From contig JAGIQG010000040.1 of NCBI GenBank assembly GCA_024679065.1, positions 4,030,001-4,094,000 on the forward strand: DNA of 64,000 nucleotides, read 5' to 3'. Below, piece after piece: positions 1 through 64,000 of the stretch. This stretch comes from Sphyrna mokarran (taxonomy: Eukaryota). The notes below the pieces were generated by a model. The model was not told the DNA's origin. It saw only the letters and a list, made by a program, of their open reading frames with translations, and searched no databases. The position numbers and the translations under genes were made by a program. The stretch's first letter is position 1. Every line of letters starts with the position of its first letter.

Positions 1-307
1 TCACACTGAAAACTGAAATAACATCTGTAATACATCAGTTACAAATTCAGAACTATAAACTGAGAAAATTTTACTGATAGAGTCACTAAGAGCAGATACT
101 GTATTTGTGTCATTCGGAGATTTTGATAATCAGATGTGGTAAATCTACAGCTTCCAGAATTCAACTCATTGCTTGATTCGTAAAAGAAAGGTACAATAAT
201 GAAGTAGATGTCGATGATGCGGGACATTAATGTTAAAGTTTTTAATCAGTGAAACATTGAGAGATTTTCAAATCCATTCTGCCAGTTTGAAATGTGAGTG
301 GATCGAA

Positions 308-444
308 TCATCTCACCTTCACCAGAGTGACTGCGGTGCTGTAGAAAATGCTCAGGAAGAACAGGAAGATGAATGTGGAAGCTGTTGTCCAGCTGTTGCT
401 GTTATCATCCTCATTGTCGTTAATCCAGCTGGGGTCGGTGGAGT
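308..444 (-). CDS. IGHM: IgM heavy-chain transmembrane exon
   Basis: Acceptor ctgcag at 450-445; translates (D)STDPSWINDNEDDNSNSWTTASTFIFLFFLSIFYSTAVTLVK, the conserved Ig TM motif; followed by GTGAGATGA (GT donor at 316-315, or read-through V-R-stop). Confidence 0.93.
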
Positions 445-899
445 CTGCAGAAGGGAGGCCAGGAAATGAAATTAGATTACTTTATTTATCCATGGAATCT
501 TACTGTTATTTTTCTTTCCCCGTTCTTCTACATGAGCAGTTAATTCATTATCTTGTATAATTTTCAATGTATATCTACTGTTAAATTCAGGACACTCAGT
601 AACCGATCTCCGCAAATATTTTCGCACCTGATCTTTATTTGCATTCCTTGGACAGTCCATGTCAGAAGCATTGAAGATATTTTCTTGAGTGTCTGTTCAT
701 TTTTGAATTGTTTGTCACTATCCCTTATTGAAGAACGTTATGATTGATCACGTTCACTGATCAATGATTGTTTTCACAGATGGTTACTGATCTGTAAACT
801 GTGAATCCTGCTGTTTAAGAGCTGGAATGCAATTTCTGATCTTTTCTCATTGATAGTGGAAATAGTTAGTAGATCATTGGCTTGAATTCAGTTTCTCAA

Positions 900-2309
900 C
901 ATATTTATCGGTGCAATTTGCGTTTGTGTGCGTATGCATGAGCACCTCGTGGCCTGCATTAACTTTTGGTCCTGCGTTAATGTGTGTGCATGAGGGTTAA
1001 TGAAAGTGTTCATTTGCCTGTGCTTGTCATTTATGTAGTTGTGTGTCTGCGTCTGTGTACATTTTATTCTGCTGATATCGTGGCAGAATGTTCTTATTGT
1101 GTGAAGTCATTTAGTAATTATTAAGTAAATTAGTTACTAATGCCACTTACAGTGTGTGCATGTGATCATGCCTATTTTAATGTGTTAATTTCTGTCACAC
1201 GAATATGGTTTCCTTCCCAATCTCTGTGTGTCTGTTCCTCCGTCTGTTTGTGTGCATGTCTATTAACATGTTAGTGTATGTATATCTGTGTTGATGGCGC
1301 TTCAGAACGATGTGTTGATGTATGTTTGTGTTTCCATGTGTAGCAATGTGTGCTTATAGTGTTCTGTATGACCATGCGTATTTGGGTATAAAAAATTTGA
1401 CTCTCTGACCAACTACATGCAATCTGTTAATGTGTTTATATGTATTTTCCATGTTTGAGTGTTCATGTGTAGAACATTTCGTGTCTCTGTATCTGTATTC
1501 CTGTCAGCGTGAATTTCTGATAACATGTACTTATCTGAGTGTATGTGTATGTTTGTATAGGTATGTGGATCTGCGTGCATGTGCATCTGTCTGTAATGTG
1601 AATATGCATGTACCTGTTTGAGCTTGGTTCTATGTACCTATTCACGTATGTTTATGTTTGTGTGTACTTGTGTGTTTGCATTTCCATATGCGTGTGTATG
1701 TTTTTGTACATATTTGATTATTTGTGTGCATGTTGTTTTTCTGCCTGTTTGTACAAGTGCACGTTAATGTGTATGCGTGTGGTATGTACGTGTGTATCTG
1801 TGTGCAAGTGTATGCATTTGTGTGTGTGTACAAGTGCATGTTAATGTGTGCACGTGTGTGTGTGTAAATGTGCGCATATGCTGAGAGAGAGAAAGAATGT
1901 AGATGTTCCTTTGTACATTTCTGCATGGATGTATTTGTGTCTGTGCATATTTGTGTATGTGTATATTTTTGATCGCGTATGTGTTGTCCATGAGTGTACC
2001 TGTGTGAGCGTCCTTTTTTGAGTTCGTTTGTGCATATCTTGCATGTACTTATGGTGTGTGAATGCATGCATGTTTCTCTGTGTTTTATGTATATATTTAT
2101 GTTTGTTATGCATTTGTGTGCTTCTGTGTTTGTATTTGAATGTGCTTGCCCGTTTTTCTGTATATGTATGTGTGTGGCGGAGGGGGCGGTGCGGGGATGC
2201 AGGGTATGTCGTTTGTGTGTACTACATGTGACTTTCTGTATTTGTTGCATAAGTGTGAGTATATGTATTTGTGCCTGTATTTGTGCATTTGTGTCGATGT
2301 GTGCGTGCA

Positions 2310-2345
<36 letters not shown>

Positions 2346-2430
2346 CGCAAGCGCAAGCGCAAGCGCTCACGCCTATGTGTGCATTTATAATTATGGCACT
2401 TCTGTGTAGTATTATTAGCGTGTGTATTTT
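900..2430. repeat. Degenerate (TG)n low-complexity tract ending in (TG)n(CG)n
   Basis: Imperfect TG/TATG/TGCA repeats; pure alternating run at ~2310-2348; explains the Cys/Val- and His/Thr-rich spurious ORFs. Confidence 0.9.
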
Positions 2431-3476
2431 TTACCTGTTGCTCCAAGTCTCACTGCAATCATTAACTGAACATGATCCAAACAACATGAGCAATGGACTA
2501 TATTTTGGGCGTTTGCTGCATGAATTTCTTTTATGCGAGTGCCATGGTGATATCAGGAGAGCGAATGAAATAATTCATTTATGCATCTCAGAAACCTCAG
2601 GGATAGATCAGTAAAAATCGGAGAGGATTCTATTATTTGTTTCAATTTGTATTATGGGAAATCAGTGTCAGCACATGATTAACAGGATCAAGAGTGTTGA
2701 AACATTATGTTTAAATTATGTTGCATAGCATATATGTGTTAAATGATTAAGGTAATGATATTTCCTAGAGCAAGGATATTCATCTAGAGCAAGGAGACCG
2801 GAAGCTAATTTGGATTGTTGGATACTTATATTGATAGCCATCCACTTCCAAACACTTGGGAAGAGGGAGGAGAGTGAGCTCATTGTTTCCCTCTCTCCAC
2901 CTGGTGAAGCAATGTCCCTCATGGTTCTAACCACTGAGGAGGTGGAGATACAAAGGATTAAACAATGATGTTTCTTCTCTTTACATTGAGGAAACGGTAG
3001 TACACGGGTTAGCTGTTGCCCCTCCCCTCTCTTGTAGGGTGAGTAGGAATCCGGTATATTAACAATTTCACTCTCCCTCTCTCTCATGGGGCGATTGTTG
3101 CTCCATGTTTCTCACTTCAGTTTTGAGTGGGTTTGGTGCAGCAGCTTAAAGTTGGCATCAAAGGTAAAGGCATAGACAATGAGAGCAGCAAGAACACCGA
3201 GGTCTAACTGCTGTGTTTGTCAGAAATGTTGAAATTGTTGGATTTTTCCTCGGCGGGAGGAAAGTCAATGAAGTTATTTTGCAGAATCCTGCAATGAATG
3301 TTCTGCACTCAGTCTCTAACCCAGAGTGTATCTGAGCAGGGTACACTGGTTCAATAAAACTTGGGTTCGAGACCTGAAAATACCTGACTCAAACCAAAGA
3401 TATCTAATAGAAGTAAAACTGAAAAAAAAATCACTAAAGCAATTGGGTATTTCACTTATCATTAGAGGAAAGACAT

Positions 3477-3490
3477 TTTATTCTTTTATT
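3477..3490 (-). terminator. Polyadenylation signals of the secreted mu mRNA
   Basis: Two AATAAA on the minus strand (tttatt at 3477-3482 and 3485-3490), 20-30 nt after the Cmu4 stop codon. Confidence 0.75.
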
Positions 3491-3508
3491 GAAGTTTTTT
3501 AATGTAAC

Positions 3509-3900
3509 TCAATCGCACGGCTGAACGATGTTCATCAGTGCACGGGAAATGTTCACAAAACTGGGTTTACCGCTGGATTTGTCAACTGTTCTGCGCATGG
3601 TCTTCAAGGGAATGGCTTCATGTCCCACCACACAAGAGTAAGAAGAGCCGCTGGACCATTCCTCTGCTGCAATGGATAACAGGCTGTACATGAAGAAGGA
3701 GTTATTGCCGTTTTCCGCCATCACCTCGGTGTTCCTATACTTCATGGGATTCACCAGCTTGTCGTTGACGGTCCACTTGATGAAGATCTCTCGTGGGGAG
3801 AAGCCTCTCACTAAACAGCTGAGGGAGACGAATCTCTGAGCGGAGATTTCTTCTGCCCAGGGCAGGAGGACAGAGACAGACGGTTTCTGCGGATTTGGAT
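3509..3900 (-). CDS. IGHM: IgM Cmu4 exon plus secretory tailpiece
   Basis: Acceptor ctgcag at 3906-3901; [38 protein letters not shown]; internal donor G|gtaaac at 3571/3570 for splicing to TM; tail [20 protein letters not shown] with penultimate Cys. Confidence 0.96.
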
Positions 3901-4398
3901 CTGCAGAAAATGTACAATAAATTTCAATTAACTTGCGAAATTGGAGACAATGAAATCGCTGGCTGGATATCAGAAAAATGTGCTTCACTTTCGATTTTAA
4001 ACGTTTCCATTTTTGACTTCCAACTTGGAAGAGGGGTGGACACAATCGTTTTCTCAAATAACTCAGGGGTTGGACTGGGAAGTTTCAGAAAGTATGCAGC
4101 ACAGAATCAGGCTACTCGGCTAGAATGATCTGTTTTTTTTAGTTTTCTGGTTTTTATGCTCCACATTAGGCTGCTCCCTCCATATTCGATCTAAACACAA
4201 CAAATCGCCTTCAGTTCACTTTTCATTCATCAGCACTTCAAATTTCCCCGTAAAAATATCGACAGTCTGAGAGTGTTTAGTTAGTAGGTTTTCCACTCAG
4301 GGGAGACCATTAATGCACTGAATACTAAATATTGACCAATACACTTCCACTGGAAATAGACACAGTAACACATTTATTGCTTCAATCTCTCAACTCAC

Positions 4399-4707
4399 CT
4401 GTTTCCTTGCGAATGGATTTTCTTAACGGAGTCGGAAGATCTTGATGGCTCACCACGCAGTCAAACACAGTTCCACTCAGCCAGGATTGGGTGGAGATGT
4501 TTAAGTTGCTGACCACGCTGTCACCGTCCTCCCCAGGCGTTTTTGCAATCTCTGATTTCAGATAATTCCTGTCTTGGATCCAAGACACGTTGACTCCATG
4601 AGGAGAATTGGAAATGATGCAGGTTAAGGTCACGGTCGCCTCCAGTAAGACCTGCTCTATTGGAGGTGGCTGTATCCTCACTGTGGAATCATGGCAGTGG
4701 GAAGAAT
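4399..4707 (-). CDS. IGHM: IgM Cmu3 exon
   Basis: AG/GT-bounded 309-nt phase-1 exon; [36 protein letters not shown]. Confidence 0.96.
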
Positions 4708-5139
4708 CTGTAAATGACAAATGAAAATCAACCTAGTTCCCCCTCAGAAGCAGGACAGCAATCTTCAGCCCGAAAGAGACGAACTCACCTTCAATGTATC
4801 AAGCTCTAATTATCGCCTTTCAAATTCTATGGCGGATGGAAAACTAGGTTGCTCTTTGAAATTATTCCCTTTATTAAAGTATTGTAGCAGCGATATCATT
4901 TTCATGTATTAGCATTCCCAAACAAATGCACCATCCTGAACTCAGGAAAAAGAAGTACTGGCCTTTGGTTTATAAACAGGATGGATGCACTTTCCAATAT
5001 TTCACCCCTATGCTGTGACCTGTGAAACAATCCGACATCTACTGTCTCTCCAAATCTTACTCGCTGTCTCAGGAAAAAGCTGTCATCAAGGCCAACTTGC
5101 TGACTATATCACTTCAAAGTGGAAGGGAGCACTCGTTCA

Positions 5140-5435
5140 AGGGGAGGCAGTGGCATGATGGTGTTGTCAATGGACTTGTAAACTGGACCAACACTCTGGG
5201 GACAAGGATTTGATTCTCACCACTGCAAATATGAAATTTGAATTCTGTGAAAACCTATAATTAAAGGTCAAAAGATCATCGTGAAGCCATTGTTGTAAAA
5301 CACTTCCTGGTTCACAAATGCTCTTTAGCAAAGTAAATCTGCTGTCTTTATCTGGCCTGGCATGCATGTCACTCCAAATCCACAGCAACGTGATTGACAT
5401 TTAAGTGCCCTAAGGAATGGGAAATAAATGCATAT
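5140..5435 (+). mobile_element. SINE remnant (DeuSINE/SacSINE-like)
   Basis: Similar to the copy at ~25630-25950; tRNA-like head and LINE-like tail. Confidence 0.55.
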
Positions 5436-5620
5436 CTCATGGAGATAAAAAAAACAAAAATTGTTTTTGTGATGAAATTCTGAATAATGCATTGCCGTGA
5501 TGCAGCAAACTACATGACAATAACTTAGAAATTGTTCTCTGCTTTGTACTAACTTTAATAGATCCCTATTTTCGATTAACATTAAAATGATATATTTTGT
5601 CCTCGGTTAGAGTCTCTTAC

Positions 5621-5926
5621 CCAGAGTTGCGCTGATGTTCTGACTCTGGGTGAATCCTTGATGAGTGACCTGGCAGGTATAGACCGTTTTACTGAACCAA
5701 TCCCGAGCGGAGACTGTCAGCCGACTGCTGGCCGAGACATTTCCGTTCACTTCACAGGCGGGAGAGTTGACAATTCCTGAATCCGTGGGTTGTCCATTCT
5801 TCAGCCACTTCACCGTCATTGACTTTGGCTGGAAATCAATTATTGAACAGACGATGGTTGCAAATTTTCTGCTTATCATTTCTTCATTGGAACTCACGGT
5901 GAGGATAACAGTTGGGCTGATGTTGC
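5621..5926 (-). CDS. IGHM: IgM Cmu2 exon
   Basis: 306-nt phase-1 exon; [34 protein letters not shown]. Confidence 0.96.
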
Positions 5927-6029
5927 CTTTAACAAACACATGTTTAGACGTTACTTGATGATTCAATTGACAACAATTAAAACTAGTTCTTTTATTTTAG
6001 CACCGTAGCGGCTGATCTGAGAATTATAC

Positions 6030-6620
6030 CATGATTTGGTTGAATTAGTAGGGAAATGGCGATTGGAATTCAACCGTCAAAAGTGTCACCAAATGCATTT
6101 GGTAAGGGGAAAAAAGTAAGGGAATAGTCAACAAAATTGGAAGTTGAGAGGGATTGAGAAAATGCAAAACCTTAGAGTGCATGTCCACATTTCCTTGTAG
6201 ATGATAGGGCAGCTGGACAAGTTCATCAAGAAAGCATATCGGATTAGTTCCTCTGTTATGTGAGGTATAGAATATAAAAACAATGATGCAATGTTGGAGA
6301 TGTATAAAACACTAGTTAGGCTACGTTTCGAGTTTTTATACAGTTCTAGTCACCATGTTACAGAAATGATGTAATTACGCTGGAAAGAAATGAGGTTTAC
6401 AAGAATGTTGCCAAGGCCTGAAAATTGCAGCCACGGGGCGAGATTGGATAGGCAGAAGTTGGTCTCCTCAGAGGAAGAGGAGGCTGAGGCGTGACGTAGA
6501 TGTGGTTGACAAAATTATAAGGGACGTAGGCAGAAATGATTCATTCCCCACGTGGAGTGCTCTGTTACCAGGTAGCGCAGTCATTAAAAGGTATCTTGTT
6601 CTGCGTCTCAAGTGTTTTAA
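6030..6620 (+). mobile_element. Decayed CR1 LINE fragment (end of RT)
   Basis: Degenerate similarity to the LYKTLVRP..FWSP region of the younger CR1 copies. Confidence 0.7.
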
Positions 6621-6891
6621 CTGCAATGTTAATGAGGAAGGACTGGTAAATGAGCTTAAAATTTCTGGCCAGTTTATTTGTTGTCCCTGTTGGCCAGCAC
6701 AGACATGATGGCCTCATTCTACGCAGTAACATTTCCATTGTTCTTTGCTTCTCAGCAACTTTTCGGTCAGTAGACATCACCTGGATTTTGCATAATTCAA
6801 TTTTTTTCAGAATGCTACAAGTCAGTTATAACTAAGGTATTATACAGTTCAATCACAGCGTCCTGTCTTGCCCAGGTTCCATAACACTTAC

Positions 6892-7191
6892 ATTGCATGC
6901 TGATGCTCTTGACTGAACCGCTGTGTCGAACCTCACAGTCGATTTTGCTGCATCCTCCCTCTGACTTGGTGATGGTTAACTGGCTGCTCAGGGTATAGGT
7001 TCCCTTCGTGTTTCTCACTGATGGGTAAGTCTTAAACCCAGTGGTGATCGGCTGTCCATTTTTCTTCCAAGCGAGACTGGTAATTTCTGGAGAATAGTCT
7101 ATCGCCAAACAGCCATAGATGACGGAGCCGTCGGTATTGTGGCGCCCACAGGAGGGGATCAAGCTGTAGAGAGTGGGTGGAGACGGTGTCG
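6892..7191 (-). CDS. IGHM: IgM Cmu1 exon
   Basis: 300-nt phase-1 exon; [40 protein letters not shown]; the early Cys that can pair with light chain is present. Confidence 0.96.
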
Positions 7192-7989
7192 CTGGGAAAA
7201 ATTAGCCGAATGAAAAAGTCAGATTGTTACTTGCGTTTATTAATTAGTCAAACATTTTTATACAATTTATTTTTCTATCAGATATAGAACTTGGGGCTAA
7301 AGGGATGAGTAATAGGTGAGATCGACATTGATGAGCCATGATCAAAGTGAATGACAGACAGGCTCAAAGGGCGAATAGCCTACTCCTGCTTCTATTTTTT
7401 ATGTTTCTACATCACGATTTGACTAGAATTATGAACTTATCCTCGTATTTCCCGATTAAAATCTACATCCACCTTTGAGATTCTGTTACTTCTATCATTT
7501 GGGAATCGTCATCTCTGTAGAACATCCTTGTCTCCACATCTATCAGACTGGAAAGAAAAAAAACATTTTGATGCGATCGAAATGGCAGACCATTACTTAG
7601 TATAAAATAGAAGAGTAAAAATTTTCTTCATTATTTCAGCGATTAATTATTTCTCAAACAGCAACACTTCGTGATGAAGAAATTGCCTCTTAATTCATGT
7701 CATCACTCACCCGATGAAGGAGCAGCACTCCGAAAGCTTGTGATTCCAATTAAACCTGAATGGTGACTTTGCTTCAAAACTATCTCCGGAATGAATATTT
7801 ACAGAATGAACAGAAAACTCTAAATATGATTACCAGTTCAAATAATTGCAACATTGACACTTGAAAGATCATGCATTAATAGCAAGAAGATGATCATTCG
7901 GGCCCTGAGATCTTCTCCATTCTTCAATCAGATTATGGCTGAGTTGATTGTGGTGCTCGCCCTATCTTCCATTTTCCGCCAATAACCCA

Positions 7990-9905
7990 CTCTCTGGCCC
8001 TTTCCTCAGGCTGTCTGCCCTTTTCTGTGGCACTTTTCCTCCTCCCCAGCTCTCTGCACTCCTTCCCCCAACTCCCCCTCCTCCCCTAGTTCGCTGCCGT
8101 CTCTCCCAGCTTTCTGCCCTCTGCCCCAGCTCTATACCCACTTAACCCTTCACGCTTTCCCCCGGGTCATTAAATTTCCGCGGTGCTTTTGCTCTCTGCC
8201 ACCTGTCCCAGCTCTCCATGCTTTCCCTTAGCTTTCTATCCTTTTCAGGGCTCTTTACCATTTCTCCTGGCTTTCTGCACCTTTCCCTGTCTCTCTCTAC
8301 CCTTTTGCCCGCCTCTTTGCTCTTCCTGCTACCTTTCTGCCCTTTCACACGCAAACTGTTCTCTCCCCGGCCCTTTGCCATTTTCCCTGGCCCCGAGCCC
8401 CTAGTGATTCCCTCCAACTCCCAAGGTAGCTCCCACATTTGAACACAAAGTATCAATTCAGCTCTCTCTCTCTCCCTCGTTGCAGTCATGCTCATACTGA
8501 ATTTGAGAGTGTAAGCGAGACAATGTGAGTGCGTGAAGGGAAGTGACTGAATGAGTGACAGTTGTTCAGTGACGGAAGGTGAGTGAGTAAGAGAGAGCGT
8601 GAATGACGCTCTTTGAGTAAGGATGAGTGAGGTGAATGATTAAATAAGGGTGACGGTGAGAGGAAGTGAGTGAATGAAGGTGTATGAGAGAGGATATGGG
8701 AGTGAAGGTGGCTGAATGTCTGAGTGAGGAATGTGAGTAACGGTGTGTAAATGAAGGTGATGAACTGAGGTTATATGAGTGGCGGTGGGTGTGTGAGTCA
8801 GTATGAGAGTTAAGGAGAGTGGATGAGTGAAGGAGAGTGAGTGAAGGTGTTTGAAGCGGATGAGTGATTGTGAGTGAGTGAGTAAGGGTGACTGAGAGTG
8901 AGTGAATGAGGGTGGGTAAGTGGGTGCGTGTGAGAAAGGTTGAGTATGAGAGTTGGTACGTGACTAAGGCTGTGAGTTAGTGAGGATTAGAGAATGAGGA
9001 TGAGTGAATGAGAGTGAGCAGCTGAGGGGGAATGAGTCATGGTAATTGAGGATAAAAGAGTGAATTAGAGTGATGGTGTGTGAGTGAGCACGCTGAATGA
9101 GTGAGGATGGGTATAAGATTTTGATAGGTATACACAGAGTGAATGCAAGCAAGCTTTTTCCACTGAGGCTACGGGAGAAAAAAAAACAGAGGGCATGGAT
9201 TAAGTGTGAATGGAGAAAAGTTTAAAGGGAATATTGGAGGGGGGGGAACTTGTTCACACAGAGAGCGATGGGAGTGTGGAATAAGCTGCCAGTTAAGTTG
9301 TAAATGCGGGGTCACTTGTAACATTTAAGAAAAACTTGGACGTGTTCATGGATGAGAGGTATGGAGGGATATGGTTCAAGTGCAGGTCCGTGAGACTAGG
9401 CAAAAAATGGTTCCGTACAGACAAGAAAGGCCAAAAGGTCTGTTTCTAAGCTGTAATTTTCTATGGTTTCTACGGATGAGGATGAGTGAGTGAATATGAG
9501 TGAGTGAAGGTGTGAGGGTGAGGGAATTAGGGTAAGTGAGCGTTGGTTAGGTTGAGTGTGAATTTGTAAGGACGAGTGACTAAGGGTGAGTGATTGATGG
9601 TAAGTAAATGAGGGTGTGTGTGTGTGTGTGTGTTTGAGTGAGTTAGGGTGAGTAGCTGAGGAAGGATGAGTGAGGGTGAGTGAGACTGGGTAAGTGAGTG
9701 AATGAGAGAGAGTGGATGAATGAGGATAGATGAATGAGGGTCAGTGAATGAGAAAGGGCAGGGATAAGCGTTGGAAAGCGTGTGAGGGTGGGTTAGTGAG
9801 GGTGGGTGAATGAGGGAGTGAGTGAATGAGGTTGTGTAAGTGAGTGAGGGCGAGAATGGATGATTGAATGCTTGGAAGTGAGTGAGGGTGTGAGGGTGAG
9901 TGAAC
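7990..9905. repeat. Pyrimidine-rich tract (7990-8480) followed by GAGT/GTGA-rich tandem low-complexity tract (8500-9905), with a CR1 3' fragment inserted at ~9150-9470
   Basis: Direct reading of CT-rich and then gtgagtgaatgag-type units. Confidence 0.85.
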
Positions 9906-12900
9906 ATTTCCCTGATGTTTTCCTGTAGCCACAACATTTATATAGTTTGTCCAGCTCAGTGTTTTGTCAATGGTAACTCCAGTGTGTGTTGACAGTGGGG
10001 GATTGATTGATGGTACTTTTATTGCATGTCATGGTGTGACAGATCATTTCTAACTGGAGATGGTCATTGCCTCCGTTCGTGTGGTGCGAATGTTACTGAT
10101 CACTTGTCAGCCCAAGCCTGGAGGAACTCCAGAACTTGCTTCATTGGATATGGACTATTTCATTTCCTGTGGAGTCGCATATGGTGCTGAGCATCGTGCA
10201 ATCATCAGCGAACATTCCTACTTCTGACCTTATATCGGAAGGAATGTCATTGATGAAGCAGTAGAATATTGATCCAGAACACTCCTCTGATAAACTCCTG
10301 CACTGTATCTGAACTTAGATGTTTGACCTCCAACAACCAATACCATCTTGCTTTGTGCAAAGTTTGACTCCAGAGAAGAGTTTCCCCCTATTCACACGAG
10401 TTTTACTCCAAATCAATCTAACACTCGTTTACTTGCTGCCTGGATGTGAAGGACAATTACTCGAGCACATGTGTGAGATGGAGAATGTGTGTGAGTATTT
10501 GCGTGTATATCTGAGTGTGTGTGCGAGAGAGAGAGAGAATATGATTTTGTGCATTTGTGTGTTTATATGTGTGAGAGTGTCTGATGCGTGTAAGTCTCTA
10601 TCTGGCTAACTCAGTTTCGAATATCACTCTCACAGTCCACACACACACATCCTCATCCACTCTCACAATGGATAACAAATGATCAGAATACGGACCGCGG
10701 GATTGGAAATAAACATTTAAATCTTACACAAATAAGTCTTAATTGAATAATTTCCATTTGCCTCAATCAGGGAAACTTGTAAAAAATAATCAGGAAATTC
10801 AACAGAATCCAGGTCAAAGCGACCTACAAGATTACCCGCCCCTTATTTACATTATTCGCTCTTTCCATCACCAATAAGCAATGACAGCAGTATGTATTAC
10901 ATAGAAGATGCACTGCAACAACTGAGCAAGACTCCATTCAAAGCATTGTCTAAACCCGCTGCCTTTACATCCTAGCAGGGCAAGGAGAGCAGTACATAGG
11001 AACACTACAACCCTCTAAGACACACACCATCCTGACTTGAAACAATATGTCAGTTCCTTCCCAGTCGCTTGGGTCAAAATCTTGGAACTCTGCGTAACAG
11101 CACGGAGAATGCAAACAGCATATGCACTGCAGTTATTCGAAGAGACTTAATGTCATTTTTCCCACGGAACAATTAGGGACAGATTTAAACTTCTGGCTTT
11201 GCAAATGACTCTAATTTGCCTTTAGAAATTAAAAATAAGGTACAAACGAATTTGATCCTCTAAGTACCCTACTAAACAGGTCAGGCACTGCGATAGTATG
11301 GAGTACAATATAGTAAATCTCCCTTTGTATTTGCTCTTCGAAAGTTTCCAAAACCGGTGCAACATGGTGAAAAATCGATTGAATCTCCTTCTATAGTCTG
11401 ACGTTTCTGCTCTTTCTAACTGTCACTCTTGTTTTGGAGACATCTCATTTCTGAGACGCCAAGTCAAGCATCAGATCAACCTGTCACATTTCTCACAGGT
11501 AAAAGTGTGTTGAAGAAATATATCAATTTTCACTCCCTAAAATACAGCAGAAGGAACCAGAAGATTTACAGCCAGTCAGGCAGATCCTTTGTGCCAACAC
11601 ACTGACCACACACACAGAAACAAAACAGACACAAACGGTGCAACAATCGAGTTCCCAGCAGGACAGATCTGTTCAATCTGCCAATTTCATTCAAACTATT
11701 TGATTATAATTGATCAATGATCAACTTAGAGCAACAGAAAATCAATGACTTCTTTTAAATTGAGCTGATATTCATTCCAAAACTCCATTCGACTTTTAAT
11801 TATTTCTGTCTGTCTGTCTCACTTCTCGAAAATTATATGAAATGTAATTTCCCTGAAAACGAGTCATCAAAAATAACAAATTCAAGACATTTCGATGTCC
11901 TTAACAGAGATGCAGTGATTCAGTAAGAATTAAACCAACCAAAAATTATTCACATTGAAAATCATTTTCTAATTTGATTTAATTTCTTAATTACATGTAA
12001 TCAACGAAATATTCGAGACAAATTACTTTATCGAGCTGAGTTATAGCAGAGTAAAGAAATGCTTTGTTTCTGAATTCATTTCCGATACTATTAAATATTC
12101 TCTAAAACGGATGATATTTTGCACGCCAGTGCACTATTCAAAATCTTTTGTTTTGGATTAATTAGCAACAATATTACAATTTATTGTTCATTGCCAGTTA
12201 GGTCTTCTGACAGCTGATTTCTACTCTGCAAAAAAATCAGTTTTTAATCATTCCAAACTTGCTTCTGTCTGAAACACTGTTAAAGAATTAGGTTCCAACT
12301 GAGTCTTGAACAATCTGGAACAATCTTAAACAACAAACTTCAAATCACTGAATGAATAGATTCAGAAATCTGTAATTCATTTGCTTAAATCTAATCACAC
12401 TGTAATATTTTACTTCTTCACTTTTACTCCAAACGTCTGATTATGACCTACAAACGTGTTAAAATGCAGATTTTTGAATTCGTTTATACTGTAACGGCCT
12501 GACAATTTTAGATCAAGAAAACTGTTTCTCCGTTTAATAATTTAGATTATCCATATAATTTAATTATTGAATATATTGATTAATTGAAGAAGGTCTGAAT
12601 TAATCAGCACAAGACACAATGAGGACAATTGATTCCAATCTTCTGCCACATTCAAACATGATGCAGAATATATAGGTCCAGACTTTTTCTTAGATATAAT
12701 ATTCAACAAGAATTAAACATGAGGTTCAGAGAGAATTATTTTTTTCTGTTCTGCCATTGATTCATCATTCAATTCTATCCTGTGTTCAGCAGTGGTGGGA
12801 GACAGGATATTATTATTAAGTGCAGAGAAAATATTATTTGTATAATATTTGAAATATTATAATTTTTTATATATATTAATTTTTTGAATTTCAAGTATTA

Positions 12901-14849
12901 ACTTATAAATTACTAGCTAGTTTGTCTTGACATTTTACTACAATTCAAATATATTATTTGATGTGAGCGAACTTACCTGTCACTCCGTCATATTTACTCA
13001 AACTGTTTGATTCTGATTTATCAATGGTTAAATTACAACAACAAAAAAATCAATAACTTATTTTACAATAAACTGATATTCATTTCAAAATTCCCTTCGA
13101 CTTTTAACTATCTGTTCCTGTCTGTCGCAAACCTCGAAAACTGGGCAAAAAATGTAATTTTTCTGAAAAATGAACACATCAAATATAACATTCAGAGCAG
13201 TATAATGTCCCTAATACAGGGACGCAGTCAGAATTGTAATTCATGATCTACTTCAATATATTAGCATTAGTTAACATGAATAGAATACTTTAGATTATAT
13301 TGATTTTATTTTTCCGAGCCAAATATGCTTTATCCTTACAAGAATTTTCAAATGCAGTTGTTTATTCATTTAGCAGAAAACGTATAACCGCTCAATGTTA
13401 CTGATTTCAAACAATTCAGAAATAATTGAGAAATACCAAACAATTTCACAATTTTAAAATGAGATTACTGATCAATTATCTAGGTATCCAATTCTAAATT
13501 AGTTGAAAGGAATATGTGGCTGCGCCTGCACAAAGGAATCGAACAATCGGATACATAAATTGCGTAATAACAATGTCATATTCTCCAAAAATCATTCTTA
13601 CGTGAATGCGAACTAAATCAGGGAGATAACGATTAATGCAAAGTATCTTGATGTACTGAGCGCTGCTATTGAACCAGTTTGTTATCATTGAAATAGTTTC
13701 TGGAATTATCTCAAAATATTTCCTGTCTAGAAACTTTTCTGGTCATATTAATTATGTGCAAAGTACAGCACAACTATTAAAGCCGATTAATTCGAAATAC
13801 TAATGTAAAATAATCTTTAGTGAATATGGAGTTATGTTACCGATCAATAATAGTTTGATTTATATTAATTTTACTATCAAACTTATTAATGAGAATTTTA
13901 TGATTACAACAACGGCTTAGTGTCCGATTAAGCGTTGTTTGACATGATTTATTTTAATTTGTAAGCGTTAGATAAAATTATAAAAATGCTGCGATATCTT
14001 CCTATTATTTCTTCCACAACCTGCTTGTCCCCCCCCCACCCCATAAAGATTCTCAAACTCAGAGATTGCTTGCATTCACCCAGAAAACGTGTAACCGCTC
14101 AGTGTCCCTCAGTTTAAACAATGCTGAAACAATGCCGAAACGCCAAACCATTTCACACATTTTAAACATCTATAGTGACCCAACCACAGAACCTCCTCAA
14201 CAGAAACACACCAAAACACATCACTGAGGGAATGAATCCGTTTCACGGAGACGCACATCAATTGTCCATTATACAAAATCAAAAATATCGTTGCAAGAAA
14301 ATCTCAGCATCGAATCCAGCAAAACAACTCGTCACCAAATGTATGAATGACTAAACAAAATATGTATCTGGAATAAGAACAAAGCATGCGAGAAGGTGGA
14401 ATATGTCCAACAAATTAATATTGAAACTTTACCACGTTTTATTCATATTCGGTAATATTTCAAACAGGTTTCAAATACACTGAAACATTTGGATGATAAA
14501 AGTTGCAGCCATCAGATGCCACCGAGGTAAAACGTTGCACGTGTTCTAAATTGTGCCTGCAGTGGCAAAGCATGTTCTGGGCGAGTGACATAAACCGTGG
14601 TTTAATTTAACCTGCAATTATCACTTACGATTTTAAAAATACAAATGCAATAAAGCCTGCCTGATTTTTGTCTGCAGGCACACGTCAAGTAATTTTTTTT
14701 TCAATCACAAAGCGCGTAACACCTCAGTGTCAGCTAGTGTAAACAATGCAGAATCGCCAAACCGTTTCACAAATTATACTTATTCAAAGTCACCCAGACA
14801 ACCTTCTCACCAGAAAAACGCATCACCAAGGGACTGAACCCCAGTTAGA

Positions 14850-15580
14850 ATATAGCACATAGGGCATAGAACAGTTCAGCACAGTACAGGCCTTTCGACC
14901 CTCGATGTTATGCCGAGCTATGTCCGAACCCAGGATCAAGCTATCCCACTCTCTGTCATTCTGATGTGTTCCATGTGCCTATCCAATAATCGCTTGGAAG
15001 TTCCTAAAGCGTCGAACTCCAATAGGCAGTGTACTCCACACCCCAACCACTCTCTGAATAAACAATCTACCTCTGACATCCCTTTGATATCTCCTGCCAT
15101 GAACATTATAGTTATGCCTCCTAATAACAGCTACATCCACCTGAGGAAATAGTCACTGAACATCCACTCTATCTATCCCGCTCATCATCTTATAAACTTT
15201 TATTAAGTCATCTCTCATCCTCCTCCGCTCTAAAAAGAAAAGCCCCAGTTCCCTCAACTTTTCCTCATAAAACCTACCGTTCAAACAGGGCGACATCCCG
15301 CTAAATCTCCTCTGCATTCTCTTCCACATGAGGTGGCCAGAGCTGCACACAGTATTCCAAATGTGTATAGTTGCAGCATAATCCCGCGACTCTTAAACCC
15401 AAATCCTCTCTTAATAAATGCTAACACACTATAAGCCTTCTTCACGGCTCCATCCACTTGAACGGCAATCTTCAGAGATCTGTGGATATGAACCCCAAGA
15501 TCTCTTTTTTGCTCCACATTCCTCAGAACACTGCCGTTGACCCTGTAATCCGCATTCAAGTTTGTCCTACCAAAATGCAG
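14850..15580 (-). mobile_element. 5'-truncated CR1 LINE
   Basis: ORFs 15281-15625 and 15153-15350 contain CR1 RT C-terminal motifs (DLGVHIHRSLK, KKAYSVLAFI, ERRRMRDDLIKVYKM). Confidence 0.88.
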
Positions 15581-16166
15581 AAGCAGTTCAATTCTACAAA
15601 CAACAAACAGTTTCAACAAAATCAAATTTCACATTGGCAGAAAACCTCAATTTAAAATCCAACCAATCGCCCATCGCCAAAGTAACTAATAACTAAAATG
15701 AGCACAACAGTGACATAACAAAACCAGCATTGTGAATAAGCGGAACATATTCATAACATTAATGCAGAAACATTAACACGTTTTGTTAATGTTGGGTTAG
15801 ATTTCAAACACTTGTGCAGCAGACGGTACAACTCGCAGCCACTAGATGTCACCGAGATTAAACATTGCATTAAGGCCGAACTGTTTAACAGAAGGTTGGC
15901 ATATAAAGTAACCCAACCACACAATGCCTTCAGCAGACAAAGACCAAATCACAACCAGAGACTGAACTGCTCAGCATCACCTTTTGTCAAGTAACAGTAG
16001 AATTGTATAATCCCCATTTTAAGCAGAATCACGTGAAACATTGTAAAGATTTTCAGCACAGAATCCACAAACCATATATTTCAGTGAACAAATGAATTAC
16101 TAAAATCGATTTAAAAAAAACAAAAACTCAAGTAAAGCAGTTACCAAATAAATGCACGGTTCTTAC

Positions 16167-16208
16167 CTACAGTCACCATGGTCCCTTGTCCCCAATAGTC
16201 AAAGTATG
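16167..16208 (-). CDS. IGHJ: IgH J segment (YFDYWGQGTMVTV)
   Basis: WGXG motif; donor gtaaga at 16166; 23-RSS with heptamer 16209-16215 and nonamer GGTTATTGT 16239-16247. Confidence 0.96.
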
Positions 16209-16597
16209 CACAGTGTCACATTCCTTTGGTTGGGTCATACAATAACCGTCCCTGCACAAAATAGGCAGAAAAGCAGCCATTATTTTAAATATTCATAAAC
16301 CAAAGGAAAATCAATTAATATTCATGAAATTACTACTGTATTTGCATTTACAGTTCTCTCTACATAAATAACCTTAATGTTTTATATTTCACAGAGGATC
16401 ACATGATCAAGTTATTGAAAACACCAACTGATAATCAAATATTTATCAGGCATTTTCCATATTAATTCTCGCTATTTGTGTAGTGCTGTGACAAAAATAA
16501 TACAGCATGGTAAATAATGTTGGATTGTAAATCAGAGCACTGACCAGCCTCGGTCAATTAGTGCTGAAGGGTTTTTGCATTGACAGCAACAGTTGTG

Positions 16598-16609
16598 CTA
16601 ACCATTTAT
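16598..16609 (-). other. IgH D2 segment (ATAAATGGTTAG), 12/12 RSS
   Basis: 5' RSS: heptamer 16610-16616, 12-nt spacer, nonamer 16629-16637; 3' RSS: CACAACT 16591-16597, 12-nt spacer, GCAAAAACC 16570-16578. Confidence 0.9.
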
Positions 16610-16989
16610 CACAGTGAGACACAGCATGACAAATACTGAGTCTGACTACTAGCTGTAAAATACAGAGATTTAGTTTCACTTCTCTATCAAAAATTTGATC
16701 CTGTCTTTACTGAGAGTGAATATGTGAGATATTTCAGTTTGTGCAGGTCTTTATACCCATAAAAAGGATAGGAAAACTTTCAAACCCTTTGTGTAGTTTT
16801 AGCATTTCAGTCAACACAGATTTTTATGGAAAGATTCTTATACCTTTTCACAAACTAATATTACTTCTACATATTATTTAATTAAAGCCTCATTTACTTT
16901 GAAAATCCTGCTGTGGTACAGATTACCAATTTGAGCAATCTCTTTCCCTGAGGTTTTTGAATGAGGATGTCGCTGTGCTCAGCACTGTG

Positions 16990-17002
16990 ACCCCCCATCT
17001 AT
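16990..17002 (-). other. IgH D1 segment (ATAGATGGGGGGT), 12/22 RSS
   Basis: 5' RSS: heptamer 17003-17009, 12-nt spacer, nonamer 17022-17030; 3' RSS: CACAGTG 16983-16989, 22-nt spacer, TCAAAAACC 16952-16960. Confidence 0.93.
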
Positions 17003-17441
17003 CACAGTGACACACACGCGGACAAAAACTGCACTCATTCTCTGTTCAGTGCTGCCACTCAATATTCACTTCAAATAGACGATTATTCCTTATGTAATTT
17101 ACACTTCATGCAACTGATTACAAAACACAATCTACAAACATCTCCTGCAATCATCAGAAATATAAAAACGAGCATTATATCCAGCTGTGCAATTGCTGAA
17201 ACTGTTAACAGTAAATATAAACAGAGTGAAAATTTCAGCCCATTAGGTCTGTGTGTTTTCTTGGTTTAATGTTTAATTTTCACTAAGTTGGGTTTGTCAG
17301 AAGCAGGTTGTGCTTTGGTTCTGATCACTGTCGTTAGTGTTATATTTAAAACAGGTACTGAACTTCAGGTTATGATGGAAGTTGTTGAGATCCACCTCGA
17401 CCTGTTTTTGTCCGCGTCCATCCCTGGTTCCTCTTGCTGTG

Positions 17442-17740
17442 GTCTCTTGCACAGTAATAGATGGCGGTGTCTTCGATCTTCAGCCTCGTCATCTCCAAAG
17501 AGAAAGTGTTGTTTGAAGTGTTTTTGGACACAGTAAATCGATCTTTAATTGCTGGGGCATAGTCGTTGTTGGATGAACTATAGTACCAGAGCAACCACTC
17601 CAGCCCCTGTCCGGGAACCTGTCGGACCCAGTGCATGTAAGCGCTGCCAACATCGAAGCTGCTGGTTTTACAGGTTAGTTTCAGGGAGCCTCCGGGACGC
17701 CCAGTCGCTGCCTCTGGCTGAGTCAATACAATCTGGACAC
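17442..17740 (-). CDS. IGHV: IgM VH exon, open frame
   Basis: [50 protein letters not shown]; RSS CACAGCA (17435-17441), 23-nt spacer, ACAAAAACA (17403-17411). Confidence 0.97.
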
Positions 17741-17870
17741 CTGTAAAAATAAATTTTAAACACCGAGGATTAATCTTGGTGAAATGATTGCTGACTCTGG
17801 AACATTCCAGAAATAGACTAACATGGAGACAGTAACAGTGAAATTCCTGGACAATAAAAAAATTACTCAC

Positions 17871-17928
17871 CGGATAAGAAAGTCAGCAACAAACTGAGAG
17901 AAATCGCCGACCTCATCTTTCTGGTCAT
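17871..17928 (-). CDS. IGHV: VH leader exon ([19 protein letters not shown])
   Basis: Hydrophobic signal peptide, donor gtgagt at 17870; alternative ATG at 17916. Confidence 0.92.
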
Positions 17929-17939
17929 TTGAGGGAAAT

Positions 17940-18080
17940 GGTTGCGTCAGGAACTCAGTGAACAAAATAGCTCCCGGACCGTTGGATACCGGTACCAGTG
18001 AGCGGTATTTAAATACCCGGCAGAAGGGGGCGGCTTTCCAGGCGCAGGAGGTGGCGACTGGATCCACTTGCGTCTTCCAC
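17940..18080 (-). promoter_or_regulatory. VH promoter region
   Basis: TATTTAAATA at 18006-18015, CRE-like TGACGCA at ~17943-17949, E-box CAAGTG at ~18065-18070; no canonical octamer in this stretch. Confidence 0.6.
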
Positions 18081-18186
18081 GCCCAAATAGAATGGACCCC
18101 CAGATTTACAGAAGATTAATAGTAAAATGGACATTTTATATGTGTCGGGAGATTTGTTTGGCTGAATATGTTCGCTGTATTGTTTC

Positions 18187-19600
18187 AGAACATAGAACAT
18201 TACAGCACAAATAGGCCCTTTGGTCCACAAGTTGCGCTGATCATATCTCTACTACCAGGCTTATCTATAACCCCCAATCACATTAAATTCCATGTACTCA
18301 TCCAGAAGTCTTTTAAAAGACGCCAACGAGTTTGCCTCTCCCACCGGCGGCAGCAGATTCCACTCACTCACCACTCTCTGAGTGAAAAACTTAACCCTGA
18401 CATCTCCTCAGTACCTACTCCCCAGCAGCTTAAACCTGTGTCCTCTCGTAGTGACCATTCAGTCCTGGGAAATAGCCTCTGAGAATCCACCCTATCTGTA
18501 TCTGTCAACATCTTATAAATCTCTATAAGGTCGCCTCTCATCCTTCGTCTCTCCAGGGAGAAAAGACCACTTCCCTCAACCTACCCTCATAAGGCATGCT
18601 CTCCGATCCAGGCAACATCCTTGTAAATCTCCTCTACACCATTTCAATAGCTTCCTCGTTCTTCTTGTAGTGAGGCGACCAGAACTGCGCACAGTACTCC
18701 AAGTGGGGTCTGACAAGGGTCTTATAAATTTGCAGCATTATCTCCCGACTCCTCAACTCAATCCCTCGATTAATGAAGGCTAGTACACCATACGCCTTCT
18801 TGCCCACATCCTCCACCTGCGAGGCCGATTTAAAAGTCCTATGGTCTCGGACGCTAAAGTCTTCTACTCCTACTCCTTCATCCCATCGGACCTGCCAAAA
18901 TGGACCACTACACATTTATCAGTGTTGAAGTCCATCTGCCACTTTTCTGCCCAGTCTTGCATCCTGTCTATGTCTCGCTGCAACTTCTGACATCCCTCCA
19001 GACTGTCCACAACACCATCAACTTTGTGTCATCGGCAAACTTACCAACCTATCCCTCCACTTCTTATCCAGGTCATTTACGAAAATGACAAACAGCAAGA
19101 GTCCCAGAACAGATCCCTGGGCAGTCCATTGGTGACGACCTCCACGCAGAAGAAGACCCATCCACAACCACTCTCTGCCTTCTGCAGCAAGCCAGTTCTG
19201 GATCTACAACGCAACAGCCCCTTGGATCCCATGCCCTCTCACTTTTTCAAGAAGTCTTACATGGAGGACCTTATCGAGCGCCTTGCTGAAGTCCACATAA
19301 ACCACATCCATCGCTCTTCTTTCGTCAATATGTTTAGTCTCATTTTCAAAGAAATCAACTAGGCTCCTAAGGCACGATGTGCTGGCTACATTTGATCGTG
19401 CTAAACTTCTCTAAATGTTCATAAATCCTTTCCCTCAGTATCCTCTCCAGCAATTTACAAACCACTGAGGTCAGGCTCACCGGTCGATAATTTCTGGGGC
19501 TATCCCTGTTCGCTGTCTTGAAAATAGGAACCACATCCGCAATCCTCCAATCCTCCAGAACCTCTCCCGTCTCCATCGAAGACGCAAAGATCATCGCCAG
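18187..19600 (-). mobile_element. CR1 LINE, internally deleted
   Basis: NYRPVSLTSVVCKLLERI (19367-19594), KTLVRPHLEYCAQFWSP (18634-18915), catagaa tail near 18190. Confidence 0.9.
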
Positions 19601-20099
19601 AAGCGATCTGGTTATGTAATATTTGATTCTGATTCTGTATATATTTCACTGGACTGTGCCAGTATTTTTCCTGCACTGAACTATGCCTCTGTTTGAATTA
19701 TGTCTCTATTATTCCACGGTTCTAAGAGAAGAAGAGGTAATATGTTAGGATAAAAACATTGCTATCAGACAGGATCCAGAAACGGACAGTATTGGATCGA
19801 CAGTATTTGGTTGGTGCAGCCTTGAAGGGCGGGTAGGCCTTTTCCTGTGCTGTAATTTTCTTTGCTTTTTTTTTATTGTTGTTCTTTGTTGACAGTGCTT
19901 GCTAAACAGGGCTTGGTATCAGTTTTAATGCATCCAGCAGAAGTTGATTCAGATATCCCCTCTTCTTTTCCAGTGCCCAAAGCTTCATAGAGTTTGCACT
20001 TGCAGAAGGACGCAGAGAATTGTGTTCCCCCAACCACTTTCATCATTACTGGCATTGATCAGTGCAGTAAAAACTGAGAACATGTACAATTCAATATAA

Positions 20100-21090
20100 A
20101 CGTGGACACGGTCAGTTGCAGAAATAAGACTGTATCTAGTTTGATACAAGTAGAGACAGGTCTATATTAATATGAACAGAGACAACGTCTAGCTTAATAT
20201 AAACAGAAATATGGTGACGTTTAATGTAAACAGAGATAGCGTCTAATTCAGTACAAACAGATAAAACATGCTGTTCAATATGAGTAGAGACAGGCAATAT
20301 ATACTTCTACGTGCAGTATTAAAAGAGTTAGGGTCCAATGAAAAATAAATAAAGGCATGGCCTCATAGTATAAGGTGACACAAGGTAAATTTACTGTCAT
20401 ATTGAGATACTGGTTCAATACCCATGAAGTTTGAAGAGACGGCCGACTGTCCCATCAAAAACTTACAGGACAGGAGTAACATGGGTTAGCTGCAGAATGC
20501 AAAGTTCCCTCTGCATTGCCAAATTAAACACTCCCAAGGCAGGAATAGCATGAGTTACATACAAAGGGAATCTCTCACCATTCTACCCAAATCAAGCATT
20601 CTCAGAACAACATACTGTCGAGACACAGAGTGAAACCCCCTTTACAAAATCTGCTCAAGCAAAATGAAGGCAGAAAGAGCATGAGCTCTCTTGTACGTAA
20701 AACCTCTTCTGGACTCTTCCTTTAGAGATTCGGGAGGCAGAATTAAATTAGTTTTAGATGCAGGGGAAACAACCTTCGACATAGTGCCATAAAACACAAC
20801 CAGGTCAGGTACAGCCGAGATGAGACACTGATTAAATCTTTCTTGACAACGTCATATCGAATTTTCAAAAGGAAGGCACAGTGAGTTTAGAAGCAAAGTA
20901 AACATTCTTCGACATTGTCCAGTTAAATTCTCCAAGTATTTAAGCAGCAGCTTAATATGTGAAAAGATCCTTTGGTGCTGCCACATCGAATCCTTATCAC
21001 TAGATACAGCCGAGGTTAGATACAGAGGAACATAGATCAAACATTGCAAGATCACAGAATGCTCGAGGTTTTTTAGAGTAAAGCTCCTTC
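20100..21090. repeat. Two degenerate tandem arrays (~30-bp unit at 20100-20350; ~65-70-bp unit at 20440-21090)
   Basis: Recurring tagtttaatataaacagagacagggtc-like units, then ctgtcccatcaaacactcccagg..cagc..gggttagatacagag-like units. Confidence 0.65.
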
Positions 21091-22221
21091 ACAGATTCCA
21101 ATTCATTGAATTAAGCTCTTTTAGAAGTCTATAACTCTGGCTGAGAGAACACATTGCGTAGACATTGACTTCATGTTGTGGAGTGAAGGCGATGAACCAT
21201 TGTGGGGAGATAAGACACTGAAACAGACAGGAGAAAGACCGAGAAATGAAGCAGGAAATTTTAATAAGTACATTTGCTGTGTCATTATATTTCGGGATCA
21301 GAGGGATTTTTTTCCTATTTCTGGACATAAACATCATCATTGCGTTTTTCCTCGGGTAATTTAAAATCGTAACTTTCAATAATATTGAAAAACAATATTA
21401 CGGGAATCCGTTGATTGATTTGCATGTTTGTATCTATTTCAGTACTGTGTTGGTGAGGAAATATTTGTTATGTTTTTGTCTGTCAACAGTCTAATTTGGG
21501 ATTTCTATTTCTGTATTTATTTACATAAACACCTCACTGTTTACAACGAAATGTTCATGGCAGCAAAACCATAAACCATCACTCATTGATCAGTTTCAAC
21601 TCAAAGTAGCTGCTTATTTCAAGAATATTAACATTTAGCTCAAAATTTATATTAACTTCTTGAACATTCATTACACAAGATGTTATTTAATTTAAACAAA
21701 ATAATACATTTTATTTCAGAATTTATTCTGAAAGTGCTTATGTCACAATACATAAAGAGACAGATATTCCACAAATGTCAATTGGTTGATGATGTAATTT
21801 GTTTAAACATTCAAGTTAAAACAAACAGATTTGATGTGAAAACAGATGTGAAATATCCGGGTAGACCGGAAGCAAAAACTTTATGATGGGATAATTGAGG
21901 AACAGTGGAGGACTTTGAAAACAATTTTTAACAGTGCTCAACAAGAGTCTGTAACAGTGAGAAGGAAGGACTGCAGAAAAAGAGATAATCAGCCATGGAT
22001 ATCTAAGGAAATAAAGAAGAGTAGCAAATTGAAAGAAAATGTATATAAAGTGGCAGATTAGTGGGAAAATGTGGCATTTACAGACCTTGAAAGTTCAATA
22101 AAAAGCCACGAGAAAAGCTATAAGGAAATGTAAAATGGATAATGAAAGTAAACTAGCTTAGATATAGAAACAGATTAGCAACGTCCTACAATATATAAAA
22201 CAAAAAGTGGTTAAAGTAAAC

Positions 22222-24274
22222 TATAACATAGAGCATAAACATTACAGCACAGACATGCCCTTCGGCTTCGAGGTTGTACCAACCAAAATAAAATCACTGC
22301 CCTTCCAACTAAACCATTCCCTTCNNNNNNNNNNNNNNNNNNNNNNNNNNNNNNNNNNNNNNNNNNNNNNNNNNNNNNNNNNNNNNNNNNNNNNNNNNNN
22401 NNNNNNNNNNNNNNNCAAACTAAACCATTCCCTTCTCTTCCATATACTTATCAACTAACCTCTTAAACGCCACCAAACTTGGCGCATCTACAACAGCTGC
22501 AGGCAGGGCATTCCACTCCCTAATCACTCTTTGAGTAAAGAACCAACCTCTGATATCCGTCCTATAACTCATACCCCTTAATTTAAAGCTGTGTCCCCTC
22601 GTGCTAGCTTTCTCCATCCTAGGAAAAAGGCTATCACTGTCCACCCTATCTAAAACTCTAATCATCTTATATGTTTCGATTAGGTCCCCTCTTAGCCGCC
22701 TCCTTTATAACGAAAACAACCTCAAATCCCTCAGCCTCTCTTCATAAGACCTGCCCTCCATACCAGGCAACATCCTGGTAAACCTCCTCTGTACCCTCTC
22801 CAATGCCTCCACATCTTTCTTATAATGCGGGGACCAGAACTGCACACAATACTCCAAGTGCGGACGCACTAGAGTTTTGTACAGTTGCAACATGACGTTG
22901 CGGCTCCGAAATTCAATCCCCCTACCAATAAAAGCTAAGACTCCATATGCCTTCTTAACAACTTTATCCACTTGACTGCCTACTTTCAGGGATCTATTGA
23001 CACATACACCAAGAGCCTTCTGTTCCTCAACACTATTAAGCGCCCTACCATTAGCCCTATACTCTACACATTTATTGTTCCTGCCAAAGTGCATTACCTC
23101 ACACTTTTCCACATTAAACTCCATTTGCCACCTCTCGGCCCAGCTCTGAAACTTGTCCAAGTCACTCTGTAAACTATAACACCCCTCTTCACTATCAACC
23201 ACTCCACCAACTTTAGTGTCATCTGCAAATTTACTGATCCATCCCTCAATACCCTCATCCAGATCATTTATAAAAATTACAAACAGCAGGGGCCCCCAAA
23301 ACAGACCCCTGAGGTACACCACTTGTCACCGAACTCCACGATGAATATCTCCCATCAACCACCACCCTCTGTCTTCTATCTGCCAGCCAATTTCTAATCC
23401 AATTAGCTAAAGCACCCTCTATTCCACACATCTGCATTTTCTGTAGAAGTCTTCCATGGGCCACCTTATCAAAAGCCTTACTAAAGTCCATATATACTAC
23501 ATCAACCGCCTTACCCCCATCCACCTCTCTGGTCACTTTCTCAAAAAACTCAATGAGGTAGTAAGGCATGACCTACCCTTCACGAAACCATGCTGACTAT
23601 CCCCAATCAATTCATTTCTCTCTAAATAACTATAAATCCTATCCTAATAATTCTCTCCAATACTTTGCCCACAACAGAAGTAAGACTCACTGGCCTATAA
23701 TTCCCTGGAAGGTCTCTCTTCCCCTTCTTGAACAACGGGACCACATTCGCTATCCTTCAGTCCTCCGGAACCACACCCGTAACCAACGAGGACCTGAAGA
23801 TCAGAGCCAGAGGCTCTGCAATCTCCTCTCTGGCCTCCCAGAGAATCCTAGGGTAAATCCCGTCCGGCCCAGGGGACTTATCCAACTTCAAACCCTCGAG
23901 AATTTCTAACACATCCTCCCTATCTACTACAATACTTCCCAATTTGCAACCCTGTACCTCAGTGTTCTCCATCGCTACATTTCCAGCACTCTGCGTGAAT
24001 ACCGAAGAGAAATATTTATTCAGTACCTCACCAATCTCTTCAGGCTCCACGCACAACTTCCCACTGCTGTCTATGACTGGCCCTAATCTTGCCCTAACCA
24101 ATCTTCTATTCTTAACATATCGAAAGAAAGCTTTAGGATTCTCCTTAATCCTATAAGCCAACATCTTCTCGTGTCCCCTCTTAGCTCTCCTCAATTCACT
24201 TTTTACCTCCTTCCTGGCTAATCTATAGCTATCCATTGCACTAACTGAGCCTTCAAGCCTCATCCTGACATAAA
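22222..24274 (-). mobile_element. Young 5'-truncated CR1 LINE (RT)
   Basis: ORFs 22420-24263 are nearly identical to the RT at 41760-43442 (FADDTK; VYMDFSKAFDKV). Confidence 0.95.
22325..22415. other. Assembly gap (N run)
   Basis: 91 Ns; both flanks carry aactaaaccattcccttc. Confidence 0.99.
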
Positions 24275-24757
24275 CATTGGTCCTTTAGAGAATGAGAAGG
24301 GGGATGAAAAAAAAATTCAGAGGTATTGAACGTATCGCCGTTGAAATTCAAAATAATGCCGGGAGAATCTTATAGAAGCATATAATATTAGGAAGGGAAT
24401 TGATAAGGTAGAAGCAAGGAAGTTGTTTCCTTTGGCAGGTGAAACCAAAACTAGGGGGCATAACCTCAAAGTAAGGAGCAGCAGATTTAGCACTCAGTTG
24501 AGGGGGAAGTTCTTCACACAAAGGATTGTGAATCTATGGAATTTTCTGCCCAGTGAAGCAGTTGAGGCTACCTTGTTTTTAATCAAGGAAAATATATTTC
24601 TGAACAGTAAAATATTTAAGGGTTATGGTGTGCGGGCTGATAAGTGGAAATGAGTTCACAAGAAGGTCGGTCGTGATCTTATCGAATAGCGGAGCAGGCT
24701 CGAGGGGCCAGTTGGCCTACTCCTGTTCCTAATTCTTACGTTCTTATGTTCTTATGA

Positions 24758-24910
24758 TAGTACAAACACTGTCCAGGGGCCTGACAGCCACAGACATCCA
24801 GTATCTGCCAATAATGAATGCGCTGGCTTTACAGCTCACTCTCAGGGAGTCTCAGCGACGCCTTGTTTCTGCCTCCGGCTGAAGCAACACAACCTCCGAT
24901 TAGATACTTT
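24758..24910 (-). pseudogene. IGHV: IgH VH pseudogene, 5' half
   Basis: *SEVVLLQPEAETRRR*DSLRVSCKASAFIIGRYWM..(frameshift)..QAPGQCL; cut by CR1; its leader intron (25255-25345) matches 17758-17850. Confidence 0.85.
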
Positions 24911-24929
24911 TAAAAATATAAAAGAAAAA

Positions 24930-25250
24930 TATGCAAAAAGAATGCCACGCACCCCGAACATACTCTGTCACCTTTTTCCATCGTGATGATACAAAATCCT
25001 CAGGACATTTACAAACCGAGTCAAAAACAACTTCTCTCCTGCTGCAATCAGACCTTTGAAGGAACCTACCTCGCATTACGTTGATCTTTTTCTACACCCT
25101 AATTATGACTGTAACATTACATTCTGCACTCTCTACCTCCCTTCCTTTTGTATGATATGCTCTGTATAGTGCGCAAGAAAGAATAACTTTCACTGTGTGC
25201 TGATATGCATGATAATAATAAATCAAATTAAATCAAATCAAATCAAATTA
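24930..25250 (+). mobile_element. LINE 3' fragment with (AAATC)n tail, inserted in the pseudo-VH intron
   Basis: Interrupts intron homology; aataaatcaaat.. tail. Confidence 0.55.
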
Positions 25251-25629
25251 ATCAGAAACACCGAGGATTATTCCCGCTGAATTGATTGCTGACACTGGAA
25301 CATTCCAGAGACAGACTAATACTGAAGCAGTAAGAGTGAGGTCCATTGTAATGTCTCTCTAGTCCAAGAGATGAAATTGTATGTGATTATCTGTTATAGA
25401 AAAGAAACAATTTCATTGTAAGTTAAGTCCCTTCATTTCTGCAAGGAATAGACATAAACAAGATGGCATTTCAGTTTGATTTCCAATTACTCTATACATC
25501 TATCACATTGCAGCAAAATTATAACTTATTAGAAAAATTATTATTGATTTATGTAACTACATGTTTTGGGATGATTGTATTTCAGGTTTGAATAGCAATC
25601 AGTGTAATTTGGGATTGGATATAAGAAGA

Positions 25630-26250
25630 AGGGAAGCAATGGCCTAGTGTTATCGCTGGACAATTAATCCACAAACACAACTAATGTCTCAGGATCCGGC
25701 TTCAAATCCTGTACATGGCAGATGGTGGAATTTAAATTAAATAAAATCATCTAGAATTAAGAATCTACTTATGACTCACTGTCGATTGTGTAGAAACCTA
25801 TCTGGTTCACTAATGACCTTTAGGGAAGGAAATCTGCTGTCCTTACCTGTTCTGTCTACATGTGATTTTAGCGCCACAGCAATGTGGCTGGCTCGCAACT
25901 GTCCTCGGACAAACAGTGGACAATAAATGCTGACCATTCAGCGGCACCTAAAAGAGAAGGAGGCCATTTGGCATATTGGTCCCGCACCGACGACATTCCC
26001 ACCTAGACCCTATCCCCATCTCCTCGTGTATATTCCCTGCTAATTCCCTTGACACTACTGGACAATTTGTCATCGCCAATTAACATAAGCAGCACAATTT
26101 TGGGCCGTGTGAGAAAATAGCAGACAATAGGACCATTTGAGTAAATAGACAGAACGTGCAGATTTTATACAGACAGGGACTCCACGGAGACCCAAACCAG
26201 GAATTTAACTCAGGTCCCTGACAGCAGTGCTAACAACTATGCCCCCAAAT
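25630..26250. mobile_element. Two adjacent SINE remnants in opposite orientation
   Basis: Similarity to 5140-5435 (+) and to the reverse of 54975-55235 (-). Confidence 0.55.
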
Positions 26251-28769
26251 GAATTCAAATATGAAACCCATTATATGATACAAAGTTACACCCTATATTT
26301 CCTCAACAGCTTCTTAACCCTGTGAAAATTAACGGTGAAAGAAACCTATTTGACTAATAAGTAATTGAGCTGGTTGAGATACATAAAATTGAAATCGATC
26401 TTGACAGAAAAAAAATGAATCAGAACCAACACGGCGAACGACAAATTCTCCGTCAGCATCCCAATAATGGCAGCTCACTTCATTGGCCACCAGCTGTCTA
26501 ACATTCACTGATCGTGGGAGCACAGGACATCAGGACTTTGCGGCATATTGCATAGAATCACAAGAATAAATGTTCTATCTTCCACTGAACGAGGTTATGA
26601 ACTGATCTTCACAGATTAGAAGCTTTGAGAGGCACTGTTAAATAATCGAAATCAGATTATATTGCATAACAGAACATGGTACTATTCAGGTGCAAAAGAC
26701 GTTGTCTTTTTAAAGAGGTGCAGAACACTGAGAATACTCTAGTAATCCACGTTGCTCAAGATAGTTATGTGATTTTCTTTTACCTTTAATTATTTTCATT
26801 TTTGGGCTATTACACTGATCTCATAGGACTAAGGGATGGGGGACATCAAAATCTCTTCCTTGCACTTCATGATATTACTCACTAAGTGGCTTTAATTGGT
26901 GAAGGGACATTTATTTCAAATTTATACAAATGAAACAGCACTTAACCAATTTACCAGTTTCTGATTCTGTTTAATCACTTAACGAACAATGCATTCATTT
27001 GCTTGGAATGAATACCATTTAAAACGTATTTTTCCTGTGGGAATCAGGCATTTATTGTATAACTGGCTAAGCCCCATTTTATCCTTACATATTCACGTTA
27101 ATCTATCCTACGCAGTATTTGGCACCAGTCCAATCTGCTGTCAAATACCTGAAGATATTTACAGGAAACATCTGAAGGTGTTTGTTCAGAAACTCAAAGA
27201 TCTGTTTCCTCAGTACTGAGCACTTGGCTGCAAGCCAACTCAAATTGTCAGCATTGTCAATGGGCCTATTAATAAACACATCTGCCCAGCAACAGTGCTG
27301 GAAGCACTTTAATTATTTTAAAGTTGTAATCCTAAATGAATGCTTCCAATGTCTTAGGAAAATAAAGATTCTCCGGCTCCTTGTTAGCAACAATGATGCT
27401 CTCTCCAACACAACAGAACACTTTGATCGATGGATAGCATTAAATATAGACAGATTGTGAGAGTTGATTCAGAGAGGTGATATATATTTTATACTATATA
27501 AACATATATTCTTGTGTTTTATTTCAGTTTATCCTTCCATGGGACGTGGGAGCCCCTGGAAAGTCCAACATTTCTTCACTGCGCCTAATTTCTTTCGAAT
27601 TGAATGGTGTGCTAGGACATCTCAGAAGGCATTGTCCGGTTGTGCATATTGCTGTCCATCTGGAGTAACACGTTGGTGACACCAAGCAGGGAAGGCAGAT
27701 TTCCTTCTTTACGGTATCAAGAACTTTATCTGGTCGCTATCAGTATGAGTCAAAATTCGTTGATTGAATTCAAAATCCACCAGTTTTTATGGTCTGATTC
27801 AATCTTATGTTACCATATCATTGGCCTAGGTTTCGGATTACTGGTCCACTGGATTAGTATTGCACCATGATCTGTACAAAAAAATAAATAACTGCTAGAT
27901 GCAGGGATGAACGATAGTTGGATGCCTGAATGTTTTCATTGAGGAATCAGTGAATGGATTGGTGGATACGACGATAGCGGGTCTTGAAATTTGTTTTTCG
28001 ACATTTGTCTACTTGTGTTTTGCTACTTCAAAAATCGAAGCTGGTCCTTCATTACAATTGTGTCAGTCTACAACCTTTAATCCGTCCAGATTTTCTGGGT
28101 GAATTCCATCCCAGAATATCGGGAACAAACGAATTGAACCTCACTAAGAGTAGTCCGATTTTTTCCCATGCTGATGGTGAATCTTCAAATGCCAGTTGGA
28201 AAGAGGGAATATGATTTGGCTGATGAGGGAAAATTGTAATATTTGGAACATTATGGCCTTTCTAGTGCAACAAAATCACTCAACAGATCATCACCCAAAT
28301 TACTGAAGATAATAGGCTAAAAATAAATAATGCGGCAACTAAAATATTGTGAAACTCACTGGACAGCTTGAAGTAAATTACTTGCTATAACTGTGTAAAA
28401 ATGAATCGGAATTTTAATATTCTATATACTTATATTAGTTACAGATACTTTCAGTTACAGAATTATTTCTTACAATTATCACACATTCATTATATATCAG
28501 AAGTTTCTATGTGATGATGAGGTGATTACTTGTCTATAAAGCGCAAGGGCTGCTGGGTAGTTGCTACTATTTGTCTGATTTAATTCAATTTTGCACGGAT
28601 TCTGGGGCAGATTTGATTCTTTGGTGACAGAAAAGCCAATGCGATCTCAATACATTTGAATCACAATAAATTAAATAAAATCAACTGCAACTATATTTGC
28701 ATCAAACAAAATATTGACAATAATTGGTGAAATATTAACTTATTTTTGTGTATTGAAGATTATTGGTAA

Positions 28770-29500
28770 TATTGGCGCCAAGAGATGACCATCTCCAGAA
28801 AGGGAAAATCTACCCCTAGCCCCTTGTCACTCAGTGATATTATGACACTAAATTGCACAATATAGACAACATCGAGGTTACCATTGGCTAATCACTATAT
28901 TAGCTAGTTATATACATGCTCCGGCTGGAATATCAAGTCAGCCTGGTGTGAATAACCCACCTCTCGATTTCCCAAACCTATGCACCACATGCACACACAT
29001 GTCAGGAGACTAAAATGGTTCTCTCCACTTGCTTCAATAAATGCAGCTCAAACAACATTCAATAATCTTCATATCATTCAGGACAAAGCAGCCGGCTTGA
29101 TCGACAAGTGCTCACTCTCTCCACCACAGAGAACAGTATCATGTACGATGTACAAGTTGCACTTCTGAAACTCACCGAGACCCCTTCGGCAGCACTTTGC
29201 AACCACACGACAGGTTACCATCTGAAGGACAGGTCTAGCAGTTATCAGGAAATATCATCTTTAAATTTCAACCTTCCCCCCCCCCCTCTCCAAGTCAGTC
29301 GTATACCTGACTTGGAAATATATCGTCCTTCCGTCATTGTTGCTGGATCGAAATCCTAGAATTCCCCCTGCAACAGCACTGTATGTGTACCTACACCATA
29401 GGTTCTGCAGCAGTTCAAGAAAGTAGCTCACCATCAGCTTATTAAGGGCAATTACGTACCGCAAGAAATGCTGACTTAGCCAGCAACACCCACATCCCTT
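28770..29500 (+). mobile_element. Decayed L2/CR1-group LINE 3' part
   Basis: IQDKAAGLI motif and ..cagcagttcaagaaagtagctcaccat.. tail; related fragments at ~10850-11230, and on the minus strand at ~9915-10390 and ~48590-49330. Confidence 0.6.
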
Positions 29501-29532
29501 AAATTAAAAGTTAAATACATTTATTTTTATGG

Positions 29533-32500
29533 ATGGCTATATTGAAGGGCGAAGGGAATCGAGCAGATGTAATTGTGCATATAGGCGAGAAAGACATAAG
29601 AAGGAAGAGCAGGGGGGAAATGCGTAGGCAGGTTACGGAGTTAGGTGCTGGGCCTCCAGGGTGGCAATCTCTGGGCTTCTACCAGTGCCTAGTGACAGTG
29701 AGACTAGGAATACTGAGATCCTTCAACTGAATGTATGGCTGAAGAATTGGTACAAGACGGAGGGTCTTGCATTTGTTAATCATTGGGAAGCTTCCATGAG
29801 AGAAGAACACCTGTGTAGGAGGAATGGGGACCACTTAAAAGGGAAGGGCACGAATATCTTAGCTGGGAGGTTTGCTGGAGTGTTTAGGCAGGGTTTAAAC
29901 TAATGTGGAGGGGGAGTGGGGATGAAACTGATAGCTCAGCAGGCATTGTGATTGGGAGCGAATTGCGTGCCGGGCCAAGGTTAGATGAGAGGAAAAATCA
30001 TCCTGGAGAAGGAGGACCCGAGTGGGCCTGGAGGTCTGGAGTGCGTCTGTTTTAACATGAGGAACGTAACGTCTGACCCAGTAAACTTAAGTCCTTAATG
30101 TTTATAAGGAATTTAGATGTGATTGCAGTGACAGAGACGTGGTTAAAAGAAGGGCAGTTCAGGCAGCTAAATATTCCTGGGTCTAAGTGTTTCAGGCTTG
30201 ACAGAGGAGGGTCAAAAAAAGTGGGGGAATGGCGTTATTAGTTAGGGAGCACATTACAGCGGTGCACAAAGTGGATAATTTGGAGGAGTCGGGAAATGAG
30301 TCGTTGTGGGTGGAGTTCAGGAATAGGGAGGGAACAATCACTATGCTGGGGATATACTAAAGGCCACCCAATAGCCCGCGGGAAGTGGAAGAAAATATAT
30401 GTAAGGAAATTCTGGATACGTGTAGAAAAAATTGTGTTGTTGTAGTGGGAGACTTTAATCTCCCCGCTGTGGATTGGAAGGTGCTTCGGGCTGGGGGTCT
30501 GGACGTGGAGGAATTTGTAAAATATGTACTGGAAGGCTCTTTGGAGCAGTATGTAGCTAATGCGACAACGAGGGGGCTGTGCTGGATTTTGTTCTGGGAA
30601 ATGAGCGTGGTCAGGTGGTCGAGGCTGCAGTAGGGGAACATGTGGCAAACAGTGACCACAATTCAGTCTACTTCAGGACACTAATGGAAAAAGTTGAGTG
30701 CTGCCCGAACGGGAGGGTGCTAAATTGAGGGGAAGGCTAGATACAGCTGGGTTAGGCAGGAACTCACAGATACTAATTGGGAGATGTTGTTTGAGGGTAC
30801 GTCCACGTTCAGCATGTGGGAGTCTTTAAGGGACAGCTGAAAAGTTTACAGGAAAGACGTGCCAGTTAAGAGGAAGGGTGGGAAAGGTAGGATCAAGGAG
30901 CCGTGCATAACTAGGGCGATTGAGGACTTGGTCAGGAGGAAAAGAGGCACATGTTAGGTCTAAGCAACTGGGAACGGAGAAAGATTTGGAGGAATACAGA
31001 GAGAATAGAAGAGAGCTCAAACGGGGAGTTAGAAGGGTGAAAAGGGGGCACGAAATGGCCACGGCAAACAGGATTAAGGAAAATCCAAAAGCATTTTACT
31101 CCTATGCTAGGAATAGAAGAGTGGTTAGAGGAAAAATTGGTCCTCTTAGAGGCAGAGGAGGTGAACTATGCCTAGAGTCCAAGGAAATGGGGGAGATCCT
31201 GACTGAATACTTTGCTTCAGTATTCACGGAGGAGAGGGATCTGTTGTCAGGTACTGTCTTGGAGGGAATTATAGACCTTGGAGGAAATATCTATTATGAG
31301 AAAGGAAGTGTTGGGTTTTTAGGTATTATTAAAACTGATAAATCTCCGGGGCCTAATAGGCTGCTTAGGGAGACGAGGGATGAAATTGCTAGGCCTATGA
31401 CGCAAATCTTTGTCTCTTCTTTGGACACGGGTGAGGTCCCAGAGGACTGGAAGATAGCGAACGTGGTACCGTTTTTTAAAAAGGGTAGTAGGGATAACCC
31501 GGGTAATTATAGGCTGGTGAGTTTGACGTCAGTATTAGGGAAGTTGTTGGAAAAGCTTCTTAGGGATAGGATGTATAAACATTTAGCGTGTAGCAATTTG
31601 AATAGTGATAGACAGCATGGTTTTGTAAAAGGGAAGTAGTGTCGTACGAAGCTGGTAGAATTTTTTGAGATGGTGACAAAAACGGTGGACGAAGGACGAG
31701 CCATGAATGTCGTCTACATGGATTTCAGTAAGGCGTTTGACAACGTCCCTCATGGTAGGTTGGTGGCAAAGTTTAAGGCTCACAGGATACAAAGACAGGT
31801 GTCTAGATGGATTGAGAGCTGGCTCCGTAATAGGAGACAGTAGTAGTGGATCGGTCCTTTTCTAGCTGGAGGTCTGTAACTAATGGCGTGCCGCAGTACT
31901 GGGACCTTTGTTAGTTGTAATATATATAAATAACTTGGAAGAGGGAGTAAATGGTGTTATCAGCAACTTTGCAGATGATACAAAGATGGCTGGACTTGCT
32001 GATAGTGAGGAGCAGTGTCAGGCAATGCAGCAGGATATAGGTAGGCTGGTATATTGGGCAAAGAAATAGCAGATGGAATTTAATCCAGATAAGTGCGAGG
32101 AGATGCACTTTGGAAGAAATAATGTAGGGGGGGAGTTACACATAAATGGTAGGCCTTTTAAGAATATAGAAATGCTGAGGGACCTGGAGGTGCAAGTACA
32201 CAAGTCCTTGAAGATGGCAGTACAGGTGCAGAAGGTGACGAAGAAGGCCTGTGGTATGCTAGCCTTTATAGGGAGGGTTATAGAGTATAAAAGCTGGCGT
32301 CTAAAGTTGCAGTTGTATAGAACGTTGGTTCGCCTGTATTTGGAGAACTGCGTCCAGTTCTGGTCGCCTTACTACCGGAAGGATGTGGAAACCTTGGAGA
32401 GAGTGCACAGGAGGTTTACCAGGATGTTTCCTGGTATGGAAGGACTGAGCTGCGGGGAAAGAGTGGGCAAATTGGGGTTGTTCTCCTTAGAAAGGTGGAG

Positions 32501-32800
32501 AATGAGGAGCGATCTGATAGAGGTATAAAATTATGAAGGGCGTAGATAAAGTGAACAGTGGTAAGCTTTTTCCTAGGTTGGATACAACAATGACGAGGGG
32601 CCACGGGCTTAGGGTGAGGGGGGTGAGGTATAACTCGGATATTAGAGGGAGATTTTTCACACAGAGGATGGTGGAGGCCTGGTATGCACTGCCAAGTAGA
32701 GTGGTGGAGGCAGGCATGCTAGGGTTGTTTAAGGCTTATTTAGATAGACACATGACCGGACTAGAGATGGAAGGATACAGGAGATTGTTCTAAATAAAGA
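29533..32800 (+). mobile_element. Older near-full-length CR1 LINE (ORF1 esterase end, APE, RT), multiply disrupted
   Basis: HLKGKGTNILAGRF, VVVGDFNLPAVDW, NYRLVSLTSVLGKLLE, LYRTLVRLYLENCVQFWSP. Confidence 0.92.
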
Positions 32801-33479
32801 TCAAGAGCCTTGGGACATCCCTGGGAATCAATTGATTCCTATAGACCTTTCGACATATTTCATGGCTCACTTGCTTTATATCTGCGCTTCTGGGGATTCC
32901 GTAAATGTCTGTTTAAGTTTTACATGTTTATTGATGTCTGTACTTCACAAGTGATTCGGTCCACCTTGTTGACCAACGAGGATCATACACGCAGTGGGTA
33001 GTGCGAGGGCTGCTCTGGGATGTTGCTTTGAGGGTTGCCTAGTGCTTCGCTTCATGTCGTTAGTGTACACTTAAGCTGGACCATCTGACGGGAAACATGA
33101 CAACTCAGTGACTATCACTGTTTGCTGTGCAGATACATGGATTTGGGCAGATGTCTGCGGGAGTTTGCACATTCTTCCCGTGATTGCGTGGGTTTTCTCC
33201 ACATGCTCCGGTTTCTTCCCACATCCCAAAAACGTGCTGTTAGGCTGATTGGTGTAACAAATTGTCCCTAAATTAGTCTTCTTTCAATCTTCCCCAATAG
33301 GTGTTGACAAAGGCCAAAGGTCAAAGGTCAAAGGTCAGAGGTAGAGGAGGGCACTCATAATGTTGAAATGTCAGTGCGGGCTCGTTGGGCCGAAGTGCCT
33401 GTTTCCCGTGCTGTGTTGTTCTCTGTTTTTTTGTATTGTGTCAGACCACAGTTTGCATATTTGTTTACTTGGATGGAGC

Positions 33480-34500
33480 ATTTGTTGCAAATATTAGAGG
33501 ATTGACTGACAAAATGCAGAGTGTCGGGATATATGGCTCATTCTCTGGTTGGTGAAATGTATCCAGAGGTATGCCTCAGGGGTTAGTCCACGGATTATGA
33601 TTCTTTACAACCCTTTAAAATTTTGTGACAAAGCTAAATGTGGGGCGGGAGTAGGGAAAGGGGTGAAATAGGCAGTGAAGAAGGTGTAAATATTTGACAG
33701 ATGGGTAAAGTTAGGCTGGGAGAATGGGTCAGCACTTAACAGAAGAATTTTAATGTGGATAAGTTGAGGTTGTGCATTTTTGCAGAAATAAATAGAAAGG
33801 CGAATTATTACCTAAATGGAAAGCAGCTTCGTTATTCACAGGAAATCTATGTGCAGGTGTTGCATATAATAAGAATGAAGAACATGTTGCATTTATTGCA
33901 AAGAGATTGGAGTATAAAAGTAGAGAAGTGTTGTTGCAATTTTATAGGATGTTGGTGAGAACAGATCTTGAGTATTGGTTCAGTTTTGGTCTTCTTATTT
34001 GAGGGAGGGTATGGTGACAATGGAGCTAGTTCAGAGGATGTTCACCAGTATGTTTCTGGGATGAAAGGATTGATGTATGAGGAGTAATTAAATAGTTTGG
34101 GTTTGTATTCGCTGGATTTAGAAGGAAAAGAGGTGATCTGATTGGGATATATAGAATTTATAAAGAAGATTGATAAAGAAATTGTACCAAATGTTTCCTC
34201 TTACGGAGAAGTCTCGAATAAAAGGGCACAGGTATAGGTTGAAGGTTGGAAGATTTAATACTGAGTTGAGGAGAAGCTATGTGCCGCAAAGGATCGTAAA
34301 TTTATGGAATTCGCTGTCCCATAGAGCGGTGGTGTCTGGCCATTAAATGGTTTCAAGAAGGTATTTCTAACGTAAAAAGTGACAAGGGGAAAAAGTGTGG
34401 AGGTGAATTTCAGACCAGTGAGAGATCAGCCATTATGTGATTGAGTGGCAGGACAGTCTCGAAGGGCTGAGTTTTCATACTTCTGTTTCTGATTCCAAAG
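33480..34500 (+). mobile_element. Highly decayed CR1 RT and 3' UTR
   Basis: Degenerate GMPQG, LVR..LEY..QFWS and LWNSL motifs. Confidence 0.7.
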
Positions 34501-36039
34501 TCCCTGTATTCCAGTATTTTTTGGATATGTTCATCAGCAACCTCTGTCATACTCTTCAATGTTATGATCGATCATTCCAGGTCTCATCTTCGGATATGAC
34601 TTGCCCAGCCATAACATCAGCATGGATCAGGACAGCATTTACAAGTCACCAATTCCATAGCACCATCTATCTCACCAGAGATGCTGCAAAGCTCTCTGTG
34701 AAATTCAGAAACTCATCACCTCCGCTCCAATCCAGTCTAGGGCACTTCCAAACACATTGGAATAGAAATACAGAGTATTGATAACTTATTTGACTGCAGT
34801 CAAGGTGCCGAAGCATTCTGGATGTAACATGCATCATACACTTATCTTTTGCAGTGGGATGCACATTTACCTCATGGACCAAATCAGGAATACTGGAATC
34901 ACATCAGGGAATCTGGTTTGTGCCGTCAGGAAAGCGTTGTTTCGAAACACACAGGGTGCATCGTTGCTTTCCGGTATTTGTTGCAAACTGAATGCCGTAT
35001 TATCCATGCAGGAAACAACTTGCTGCCATCAGACCCAATACAGGAAGACACTAAGGCTTTGCACTCATGCAAATAATTTCGGATCTCTTTTAGTAAAAGT
35101 TACACGAATTGGAAAGAGGCCTATCTCATTCCATGAATCTATTGTGAGCTAATTGATTCAGATTGCTTTTAAGAGAGAACAGCTTTACTGTTGCATTATG
35201 CGACGATCAGGCGAAATTTACGTTTTGGGGACACTGGAAAAAAGATTTGCCTTACAGTTGAAACATTGTAATGATGTGTTTGTGAATTAATATTTCCAAG
35301 TATGTACTTTTCTTCTCTTCATTTTATAACATTCGATAGCCCTGTACATTTAGGCATTGTTGGTCAATATTCCTAATGGAAAGTAAAGTAAAAACAGAAA
35401 ATGCTGGATAACCACAACAGTTCTGGCAGCAATGGAAAATAGGAAAGGTCATGTGAACTCGAAATGTTCACGCTGTTTCTGTCCTCTAGCTGGGCTAGCT
35501 GTGTTTATTCAGTATTTTATGTTTTTATCTTCAGCTTCGCAGTACTTTACTTCTTTTATGGAAGCTGAACTAATTGATTTTAGTCTTTGTCCATTGTCCT
35601 ATGTCAAATCCTCTCTTCTATGTTTGTGGGCTCAGAAACTGGACGTGGAAAGATGCCTTGTGCGCAGAAGACAGTGTTTGAGGATAATCTTTAATTAAAT
35701 TTCAGCGAATTCTCTATCAACACGGGTTAAATGATACCAAAGCAGGATATTTATATTCCTTCTATAATCTGTAAACCACTGACAGGTAATAATCGGACTC
35801 TCTGTCTCCACGTGAACGTAGAATAACTAGGGAACTCCTGGAAAGTGCCTGACGCCTGATGTTCAGACAATGGATTGGAGATTAATTGACAACAGATGAG
35901 ACAAGTTATGCATTATTTATTACATATCGTGCCCTAGTATACCACTGTGGATCTGGGAAGGGATGCATTGTCTCACATGGACAATCAGGGCTAAAGTTAG
36001 ATATTAGTATACAAATCACTTTGGATTACATTAAATTGA

Positions 36040-36947
36040 TTAATTAAATAATTTGCCAATGAGTGTCAGGGGATATTTTACCCCATTCTTTAATTCTTTT
36101 CTAAATTGACTCTGGGTGCCTGCATAAATAAAAGGGTTGATGCAGGAACTCAAAAGCTGAAGCATAGTCCCACTTTCATCCAACATGTATGCTAAGTTGC
36201 TGGAATCAGAAACTGAGGGGTATTTCGCATTCGCAAGTCGAACGTAGAGAATGGTTATAAAAAATAACAAATACAACAGGATGAAGCTCCCCGAGATACA
36301 GAAGAGTAAAACAATAGACATCCTCCGTTTCTTCATCTCTGGATCACTCTGATTCTCTCCATTGCTCTGGGCCCGGAGTCTCCTGCGGGCTCTATTGGCC
36401 ACTATGATGTGTCTGACAGTCAGCACATTAAGCAATAAAATCAGAATGAATGGGAGACAAGGCGTTAAAATGATAAGAGTCCAGTCAAATGCGGCCCATA
36501 TTAGTGACGTATAAAGTATTGCATTTCCATTACAAAACCAAGGTATGCCATCGACGATAAATAACGGCTCATATGTAAAGTACCACGGGATATTAACAAT
36601 ACAGCTCAGAACACAAACTGTCCCTATAACCCTCACCGCCGTTTTCTTGCTGCAATATTTCATCTTCAACTTCTGACAACAAATAGCAACGAATCGATCA
36701 AAAGTAAACGCAACTGTTGTCCAGACAGAACAATCTCTGACTCCATAAATTATGACCAAACCGAGACTACAGACCGGAGTGATGGAAAGGAAGCTCAATG
36801 GGAAATAGATACGGGCAATCCGGTTTAATATCACAGCTGTAATAATGACCATGAGATCTGCGACCGCCATTGATATCAAATAGTAAGTGATACATCCAGA
36901 GAGACCGCATCTTCCACGGGCTAGGATCACAATCACTGCCAAATTTG
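36040..36947 (-). CDS. Class A GPCR, GPR139/GPR142-like, exon 2
   Basis: ANLAVIVILARGRCGLS..YLISMAVADL..AFTFDRFVAIC..LPFILILLLNVLTVRHI..INPFIY; acceptor cag at 36950-36948. Confidence 0.92.
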
Positions 36948-38549
36948 CTGTGTTGTAAACAAAATAGAAGAATAGAAGAGAAAATCATTAAAGTATTGAA
37001 GAGTCAGGAAGCAAACATGATGAGAGATCAGAATTGGCAATCCTAGTTGAAGCACACTCTGATTCACTGATTAAAAATATCCCTCCTAATATGCAGCATT
37101 TTTCCAATACTGTACTGAACTGTCAGGGAAAAAATACAAATTGAATGTTAATCTCACTGTATGATGAATCGGCTACAGGAAATACAATCAGTTAGTGTCT
37201 TGTTCCATCAATAGAGAAGAGAGAAGACGCCATCAAGTCATTAGCAAATCCGATGGCCATTAATATTAAATATATATAAGTATTAATATACCAGAAATGC
37301 GTCGCACGATGTTCATTATACAAAAATTCAAGTCCCTCACAACGCGAGAAGAAAACTGGAAATACATTTCGTTTAAAATGCAAGAACATTCTTTGAATTG
37401 AAAATAGTTTGGGACTCCACGTTGACAATTCATTGAAACGATTGAAAAAATGGTTCAGAGTAGTGAATAAAATATCTCCTACTTGCAATGTAAACGTCAT
37501 GATTCAGTCAGTAGAACTGTCATATGGTAGTGGACTTTAGATCTATTCCAAGACTTCGGCACAGATGGGGTTTTACAATGGTGATGCTTTCATCTCCGGA
37601 CTGAAAACAATAATCTGAGTCCTGTCTAAATAAAATGCTAAAAGAAATTCAATACCAACTTAACAGAGGATTGTCTTTTTCGTTGCAAACAACAAAACAA
37701 TAAAAACCACAAAAAAGCACATCAGGATAAATTTGTGACTATTCACCGACAGTCTCAACAATATAACAGAGCTACAATTAGAACATGGCAATGTTCTCAC
37801 AGTCAATGTGACAAACCACACCAGAACTTACTTTACTATGAGGATAGTGTTATTGTAGTGCAGCCACGTTACAGCATGAACAACAAAATGGTTCAACTAT
37901 AACATGAGCTGGGAATAGTAAGAAAGCGAAGTAAGTTTGAAGTGAAGAAATTACCCTGGTTAAGGTAAGATAGTAAATTGCTAAAGAGGGTAAATTATGT
38001 GGACAATGTATAAACATCATATTGGTAAAAGCGAGAAACAACACATTAAAATGCGATTTCTTCAATTCATATATAATCATGAGTCCCACATCGTTAATCA
38101 TTTCGGGAAATTTGCTCCTTACATTTTAAATAATAGACATTACATGCGATACACTTTGTCATTCACAATATTGATTTCATCTGCTGCCCTTCGCCAGACT
38201 GCCAGAATAATGATACTCAATGGGTTTCCACTCGCCCAGTCTTGCATTATTTTTTCTTTTCACATTCAATGAGAGCACAACGAATCGTATTTCAGCCATG
38301 CCGAGTAATTATGCCAGGCAAAGGGAAAAATGTAATGATTAAAATAGAGGATTAAAACTGTCCTGGTGTGGAAGGTGAAAATCCAGTAAAATAGGACAAA
38401 TCACAGCAGGTAAGAAGAAAATTGTCAAATTAACTGAGAAAAAATGTCCCACAATATCAGTACCGTAGAGAAGCATTTTGGGGAAAAATAGAACTGCGAG
38501 AGGGGGAAGCAATGATTCTCATAATGAATAATTAGTCATTAGATTTTAC

Positions 38550-38619
38550 CTGGAACTCCAAAAGCAGCAATGACGGGATAGTAAATGGCAAACAGAAGAC
38601 CTTTCGGTGATGAGTGCAT
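38550..38619 (-). CDS. GPR139/142-like GPCR exon 1 (MHSSPKGLLFAIYYPVIAAFGVP)
   Basis: 70-nt exon ending in G|gtaaaa; joins exon 2 in frame (GVP-ANL of TM1) to give 325 aa. Confidence 0.88.
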
Positions 38620-40354
38620 TTCGGTCAAAATCCCCAACTGTCTTCTCCACCGTAATCAGAGAATACCACATTTATCCCCTTGGTGTCAGGCTCCAGGGAG
38701 ATAATTAAGTGATTAGGTTTTGATTTGGATTGTGCTAATCGAAACAAACCCATTGGCAAAGTTACTCTGCACCACGTGTTTAATTTGTTTTTTCCCCCCG
38801 CAGGTTCTGATGTGTTTCCACACACAGAGTGTATAATATAGTCCTTATTAAATTATTCCATAAAAATAATGAGATTTAAAATAGTGGATAGTTTAAATAA
38901 TGAAATGAGCATTGTACAAAAAAAATGAGTTTAATCGATTAATGCTGAATTAAGTAGTCTCTGCACCAAATAATAATGAACAGTGCTGTTCAAGTCGAGA
39001 ATGAAAACGCTGTTTAATTCTCTCTCGTTGTCATTATGAAGTCTACATGATGAGGAATCATGTTGCTACTAGTAGAAAATCTCTATGACTGTGCAGTTTA
39101 TTACATTTGTCTACGCATTCATTGTGGAAATATACAGGTCAACATACTTACATACCATGAGCCAGATCTTGCTTATGTATTTTAATTAAATATGACCTGA
39201 TCCATTTCAGCATAGTTACATGGCTGTTCAGATCAGCATGCTTATATACAATAGGCAGATTCAATCCAGCAAGTTTGAAAGCAGCAAGAAGAACAGAGGA
39301 ATCTGGAAAAACCTAGCACTTAAGTTATCAGTTGTCAGGAGAGAAACACGGATAATCTTATGCCCTTAATACTTCCTCAGGAACAATTCGATACATTAAT
39401 TGTGTCTCTCTCTTTATAGCTGCTGGCGATTATTTGGTTGTGTCGGTGTTGGATTGTGGTGGACAAAATGACAGACCACACGACAGTGGGTTCGAGTAAA
39501 ACAAGTTTATTTGAAATGGCGATCTTTTGAAGTGTTGCTCCTTCAGCATTTTAAAAGCTTCTGATTCCATTAAACCTGTTTGCTACAACCTGGATTCGTG
39601 TGAACTCTCATGTAAGAGATACTGACTGACCTACTAAGTTCTCTCAAATTCCTCTGGTCTTGTTTCAGGTTGCAATATCGGCGATATTTTGCTTAATTTA
39701 ACCTGAAACCTGGATGGGTCAGGTCCACATCAACATGCATGAATTCGTGTAAACAAGTCTAACCCATTAAAGTTATTTACTTCACTGATGCATCGAATTC
39801 CCGCCCAAGGTGGTAATAGTGAATAGGAAAGGTTTAGTTTAGCACAATTAATGTCAAGGTAGACAAACCGATTTGAAAACAAAAACACAAATTGCCCAGA
39901 ATTCAAGACTTCCTACTTTTGGTAGCCAGGACAAATTCACGATAGTACATTCAATTCAATTCGGTCCAGCAAAGTTGCTTTCAGTGTCTACGGGTTCAGA
40001 TCAGCTTTGTTCATCACACAATCTCTATGCCCCACCATCAGCCGTAGGAGTATTTGAGGGTCTTGTTTAATTGAGTGAAGAACCATCACTCACCAGACTG
40101 TACCTGTTGATTGAACGGGTTGCCATGATGAGCAGGAGAATCAACTCCACTCGTTTCTTCAAATGAAAATAATTATTTTGTACGGACGCAGCAGTTCCAA
40201 CTGTATTTAATTTTTAAGGAGAAATGGAATTATCAATGCTCCAACCCTACCCAAGCCTCCACATTCACCTCTTTCCCCAATATATTGACAGTAGTATTCG
40301 TGTCGTTTCCTGCTTACTGACTACAACTTATTTTTTTCAATGTAAAACTCTGCA

Positions 40355-43300
40355 GATAGTTTAGAGATGAACAGAGAAAGGGATAGTTTGAACTCATGGC
40401 TGCGTGGATGGTGCAGGAGGGAGGGGTTCAGGTTCCTTAACAATTGGGACTCATTCTGGGATAGGTGGGACCTCTTCAAGAGAGATGGTCTACACCTGAA
40501 CCAGAGGGGGACTAATATCTTGGGGGGAAAATTTGCTAAGGCTATGATGGGGGCTTTAAACTGATTCGGGGGGGGTGGGATCCTAAGTAGTTGGGGTGCT
40601 GAGAGGGATGAGAGTAAGGGGGTTATAGAGGAGAGTTGTAAAACACAGCGGCGTACGGGTGGGGTGGGGCATGGTTTGAGATGCGTATACTTTAATGCAA
40701 GGAGTATTCGCAATAAGGGGGAGGAACTTGCAGCTTGGACCAGTACCTGGAACTTCGATGTTGTGGCCATTTCAGAGACTTGGGTAGAGCAGGGACAGGA
40801 ATGGATGTTGCAGGTTCCGGGGTACAAATGCTTTAGTCGGAGTAGAGAAGGAGGTAGAAGGGGGGGAGGAGTGGCGTTACTGGTCAAAGACTGTATCACG
40901 GTGATCGAAAAGAAGTTTGATGAGGACTTGTCTGTTGAGGTAGTATGGGCTGAGATTAGAAACAGGAGAGGAGAGGTCACCCTGTTGGGAGTCTTTTACA
41001 GACCTCCTAATAGTTCTAGAGAGGTTGAGGAAAGGATTGCAAAGTCAATTCTGATTAGGAGTGAAAGTAGTAGGGTAATTGTGATGGGGGACTTTAACTT
41101 TGCTAATATTGATTGGAATAGCTATAGCTCTAGCTCGTTAGAGGGGTCAGTTTTCGTACAGAGTGTGCAGGAAGGTTTTTTGACTCAGTATGTAGATAGG
41201 CCAACTAGAGGTGAGGCTACATTGGATTTGGTGCTGGGCAATGAGCCAGACCAGGTGTTAGGCTTGGAAGTTAGTGAACATTTTGGTGATAGTGACCACA
41301 ATTCGTTACGTTCACCTTAGTGATGGATAGGGATAGGCATGAAGCTGGGGGCAGTAGTTATAGCTGGGGGAAGGGTAATTATGAGGCCATCAGGAGAGAA
41401 TTAGGGTGCATAGATTGGACTAGGAAACTACAGGGACTGGGAACATCTGGAATGTGGTGCTTATTCAAGGAGCAGCTGCTGCGAGTCCTTGATAAGTATG
41501 TCCCTGTCAGGCAGGGAGGAAATGGACGAGTAAGAGAGCCTTGGTGTACGAAAAGAGTTGATTTGCTGGTTAAGAAGAAAAAGGAGGCTTATGTCAGGAT
41601 GAGGCTTGAAGGCTCAGGTAGTGCAATGGATAGCTATAGATTAGCTAGGAAGGAGGTAAAAAGTGAATTGAGGAGAGCTAAGAGGGGACACGAGAAGATG
41701 TTGGCTGATAGGATTAAGGAGAATCCTAAGCTTTCTTTCGATATGTTAAGAATAGAAGATTGGTTAGGGCAAGATTAGGGCCAGTCATAGATAGCAGTGG
41801 GAAGTTGTGCGTGGAGCCTGAAGAGATTGGCGAGGCACTGAATAAATATTTCTCTTCGGTATTCACGCAGAGTGCTGGAAATGTAGCTGTGGAGAGCACT
41901 GAGGTACAGGGTTGCAAATTGGGGAGTATTGTAGTAGATAGGGAGGATGTGTTAGAAATTCTCGAGGGTTTGAAGTTGGATAAGTCCCCTGGGCCGGACG
42001 GGATTTACCCTAGGATTCTCTGGGAGGCAAGAGAGGAGATTGCAGAGCCTCTGGCTCTGATCTTCAGGTCCTCGTTGGTTACGGGTGTGGTTCCGGAGGA
42101 CTGGAGGATAGCGAATGTGGTCCCATTGTTTAAGAAGGGGAAGAGAGACCTTCCAGGGAATTATAGGCCAGTGAGTCTTACTTCTGTTGTGGGCAAGGTA
42201 TTGGAGAGAATTATTAGGGATAGGATTTATAGTTATTTAGAGAGAAATGAATTGATTGGGGATAGTCAGCATGGTTTCGTGAAGGGTAGGTCATGCCTTA
42301 CTAACCTCATTGAGTTTTTTGAGAAAGTGACCAGAGAGGTGGATGGGGGTAAGGCGGTTGATGTAGTATATATGGACTTTAGTAAGGCGTTTGATAAGGT
42401 GGCCCATGGAAGACTTCTACAGAAAATGCAGATGTGTGGAATAGAGGGTGATTTAGCTAATTGGATTAGGAATTGGCTGGCAGATAGAAGACAGAGGGTG
42501 GTGGTTGATGGGAGATATTCATCGTGGAGTTCGGTGACGAGTGGTGTGCCTCAGGGGTCTGTTTTGGGGCCCCTGCTGTTTGTAATTTTTATAAATGATC
42601 TGGATGAGGGTATTGAGGGATGGATCAGTAAATTTGCAGATGATACTAAAGTTGGTGGTGTGGTAGATAGTGAAGAGGGGTGTTTTAGTTTACAGAGTGA
42701 CTTGGACAAGTTGCAGAGCTGGGCCGAGAGGTGGCAAATGGAGTTTAATGTGGAAAAGTGTGAGGTAATGCACTTTGGCAGGAACAATAAATGTGTAGAG
42801 TATAGGGCTAATGGTAGGGCTCTTAATAGTGTTGAGGAACAGAAGGATCTTGGTGTATGTGTCAATAGATCCCTGAAAGTAGGCAGTCAAGTGGATAAAG
42901 TTGTTAAGAAGGCATATGGAGTCTTAGCTTTTATTGGTAGGGGGATTGAATTTAGGAGCCGCAGCATCATGTTGCAGCTGTACAAAACTCTAGTGCGGCC
43001 GCACTTGGAGTATTGTGTGCAGTTCTGGTCGCCACATTATAAGAAAGATGTGGAGGCATTGGAGAGGGTACAGAGGAGGTTTACCAGGATGTTGCCTGGT
43101 ATGGAGGGCAGGTCCTATGAAGAGAGGTTGAAGGATTTGAGGTTGTTTTCGTTAGAAAGGAGGCGGCTAAGGGGGGATCTTATTGAAGCATATAAGATGA
43201 TTAGAGGTTTAGATAGGGTGGACAGTGATAGCCTTTTTCCTAGGATGGAGAAAGCTAGCACGAGGGGACACAGCTTTAAATTAAGGGGTATGAGTTATAG

Positions 43301-43537
43301 GACGGATATCAGAGGTAGGTTCTTTACTCAAAGAGTGATTAGGGAGTGGAATGCCCTGCCTGCAGCTGTTGTAGATGCGCCAAGTTTGGTGGCGTTTAAG
43401 AGGTTAATTGATAAGTATATGGAAGAGAAGGGAATGGTTTAGTTTGGAGGGGCATTGCTTTTTATTTTGGTCGGCACAACATCGAAGGCCGAAGGGCCTG
43501 TTCTGTGCTGTATTGTTCTATGTTCTATGTTCTATGC
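40355..43537 (+). mobile_element. Young CR1 LINE: ORF1 C-terminus plus essentially complete ORF2 (APE endonuclease-RT)
   Basis: RDGLHLNQRG (SGNH/GDSL esterase-like), YFNARSIRNK, ISETW, MGDFN, SDHN, FADDTK; (TTCTATG)n tail; two single-base frameshifts at ~41305 and ~41728. Confidence 0.96.
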
Positions 43538-44939
43538 ACTTCTGATGATTTTCATTTAGTCCATATTGGGTATTTATATTCCTGTATTGCACTTCGAAGT
43601 ATACATTTCTGAGAATAATTTATTGTCCAATATAGATTTTAAACACACTAACTCAAGAAATTATCTTGAACAGAAGGTGCACCCTGTTTTATTACAATGG
43701 CTCCTTTCAATTCTTCATGATTTTCCAATTTCTTTTGCACTTGTTCAGCCAGTTCAATAATGCAAATTGGTGGATTCCGTATTTATTTTGGTAATATGCA
43801 ACTCACTATTGTTGATGGAGAATGGAACAATGGTTGCTAACCTCACCGGAATGTTGTTTTCACCTCATTGTCTCTTCCAGAAATAGGGTAGAGTTCCACT
43901 TTTCCTCACCTTGCAAGCACCGACTCACAATCATTGGATCATCCTCAGCATTCCAAGCAGACCAATGTGATATCGCAACTCAGCTTATCTAATTGTCCTT
44001 TTCACCTTCAGTATTCAAAAGGGAGCATTTACTCCTTCCCAATACTCAATAGTTTCTCTTTCCCGAAGTACCTTCACACTGACGGAGAGGAAATGCAACA
44101 CTTGTCTTCTCCCACAGCTATTTTCAGCACCCAAGGCAAAAAAAAGCTTCAGATGAAACAATGATTTCTTTGAATGTCTTTCCAATTAATATTTTGTTCT
44201 TGGCTTATGGTGCAGTCCACTCTGCACTTTGTTCACGAGGCATTGAAAAAGAGAAACATAGAAAATAGCAGAAAGAGATGGCTATTCGGCCCTTCGATTC
44301 TGCTGCGCCATTCATTTTTATCACGTTGGCCTCAACTACTTCCTGTGGTCGCGAATTCCACTGGTTCACCACTCTCTGAGTCAACAGACTTCTCAGCCTT
44401 GAAGCAACTCAGTCGTAAATGATTTATGCCTTATTCTCAAAGTACGTCCCTTCGTTCTAGATGCCCCCACATTGGGAAAATTCTTTCCGAATCTACTCTG
44501 TCTAATTCTGTTAAATTGACTGAATAATTTGTAGTGCACCTCTAATCAATCCACAAGTGCGAGCCTGTGGTTCTGATTATTTGTCCCCTTCTATCACTAT
44601 TTGGTTCCAAGTTTATTTCCCTGCGTTTGGCATCCTTTAATAATCCATTTAACTCACAATAAAATTGAAGAATTCCACCTGTTTTTCTCCCCCTTTTGAA
44701 CATTTTGCTTGACTGAATAAGAAGTTTTTTTAAAAAAAAATCAATTGGCTCCCTCTATCTTTTTCTTTTTTTATCTCCTTTGATTTTTTTTGTATATGTT
44801 GGTGACAATTCCGGCATTTATATTGATATATTACCAGGCATCCGTGTTGCAGCGTTAATGCTCCAGTCTCACATCATTTTGTTTTTCACCATCACTGCTT
44901 CAGACATATACTCTTCCCTGCCTTCTAATTAATCACAAA

Positions 44940-45620
44940 CATACGCTTCTGTACATTCAGCACTGCACTAACACACTTCACCTCCACGCCAGCCCACACA
45001 CAAAACAAAGGTAAAGACACAGACATAAATATACAAAACATAGACAAAGAACACATGGACGCATAGACAGGCACATATACATACGCAGGCGCGTGCGCGC
45101 GCGCACACACACGCAAATGCACATTCGCAAATACACACACACATACACGCAAATACACATTAGCAAGCACAAACATACATAAGCACACACAGATGCCCAA
45201 ATATACAGACACCTCTAAATGCACACAAACAGGCATGTGCACACAAAAACACTCGGACACATGCATGCAAAAGAATACAAATGCAAATAAAGATATGCAG
45301 GGAAACACACACATATGATTTTGCATACAAATGCGCACACAATCACATGGGCACACACATAAAGACACGCACATGAACACGCATATACAGCCACACATAA
45401 AGCCACACAAACACATGGATGCATGAGCGCACATGCAGACACACATATTCAGACTTCAACAAACACAGATACACTCTCAAGGGAAAACACATAGAAACAC
45501 ACACAAAATACATGCACAACAAAACGCACGCACACACGTACACAAACACAAGGTGCATGCATAAGCGCACATATACACAAAAATATGCACGCACAAAATT
45601 GCACAAGACAAACATACAGT
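44940..45620. repeat. Degenerate (CA)n low-complexity tract
   Basis: Imperfect CA/CATA/CGCA repeats. Confidence 0.9.
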
Positions 45621-47546
45621 GAGACAGCAAGCTTTCTTAAATAGTGCCTCATTACCATAATAGGAATTCACAAAACACTAGATTAAAATCCAGCAGCTTT
45701 ACGTTGAATAACGAGCTTTCTAAGCACTATTTCTTCATCAAGTGAGTGTTGTAGGAGCAACGCTCCAAAAGCTCTTGGTTCTGCATAAGCCTGTTGGTTT
45801 TAAACCTGGTGTTGTGAGACTTATTCGTTTGTCCACCCTAGTCCAAGGCCAGCATATCCATATCATAATTGCTATATAGTTCTCATTTGGATGTAAGATT
45901 ATCATCTTGAAATGTACACTGGAAACGTGTTTCTCCCCACAGAAACAGACTGATATATTGAGCATTTTCATTATATTTCTTTTCATTCCATTCATCACGG
46001 ACACATTCAATGTGGAAATGCCCCGTTTAGTATCGGTATTTCAGGGTGCATAGATCCAGTCCTCCACAGTTACTTTCAATGTGGGCCAGTCGAATTTGGA
46101 TTCCCCCAACATGAACAAATCTTTCCGGGAATAGGAAATATGCAGCCTGTTCACTTCTTGTGTGACAAGATACAGTTCATCATGTTTGAGATCAGTGCTT
46201 CACGACTAACCTCTTTTCAATGATATTCACTGAAGACTGGGTCCAATTAAGCACGATTGCAGTTCCTTATTATTCGACATTGTGAACAAGTTTCAGTGCA
46301 GCTGGTTACAGCTACTGATGATCGGGAAAGCAGATCAATTTTCAGTTTGCAGGACTAAATCACGCAAATTGTTTTCAATAGGTTCAATTCAAATGATGCA
46401 TTATTGTCCTCAGTGTGCGGTGACCCACTTCAGTTATGCTTCATTGACGTGCACAAATTCTGTTCTGCAGGATTTCTTTTAACATGGACTGATGAAGACC
46501 TGCTATACACTTTTTTTTTGCAGAATCCCAGTTTGCAGGGTGTAGAAGTGACCTGTTCAAAATGGTTGTCTGCAAATAAGTTTCTCAATGTTTCTGCGTT
46601 CGATGGAGAGCATTTCAGCCGAGTCCAGCTTTAATCAGCGTGGATTACTGCCTGTCGGTGATTTGAAGATCCAAACATTGAAGCCAAGTTCTTTTGGTTT
46701 CATTTAGAGTGCATTGATTCATTTGTGCATTCTGAAGTTCCGTGCATTCCGAAGTTCCAAAGCGCACTTGTTATATTAAGTGTTTACAGGCCCAGTTCAG
46801 CACTATAACTGTCATTGTTCGCCAACCTAATCTGATAGGGGTTAACGCGCAGAAGTCTCATTCATGTTGGATTCCTCCAACATAAACAAATCTGTCCGGG
46901 ATTAGGAAATATGCAGCCTGTGTGGTGACCCACTTCAGTTATGCTTCATTCAGTGCACACAGGTTCAGGTCTGCAGCATGTCTTTCGGTGAGGTCGCCTC
47001 TCACTCAGAAGGCTTTCATGTATGTTGGAAACCACTAAGAAATTAAAGACGGCAGATTTGGAAAATCACAATCGAATCAAGCAGAATCAGCATCACTTTA
47101 TGTAAGTGAAATCGTATCTTAATAAGTCATACGTGTCTGTCCCGGTATGCACCTCTCACACTCTCCTCAAGGTGCAGACTGACTATCCTGATGTCCCGTT
47201 GTCCCAGTGTCCCTTTCACACTCTCACGCTCACCGATGTGAGTAAGCTCGTTTTTCCAACACAAACCCGATTCACATTAATTCAGAAAGTCATGTCCAAA
47301 TGTTTCCGACAAAAATAATTCAGATGAAAGATGCAAGAGGACTTCGTTAAGCTTAGAAGGAGCTGCGACAAAGAAGCGGAAGATGTGAATGACGTTAATG
47401 ATGATTGACAGGAATGCATTGTAATCTTGGCGATTTTGTCGATCGAATATCTTTTACACTTTGAAATCAGAATAACGAGATGCTATTTAGAAATGCAGAT
47501 TTGTTGTCCTCCTATTTTAGGACTTGAAGTAGCATTGACACAATGT

Positions 47547-47619
47547 GCCCGGCTAGCTCAGTCGGTAGAGCATGAGACTCTTAACCTCAGGGTCGTGGGT
47601 TCGAGCCCCACGTTGGGCG
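47547..47619 (+). tRNA. tRNA-Lys(CTT) with a T39C variant
   Basis: GCCCGGCTAGCTCAGTCGGTAGAGCATGAGACTCTTAACCTCAGGGTCGTGGGTTCGAGCCCCACGTTGGGCG; intact A and B boxes; TTTT about 14 nt downstream. Confidence 0.92.
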
Positions 47620-48038
47620 CTGTTATTCTAAAATTTTGCTGCTTTCCTGGGTGAACTCCATTTCTCTGGAAGTGTCGCTGTCAATGTTGTTTTGTTAATA
47701 CCTCTATTTTCTGGATGGAACGTGCCTCCGCTCCTTTGGAAGTCGGACAGTTTAGTGCTTAATTCAGTGAGAATGTATTTTTTAATTATTTAGCACCAGA
47801 TTTGAACCCAAATCGGAAAATATTTATGTCAATGGAAAAAAGAATCTGCTCCATTATTAGCCAGATTTTATGTTGTATCATCATCTCTATCGTCAGAGTT
47901 TTGTAACCTATCACTGTCCTTTTACTGTTCTTCATTATCTGAACATGACATTTTCAACACAACGCAAAATGGTATATCTGCCGTACTGACACACATAACT
48001 AATTAAATAATAGTTTTTGCGTAACAATAAGTATTAAA

Positions 48039-48110
48039 TTTCCTAACTGGGAATCGATCCCAGGCCGCAAAGGTAAAAGCACTGAACTCAAACCGCTAGG
48101 CCACAAGGGA
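48039..48110 (-). pseudogene. tRNA-Glu(TTC)-derived pseudogene
   Basis: TCCCTTGTGGCCTAGCGGTTTGAGTTCAGTGCTTTTACCTTTGCGGCCTGGGATCGATTCCCAGTTAGGAAA; many stem mismatches. Confidence 0.75.
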
Positions 48111-49922
48111 AGTTACTGCATCTGCTTTCAAAAATCTAATTGATGTGTCAAACTTTTGCCTTTGATTTTTCCTTTCAGACGTTGTTTTACACCAGAAACA
48201 GGGATTTTGCTTCAAATTGTCATTTTTTCGGCATGAGAAAATTGACTTCTTAACCAATGAAATCATGGATACCGATAACTAGAACATGAAATGACCAGTA
48301 AAGTCAAATAAGATACTGATGTACAGCTTCCAATTTCCAAGCCTCAGCGCCTTCATCACTGCAAATTCTAAAAAAAACCGAGACTGTTGGCTAAAAACAT
48401 CACGGTAGAGAAGGGACAATACAGGATTGGTCTCAAAAAGGCAATACTGAGTTGTTATATGTATTAATTGTTTGCACATTCGCTTCTACAACTGAATAAT
48501 CGCGGCAAGACAAGATAGACATCCGTCACTGAAAGAAATTGACAGATTCTATTTTAAACACTTCCATGTCACATTTCTTTCTGTTCCTGTTGCTGCCTCT
48601 GCGACAGCTGCCTCTGGCTTTGCTAGGGCTCCTTGATGCTACATTCGGTCGAATGCAGCCTTGATGTCAGCGGCTGTCACTCTCACCTCTCCTCTGGAAT
48701 TCAGCACTTTCGTCCGTGTTTGAACCAGGGCTGAGTGGCCCTCGCGAGACTTAAACTGGGCGTCACTGAGCAGGTTATTGCTGAGCAGGTGCTGCTGAAT
48801 TGCACTGGTGATGACCCTTCCATCACTTTACAAAGATCGAGAGTAGACTGATTTAGCAGTAATTGGCTGGGTTAGATTTGTCCGGCTTTTTTTTGTCAAG
48901 TTGGGTAGATGCCAATGTTGCAACTGTACTAGAAGAGCTTGGCTTGGGTAGTGGCAAATTCTGGAGCAAAAGCCTTGAATACTATTGCAGGAATAATATC
49001 AAGGCCCATTGCCTTTACAGTATCCAGTGTCTCCGACCATTCCTTGATACCACGTGGTATGAATCGAATTGGCTGGAATCTGCCATCTGAGATCCTGGGA
49101 ACCAATGGAGGAGCCCGAGATGGTTCATCCACTCAACACTCAATGCCACAGAAACTTCAGCTTTATTTTTTTGAATGGGTGTGCTGGGCTCCTCCATCAT
49201 TTAAGATGGGGGTATTTTTGGAGTATCCTCCTCGAGTGAGTTGTTTAATTGACCATCAACATTCTCGCTTGAATGTGGATGGGCTGTAGATCTTAGGTCT
49301 CATCCGTTGATAGTCGGATCATTCCAGTCAGGGAATGAAGATATTTTGTTTTTTTGCAGAAGACGAGTTAAATGAAATTGGAATCATTTTCTGATCGAAA
49401 ACATGAGTGATATTGGTGTCTCTGACTCTGGAGTTCGTCACAACAAAGCAGAGATGAAGGTCTTCTTTCACGGATGGGTCACTTGGTGGCGCAGTGACTC
49501 CTTCACTGAAGGACTTTTTACTCAAATACAACCCAGATGGGACGAAAGGGAAATACCTGTCTGGGAAAGGGGGAAAAGCGTGTAATAAAAAATGAAACAG
49601 TGTCGAAGGGCTTTGAAGAAAGGAGTTCGGCAAGTTCATAATTTGCTCATTTTTCATTCAAAATTTATTAAAAGTTTCAGAGAATATTTTACAGAAAAGT
49701 TTATTTAAACGATAACGAAAGAGAATACAACAATTGATCTTCACATTGAGAAGACAATCCATACGCTCTGAACAGTCCAACATATATACAACTCTAACAG
49801 ACACAAGAAAGAATAAGCAGGAGCTCAACACATTGGGAAATGAACAACTGTGAATTAGAAACGCGAAAGGGTACTTATTTATACACGAAATTGCAAGTAC
49901 AGGGAAACTAGTAACTTCAATT

Positions 49923-50135
49923 ACATAGAACATAGAACATTACAGCGCAGAACAGGCCCTTCGGCCTTCGATGTTACGCCGACCAATTCGGAACAAGCAG
50001 CGACCCTCTAACCTAAACCATTCCCCTTTCATCCATAAACTTATTTACTAACCTCTTAAACACCACCAAACTTGGCGCATCTACAGCTGACGCAGGCAAG
50101 GCATTCCATACTCTTACCACCCTCTGGGTAAAGAA
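49923..50135 (-). mobile_element. Short CR1 3' end
   Basis: catagaacatagaacattacagcgcagaacaggccc.. is similar to the tails of the young CR1 copies. Confidence 0.85.
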
Positions 50136-50459
50136 CATAGCAACAAAAATTACCTCGTTCATTTCACACTGAAACACCGTCCACGATTGTCTCAGTTGCA
50201 GATTCAGAATGATAAACAGAATTTTACTGTTGCAGTCAACAACAGCAGATATTGCATTTGTGTTATAGAAAGAGCCTGCATTAGCTGAGGGAAATCTACA
50301 GCATCCAAAATTCAGCCCGTCGCTTGATCTGTAAAAAGAGATAAAATAAAAAAGAAGACGTTTTTGATCTGGGGAATTAATGTTAGTGTTTTAATCAGTG
50401 AAACATTTAGTCATTTTTCAAGCCGTTTCTGTCAAACCGTTCACTATAAGTGGATTGAA

Positions 50460-50596
50460 TCATCTTATCTTCACCAGACGGACTGCGGTGCTGTAGAAAA
50501 TGCTCCCGAAGGTCAGAATGATGAATGTGGAAGCAGTTGCCCAGATGTTGCCGTTATCATCTTCATTGTCTTCAATCCAGATACGGTCGGTGGAGA
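50460..50596 (-). pseudogene. Orphan IgH transmembrane exon
   Basis: STDRIWIEDNEDDNGNIWATASTFIILTFGSIFYSTAVRLVKIR*; acceptor AG changed to GG, donor GT changed to AT; flanks 50164-50640 align with window 1-490; no CH exons nearby. Confidence 0.88.
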
Positions 50597-51355
50597 CCAG
50601 AGAATGTAGACAAGAAAATAGAATTAAGTGGTTTTATTTATCCGAGTTTTTTTTTTAGTTCTCGGTTTCTTTGCGTGTATCCTTCAGTTTCATTAAGTTT
50701 TAATCTTTCTTTCTGTGTATCTGTGTAAATTTCCAGCATTCAGGCTTTATTTTTAAGGCCGGATTATTTCATGAGGAAAGGTTAGAGAGACAAGGTTTAT
50801 ATCCACCGGAATTCAGAAAAAGAGTAGGCTACTTGATTGATATGCATAAAATACAAAGGGATCTTGACAAGGTGGATATGAAGACGATAGTTTCTCTTCT
50901 GCGTGAATCTATAATTAGGTACCACTGTTTCAAAATAGGGATTCGCCCATTTAAAATAACACTGCACCACAGCCTCCTCTAATGTATATCTGTATTTATA
51001 AATACTGGTCAGTAGCAATGTCCTTCCTTGGTGCAAATAACAATGGGAAACGAAACATAAACTTTTTAACTAGTAGCTGCTCTCTCTCTCTCTCTCTCTT
51101 TCACTGATCAACCTTTCAGTCTGATGGGATTCTGCTGTGTTTTGTCTCAGCCGATCCTGGATTGAATTGGGTGACAGTTTGATCCGAGGTTAATGTGGTT
51201 TCCTCTGGGCGTGTGTCAGAGCGGCTAACAGCGTCGCTGCTCAATCTGGCTGTTACATACTGCGGCTCTCTACACAAACCTCAACAGACTAGAGCACCCA
51301 ATGATAGCTGCAAAGCAGTTTTTGTACGGGGGTGAGACTGCTTTCTATCACTGTG

Positions 51356-51922
51356 AGTCTGAAAGCGCAGTACTAGTGGCCAGCGTCAGTCAGCTGCAGG
51401 TTCGAGGTGGTTCACCTAGTTAATTTAGCCGAGGTCTGGAGATCAGCAGAGAAATTGGGTCCAAAACCTTCCCCTCTGTCTTGTGTATCTAAGGAGGTTT
51501 TCCATATAATGAACTGCAAATCGTTCTGTGACTGCTGTCTATACCAGTATAAGATATATTCACTTGCTGTAGTGCTGTAGGTACATCGGATAGTCACCGT
51601 TTCACCTTCAATCCCTTCTAAAGACTGCGGTTGAGAAACAGAATCTCCATCACTCGGATCTGTAACGTGTTCAAGAAGAAGAAAAAAAATCTAAGTATTG
51701 GACGTGCTGCTGAAATAATATTAACACTTTATATTCATCGCGACATAAACTGGAGTTACGAAATAAAAGCAAATGGTAGTGAAAATACACAGCAGGGTCA
51801 AGAACCACCACTGGAGAGAAGCAGAGCTAAAGGTTCAGATCGCGGTAACATTTAACCAGATTGGAGTCATTCTTACTGATAAGAAACAGCCCGAACACAA
51901 TGCAGATGGTGAGGAACTCCAT
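51356..51922 (-). pseudogene. TCR alpha/delta V pseudogene (leader 51877-51922, V exon 51356-51659)
   Basis: MEFLTICIVFGLFLI / GDSVSQPQS..ETVTIRCTYSTTAS..LYWYRQ..FSADLQTS..R*TTSNLQLTDAGH*YCAFR; near-consensus RSS CACAGTG (51349-51355), 23-nt spacer, ACAAAAACT (51317-51325). Confidence 0.9.
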
Positions 51923-52184
51923 GGCGGCTGCAGAGCCCGGGGCTGTGACTACCTTTAAAAATCCAAACACTGTCGGAACAGAATCTGTTCTTACAGTCAC
52001 TTTCTGATCTCAAACTTCCCGTCCAATCAACAATTTGAAATCTACCTGACTTAGATTGAGATAAGATTTCAATGAGTTTCAGTGATCAACTGAAGCCCTT
52101 TGACCTTCACTATTACATATCTGAGACTCAGTGACTGAGTGAGTGCAGTGTGTGGTGAGAGGGAAGAATCAGCTTCACTGACAA

Positions 52185-53080
52185 GGCCATAAGAGATAGG
52201 AGCAGAATTAAACCATTCGACCCATTCGTGCCTATTCCATCATTCAATCATGGCCGATATGTTTAAAATCCCAACAGAATCATAGAATCCCTACAGTGCA
52301 CAAGGAGGCCATTCGGCCCATCTAGTCCGAACCGGCCACAGTCCTAAACGGAACACTCCAATGATGTTGATTAGTTTGATTAGCCAGGCTAAATTGCTCC
52401 TTAATGTCAGAGGGATTAGAAGGTAAAAGTATGGGGTTACGGGGATAGCGGAGGACCTGGGTGGGATTGTTTTGGCGCAGGCTCGATGGGTCAAATGGCC
52501 TCCTCCTGCACTGTGGGGATTGTATTCTATGATTCAATCCCACCCAAGCCCATTCCTGTAACGCCACATACTTACCATGCCATCCCTCTGACACTAGGGT
52601 CAATTTGTCATGGACAATCAATCTTACCTACATATCTTTGGGCAGAAACAGGAGCATCCGGAGGAGATCCACACAGACAATACCGGAGGCTGAAATCGGA
52701 CCCGGGTCTCTGGCGCTGTGGGGCGCTGTCGCACCTGTGGGGTTTCCCAATCCCATTTTCATACCTCGATCCCATAATCTTTGGTCCCTTTCCCAAGCAA
52801 GAACCTATCTATCTCTGTCATAAATGTTCTCATCGACCTGCTCTCCACAGCCTTCTGTGGAAAAGAATTCCATGGATTCACCACCATCTCCCTGAAGAAA
52901 TTCCTCTATATTTCGATTCTAATGGACATCCCCTTATTCTGAGGCGGTGCCCTCGGATCCTACTCTCCCCTACTAATGGAAATATCTTTTCCATGTCCAC
53001 TCTATCCAGGCCTTTCAGTATTTTGTAAATTTCAAAGAGATTGCCCACATCCCTCGAAACAGCATCGAGTACAGACGCAG
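52185..53080. mobile_element. Nested SINE and CR1 3' fragments
   Basis: Head-to-head atagaatc/gattctat tails, V-SINE/HE1-like core, CR1 3' end. Confidence 0.6.
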
Positions 53081-53734
53081 AGCCCTCAGATGGTGGAAGT
53101 TTTATTTGATCGGTTTTAATCGTTCATGTTGAATTTTTTTATGCAGCTTTGTGACGGTTTCTCAAGAATATTAATCTCATTTTCAATGTGCGTGACCTGT
53201 TCACACTGAACGCTTCGTTCTGAACGGTAGATTTCGTCGTGACTTTAAATAAAGCAATTAACGGATTATACAACAGCGGATTTAGGTGCAGACCCCTGAG
53301 AGAAACAAATACAGCAACCCGAAACATCCAAGCTAAGAAACGAAGATAAACGAATAGAAAGGCAATGAGTGAATCAAAGACAGATACTGTGATCGAAGGA
53401 GAGAAATAAATAGAGAGGAACAGATGGAGAGGCAGAGAGATAAGCAACAGAATACGAATGACTGAAATGAGGCAGTGACAGGGAGACAAATAGCGGGGAA
53501 GATATTGAGATAAATGAGGGAAATGCGGGAGCCTCAAGGGAAACAGATGATGACACGGTGAAGAGAACAGTTGCAGATATGTAGAGATAATACAGAGGGA
53601 GGCACAAAGAGAGACAAACGAACAGATGACAAGAGAACAGAGATAGACAGTGGCAGAAAAAATCGGGTCCAACGTGAAAATCAAACGGCCGAAATCCAAT
53701 CAGAATACCAGAAAGGGAAAGAAAATAATTTAAG

Positions 53735-54075
53735 AACAAACAAAAAACAAAGGACAGTACGGCACAGGAAACAAGCCATTCGGCCCTCCAAGCCTGTGTC
53801 GCTCATTGGTCCAACTAGACGATTCGTTTGTATCCCTCCAGTTCCACAGTGTCTGCCTCCACCACCCTATGAATTCCAGGCCCCCACCACCCTCTGCGTA
53901 AAGAACGTCCCTCTGATATCTGTGTTATATCTCTCCCCTCTTACCTTGAGCCGGTGACCCCTCGTGATCGTCACCTCCGACCTGGGAAAAAGTTCCCCAC
54001 TATTCACCCTATCTATACCCTTCATAATTTTGTACATCTCTATTAGGTCTCCCCTCATTCTCCGTCTTTCCAGGT
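53735..54075 (-). mobile_element. CR1 3' fragment
   Basis: MRGDLIEMYKIMKGIDRV..TRGHRLKV..FFTQRVVGAWN. Confidence 0.85.
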
Positions 54076-54083
54076 AAAAACAT

Positions 54084-54156
54084 AGGCTCCAGCGACAATT
54101 GATCTTGCGACCCCTGGTTTACTAGACCAGCGCTCTAACCATTGAGCTATAGAGCC
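54084..54156 (-). tRNA. tRNA-Thr, anticodon AGT, probable pseudogene
   Basis: GGCTCTATAGCTCAATGGTTAGAGCGCTGGTCTAGTAAACCAGGGGTCGCAAGATCAATTGTCGCTGGAGCCT followed by TTTTT; T-arm and B box degenerate. Confidence 0.75.
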
Positions 54157-54974
54157 AAACGTTCAGAACAGCATGCCACAGAGAGATTTCCGAGAGGCCT
54201 TTAAATATCCTCAGAATGAAACCAGTATCACTCTTACATTGTGATCCTTCTCCTGGCCCTGTAGTAAACATGTACATGTTGTGAAGTATCTCCATCTGGC
54301 GGCGATCTGAGGTAAATTATTATTTTCTGGAAAATCACCCAATTCTCAGAATACGGAAGGACGTTACTGCATTAGTTTTAAGCCTATGTTTATTATTAGT
54401 GTCACAAGTCTGGATTAATAAATTCTGGGTTTCTTTTTCTCCCTGTGCTTAACTAGTTCTCCGGCTCTCTCTTCGTTTGGAACCTAAGTGCTTTGTTCTG
54501 TCATTCCACCTCTGTTTTTCTATCTCCCTTTGCACTGCTTCTGACCGTATCTGTCTTCACACATAGTCTACGTTCTTCTTTTTCTCTCCTTTTCCTTAAA
54601 GGTTAGGATTGTGGCAATCCAATTTCTCCCACTTTCCCATTTCAAAGAGTTTCACCAAATTGCTCATATTGGAGCAGCAATAATTGATAAAGTTAACAAC
54701 CAGAACTTGAGGGGTAGCAATTATGATGGAAAGAATTAAAATCAAAGAACTAAGGGATATGGGGAATGAATGTGAATCCAGGACCATGATTGCATCTCGT
54801 GCTGTCATTTTAGAGTAGGCATCTTATAGAATCTTGATGGCTTCTTATTGTTTGGAATTGGCTTTTATAACCATTATTAATTTAATACAGCGAATCGTAG
54901 CAATTAAACGTTGGGATTATCTCTCATGTATACGTTCAACTGGATTAAATTACGAAGTACTGCAAGAATAATCT

Positions 54975-55235
54975 GACATAGTGACGGAGTGGTTAACACT
55001 GCTGCCTCACAGCGCTGGGGATCCGGGATCGGTCACTGTCTATGTGGAGTCTGCAGGTTTTTCCGTGTTTACGTGGGTTCCCTCCGGGTGCTCAGGTTTC
55101 CTCCCATAGTCCGAAAATGTGCTGGTTAGGTACATTGGTCATGCTAAATTGTCCTTAAATCCACCAGAACAGGCGGTAGAGTGAGGCGAGTGAGGGACTT
55201 CCACAGTAACTTTATTGCAATGTTGATGTGACTGA
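54975..55235 (+). mobile_element. tRNA-derived SINE (V-SINE/HE1-like)
   Basis: gtggttaacactgctgcctcacag..gtgggttccctccgggtgctc..; sister copy at 58015-58275. Confidence 0.75.
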
Positions 55236-55332
55236 AAATTTCCAGCATTAACTCAATGTCTGAATGATCAGTACCTGTTCCCTGATCTCTCTCCACCCCA
55301 CGATATTTAATGCCTTCTGTGTTTTGTTACAG

Positions 55333-55624
55333 GGATAAACAGTGTTTCAAGATCGAACTAAATTAAGCATTCTGGAAGGACAGAGCATATTGTTGGACTG
55401 TAATTATTCGACAGTTGCTTCTCAAACTATATTCTTGTACATCCGCTATCCCCGACAAGTCCTGAGGTATATGATGAAGATATATAGCTTGGGCAATACC
55501 GACAAGTCTCCGGATTTATCGGATAGTTTCTCGGCTGCTTTGCACAAAGCAAACAACAGTTTACTTTAAAAATCACCAGGATTCTTCTGCCTGACCGCGC
55601 CCTGTATTTCTGTGCCATGGAGCC
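55333..55624 (+). pseudogene. TCR alpha/delta V pseudogene
   Basis: VFQDRTKLSILEGQSILLDCNYST..FLY (Trp lost)..FSAALHK (frameshift) TLKI..ALYFCAMEP; RSS CACACTG (55625-55631), 23-nt spacer, ACAAAAGCG. Confidence 0.85.
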
Positions 55625-56821
55625 CACACTGTGCAGAGATATAGCGAGCTCCTCACAAAAGCGCCAGACTGGAAGTTCCGCGTAAAGATCAGCAGAGGGC
55701 GCTCCCGCACGGATAGACAGAAACAATTATTTCGTCTTCACAGGGAGAGTCACAGGATCATAAATGAAATATCAAAACAAAACAGACCACTCAACATGAA
55801 CAGCTATGCCGCAGTTGAGTTTTTAACTTGCAACTATACAAAAAATAGAGTTATATTTCACTCACGCGTAGTTCTTTGACGATATTCCCTTGCCTGTGTG
55901 AATTACTGTATAGCACTTTCCCCATCTTGACTCCCCGTTTCGAGGCCGCTTTACTCAAAGAGTCTACTTTGTAATCTCTATACCGGAGGGAGCGTTAAGG
56001 ACACATTAGTAAGTTAGACAATTCTTTATTAGAGCATTGATAGGGAACGAGAAGCTGCGATGGAAATTGAATTTGAAGAGAGAAATGGCTAAATAGTTAG
56101 CCAACCATCTTACGAAGGAGCAGCGCTCCGAAAGTTTGTGACACCAACTAAAATTGTTGGACTTTAACCTGGTGCTGTGAGACCTCTTACTGTGCCCACC
56201 TCAGTCCAACTCTGGCATCTCCACATCATCGACAAATATTTAGCCAGTAAATGGAAATTTTAAAAAGGGGTAATTTTGGAAGCAGATAGATGATTAGGAA
56301 TAAATGGATAATTGTTTAAGAGCGACAGGAAGTAAGTAAGCGGCCGAACATTCTAACCGTGTGCTGTGAAATATTATGATTCTAAGATAATGAAGTGTTC
56401 TGTTCATGTAGAAAAACAAAAGTGAACAGAACTGATGAAAGAAATTATTCTGTTACATACAGGAAGCAAAGAAATTCGGAAGCAGTGACGGTTCAAGTGG
56501 TCCTTGGTTTGACAAAACCAATTGTTCAGTGGCACCATGAATAACGTCAGATAACAACATCATTTATAGACCATTCGGTGATATTCAGCTCTCCTTCCCC
56601 TGCCCACCATTCAGATTCCCGACCTCGGCTGTAAGTCCAGTCTAGAAATCAGATCCGGATTGATCCTCATTTGCACCTTCATCATCATGAAGGCAAACAC
56701 GCGCAAACACTTGTTTTCAGATACTGCTAGTGTTGTGTGAGTTTATCCACTTATTCAGATGCATTATTTTAACAGTCTGTTAATACCGTGTAGTTTATGA
56801 GTGATTTTGTTCTGTTCACAG

Positions 56822-57093
56822 TCGTTCATGTGAGGAATGAAACTCCCATCCTGAGTCAGTAATGCCTCAGAAAGAGAGACGGGTTGAAATGAACTGCCTG
56901 CTCCCCTTTGTGATACCATGGTCTGGTACAGACAAAAACCGACAGGGGCTCCGCCATTTATCGCCTCCCTTTACGAAGGGAATGTAAACGAATGTAAACA
57001 TACTGTCCTTTGACCAAGTAAAGAATTCAAATCCAGTCTCTATAGATGACAGCGCGGTCCAGGACTCGGGGATGTATCTCTGTGCGAAGCAGA
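56822..57093 (+). pseudogene. Decayed TCR V pseudogene
   Basis: RVEMNC..MVWYRQKPTGAPPFI..AVQDSGMYLCAK, with stops and frameshifts; degenerate heptamer CGCAGTG at 57094-57100; decayed leader at ~56687-56740. Confidence 0.75.
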
Positions 57094-57578
57094 CGCAGTG
57101 AGACGAAGAATGGGGCCGGTTGTAAATATCTTATTAAACACCCTGTCTCCACTGGAATTTTAAATTGGCCCCAAAACAGTACCTTTCAAAATGCCGGTGG
57201 TATTAGAGCTATGACTTTCCCGTGCTTATACTTGAATCTGGATAGAGTCGCAATATCTGACAATTGTCATTACAGATGCAGTGTGTCGAAACATTTTGAG
57301 TAAACTCTCTTGTTCCGTTGTTCCACACACAAAGTAAAGAGAGTCGGGAAAAATAACTGCTTCTCTGATGCCGAGGCAGATGGATAGGCGAGAGAAAAAT
57401 ATCTAAACATGGATGGAAAAAGATGGAAAGGGAGATAATAAGTAGATCGGTAGAGAGAGTCAGAAAGACGGATGGATCGGTAGTCGCATAGATTAGCTAA
57501 TTCTAACCATTTACGGGAACACTTCATTTATTTATTCTTGTATATATCTTTATGTTAGTTTTGTGTTTGGTTTCACAG

Positions 57579-57790
57579 CTGTTTCTTATCACTCAGGCAC
57601 ATTTCAGATTCCGATGAATCTGGTTAAACAAGGACAGACCATCTCTCTTCACCACAATGTTACTGTCGCTGCAAATGACTGTGTATTCTGGTATCGGCAG
57701 TTCAGCGATCAAATTCCCAAGTATACTTTGGTAATGGTGCAGGCGCGTCAGAAAACTGAGATAAAGGATTTTGCATCAATACTAACCAGC
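57579..57790 (+). pseudogene. Truncated TCR V fragment
   Basis: Acceptor tttcacag; VKQGQTISLHHNVT..VFWYRQFSDQIPKY; first Cys lost; no YYC or RSS. Confidence 0.6.
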
Positions 57791-58014
57791 AAATGTTGCA
57801 AAACCAAAATGACAAAGACGGCAGATATAGCGATAACATCAAAGTAATAAAACATATGATAAACTGCAACAATAAAAACCCGCAATACGATGCAGCAACA
57901 TAAACCAGATTGAAAGTCGCTGTTTCACTGATGACGTCCCAAGACCCCATCTTTCGCAAAACCTTGCAGAGCCGTCAGTTTCCCCTGTCACAGGTGACAG
58001 CTGGAGTTACAGGA

Positions 58015-58275
58015 AACGGGACAGTGGTTAACACTGTTACCTCACACACCAGGGACCCGGGTTCGATTCCTGTCCGTGTGACGTTTGGACTTTCTCCCGC
58101 TATCTGCGTGGGTTTCCTCCGAGTGCTCCGGTTTCTTCCCACAGTCCGAAGGACGTTAGCTGCATACTGAATTCTCCGTCAGTGTACCGAATAAGCGCCT
58201 TAGTGTGGCGACTAGGGAATTTTCACTGTAAATTGATTGTGAATGTAAGCCTCATTTGTGAGTAATACATTTTAC
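58015..58275 (+). mobile_element. tRNA-derived SINE (V-SINE/HE1-like)
   Basis: cagtggttaacac..gacccgggttcgattc..gtgggtttcctcc. Confidence 0.75.
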
Positions 58276-58692
58276 TTTCAATATCTGAACGTCTTGACAC
58301 CACCACAAACCACAGCGCATTTAATGCAAGAGATGATATGTAAATTACGGAAGATCTCGAGCAGAAACATTTCTTCTGGACCAGAAACTCTGGATCCATC
58401 TCCACTTCATGACGGCAGAGGATGTGTTCCTTACCCTGACACACAAATTGATGATCTACTTGTACATTCTTCCAATCAGCCGAATGACACGTTAAAAGAA
58501 CGGGGGGGCGGGGGTTCCTGCAAGAGTTATTTTTAGAAATAAAACATTTATTGTAATTAATAGTCTGAGAATTCACCAGGATTTCAGTTTCCATTTCAGA
58601 CTCACTCTGATCACAATGTTTGTCTACCGCTCTATGTTGAGCGAGGTTCTGACAGTTTTTGTACAGACGCAGCCCAGGTCTGTATCTCTGTG

Positions 58693-58990
58693 GGACTCAG
58701 TGCGCAGTAATACACCCCGGAGTCTGCCAGCCCTGTTTTAGACACTTTCAACGGGACGGTGCGGGTTGTATCATTGATCTCTGCTGAAAAACGGTTCCCA
58801 GGAGATCTCCCTGTGTTTCCAAATTTATTTGTTTGGAGCAGATACTCCATGGTCTCGTTGGGATACAGACGGTACCAGAATAGAAAAGGGTTGTTGCTTG
58901 TAGTTGTATAATTACAGAACAATTGAACATCATCTCCTTCAGTGACGGTGACTGCTGTTTTTTGCGAAACAGAATCTCCTTGACAATGCC
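58693..58990 (-). CDS. TCR alpha/delta V exon, open frame
   Basis: GHCQGDSVSQKTAVTVTEGDDVQLFCNY..LFWYR..RFSAEI..LADSGVYYCALSP; RSS CACAGAG (58686-58692), 23-nt spacer, ACAAAAACT (58654-58662). Confidence 0.93.
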
Positions 58991-59522
58991 CTGTTAGAGC
59001 ACAAAATAAATATAAACTAAACAATGCGATTTCACTCTGTTTCCCTCAGAATCTTCCCGTAATCCTGAACAATAATTTTAGAGAGAAATCAAACAGAAGA
59101 ACAAAAGCATATTTTTCACAATTCAGTAGTTGGAACGGGAAGGTATTTATAGTGATAATAAAACTTCTACCGAAAACATTCAGTACCTTCTAACGAAATC
59201 AGTTCCTCCCCTTTAGTCCCTGTAACTGGAGCGGGAAAATGTTCACTGTCTGTATTTGAAAGTCTGGTTATTTTTCAAATCATTTACTGGTACCAGAGAA
59301 ATTTGAATCGCAGCCTAAACTCATCCAATCTCATTCCCTGAGGAAAATGTGCCAACTCCCAACAAACAGTTTTCAGTATTAACACCGAGATCCAAGTACC
59401 TATTCGAGGTTGGGATCAATCCGATCACTCACTCTTAGCCCCTTGCATTGAGTGGACAGCCCGATAGAATGTAATTTGTGGTAATGATGTGCAACACAGA
59501 ATTCAGCAACTTGTGAACTTAC

Positions 59523-59574
59523 CAGTTAAAAGAGCTGCCGCTATGACGATTAAATACAGAGTAACAGGAGACAT
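59523..59574 (-). CDS. Leader exon of the TCR V (MSPVTLYLIVIAAALLT)
   Basis: 52-nt phase-1 exon with donor gtaagt; splices in frame to 58990. Confidence 0.87.
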
Positions 59575-59639
59575 GTTTGCATGGAGCTCGCGGTAGATTT
59601 GACCAGAACAGGTTGAAGCTGAAATTGTTTCAGTCAAGA

Positions 59640-59690
59640 GCTGGGGAGAAGTTGAGTCACATCCAGGCCTCTGTTGATTGGTTCATTGCC
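59640..59690 (-). promoter_or_regulatory. TCR V promoter motifs
   Basis: TGAGTCA (AP-1/CRE-like) at 59653-59659 and CCAAT at 59677-59681, 80-105 nt upstream of the ATG. Confidence 0.5.
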
Positions 59691-60649
59691 AACACATCTA
59701 ATTGTCTCTTTTGATCTTCCAATGATCTCACAGCTCCTTTATCTCCAATTCATCCTATTGGCGGAGGGACAAAAGGAGCAAAATGCATTTGTTTATCTCG
59801 CAGCAGGGAATCGGGCAGGAATTAAACTGAGTATTGGCCATTTAACAGTTCCAATCTCTCGGGCGAACATGCGGAAGAGAAACGGCTTTTGATTTTTCCA
59901 TCGGAGGCCTCAATTAAAATACTTTCCAACGATGAGAACACTGGGAGCCGATAGCGGCGATCACTGGATCGGGAGGGATTGGAATCGAGCAATGTGGGAA
60001 ATAGATAAACGCTACATTTTAAATGAGGACTGGAGAGAATTGGTTGTTTGATGGATTTGAACAGAACGGAAATGTGTGTGATTCTCATAGACTCGGTGAA
60101 TTTAGAATGAGCCGATAATTAGAAATATTTACCGGTTACGTATTTTAAACAATAACCATGTTGACAATAAATTAATAATTAACCAACAGAACCATAAGCT
60201 TCCACTGGACATTAATGCCTGCAACTAAAACAATCAGATTTAATTAACTAGTAAAGTCTCCTCTGAAAGGCTTTACCAGTCCGAACCTGCAATCTCTAAC
60301 ATCTGGAAAGACAGTGAAAGCAGACACGAGGCGATATAATCACCTGCAAGTTCACGACCAAGTCGCACACCGCCCTGACTTGGAAATATATTACCGTTCC
60401 TTTAGTTCCGTGAGTGAAAGTCATTTCGCGAATACTATCATTGCAATTTTGGACAGAAAATTGGAAATGTAAACTGACATTAATGCATCAAGTTGAGATA
60501 GTAAGGTTTCGAAGTGCAAAGTTAAAAGGCGAGAAATACATTAAGAAGACATTGGAAATGTATTTTCTTCCAACTATTTAAGTTCCTATGGCACTTATTT
60601 ACAATGTTGAATTGTCTGAACATATGTTCTATGTTCTATGTTCTATGTT

Positions 60650-63032
60650 CATTACAGCACAGAACAGGCCCTTCGGCCTTCGATGTTGCGCCGACCAATA
60701 TAAAAAGCAATGCCCCTCCAAACTAAAGCATTCCCTTCTCTTCCATATACTTATCAACTAACCTCTTAAACGCCACCAAACTTGGCGCATCTACAACTGC
60801 TGCAGGCAGGGCATTCCACTCCCGAACCACCCTTTGGGTAAAGAACCTACCTCTGATATCCGTCCTATACTATCACCCCTTAATTTAAAGCTGTGTCCCC
60901 TCGTGCTAGCTTTCTCCATCCTAGGAAAAGGCTATCACTGTCCACCCTATCTAAACCTCTAATCATCTTATATGTTTCGATTAGGTCCCCTCTTAGCCGC
61001 CTCCTTTCTAACGAAAACAACCTCAAATCCCTCAGCCTCCCTTCATAAGACCTGCCCTCCATACCAGGCAACATCCTGGTAAACCTCCTCTGTACCCTCT
61101 CCAATGCCTCCACATCTTTCTTATAATGTGGGGACCAGAACTGCACACCATACTCCAAGTGCGGCCGCACTAGAGTTTTGTACAGTTGCAACATGACGTT
61201 GCGGCTCCGAAATTCAATCCCCCTACCAATAAAAGCTAAGACTCCATATGCCTTCTTAACAACCCTCTCGACTTGACTGCCTACTTTCAGGGATCTATGC
61301 ACATACACACCAAGATCCCTCTGTTCATCAAGACTACTAAGAATCCTACCATTAGCCCTATACTTACACATTTATTATTTCTGCCGTAGTGCATTACCTC
61401 ACACTTTTCCACATTAAACTCCATTTGCCACCTCTCGGCCCAGCTCTGCAACTTTTCCAAGTCCCTCTGCAAACTATAACACCCCTCTTCACTATCTACC
61501 ACTCCACCGACTTTAGTGTCATCTGCAAATTTACTAATCCATCCTTCAATACTCTCATCCAGATCATTTATAAAATTTACACACAGCAGGGGCCCCAAAA
61601 CAGACCCCTGAGGTACACCACTTGTCACCGAACTCCACGATGAATATCTCCCATCAACCACCACCCTCTGTCTTCTATCTGCTAACCAATTCCTGACCCA
61701 ATTAGCTAAATCACCCTCTATCCCATACATCTGCATTTTCTGCAGAAGTCTTCCATGGGCCACCTTATCAAACGACTTACTAAAGTCCATATATACCACA
61801 TCGACCGCCTTACCCCCATCCACCTCTTCAGTCACTTTTTCAAAGAACTCAATGAGGTTAGTAAGGCACGACCTACCCTTCACAAAACCATGCTGACTAT
61901 CCCCAGTCAATTCATTTCTCTCTGAATAACTATAAATCCTATCCCTAATTATTCTCTCCAATACTTTGCCCACAACAGAAGTAAGACTCACTGGCCTATA
62001 ATTTCCTGGAAGGTCTCTCTTCCCATTCTTGAACAATGGGACCACATTCGCTATCCTCCAGTGCTCTGGCACCACACCCATAACCAACGACGACCTGAAG
62101 ATCAGAGCCAGAGGCTCTGCAATCTCCTCTCTTGCCTCCCAGAGAATCCTAGGGTAAATCCCGTCCGGCCCAGGGGACTTATCCAACTTCAAACCCTCGA
62201 GAATATCTAGCACATCCTCCCTATCTACTTCGATACCTTCCAGTTTGCTACCCTGTACCTCAGTGTTCTCCATAACTACATTTACATCACCCTGCGTGAA
62301 TACCGAAGAGAAATATTTATTCAGTGCCTCTCCAATCTCTTCAGGCTCCACGCACAACTTCCCACTGCTGTCTATGACTGGCCCTAATCTTGTCCTAACC
62401 AATCTTCTATTTTTAACATATCTAAAGAAAGCTTTAGGATTCTCCTTAATCCTATCAGCCAAAGTCTTCTCGTGTCCTCTCTTAGCTCTCCTCAATTCAC
62501 TCTTTAGCTCCATCCTGGCTAATCTATAGCTATCCATTGCACTAACCGAGCCTTCAAGCCTCATCCTGACATAAGCCTCCTTTTTCCTTTTAACCAGCAA
62601 ATCAACTTTTTTTGTACACCAAGGTTCTCTTACTCGACCATTTCCTCCTTGCCTGACAGGGACATACTTATCAAGGACTCGCAGCAGCTGCTCCTTGAAT
62701 AAGCTCCACATTCCAGATGTTCCCAGTCCCTGTAGTTTCCTAGTCCAATCTATGCACCCTAATTCTCTCCTGATGGCCTCATAATTACCCTTCCCCCAGC
62801 TATAACTACTGCCCCCAGCTTCATGCCTATCCCTATCCATCACTAAGGTGAACGTAACCGAATTGTGGTCACTATCACCAAAATGTTCACTAACTTCCAA
62901 GCCTAACACCTGGTCTGGCTCATTGCCCAGCACCAAATCCAATGTAGCCTCACCTCTAGTTGGCCTATCCACATACTGAGTCAAAAATCCTTCCTGCACA
63001 CTTTGTACGAAAACTGACCCCTCTAACGAGCT
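60650..63032 (-). mobile_element. Young 5'-truncated CR1 LINE
   Basis: ORFs 61287-62999 and 60880-61371 are closely similar to the copy at 41.2-43.5 kb. Confidence 0.96.
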
Positions 63033-63589
63033 GGGCCTCTCGATTAAAAGGCCGGTGGAAACTGTCCCATCGATGAACTTGCACTTCCCTGGTGATCCAG
63101 AGAGTGTACAGTTCCCTGAGTCACATCGCCTGTGGTCACATATTTCTCGCAGCTCCCAGATAGCCTTCCCTTCCTACTTATGAGTATCTGTTATCTGACT
63201 GCTGTAACTCAGGTCTTGTTGTTGCTGAATTGATCATGATTTGTTTTTCATTCTTCATTGGGAGTTGGTGGTAAGGTCGGGTATTTTGGGGTCTGAATTC
63301 GGTGAGTTAAAACGGAATTGTTACTATTCAGAGTTGAGAATGTGTTGAGAGTAACATCTGATCTCACTAGTGATTGCTTCATTCCTGACAGCGCCAGCTG
63401 GAGACACAGAATCAGCTCATAGCTCATTTCCCCTACATTTCATCGAATCAGTTCAGACTGCCTGTTCTTCAATCGATGACGGCAGTGCGAGGAGCACGGA
63501 ACTATTTGAATTTGTTCTGACAACAACGAACTGAACAAAAGAACATCACAGAACAGGCAATAAGAACTGGAGTGGCCAATAGCGCCCGC

Positions 63590-63835
63590 TATTAGGGATG
63601 ATAATTATAGGATGGATGTCAGAGGTAGGTTCTTTACTCAGAGGGTTGTAGGGGCATGGGATGCCTGCCTGCAGCAGTTGTGGACTCGCCAACTTTAAGG
63701 GCGTTCAAATGGTCAGTAGATAGGCATATGGATAACATTGGAATAGTTTAAGTTAGAGGGTCATTAGATTCATTCCACTGGTCGGCGCAACATCGAGGGC
63801 TGAAGGGCCCGTACTGTAATGTTCTATATTCTATG
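63590..63835 (+). mobile_element. CR1 3' fragment
   Basis: gatgtcagaggtaggttctttactcagag.. and ttctat tail. Confidence 0.8.
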
Positions 63836-64000
63836 CTACTTTCATTCAATAATATCAGCTTTGATGTACCTCACGTCCAACTTTTTGCAATATAACGTAT
63901 TATCTATTTGTCTCAATATCCACCAATCTATCTTCTTGAATAAATAAGGTCTCTCCTACGAGACAATAATAATGATGGGTATTAAAATCTTTATTTTTCT

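Follow-up and report, generated by a model that had tools for sequence, protein, structure and literature searches.

The window, that is, the whole 64,000-nucleotide stretch of Sphyrna mokarran DNA analysed here, is an interior piece of the shark antigen-receptor complex. It is a mosaic of IgM miniclusters, TCR alpha/delta V genes, GPCRs and tRNAs, which probably arose from mixed blocks that were duplicated and inverted and that carried two old IgM scars. These scars would have been copied along as passengers. Judged by its sequence, the window sits inside one of two intact-looking TCR alpha/delta gene sets on one scaffold, here called units A and B. Its features are listed in Table 1.

Table 1. 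Features of the window, numbered from its first nucleotide
Feature	Position	Strand	Remarks
IgM TM1 and TM2 site	166..444	-	TM1 444-317; TM2 about 177-166
IgM CH1-CH4 with secretory tail	3509..7191	-	open frames, AG/GT borders
IgM D1, D2, JH	16167..17040	-	D1 RSS12/22; D2 RSS12 and a weak RSS12 resembling the paralog's; JH RSS23
IgM leader, open VH exon, RSS23	17403..17916	-	leader 17916; VH 17740-17442; RSS23 CACAGCA/ACAAAAACA
Assembly gap, 91 N	22325..22415	.	inside a LINE copy, between VH and pseudo-VH
Pseudo-VH with intron remnant	24760..25340	-	VH part about 24795-24920; stop, truncated
Rhodopsin-type GPCR main exon	36040..36984	-	7tm_1, PF00001
tRNA-Lys(CTT) and tRNA-Lys(TTT), convergent	47547..48111	+ and -	at 47547 (+) and 48038 (-)
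IgM-derived 3' fragment, mu TM1/TM2	49421..50643	-	TM1 50596-50469; TM2 without stop; LINE insert 49923-50139
V51, TCR alpha/delta V pseudogene	51317..51922	-	leader, two stops, RSS23 intact
V55, inverted TCR V pseudogene	55330..55663	+	stop, frameshift, weak RSS23; paralog of open V at 5.055 Mb
V57, two scrambled V fragments	57033..57740	+	3' piece precedes 5' piece
V58, intact TCR alpha/delta V	58654..59574	-	leader, open exon, RSS23; paralog of V at 5.310 Mb

All elements named in an earlier sequence-only reading are present and interleaved in the order it gave: IgM cluster, pseudo-VH, GPCR, tRNAs, orphan mu TM exon and TCR Vs. That reading placed the window at the edge of a TRA/TRD locus, which does not hold. 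TCR V genes are found on both flanks of the window, including left of the IgM cluster, and the window is therefore not at the locus edge. TCR J and C genes, whose absence from the chromosome arm had been considered, also lie on both sides, with TRDC-A 161 kb and TRAC-A 0.96 Mb to the left and TRAC-B 285 kb to the right. The proposed linkage of IgH and TCR alpha/delta is real: a gap-free stretch of 1.02 Mb (3,030,001-4,052,324) contains TRAC-A, the Jα-A array, three IgM clusters including that of the window, TRD-A and TCR Vs. Between 3.03 and 4.39 Mb, a range with just two gaps, there are 63 V-like matches, 30 of them open and with an RSS. Unit A has pairs of a NAR V and a supporting V, among other places 25-32 kb to the left of the window, and the GPCR is one of nine related matches at 3.82-4.14 Mb. 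The window shows block paralogy (72-92%) with unit B at 5.04-5.42 Mb. A second, presumed join is located at scaffold position 4,099,039, just right of the window.

The IgM genes of the window are arranged as in an elasmobranch IgM minicluster. There are a single VH, two D segments, a single JH and four CH exons with TM, and the RSS are of the types 23 / 12-22 / 12-12 / 23. The TM2 acceptor is GA in the window and AG in 12 of 14 IgM rows, and read-through from TM1 would terminate at VKVR-stop. By structure the minicluster is complete, with the TM2 acceptor lost; rearrangement and expression in B cells are at most predicted.

Five V segments had been claimed on the TCR side. Five pieces are indeed seen, but they represent only four V genes, one of which is intact. 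This gene, V58, has a leader, a V-set exon, an RSS23 and TCR alpha/delta affinity, as expected of a TCR alpha/delta V, and matches 51 solved structures at E<=1e-10, mostly named TCR alpha, which rules out a chance similarity. Homologue searches with the window Vs returned nearly nothing, which is weak evidence. A V phylogeny, proposed earlier as a check, was built by quick search from 99 columns and 57 rows, leaving out the V57 fragment and unlabelled Vs of <80 aa or with >2 stops; 18 of its 49 forks are open. V58, V51 and V55 share starred clades with Vs of unit B and are separate from the IgH-type, NAR and NAR-supporting clades, and the V51 family groups (97) with a V from Pristiophorus that is attached to a constant region resembling Cδ. 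The window Vs are thus of ordinary alpha/delta type. Their identity as TAILV was rejected, as the IgH-type clade (99) contains none of V51, V55 and V58, in a comparison whose controls were VH-like segments of this genome rather than published TAILV sequences. A NARTCR-supporting Vδ lacks a leader exon, has an extra CDR1 cysteine and lies 3' of a NAR V-D-J. This identity was also rejected, as V51 and V58 have leaders and lie outside the supporting-V clade (100), and so was orphon status, given the linkage of the window Vs to the D, J and C genes of TRA/TRD.

Which joins are allowed can be predicted from the 12/23 rule and the orientation of the RSS. V58 would join either to Jα-A, in a deletion that takes out TRD-A and three IgM clusters, or to Dδ-A by inversion. 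The RSS23 of the window VH is compatible with the RSS12 of Dδ-A, about 200 kb away, and this join would likewise proceed by inversion, providing a potential route to Ig-TCRδ chimeric chains.

The pseudo-VH is a standard upstream passenger of many IgM clusters. A VH on the same strand is found 5.7-10.4 kb downstream of its copies at 9 of 11 sites checked, eight of these VHs being read as open frames and one from a DNA match alone; at the other two sites no VH is found within the 10 kb fetched. Six of nine translated copies have a common stop in FR1. The remaining three do not, so that the copies do not all share a single history of lesions. The pseudo-VH may descend from one ancient tandem duplication of a VH, with inactivation preceding the multiplication of the clusters.

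The orphan mu TM exon is half of a V+TM cassette and belongs to a single clade; it does not represent independent cluster decay. The fragment is 75% identical to the 3' end of the window IgM (E 4e-82), excluding chance. Among 40 mu TM matches, seven are at least 87% identical, and all seven lie behind a V51-family V on the same strand. Six paralogs of V51 at 5.05-5.85 Mb have open V frames, each with a mu TM fragment. The cassette is conserved at 85-87% identity over ~2 kb in five paralogs, and its spacer is replaced in the sixth. In a tree with 14 IgM TMs, the seven cassette TMs form one clade (100/100). A TM leucine present in 14/14 IgM rows is replaced by Arg, Trp or Gly in 7/7 cassettes. 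The cassette could have originated in one ancient event beside a V that then amplified, either loss of most of an IgM cluster or insertion of a 3' end.

The sequence-only reading took the debris as a sign of repeated local birth and decay of IgH clusters. Each of the two pieces fits instead one old event copied with its block. It is unlikely that the pieces are remnants of separate IgM clusters that arose and degenerated on the spot at the TRA/TRD edge, although the scaffold contains 24 full matches to IgM CH4 (6 within the TCR V range), one split copy and one copy with a stop, and the TM fragment must once have belonged to an IgM cluster. The window is interior, living clusters have the pseudo-VH as a constant upstream component, and the seven TM fragments form one clade with changes in common, which largely refutes separate origins for the two pieces. 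IgM clusters do turn over in the complex, but the two debris pieces of the window are not the evidence for it.

A functional role for the cassette, in which a germline or leader-spliced transcript would use mu TM1 to anchor a short V-type or peptide product, is very improbable. The TM1 frame is open in all seven copies, the leader donor and TM1 acceptor are both of phase 1, and six of the Vs are open. Both TM1 splice sites are kept in 5/7 copies (AG and GT), the acceptor being lost in one and the donor in two; contigs of four other organisms cover 29-30 of 30 cassette bins, with TM pieces ~90-92% identical, and no piece bridging V and TM is among those listed. However, the heptamer GT after V is of phase 0, so that a splice from there to TM1 would be out of frame. 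TM2 is dead in all copies, missing in two and without a stop in the other five, and charged residues enter the TM. The window copy lacks both splice sites, with GG at the acceptor and AT at the donor. The pN/pS ratio of the TM core is 0.58 in the cassette against 0.16 (8N:4S vs 6N:9S), and relaxed selection on the cassette TM core is not significant (Fisher p=0.25); this, like the open TM1 frames and the retained splice sites, speaks against a decayed passenger. Two pairs of copies (L005/L006 and L002/L004) are identical or nearly so, leaving five distinct TM1 sequences; these copies may be very recent or assembly doubles. A sequencing-run search with an intact cassette listed no RNA sample and is uninformative on expression.

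An assembly artefact, through mis-scaffolding or an unpurged haplotype, hardly accounts for the interleaving or for the doubling of the locus. The piece from the pseudo-VH to V58 does lie between two gaps, and some unit-B copies are identical, but IgM and TCR genes share the gap-free 1.02 Mb, contrary to a misassembly, a gap-free paralog is collinear with the sequence on either side of the in-window gap, supporting the join, and units A and B differ too much.

Duplication of mixed blocks with their scars thus remains the preferred explanation, and it belongs to a locus that is itself doubled. Two intact TRAC genes, 59% identical, lie on one scaffold, each with a J array. Both have Ig, connecting-peptide Cys and TM exons with open frames and AG/GT borders. 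The Jα-A array has 26 J segments, 22 of which pass a filter for open frame and donor; all 12 in the 50 kb read of Jα-B pass, with 56 pattern matches overall, and the Jα RSS is RSS12. The two conventional TRD units share 82-85% DNA identity. TRD-A has two D sites, four J, C, TM and an inverted V; TRD-B has one D, five J, C, TM and an inverted V. Between units A and B the DNA differs by 15-18% and the TRAC protein by 41%, far more than between alleles; a haplotig origin was rejected on these grounds. In each unit TRAC/Jα is 0.7-0.9 Mb from TRD, and one TRD is inverted, TRD-A being on the strand opposite to Jα-A. In neither unit does the Jα array follow the inverted V immediately and in the orientation of Cδ; both have V blocks and IgM clusters in between. 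The Vs next upstream of Dδ are of IgH type, at 3.8326 Mb (unit A) and 5.3891 Mb (unit B).

Eight further Cδ exons are present, and the four clusters read are NARTCR miniclusters. The NARTCR pairs at 10.4-12.3 Mb have their own Jδ and Cδ in minicluster style. Two TRBC exons are 65% identical. A TRAC tree of A and B against two Mustelus proteins gave AU p values of 0.11, 0.43 and 0.32, compatible with more than one assignment of orthology. As to the presence of both TRAC types in relatives, just the Mustelus asterias pair bears on the question.

Tentatively, this shark lineage might run two complete, diverged TCR alpha/delta loci next to each other, two TCR beta loci on separate contigs and NARTCR miniclusters that form an array in the manner of Ig and use private Cδ genes. 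The type of constant region may then define sublineages of T cells, and any Vα-Jα deletion in unit A would take TRD-A and three IgM clusters with it. With two TRAC genes, two TRBC exons and cluster-organised TCRδ, allelic exclusion, chain pairing and the cluster-to-translocon transition would be testable in cartilaginous fish. The complete IgM cluster, gap-free to Dδ, offers a concrete substrate for tests of Ig-TCRδ trans-rearrangement. IgH fragments should not be counted as separate cluster deaths, because both pieces fit single events copied many times.

TAILV and Ig-TCRδ trans-rearrangement were reportedly described in nurse shark by Deiss in 2019 and Criscitiello in 2010. Similarly, both units here have IgH-type Vs immediately upstream of Dδ, whereas the TCR-side Vs of the window are not IgH-like and its VH belongs to a complete IgM cluster. 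NARTCR was reportedly described by Criscitiello in 2006. NAR V and supporting V pairs near the window in unit A resemble it; the window Vs themselves differ in leader and clade, and the pairs at 10.4-12.3 Mb in having private Jδ and Cδ. Both systems are described in the accessible parts of PMC12227049 and PMC6795676.

The elasmobranch antigen-receptor complex (AgRC) of Flajnik et al. 2025 links IgH miniclusters to TCR alpha/delta, according to the accessible part of PMC12227049. In its Table S1, nine IgM rows of great white shark (three marked pseudo, two without V) alternate with TCR V rows over about 7 Mb, and a block of IgM(-), TCR Vs and IgM(+) resembles that of the window. Interleaving of IgH and TCR Vs is therefore already known. 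The fit with ancestral linkage stands, but the window confirms rather than extends the idea, in one more shark, since the linkage is published (PMC12227049). Based on NCBI gene models, the table leaves passengers of the kind seen here, the pseudo-VH and the V+TM cassette, unresolved. It gives one TCR alpha row with C per species in four species, and TRD is 16-80 kb from TRA in catshark and stingray; here, two TRAC/Jα units are each far from a TRD unit.

A full-text search of partly accessible literature found no paper on a duplication of TRA/TRD in sharks, on clustered NARTCR genes that have a Cδ to themselves or on the upstream pseudo-VH; earlier reports of the first (for example in the 302-species TRA survey PMC10322711) and of the second may exist. 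A supplement of PMC3964593 gave no matches, and the accessible part of PMC4279169 contains nothing relevant. Given that whole TCR locus duplication is termed rare in the accessible part of PMC12698447, the duplicated TRA/TRD context is the larger point. The same part describes duplicated TRA or TRA/D loci in newts, alligator and polyploid fishes and names no shark. Insofar as described there, those loci resemble the present ones in having a pair of diverged TRAC genes with separate J arrays, and differ in that here both units lie on one scaffold, both have TRD, and IgM is interleaved.

The window covers 4,030,001-4,094,000 of scaffold C994. Its elements lie in the order claimed by the sequence-only reading: an IgM minicluster, a pseudo-VH, a GPCR, tRNAs, an IgM-derived TM fragment, and TCR-type Vs. 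The exons of the IgM cluster have open frames and canonical borders, except for the TM2 acceptor (window 166-177), which is GA where 12 of 14 IgM rows have AG. The TM2 stop is shifted one codon later. Because read-through of TM1 would yield a VKVR tail, the cluster may remain functional. The TCR-type V set consists of four genes in five pieces.

Features of the window and of related loci on scaffold C994 (Mb values, scaffold; others, window)
Feature	Position	Orientation	Description
IgM minicluster	leader 17916 to TM1 444-317	minus strand	VH, two D, JH, CH1-4, TM1
Pseudo-VH	near 24.8-24.9 kb		truncated
GPCR	between pseudo-VH and tRNA genes		7tm_1
tRNA-Lys genes	between GPCR and IgM-derived TM fragment		two genes
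V51			TCR-type V; two stops
V55		inverted	TCR-type V; stop and frameshift
V57			TCR-type V; two fragments in scrambled order
V58			TCR-type V; sole intact V of the window
Unit A, TRAC with own J array	3.073-3.112 Mb		TRAC intact
Unit B, TRAC with own J array	4.378-4.454 Mb		TRAC intact
Cδ clusters	10.43-12.32 Mb		eight Cδ exons; four examined have NAR V, supporting V, Jδ, own Cδ

LINE copies with reverse-transcriptase frames occupy window 18187-19604, 22416-24273, 30514-32716, 40321-43535, and 60650-63173. Three are mutually 94-97% identical, and one contains a 91-N assembly gap (22325-22415). Scattered among V and IgM genes at 3.824-4.133 Mb are nine related GPCR genes of the rhodopsin type, one of them with stops.

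The whole stretch from 3.03 to 4.39 Mb contains 63 V-like matches, 30 of them open with RSS, and only two gaps, the one in the window and one at 4,099,039. The segment 3,030,001-4,052,324 is gap-free and holds TRAC-A, Jα-A, a V array, two IgM clusters, TRD-A, further Vs, and the window's IgM. The left (4,049,608-4,052,204) and right (4,056,178-4,059,265) flanks of the in-window gap both align collinearly with a gap-free paralogous IgM cluster at 5.085-5.10 Mb, which supports the join. Of 407 candidates, the best 150 place V58 relatives to the left and to the right of the window (2.5, 3.3-4.0, 4.1, and 4.9-6.3 Mb). The window is thus interior to the TRA/TRD locus, not at its edge as first proposed, and its Vs are not orphons. 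The scaffold carries 24 full IgM CH4 exons, six of them within the TCR V range.

Unit A also contains NARTCR-type pairs of a NAR V and a supporting V (3.998-4.005, 3.899-3.901, 3.397-3.412, and 3.602-3.607 Mb), several degenerate and with no Cδ nearby, and a small degenerate CH3-like fragment among its Vs at 3.325 Mb. The IgM clusters at 4.163-4.171 and 5.095-5.103 Mb are 92% identical over 8 kb with flanks at 70-80%, suggesting recent conversion or copying.

A J-motif scan reveals two long J arrays on the minus strand (3.080-3.109 and 4.385-4.454 Mb), together with two short J sets, one plus (3.852-3.861 Mb) and one minus (5.370-5.381 Mb). The two TRAC genes share 59% identity over 129 residues, with Ig, connecting-peptide, and TM exons open in each; the TRAC-B branch is longer (0.46 vs 0.21 for TRAC-A). 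TRD-A and TRD-B have the same make-up (IgH-type V, D, J, Cδ, TM, 3' inverted V) and align collinearly over ~35 kb at 78-85% identity, mostly 82-85%. This divergence rules out that units A and B are alleles. The right half of the window aligns with the V block after Cδ-B (4.0885-4.0943 vs 5.3107-5.3000 Mb), inverted like the TRD pair, with 90% identity in the tRNA region. The window's V51-TM pair and V55 align to 5.049-5.055 Mb. Two TRAC-like proteins, 78% identical to each other, are present in Mustelus asterias as well. The four TRAC stand apart from Scyliorhinus (100/99), in a tree that does not fix the orthology of A and B to the Mustelus pair.

The V phylogeny named as a check in the sequence-only reading places V51, V55, and V58 outside the IgH-type, NAR, and NAR-supporting clades. 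The tree, a quick search over 99 columns with deep forks open, took its controls from VH-like, NAR, and NAR-supporting segments of the same genome. V58 clusters with a Chiloscyllium protein and two Vs, at 5.310 and 5.405 Mb (99), V55 with a V at 5.055 Mb (97), and V51 with the six Vs of the other TM-fragment cassettes (98). Next to the V51 group stand the 3' inverted V of each unit and a V from Pristiophorus that is joined to a constant region resembling Cδ (97).

The pseudo-VH has 36 matches in a DNA search. At nine of 11 sites examined, a same-strand VH (eight open frames, one DNA match only) lies 5.7-10.4 kb downstream; the other two have none within the 10 kb examined. A stop at the identical FR1 codon occurs in six of nine translated copies and is absent from three. 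The upstream DNA aligns at ~68% to that of the intact VH, as would be expected from an old tandem duplication. From the recurrence upstream of VHs, the common stop, and the upstream likeness, we infer that the pseudo-VH is a component of the IgM cluster template rather than a second dead cluster.

Seven of 40 matches to the TM fragment are at least 87% identical, each 0.65-0.8 kb behind a same-strand V51-family V, forming a cassette. The six Vs other than V51 are open with RSS23. The IgM-derived part starts ~50 bases ahead of TM1, takes in TM2, and ends up to 0.7 kb past it. Compared with 14 IgM TMs, the seven form a single clade (100/100). The TM1 acceptor is lost in one copy and the donor in two, TM2 is absent in two and lacks its stop in the remaining five, and the TM Leu is substituted in all. 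The codon ratio (pN/pS 0.58 vs 0.16) agrees in direction with decay, without significance (Fisher p=0.25), and TM1 is open in all seven; function is therefore rated unlikely, not more. Contigs of four other organisms contain pieces that match the TM region at ~90-92% identity, compared with ~77% for IgM TMs, which suggests that the fragment is older than Sphyrna mokarran; none of these pieces bridges V and TM. The 256 bases from the V51 RSS onward (window 51060-51355) are 94-96% identical among cassettes, above the V exon (86-88%) and intron (79%), perhaps due to either a conserved element or gene conversion. A Heterodontus gene model (P0066) includes a similar stretch in translated form.

Separate local birth and decay of IgH clusters, the earlier explanation for both pieces, is not supported, because the pseudo-VH recurs with VHs and the TM fragments are of one clade. 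Given the observed recurrence of both scars, block paralogy, and intact C and J genes, repeated duplication and inversion of blocks probably interspersed IgM clusters with TCR Vs and multiplied the scars. By RSS orientation, V58 is predicted to face Jα-A and to join it by deletion across ~1 Mb, with loss of TRD-A and of three IgM clusters (3.50, 3.56, and 4.03 Mb). Both V58 and the VH of the window are oriented as the Dδ-A RSS12, predicting inversional joining to Dδ-A. V58 lies 3' of TRAC-B in equal orientation and is thus likely unable to form a chromosomal chain with unit B Jα.

Further Cδ exons are found at 10.45-12.31 Mb (eight) and on small contigs (three). In each of the four clusters examined, Jδ lies 0.3-0.4 kb beyond the NAR V and its supporting V, with a Cδ match after it; one cluster shows NAR D and J, and two show a TM exon. 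These are TCRδ in Ig-style miniclusters. Two TRBC-like exons (C738 57.906-57.920 Mb; C949 12.686-12.700 Mb; 73/112 residues identical), each preceded by four J matches, make a second TCR beta locus likely.

The window's feature is real, its core idea is known, and its local interpretation is corrected here. A full-text search that lacked some central papers and supplements found no published report of a doubled shark TRA/TRD, of NARTCR clusters with Cδ genes of their own, or of the recurrent pseudo-VH and TM cassette. According to the available text of PMC12698447, which mentions no shark, duplication of TCR loci is rare. In Table S1 of PMC12227049, each species has a single TCR alpha row with a C, whereas the Sphyrna mokarran scaffold carries two TRAC. 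The IgH-TCR alpha/delta linkage, the main point of the first reading, is already published, and Ig-TCR linkage in elephant shark is noted in the available text of PMC3964593. What appears to be new is the doubled, rearranged TRA/TRD setting around the published interleaving.

What the first reader, a model, noticed from the sequence alone, without database searches (positions are those of the whole stretch)
16167..59574. Intact TCR alpha/delta V lies co-oriented ~42 kb upstream of an intact IgM D-D-J-Cmu: possible TCRV-IgM chimeric receptor
Seen: a complete IgM cluster on the minus strand, and an intact leader plus TCR V (58693-59574) on the same strand. The V's 23-RSS faces the 12-RSS of D1 (17003-17030) and of D2. 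Established: RAG follows the 12/23 rule, and sharks use IgH V segments in TCR-delta chains. Inference: simple deletional joining could give the reciprocal product, TCRV-D-D-JH-Cmu, an antibody or BCR chain with a TCR V domain. I do not know of this product having been described. The linkage also gives a cis route for this VH, or VH-D1 with its 22-RSS, to join TCR-delta D/J segments if they lie nearby.
Basis: partly seen in the sequence, partly recalled or inferred. Interest (0 to 1): 0.85.

Follow-up and report, generated by a model that had tools for sequence, protein, structure and literature searches.

The report
Shark IgM cluster beside TCR V
A complete shark-type IgM antibody gene cluster lies about 42 kb from an intact T-cell-receptor V gene, an arrangement already published for sharks and rays; whether the two are ever joined into a hybrid receptor is still an untested idea.

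Summary
On the minus strand there is an intact IgM minicluster, which also has its own VH 0.4 kb from D1: VH, D1, D2, JH, Cmu1-4 and TM1. About 41.7 kb upstream lies an intact, co-oriented TCR alpha/delta-type V with a 23-RSS. By the 12/23 rule, V-to-D1 or V-to-D2 joining by deletion is allowed.

The arrangement is not new. Flajnik et al. 2025 (PMC12227049, sections read) report TCR-alpha/delta-type V exons between IgH clusters in four elasmobranchs. This scan's first readers also noted it in other windows of the same genome.

The hybrid TCRV-D-D-JH-Cmu chain could not be tested: no RNA run was listed, so read laying was not usable. Evidence against a real role:
- The cluster's own VH is the nearest partner.
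- 3 of 4 TCR-type V elements here are defective and 2 of 4 are inverted.
- Unrelated genes and an IgM relic lie between V and cluster.
- Nurse-shark IgH joins almost only within a minilocus (PMC2435157).

The N gap sits in a LINE tail between VH and the TCR V. Its flanks overlap by 18 nt and are colinear, so continuity is plausible but not proven.

Verdict: an ordinary piece of the known elasmobranch antigen-receptor complex; the chimera is speculation.

The parts
58654..59574 (-). Intact TCR alpha/delta-type V gene segment. Leader exon 59574-59523, intron 59522-58991, V exon 58990-58693, 23-RSS 58692-58654 (CACAGAG, 23-nt spacer, ACAAAAACT).
   Evidence: Sequence and translation. Pfam V-set, E 3.3e-12. 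52 of the 60 PDB rows shown carry a T-cell-receptor name, 7 are antibody constructs and 1 is unnamed. Best protein relatives are 56% identical (Chiloscyllium punctatum), and one named hit is a lizard TCR alpha chain. RSS pattern: 3 hits against 0 in 100 shuffles.
17403..17928 (-). Intact VH of the IgM cluster. Leader 17928-17871, intron 17870-17741, V exon 17740-17442, 23-RSS 17441-17403 (CACAGCA, 23-nt spacer, ACAAAAACA).
   Evidence: Pfam V-set, E 3.6e-19. Best shark hits: Mustelus asterias 87% over 62% of the query, and Scyliorhinus torazame 79%.
16952..17030 (-). D1 (17002-16990), with a 5' 12-RSS at 17030-17003 and a 3' 22-RSS at 16989-16952.
16570..16637 (-). D2 (16609-16598), with a 5' 12-RSS at 16637-16610 and a 3' 12-RSS at 16597-16570 (CACAACT, 12-nt spacer, GCAAAAACC).
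   Evidence: The 3' RSS was read by eye.
16167..16247 (-). JH (16208-16167, YFDYWGQGTMVTV, GT donor at 16166), with a 23-RSS at 16247-16209.
   Evidence: It is the only J-like motif with an upstream heptamer in the window.
6892..7191 (-). Cmu1 exon (300 nt, phase 1).
   Evidence: Pfam C1-set, E 1.1e-13.
5621..5926 (-). Cmu2 exon (306 nt).
   Evidence: C1-set, E 2.9e-18.
4399..4707 (-). Cmu3 exon (309 nt).
   Evidence: C1-set, E 1.6e-10.
3509..3900 (-). Cmu4 exon with secretory tail. Stop codon at 3511-3509, AATAAA just after it, and an internal GT at 3570 as a candidate donor for the membrane form.
   Evidence: C1-set, E 1e-19.
317..444 (-). Cmu TM1 exon (..WTTASTFIFLFFLSIFYSTAVTLVKV).
   Evidence: TM2 was not seen; the window ends 316 nt further on.
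22325..22415 (.). Assembly gap (91 N) in the 3' tail of a CR1-like LINE copy (minus-strand ORF pieces 22420-24263), between the VH and the TCR V.
   Evidence: The flanks overlap by 18 nt and are colinear on other LINE copies.
51317..51920 (-). TCR-type V pseudogene. It has a leader, a V exon with two in-frame stops (TGA, TAG) and a perfect 23-RSS at 51355-51317.
55333..55663 (+). TCR-type V pseudogene on the opposite strand. It has a frameshift, an early stop and no Trp41. RSS-like site at 55625-55663.
57563..57847 (+). Truncated TCR-type V fragment on the opposite strand (..VFWYRQ..; Cys23 position lost; breaks off in FR3).
50192..50643 (-). Relic of a second IgM cluster. A TM1-like exon at 50588-50466 is 73% identical in protein to the intact TM1. 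Nucleotide homology to 35-491 is 75%.
   Evidence: No Cmu1-4 relic was found elsewhere in 18201-64000.
24780..25340 (-). Truncated VH pseudogene. It keeps leader-intron homology (81% to 17747-17841) and FR1-CDR1 with a stop, then is cut off by a repeat insertion.

Best explanation
The window is an ordinary stretch of the elasmobranch antigen-receptor complex. In that region, self-contained IgM miniclusters are interleaved with TCR alpha/delta-type V segments, repeats and unrelated genes.

The IgM cluster most likely works on its own. RAG joins VH, D1, D2 and JH, which all lie within 1.76 kb, and the product is spliced to Cmu1-4, with either the secretory tail or TM1.

The intact V at 58.7 kb is most likely a normal TRAV/TRDV segment. 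It would be used by long-range rearrangement with TCR delta D/J or alpha J segments that lie outside the window.

A V-to-D1 or V-to-D2 joint with the IgM cluster is allowed by the 12/23 rule and by orientation. I expect it at most as a rare by-product, not as a receptor class.

Shown: the anatomy, the intactness of the segments, the RSS types and the orientation. Inferred: which partners are used in vivo.
For: Anatomy and intactness. RSS types and the chance test.

The V is of TCR type:
- 52 of 60 PDB rows shown are T-cell receptors.
- A 53%-identical relative, P0003, is a rearranged V-J-C chain with an FGAGTRLIV J motif.
- P0003's nearest Atlas clusters are TCR-alpha-chain clusters, score 0.95.

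No TCR J or C, and no second J of any kind, is in the window.

Unchecked first-reader notes place IgM clusters beside or inside TCR V arrays in the same genome. They lie 0.43 Mb before this window, and 1.0, 1.06 and 1.36 Mb beyond it.

Cluster autonomy (PMC2435157, passages):
- The four segments rearrange within the minilocus.
- The 97 partial rearrangements were within one minilocus, 'with one possible exception'.
- Only 1 apparent interlocus joint was found among 58 thymic VDD-J clones.

No sign of a dedicated V-IgM architecture:
- 3 of 4 TCR-type V elements are defective and 2 of 4 are inverted.
- The interval holds a 7tm_1 ORF, tRNA genes, LINEs, a truncated VH and a TM1 relic.
Against: - Nothing here shows what the 58.7-kb V actually joins to. 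No RNA run was listed.
- By consensus match, its RSS (heptamer 6/7, nonamer 8/9) is no worse than that of the cluster's own VH (heptamer 5/7, nonamer 8/9).
- The nurse-shark assays used VH-side primers (my reading of the passages), so they could not have seen a TCR V joined to D1.
- In nurse-shark thymocytes IgH segments are widely cut by RAG: 44 of 48 single thymocytes had rearranged bands. DNA joints between TCR V and IgH D segments are therefore conceivable there.
- The distance is 42 kb, shorter than the 120 kb or more between nurse-shark IgH loci.
Confidence: 0.75

Rival explanations
1. RAG joins the 58.7-kb TCR V to D1 (or D2) of the IgM cluster by deleting about 41.7 kb. This gives a TCRV-D-D-JH-Cmu chain that is expressed as a B-cell receptor or antibody.
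For: - Same strand; the V 23-RSS faces the D1 and D2 12-RSS; V and cluster are both intact.
- The V's RSS is at least as close to consensus as the VH's.
- There is no strict order of joining in shark IgH, so D1-D2-JH intermediates with a free 12-RSS exist (PMC2435157).
- The opposite chimera (IgM or IgW VH on TCR delta) is established in sharks (reviews and PMC12227049).
- An Atlas cluster named 'IgMV5 /TRDC' appeared among the structure hits for P0003.
Against: - No junction evidence was obtainable.
- Of the 5 of 11 relatives of this V that I read, the only rearranged one (P0003) carries an FGAG-type J, not JH-Cmu.
- The cluster's own VH is 100 times closer to D1.
- Long-range IgH recombination in shark B cells is 'rare, if it exists' (PMC2435157).
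- In thymus, where IgH is widely cut, Ig transcripts were not detected.
- 3 of 4 neighbouring TCR-type V elements have decayed.
- Pairing of a TCR V domain with Ig light chains is untested.
- Eight full-text searches found no report of such a product.
Confidence: 0.05
2. The linkage is an assembly artefact. The IgM cluster (left of the N gap) and the TCR V region (right of it) come from different places and were joined by scaffolding inside a repeat.
For: - All Ig-cluster parts lie left of the gap and all TCR-type V elements lie right of it.
- The gap sits in a young LINE family, about 96.5% identical between copies. Assemblers break and misjoin at such places.
Against: - The flanks share an exact 18-nt overlap and are colinear on two other LINE copies. 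This is what two ends of one insertion would look like.
- Ig relics also lie right of the gap: a truncated VH at 24.8-25.3 kb, and a Cmu-TM1 relic at 50.2-50.6 kb about 0.7 kb from a TCR V pseudogene's RSS. Ig and TCR elements are therefore interleaved without crossing the gap.
- The same interleaving is published and noted in other windows.
Confidence: 0.06
3. The 58.7-kb V is an orphan. It is intact by chance or by youth, and is used by neither TCR nor Ig.
For: - Its three neighbours are pseudogenes.
- No D, J or C of a TCR is in the window.
- No RNA holder was listed.
Against: - The leader, both splice sites, all three hallmark residues and a good RSS are kept.
- The read-through of the RSS (..SPTEI..QKLSE) is similar in germline relatives from bamboo shark and elephant shark. 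That suggests a conserved signal in this V family.
- A blank is not evidence of silence.
Confidence: 0.12

Closest known systems
Elasmobranch antigen-receptor complex (Flajnik et al. 2025, Sci Adv, PMC12227049; outline, sections 6 and 15 and passages read)
   Same: IgM miniclusters on the same chromosome stretch as TCR alpha/delta-type V exons, with such V exons lying between IgH clusters. The authors already use the proximity to explain VH-to-TCR-delta rearrangement.
   Different: The parts of the paper I read do not discuss a TCR V joining an IgM cluster. Its coordinates are in table S1, which I could not see, so I cannot say whether this very locus or species is listed. The best VH matches here are to Mustelus and Scyliorhinus.
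Nurse-shark IgM heavy-chain miniloci (Malecek et al. 2008, PLoS Biol, PMC2435157; passages read)
   Same: [quoted passage not shown] RSS types allow any order of joining.
   Different: In that species the loci were thought to be at least 120 kb apart with unknown neighbours. Here the neighbours are visible, and they include TCR-type V segments. The J-Cmu1 intron is about 9 kb here, against 6.3-6.8 kb quoted there.
Ig-TCR chimeric chains of sharks: IgM/IgW VH on TCR delta, TAILV, NAR-TCR (Criscitiello 2006, 2010; Deiss 2019; known to me only through citing texts)
   Same: A V of one receptor class is used with D/J/C of the other, and close linkage makes this easy.
   Different: The known chimeras put an Ig-type V on a TCR constant region in T cells. 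The proposal here is the mirror image: a TCR-type V on Cmu. I found no report of it. The original papers were not held, so a negative or positive test of the mirror image in them would have escaped me.
Interlocus V(D)J joints in mammals (for example PMC2191748, JEM 1994; search listing and start of abstract only)
   Same: RAG joins segments of different antigen-receptor loci at low frequency when their RSS are compatible.
   Different: Those joints are rare by-products between distant loci or chromosomes. Here the partners are 42 kb apart in cis.

Membership tests
Elasmobranch IgM heavy-chain minicluster | One VH with split leader and a 23-RSS | tested here: met
   Leader 17928-17871, V exon 17740-17442, RSS 17441-17403. 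V-set, E 3.6e-19.
Elasmobranch IgM heavy-chain minicluster | Two D segments, D1 with 12- and 22/23-RSS and D2 with 12- and 12-RSS, plus one JH with a 23-RSS | tested here: met
   The D2 3' RSS has a weak heptamer (CACAACT), read by eye.
Elasmobranch IgM heavy-chain minicluster | V, D, D and J packed within about 2 kb | tested here: met
   17928 to 16167 is 1.76 kb.
Elasmobranch IgM heavy-chain minicluster | Four Cmu exons, a secretory tail and transmembrane exons downstream | tested here: met
   Four C1-set exons in phase. Secretory tail with stop and AATAAA. TM1 present. TM2 not seen before the window ends.
Elasmobranch IgM heavy-chain minicluster | Rearranged and expressed in B cells | not testable with these tools
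   No RNA run was listed.
TCR alpha/delta V gene segment | Split leader, and a V-set exon with Cys23, Trp41 and Cys104 | tested here: met
TCR alpha/delta V gene segment | 23-RSS at the 3' end | tested here: met
   58692-58654.
TCR alpha/delta V gene segment | Closer in sequence to TCR alpha/delta V than to Ig V | tested here: met
   52 of 60 PDB rows are T-cell receptors, but the margin is small: best TCR 58.9 bits, best antibody construct 53.7 bits. A named lizard TCR alpha chain is among the 11 hits. Relative P0003 sits with TCR alpha clusters. The constant-region part of P0003 matched antibody constant domains best in PDB, so it gave no isotype.
TCR alpha/delta V gene segment | Found joined to TCR J and C in cDNA | not testable with these tools
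Ig-TCR chimeric receptor chain | A somatic junction or transcript joining a V of one class to D/J/C of the other | not testable with these tools
   No reads were available. Of the 5 of 11 relatives read, none carried JH or Cmu.
Ig-TCR chimeric receptor chain | Compatible RSS and orientation of the partners | tested here: met
   A 23-RSS against a 12-RSS, both on the minus strand.
Elasmobranch antigen-receptor complex (AgRC) | TCR alpha/delta-type V exons between IgH clusters | tested here: met
   Reading along the minus strand, the order is: TCR V elements at 59.6-51.3 kb, a Cmu-TM1 relic at 50.6-50.2 kb, a truncated VH at 25.3-24.8 kb, and the intact cluster at 17.9-0.3 kb. The part left of 22.3 kb depends on the gap join.
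Elasmobranch antigen-receptor complex (AgRC) | Linkage to the TCR alpha/delta constant genes and PSMB5 | not testable with these tools
   Outside the window. Only unchecked notes point to TCR-like constant exons megabases away.

The most novel reading that the evidence does not exclude
In this shark, a fraction of IgM heavy chains carries a TCR alpha/delta-type V domain. The domain would be made by cis deletion from V segments interleaved with the IgM clusters, and it would be expressed and selected in B cells. That would be the mirror image of the VH-TCR-delta chains.
Probability: 0.04. Interest if true: 0.85.

Novelty: new member of a known kind. Interest (0 to 1): 0.3.

Why it matters
If TCR V segments were really used on Cmu, the division of V repertoires between B and T cells would be leaky in both directions in the oldest jawed vertebrates. 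That would bear on how Ig and TCR loci separated.

As it stands, the window only adds one more well-resolved example of the published interleaving of IgM clusters and TCR V segments. It also gives exact coordinates, RSS types and primer-ready sequences for the simple PCR or RACE test of the idea.

Tried and rejected
- **RNA test.** The look-up of sequencing runs on the V exon listed no run. Read laying was therefore never called and the junction test could not be made.
- **Other copies of the locus.** I could not identify the species or see another assembly.
- **Protein databases.** The TCR V query gave 11 hits among 12 candidates, the best at 56% identity. I read 5 of the 11. Three of them (P0001, P0002, P0006) are germline V read-throughs. 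One (P0003) is a rearranged V-J-C chain. None has JH or Cmu. This is a very weak negative, because the species itself seems absent from the database.
- **P0003's constant part.** Pfam gave only a sub-threshold C1-set hit. PDB gave antibody constant domains first. Only the Atlas placed the chain with TCR alpha clusters. My impression that it resembles C-alpha is recall, not a result.
- **Promoter clue.**
  - No perfect octamer lies within 430 nt upstream of the TCR V or within 500 nt upstream of the VH, so this does not discriminate.
  - A 7/8 match abuts the TCR V start codon, read by eye.
- **Search for TCR D, J or C, or further Cmu exons.** None was found. In one search my Cmu4 query was in the wrong frame; one search repeated it correctly.
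- **Literature.**
  - Eight full-text searches returned no paper describing a natural TCR V on an Ig constant region in cartilaginous fish.
  - Criscitiello 2010, Ott 2021, Deiss 2019 and Hsu 2016 were not held. They may contain such a test.
  - I did not ask for supplements; the task says they are closed. Table S1 of PMC12227049 may list this locus.
- **Germline RAG footprint, considered and dropped.** I asked whether the TM1 relic next to the TCR V pseudogene could be such a footprint. The pseudogene keeps its whole RSS, so the sequence gives no support.

Full report
**What is there: the TCR V.**
- The start codon is at 59574. The leader exon is 52 nt (59574-59523), followed by a 532-nt intron and a V exon at 58990-58693.
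- The V exon reads GHCQGDSVSQ...LFCNY...FWYRL...GVYYCALS.
- The signal follows directly: CACAGAG, a 23-nt spacer, ACAAAAACT, at 58692-58654.

**What is there: the IgM cluster.** The cluster is also on the minus strand and is complete.
- VH: leader 17928-17871, V exon 17740-17442, 23-RSS 17441-17403.
- D1: 17002-16990, with a 12-RSS on the 5' side and a 22-RSS on the 3' side.
- D2: 16609-16598, with a 12-RSS on each side.
- JH: 16208-16167, with a 23-RSS.
- Cmu1 7191-6892, Cmu2 5926-5621, Cmu3 4707-4399.
- Cmu4 3900-3509, with a secretory tail and a polyadenylation signal. TM1 444-317.
- All internal exons keep phase 1. I translated the exons one by one and made no joined protein.
- Pfam gives V-set for both V exons and C1-set for each of the four C exons.

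**Chance.** The signals are far beyond chance. A 23-RSS pattern hits three times, each at a V coding end, against 0 in 100 shuffles. A 12-RSS pattern hits at D1 and D2 only, against 0 in 100 shuffles.

**The gap.** There is one run of 91 N at 22325-22415.
- It lies between the VH and the TCR V, just 3' of the ORF2 stop of a CR1-like LINE copy whose ORF pieces run 22420-24263 on the minus strand. No exon of either receptor gene is touched.
- The last 18 nt left of the gap are identical to nt 3-20 right of it. Both flanks align in the same order, overlapping by about 20 nt, to two other copies of this LINE in the window.
- That is what two unmerged contig ends of one insertion look like, so continuity is plausible. 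It is not proof, because the family is young (about 96.5% identity between copies).
- I filled nothing and took no letters for the gap.
- The Ig/TCR interleaving does not rest on this join alone. Right of the gap there is a truncated VH at about 24.8-25.3 kb. Its leader intron is 81% identical to that of the intact VH, and its FR1-CDR1 carries a stop.
- Also right of the gap is a Cmu TM1-like exon at 50588-50466 (73% protein identity; 75% nucleotide identity over 450 nt). It lies only about 0.7 kb downstream of a TCR V pseudogene's RSS.

**What kind of V it is.**
- Of the 60 best PDB rows, 52 are named T-cell receptors (nearly all alpha chains), 7 are antibody constructs and 1 is unnamed. The margin is small: 58.9 against 53.7 bits.
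- In the 5.8-billion-protein search, only 11 of 12 candidates passed. The best were 56% identical (Chiloscyllium punctatum), and one hit is named a lizard TCR alpha chain.
- I read 5 of the 11.
  - Three (P0001, P0002, P0006) are germline V read-throughs. Their translated signals resemble this one (..SPTEI..QKLSE), which suggests a conserved RSS in the family.
  - P0003 (53% identical) is a rearranged V-J-C chain with FGAGTRLIV.
- P0003's nearest Atlas clusters are TCR alpha chain clusters, score 0.95.
- Pfam and PDB did not type P0003's C domain.
- I therefore call the V TCR alpha/delta-type.

**Surroundings.**
- The window holds four TCR-type V elements, and only the one at 58.7 kb is intact.
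  - The one at 51.9-51.3 kb (minus strand) has a leader and a perfect RSS but two stops.
  - The one at 55.3-55.6 kb (plus strand) has a frameshift and an early stop and lacks Trp41.
  - The one at 57.6-57.8 kb (plus strand) is a truncated fragment.
- There is no TCR D, J or C, no second J, and no other Cmu1-4 exon.
- Between the V and the cluster lie several unrelated elements.
  - LINE copies.
  - Two tRNA-Lys genes and a further tRNA match.
  - A 300-codon rhodopsin-type receptor ORF at 36043-36942, with two in-frame stops just upstream in what should be TM1.
- An unchecked first-reader note describes a TCR V with nested CR1 insertions 310 nt beyond the window's end.
- Other unchecked notes describe IgM clusters beside or inside TCR V arrays in the same genome. 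They lie 0.43 Mb before the window and 1.0, 1.06 and 1.36 Mb beyond it. Further notes describe IgM/GPCR/tRNA mixtures about 6 Mb away. I could not check these notes.

**What is known.**
- Flajnik et al. [quoted passage not shown] They also state that the proximity supports VH-to-TCR-delta rearrangement.
Their coordinates are in table S1, which I could not see.
- Malecek et al. 2008 (PMC2435157; passages) report the following for nurse shark.
  - The four segments rearrange within the minilocus, in no strict order.
  - Only 1 of 58 thymic VDD-J clones was an apparent interlocus joint.
  - Long-range recombination in B cells is 'rare, if it exists'.
  - IgH is widely but incompletely rearranged in thymocytes (44 of 48 single cells), without detectable Ig transcripts.
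- Their primers sat on the VH side (my reading), so a TCR V joined to D1 would not have been seen.

**The proposed chimera.**
- The geometry allows it. The V and the cluster share a strand, a 23-RSS faces a 12-RSS, and about 41.7 kb would be deleted, including the cluster's VH.
- The V's signal matches the consensus at least as well as the VH's.
- I could not look for junctions.
- Eight full-text searches found no report of a natural TCR V on an Ig constant region in cartilaginous fish. Four key papers were not held.
- Several points weigh against a real role.
  - The VH is 0.4 kb from D1, against 41.7 kb for the TCR V.
  - IgH miniloci are autonomous in the one species studied.
  - The neighbouring V elements have decayed or are inverted, and unrelated genes lie in the interval.
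  - In thymus, where both partners are likely to be open to RAG, Cmu is not transcribed.
- I put a functional TCRV-Cmu chain at about 4-5%. Rare non-selected joints are more likely, but they would be by-products.

**Species.** The VH is closest to partial entries from Mustelus asterias (87% over 62% of the query) and Scyliorhinus torazame (79%). This suggests a ground shark (Carcharhiniformes) or a relative. That group assignment is my recollection of where these two genera belong, not the result of a call. No protein of the window itself was in the database.

**Verdict.** The arrangement is a further example of a published kind. The hybrid receptor is an untested idea with low prior odds, and it would be easy to test at the bench.

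Noticed in passing
window 50192-50643 (-): A lone Cmu TM1-like exon, open over 41 codons and 73% identical to the intact TM1. It has about 450 nt of flanking homology and sits about 0.7 kb downstream of the RSS of a TCR V pseudogene. No Cmu1-4 relic is nearby. It looks like the tail of a lost upstream IgM cluster.
   Followed up: partly
window 24780-25340 (-): A truncated VH pseudogene, with leader-intron homology and FR1-CDR1 carrying a stop. It lies about 7 kb upstream of the intact VH and is cut off by a repeat insertion.
   Followed up: partly
window 36043-37000 (-): An intronless rhodopsin-type receptor ORF (Pfam 7tm_1, E 3.6e-22) with two in-frame stops where TM1 should be. It is probably a pseudogene or starts downstream. 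Unchecked notes mention a GPCR family interleaved with IgM clusters elsewhere in this genome.
   Followed up: partly
window 47547-47620 (+), 48038-48111 (-), 54084-54156 (-): Two tRNA-Lys genes (CTT and TTT anticodons, ARAGORN) in opposite orientation 0.4 kb apart, between the IgM relic and the receptor ORF. Rfam confirms the first and adds a third tRNA match at 54.1 kb.
   Followed up: no
window 16340-16347: A perfect octamer (ATGCAAAT read on the minus strand) lies between D2 and JH. None lies within 500 nt upstream of the VH start codon.
   Followed up: no
window 40664-43442 (+), 60880-62999 (-), 22420-24263 (-): Three copies of one CR1-like LINE family with long open reverse-transcriptase ORFs, about 96.5% identical where compared. 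This is a young and possibly active family. The assembly gap sits in the tail of one copy.
   Followed up: partly
window 1600-2600 and 44900-45600: Long CA/TG-rich simple-sequence tracts give spurious ORFs of 170-240 codons. One of them lies in the Cmu4-TM1 intron.
   Followed up: no
P0003 (database protein): Among the Atlas structure neighbours there is a cluster automatically named 'IgMV5 /TRDC (Fragment)'. So the known direction of chimera (IgM V on TCR delta C) is represented in public protein sets. No cluster named for the mirror image appeared.
   Followed up: no
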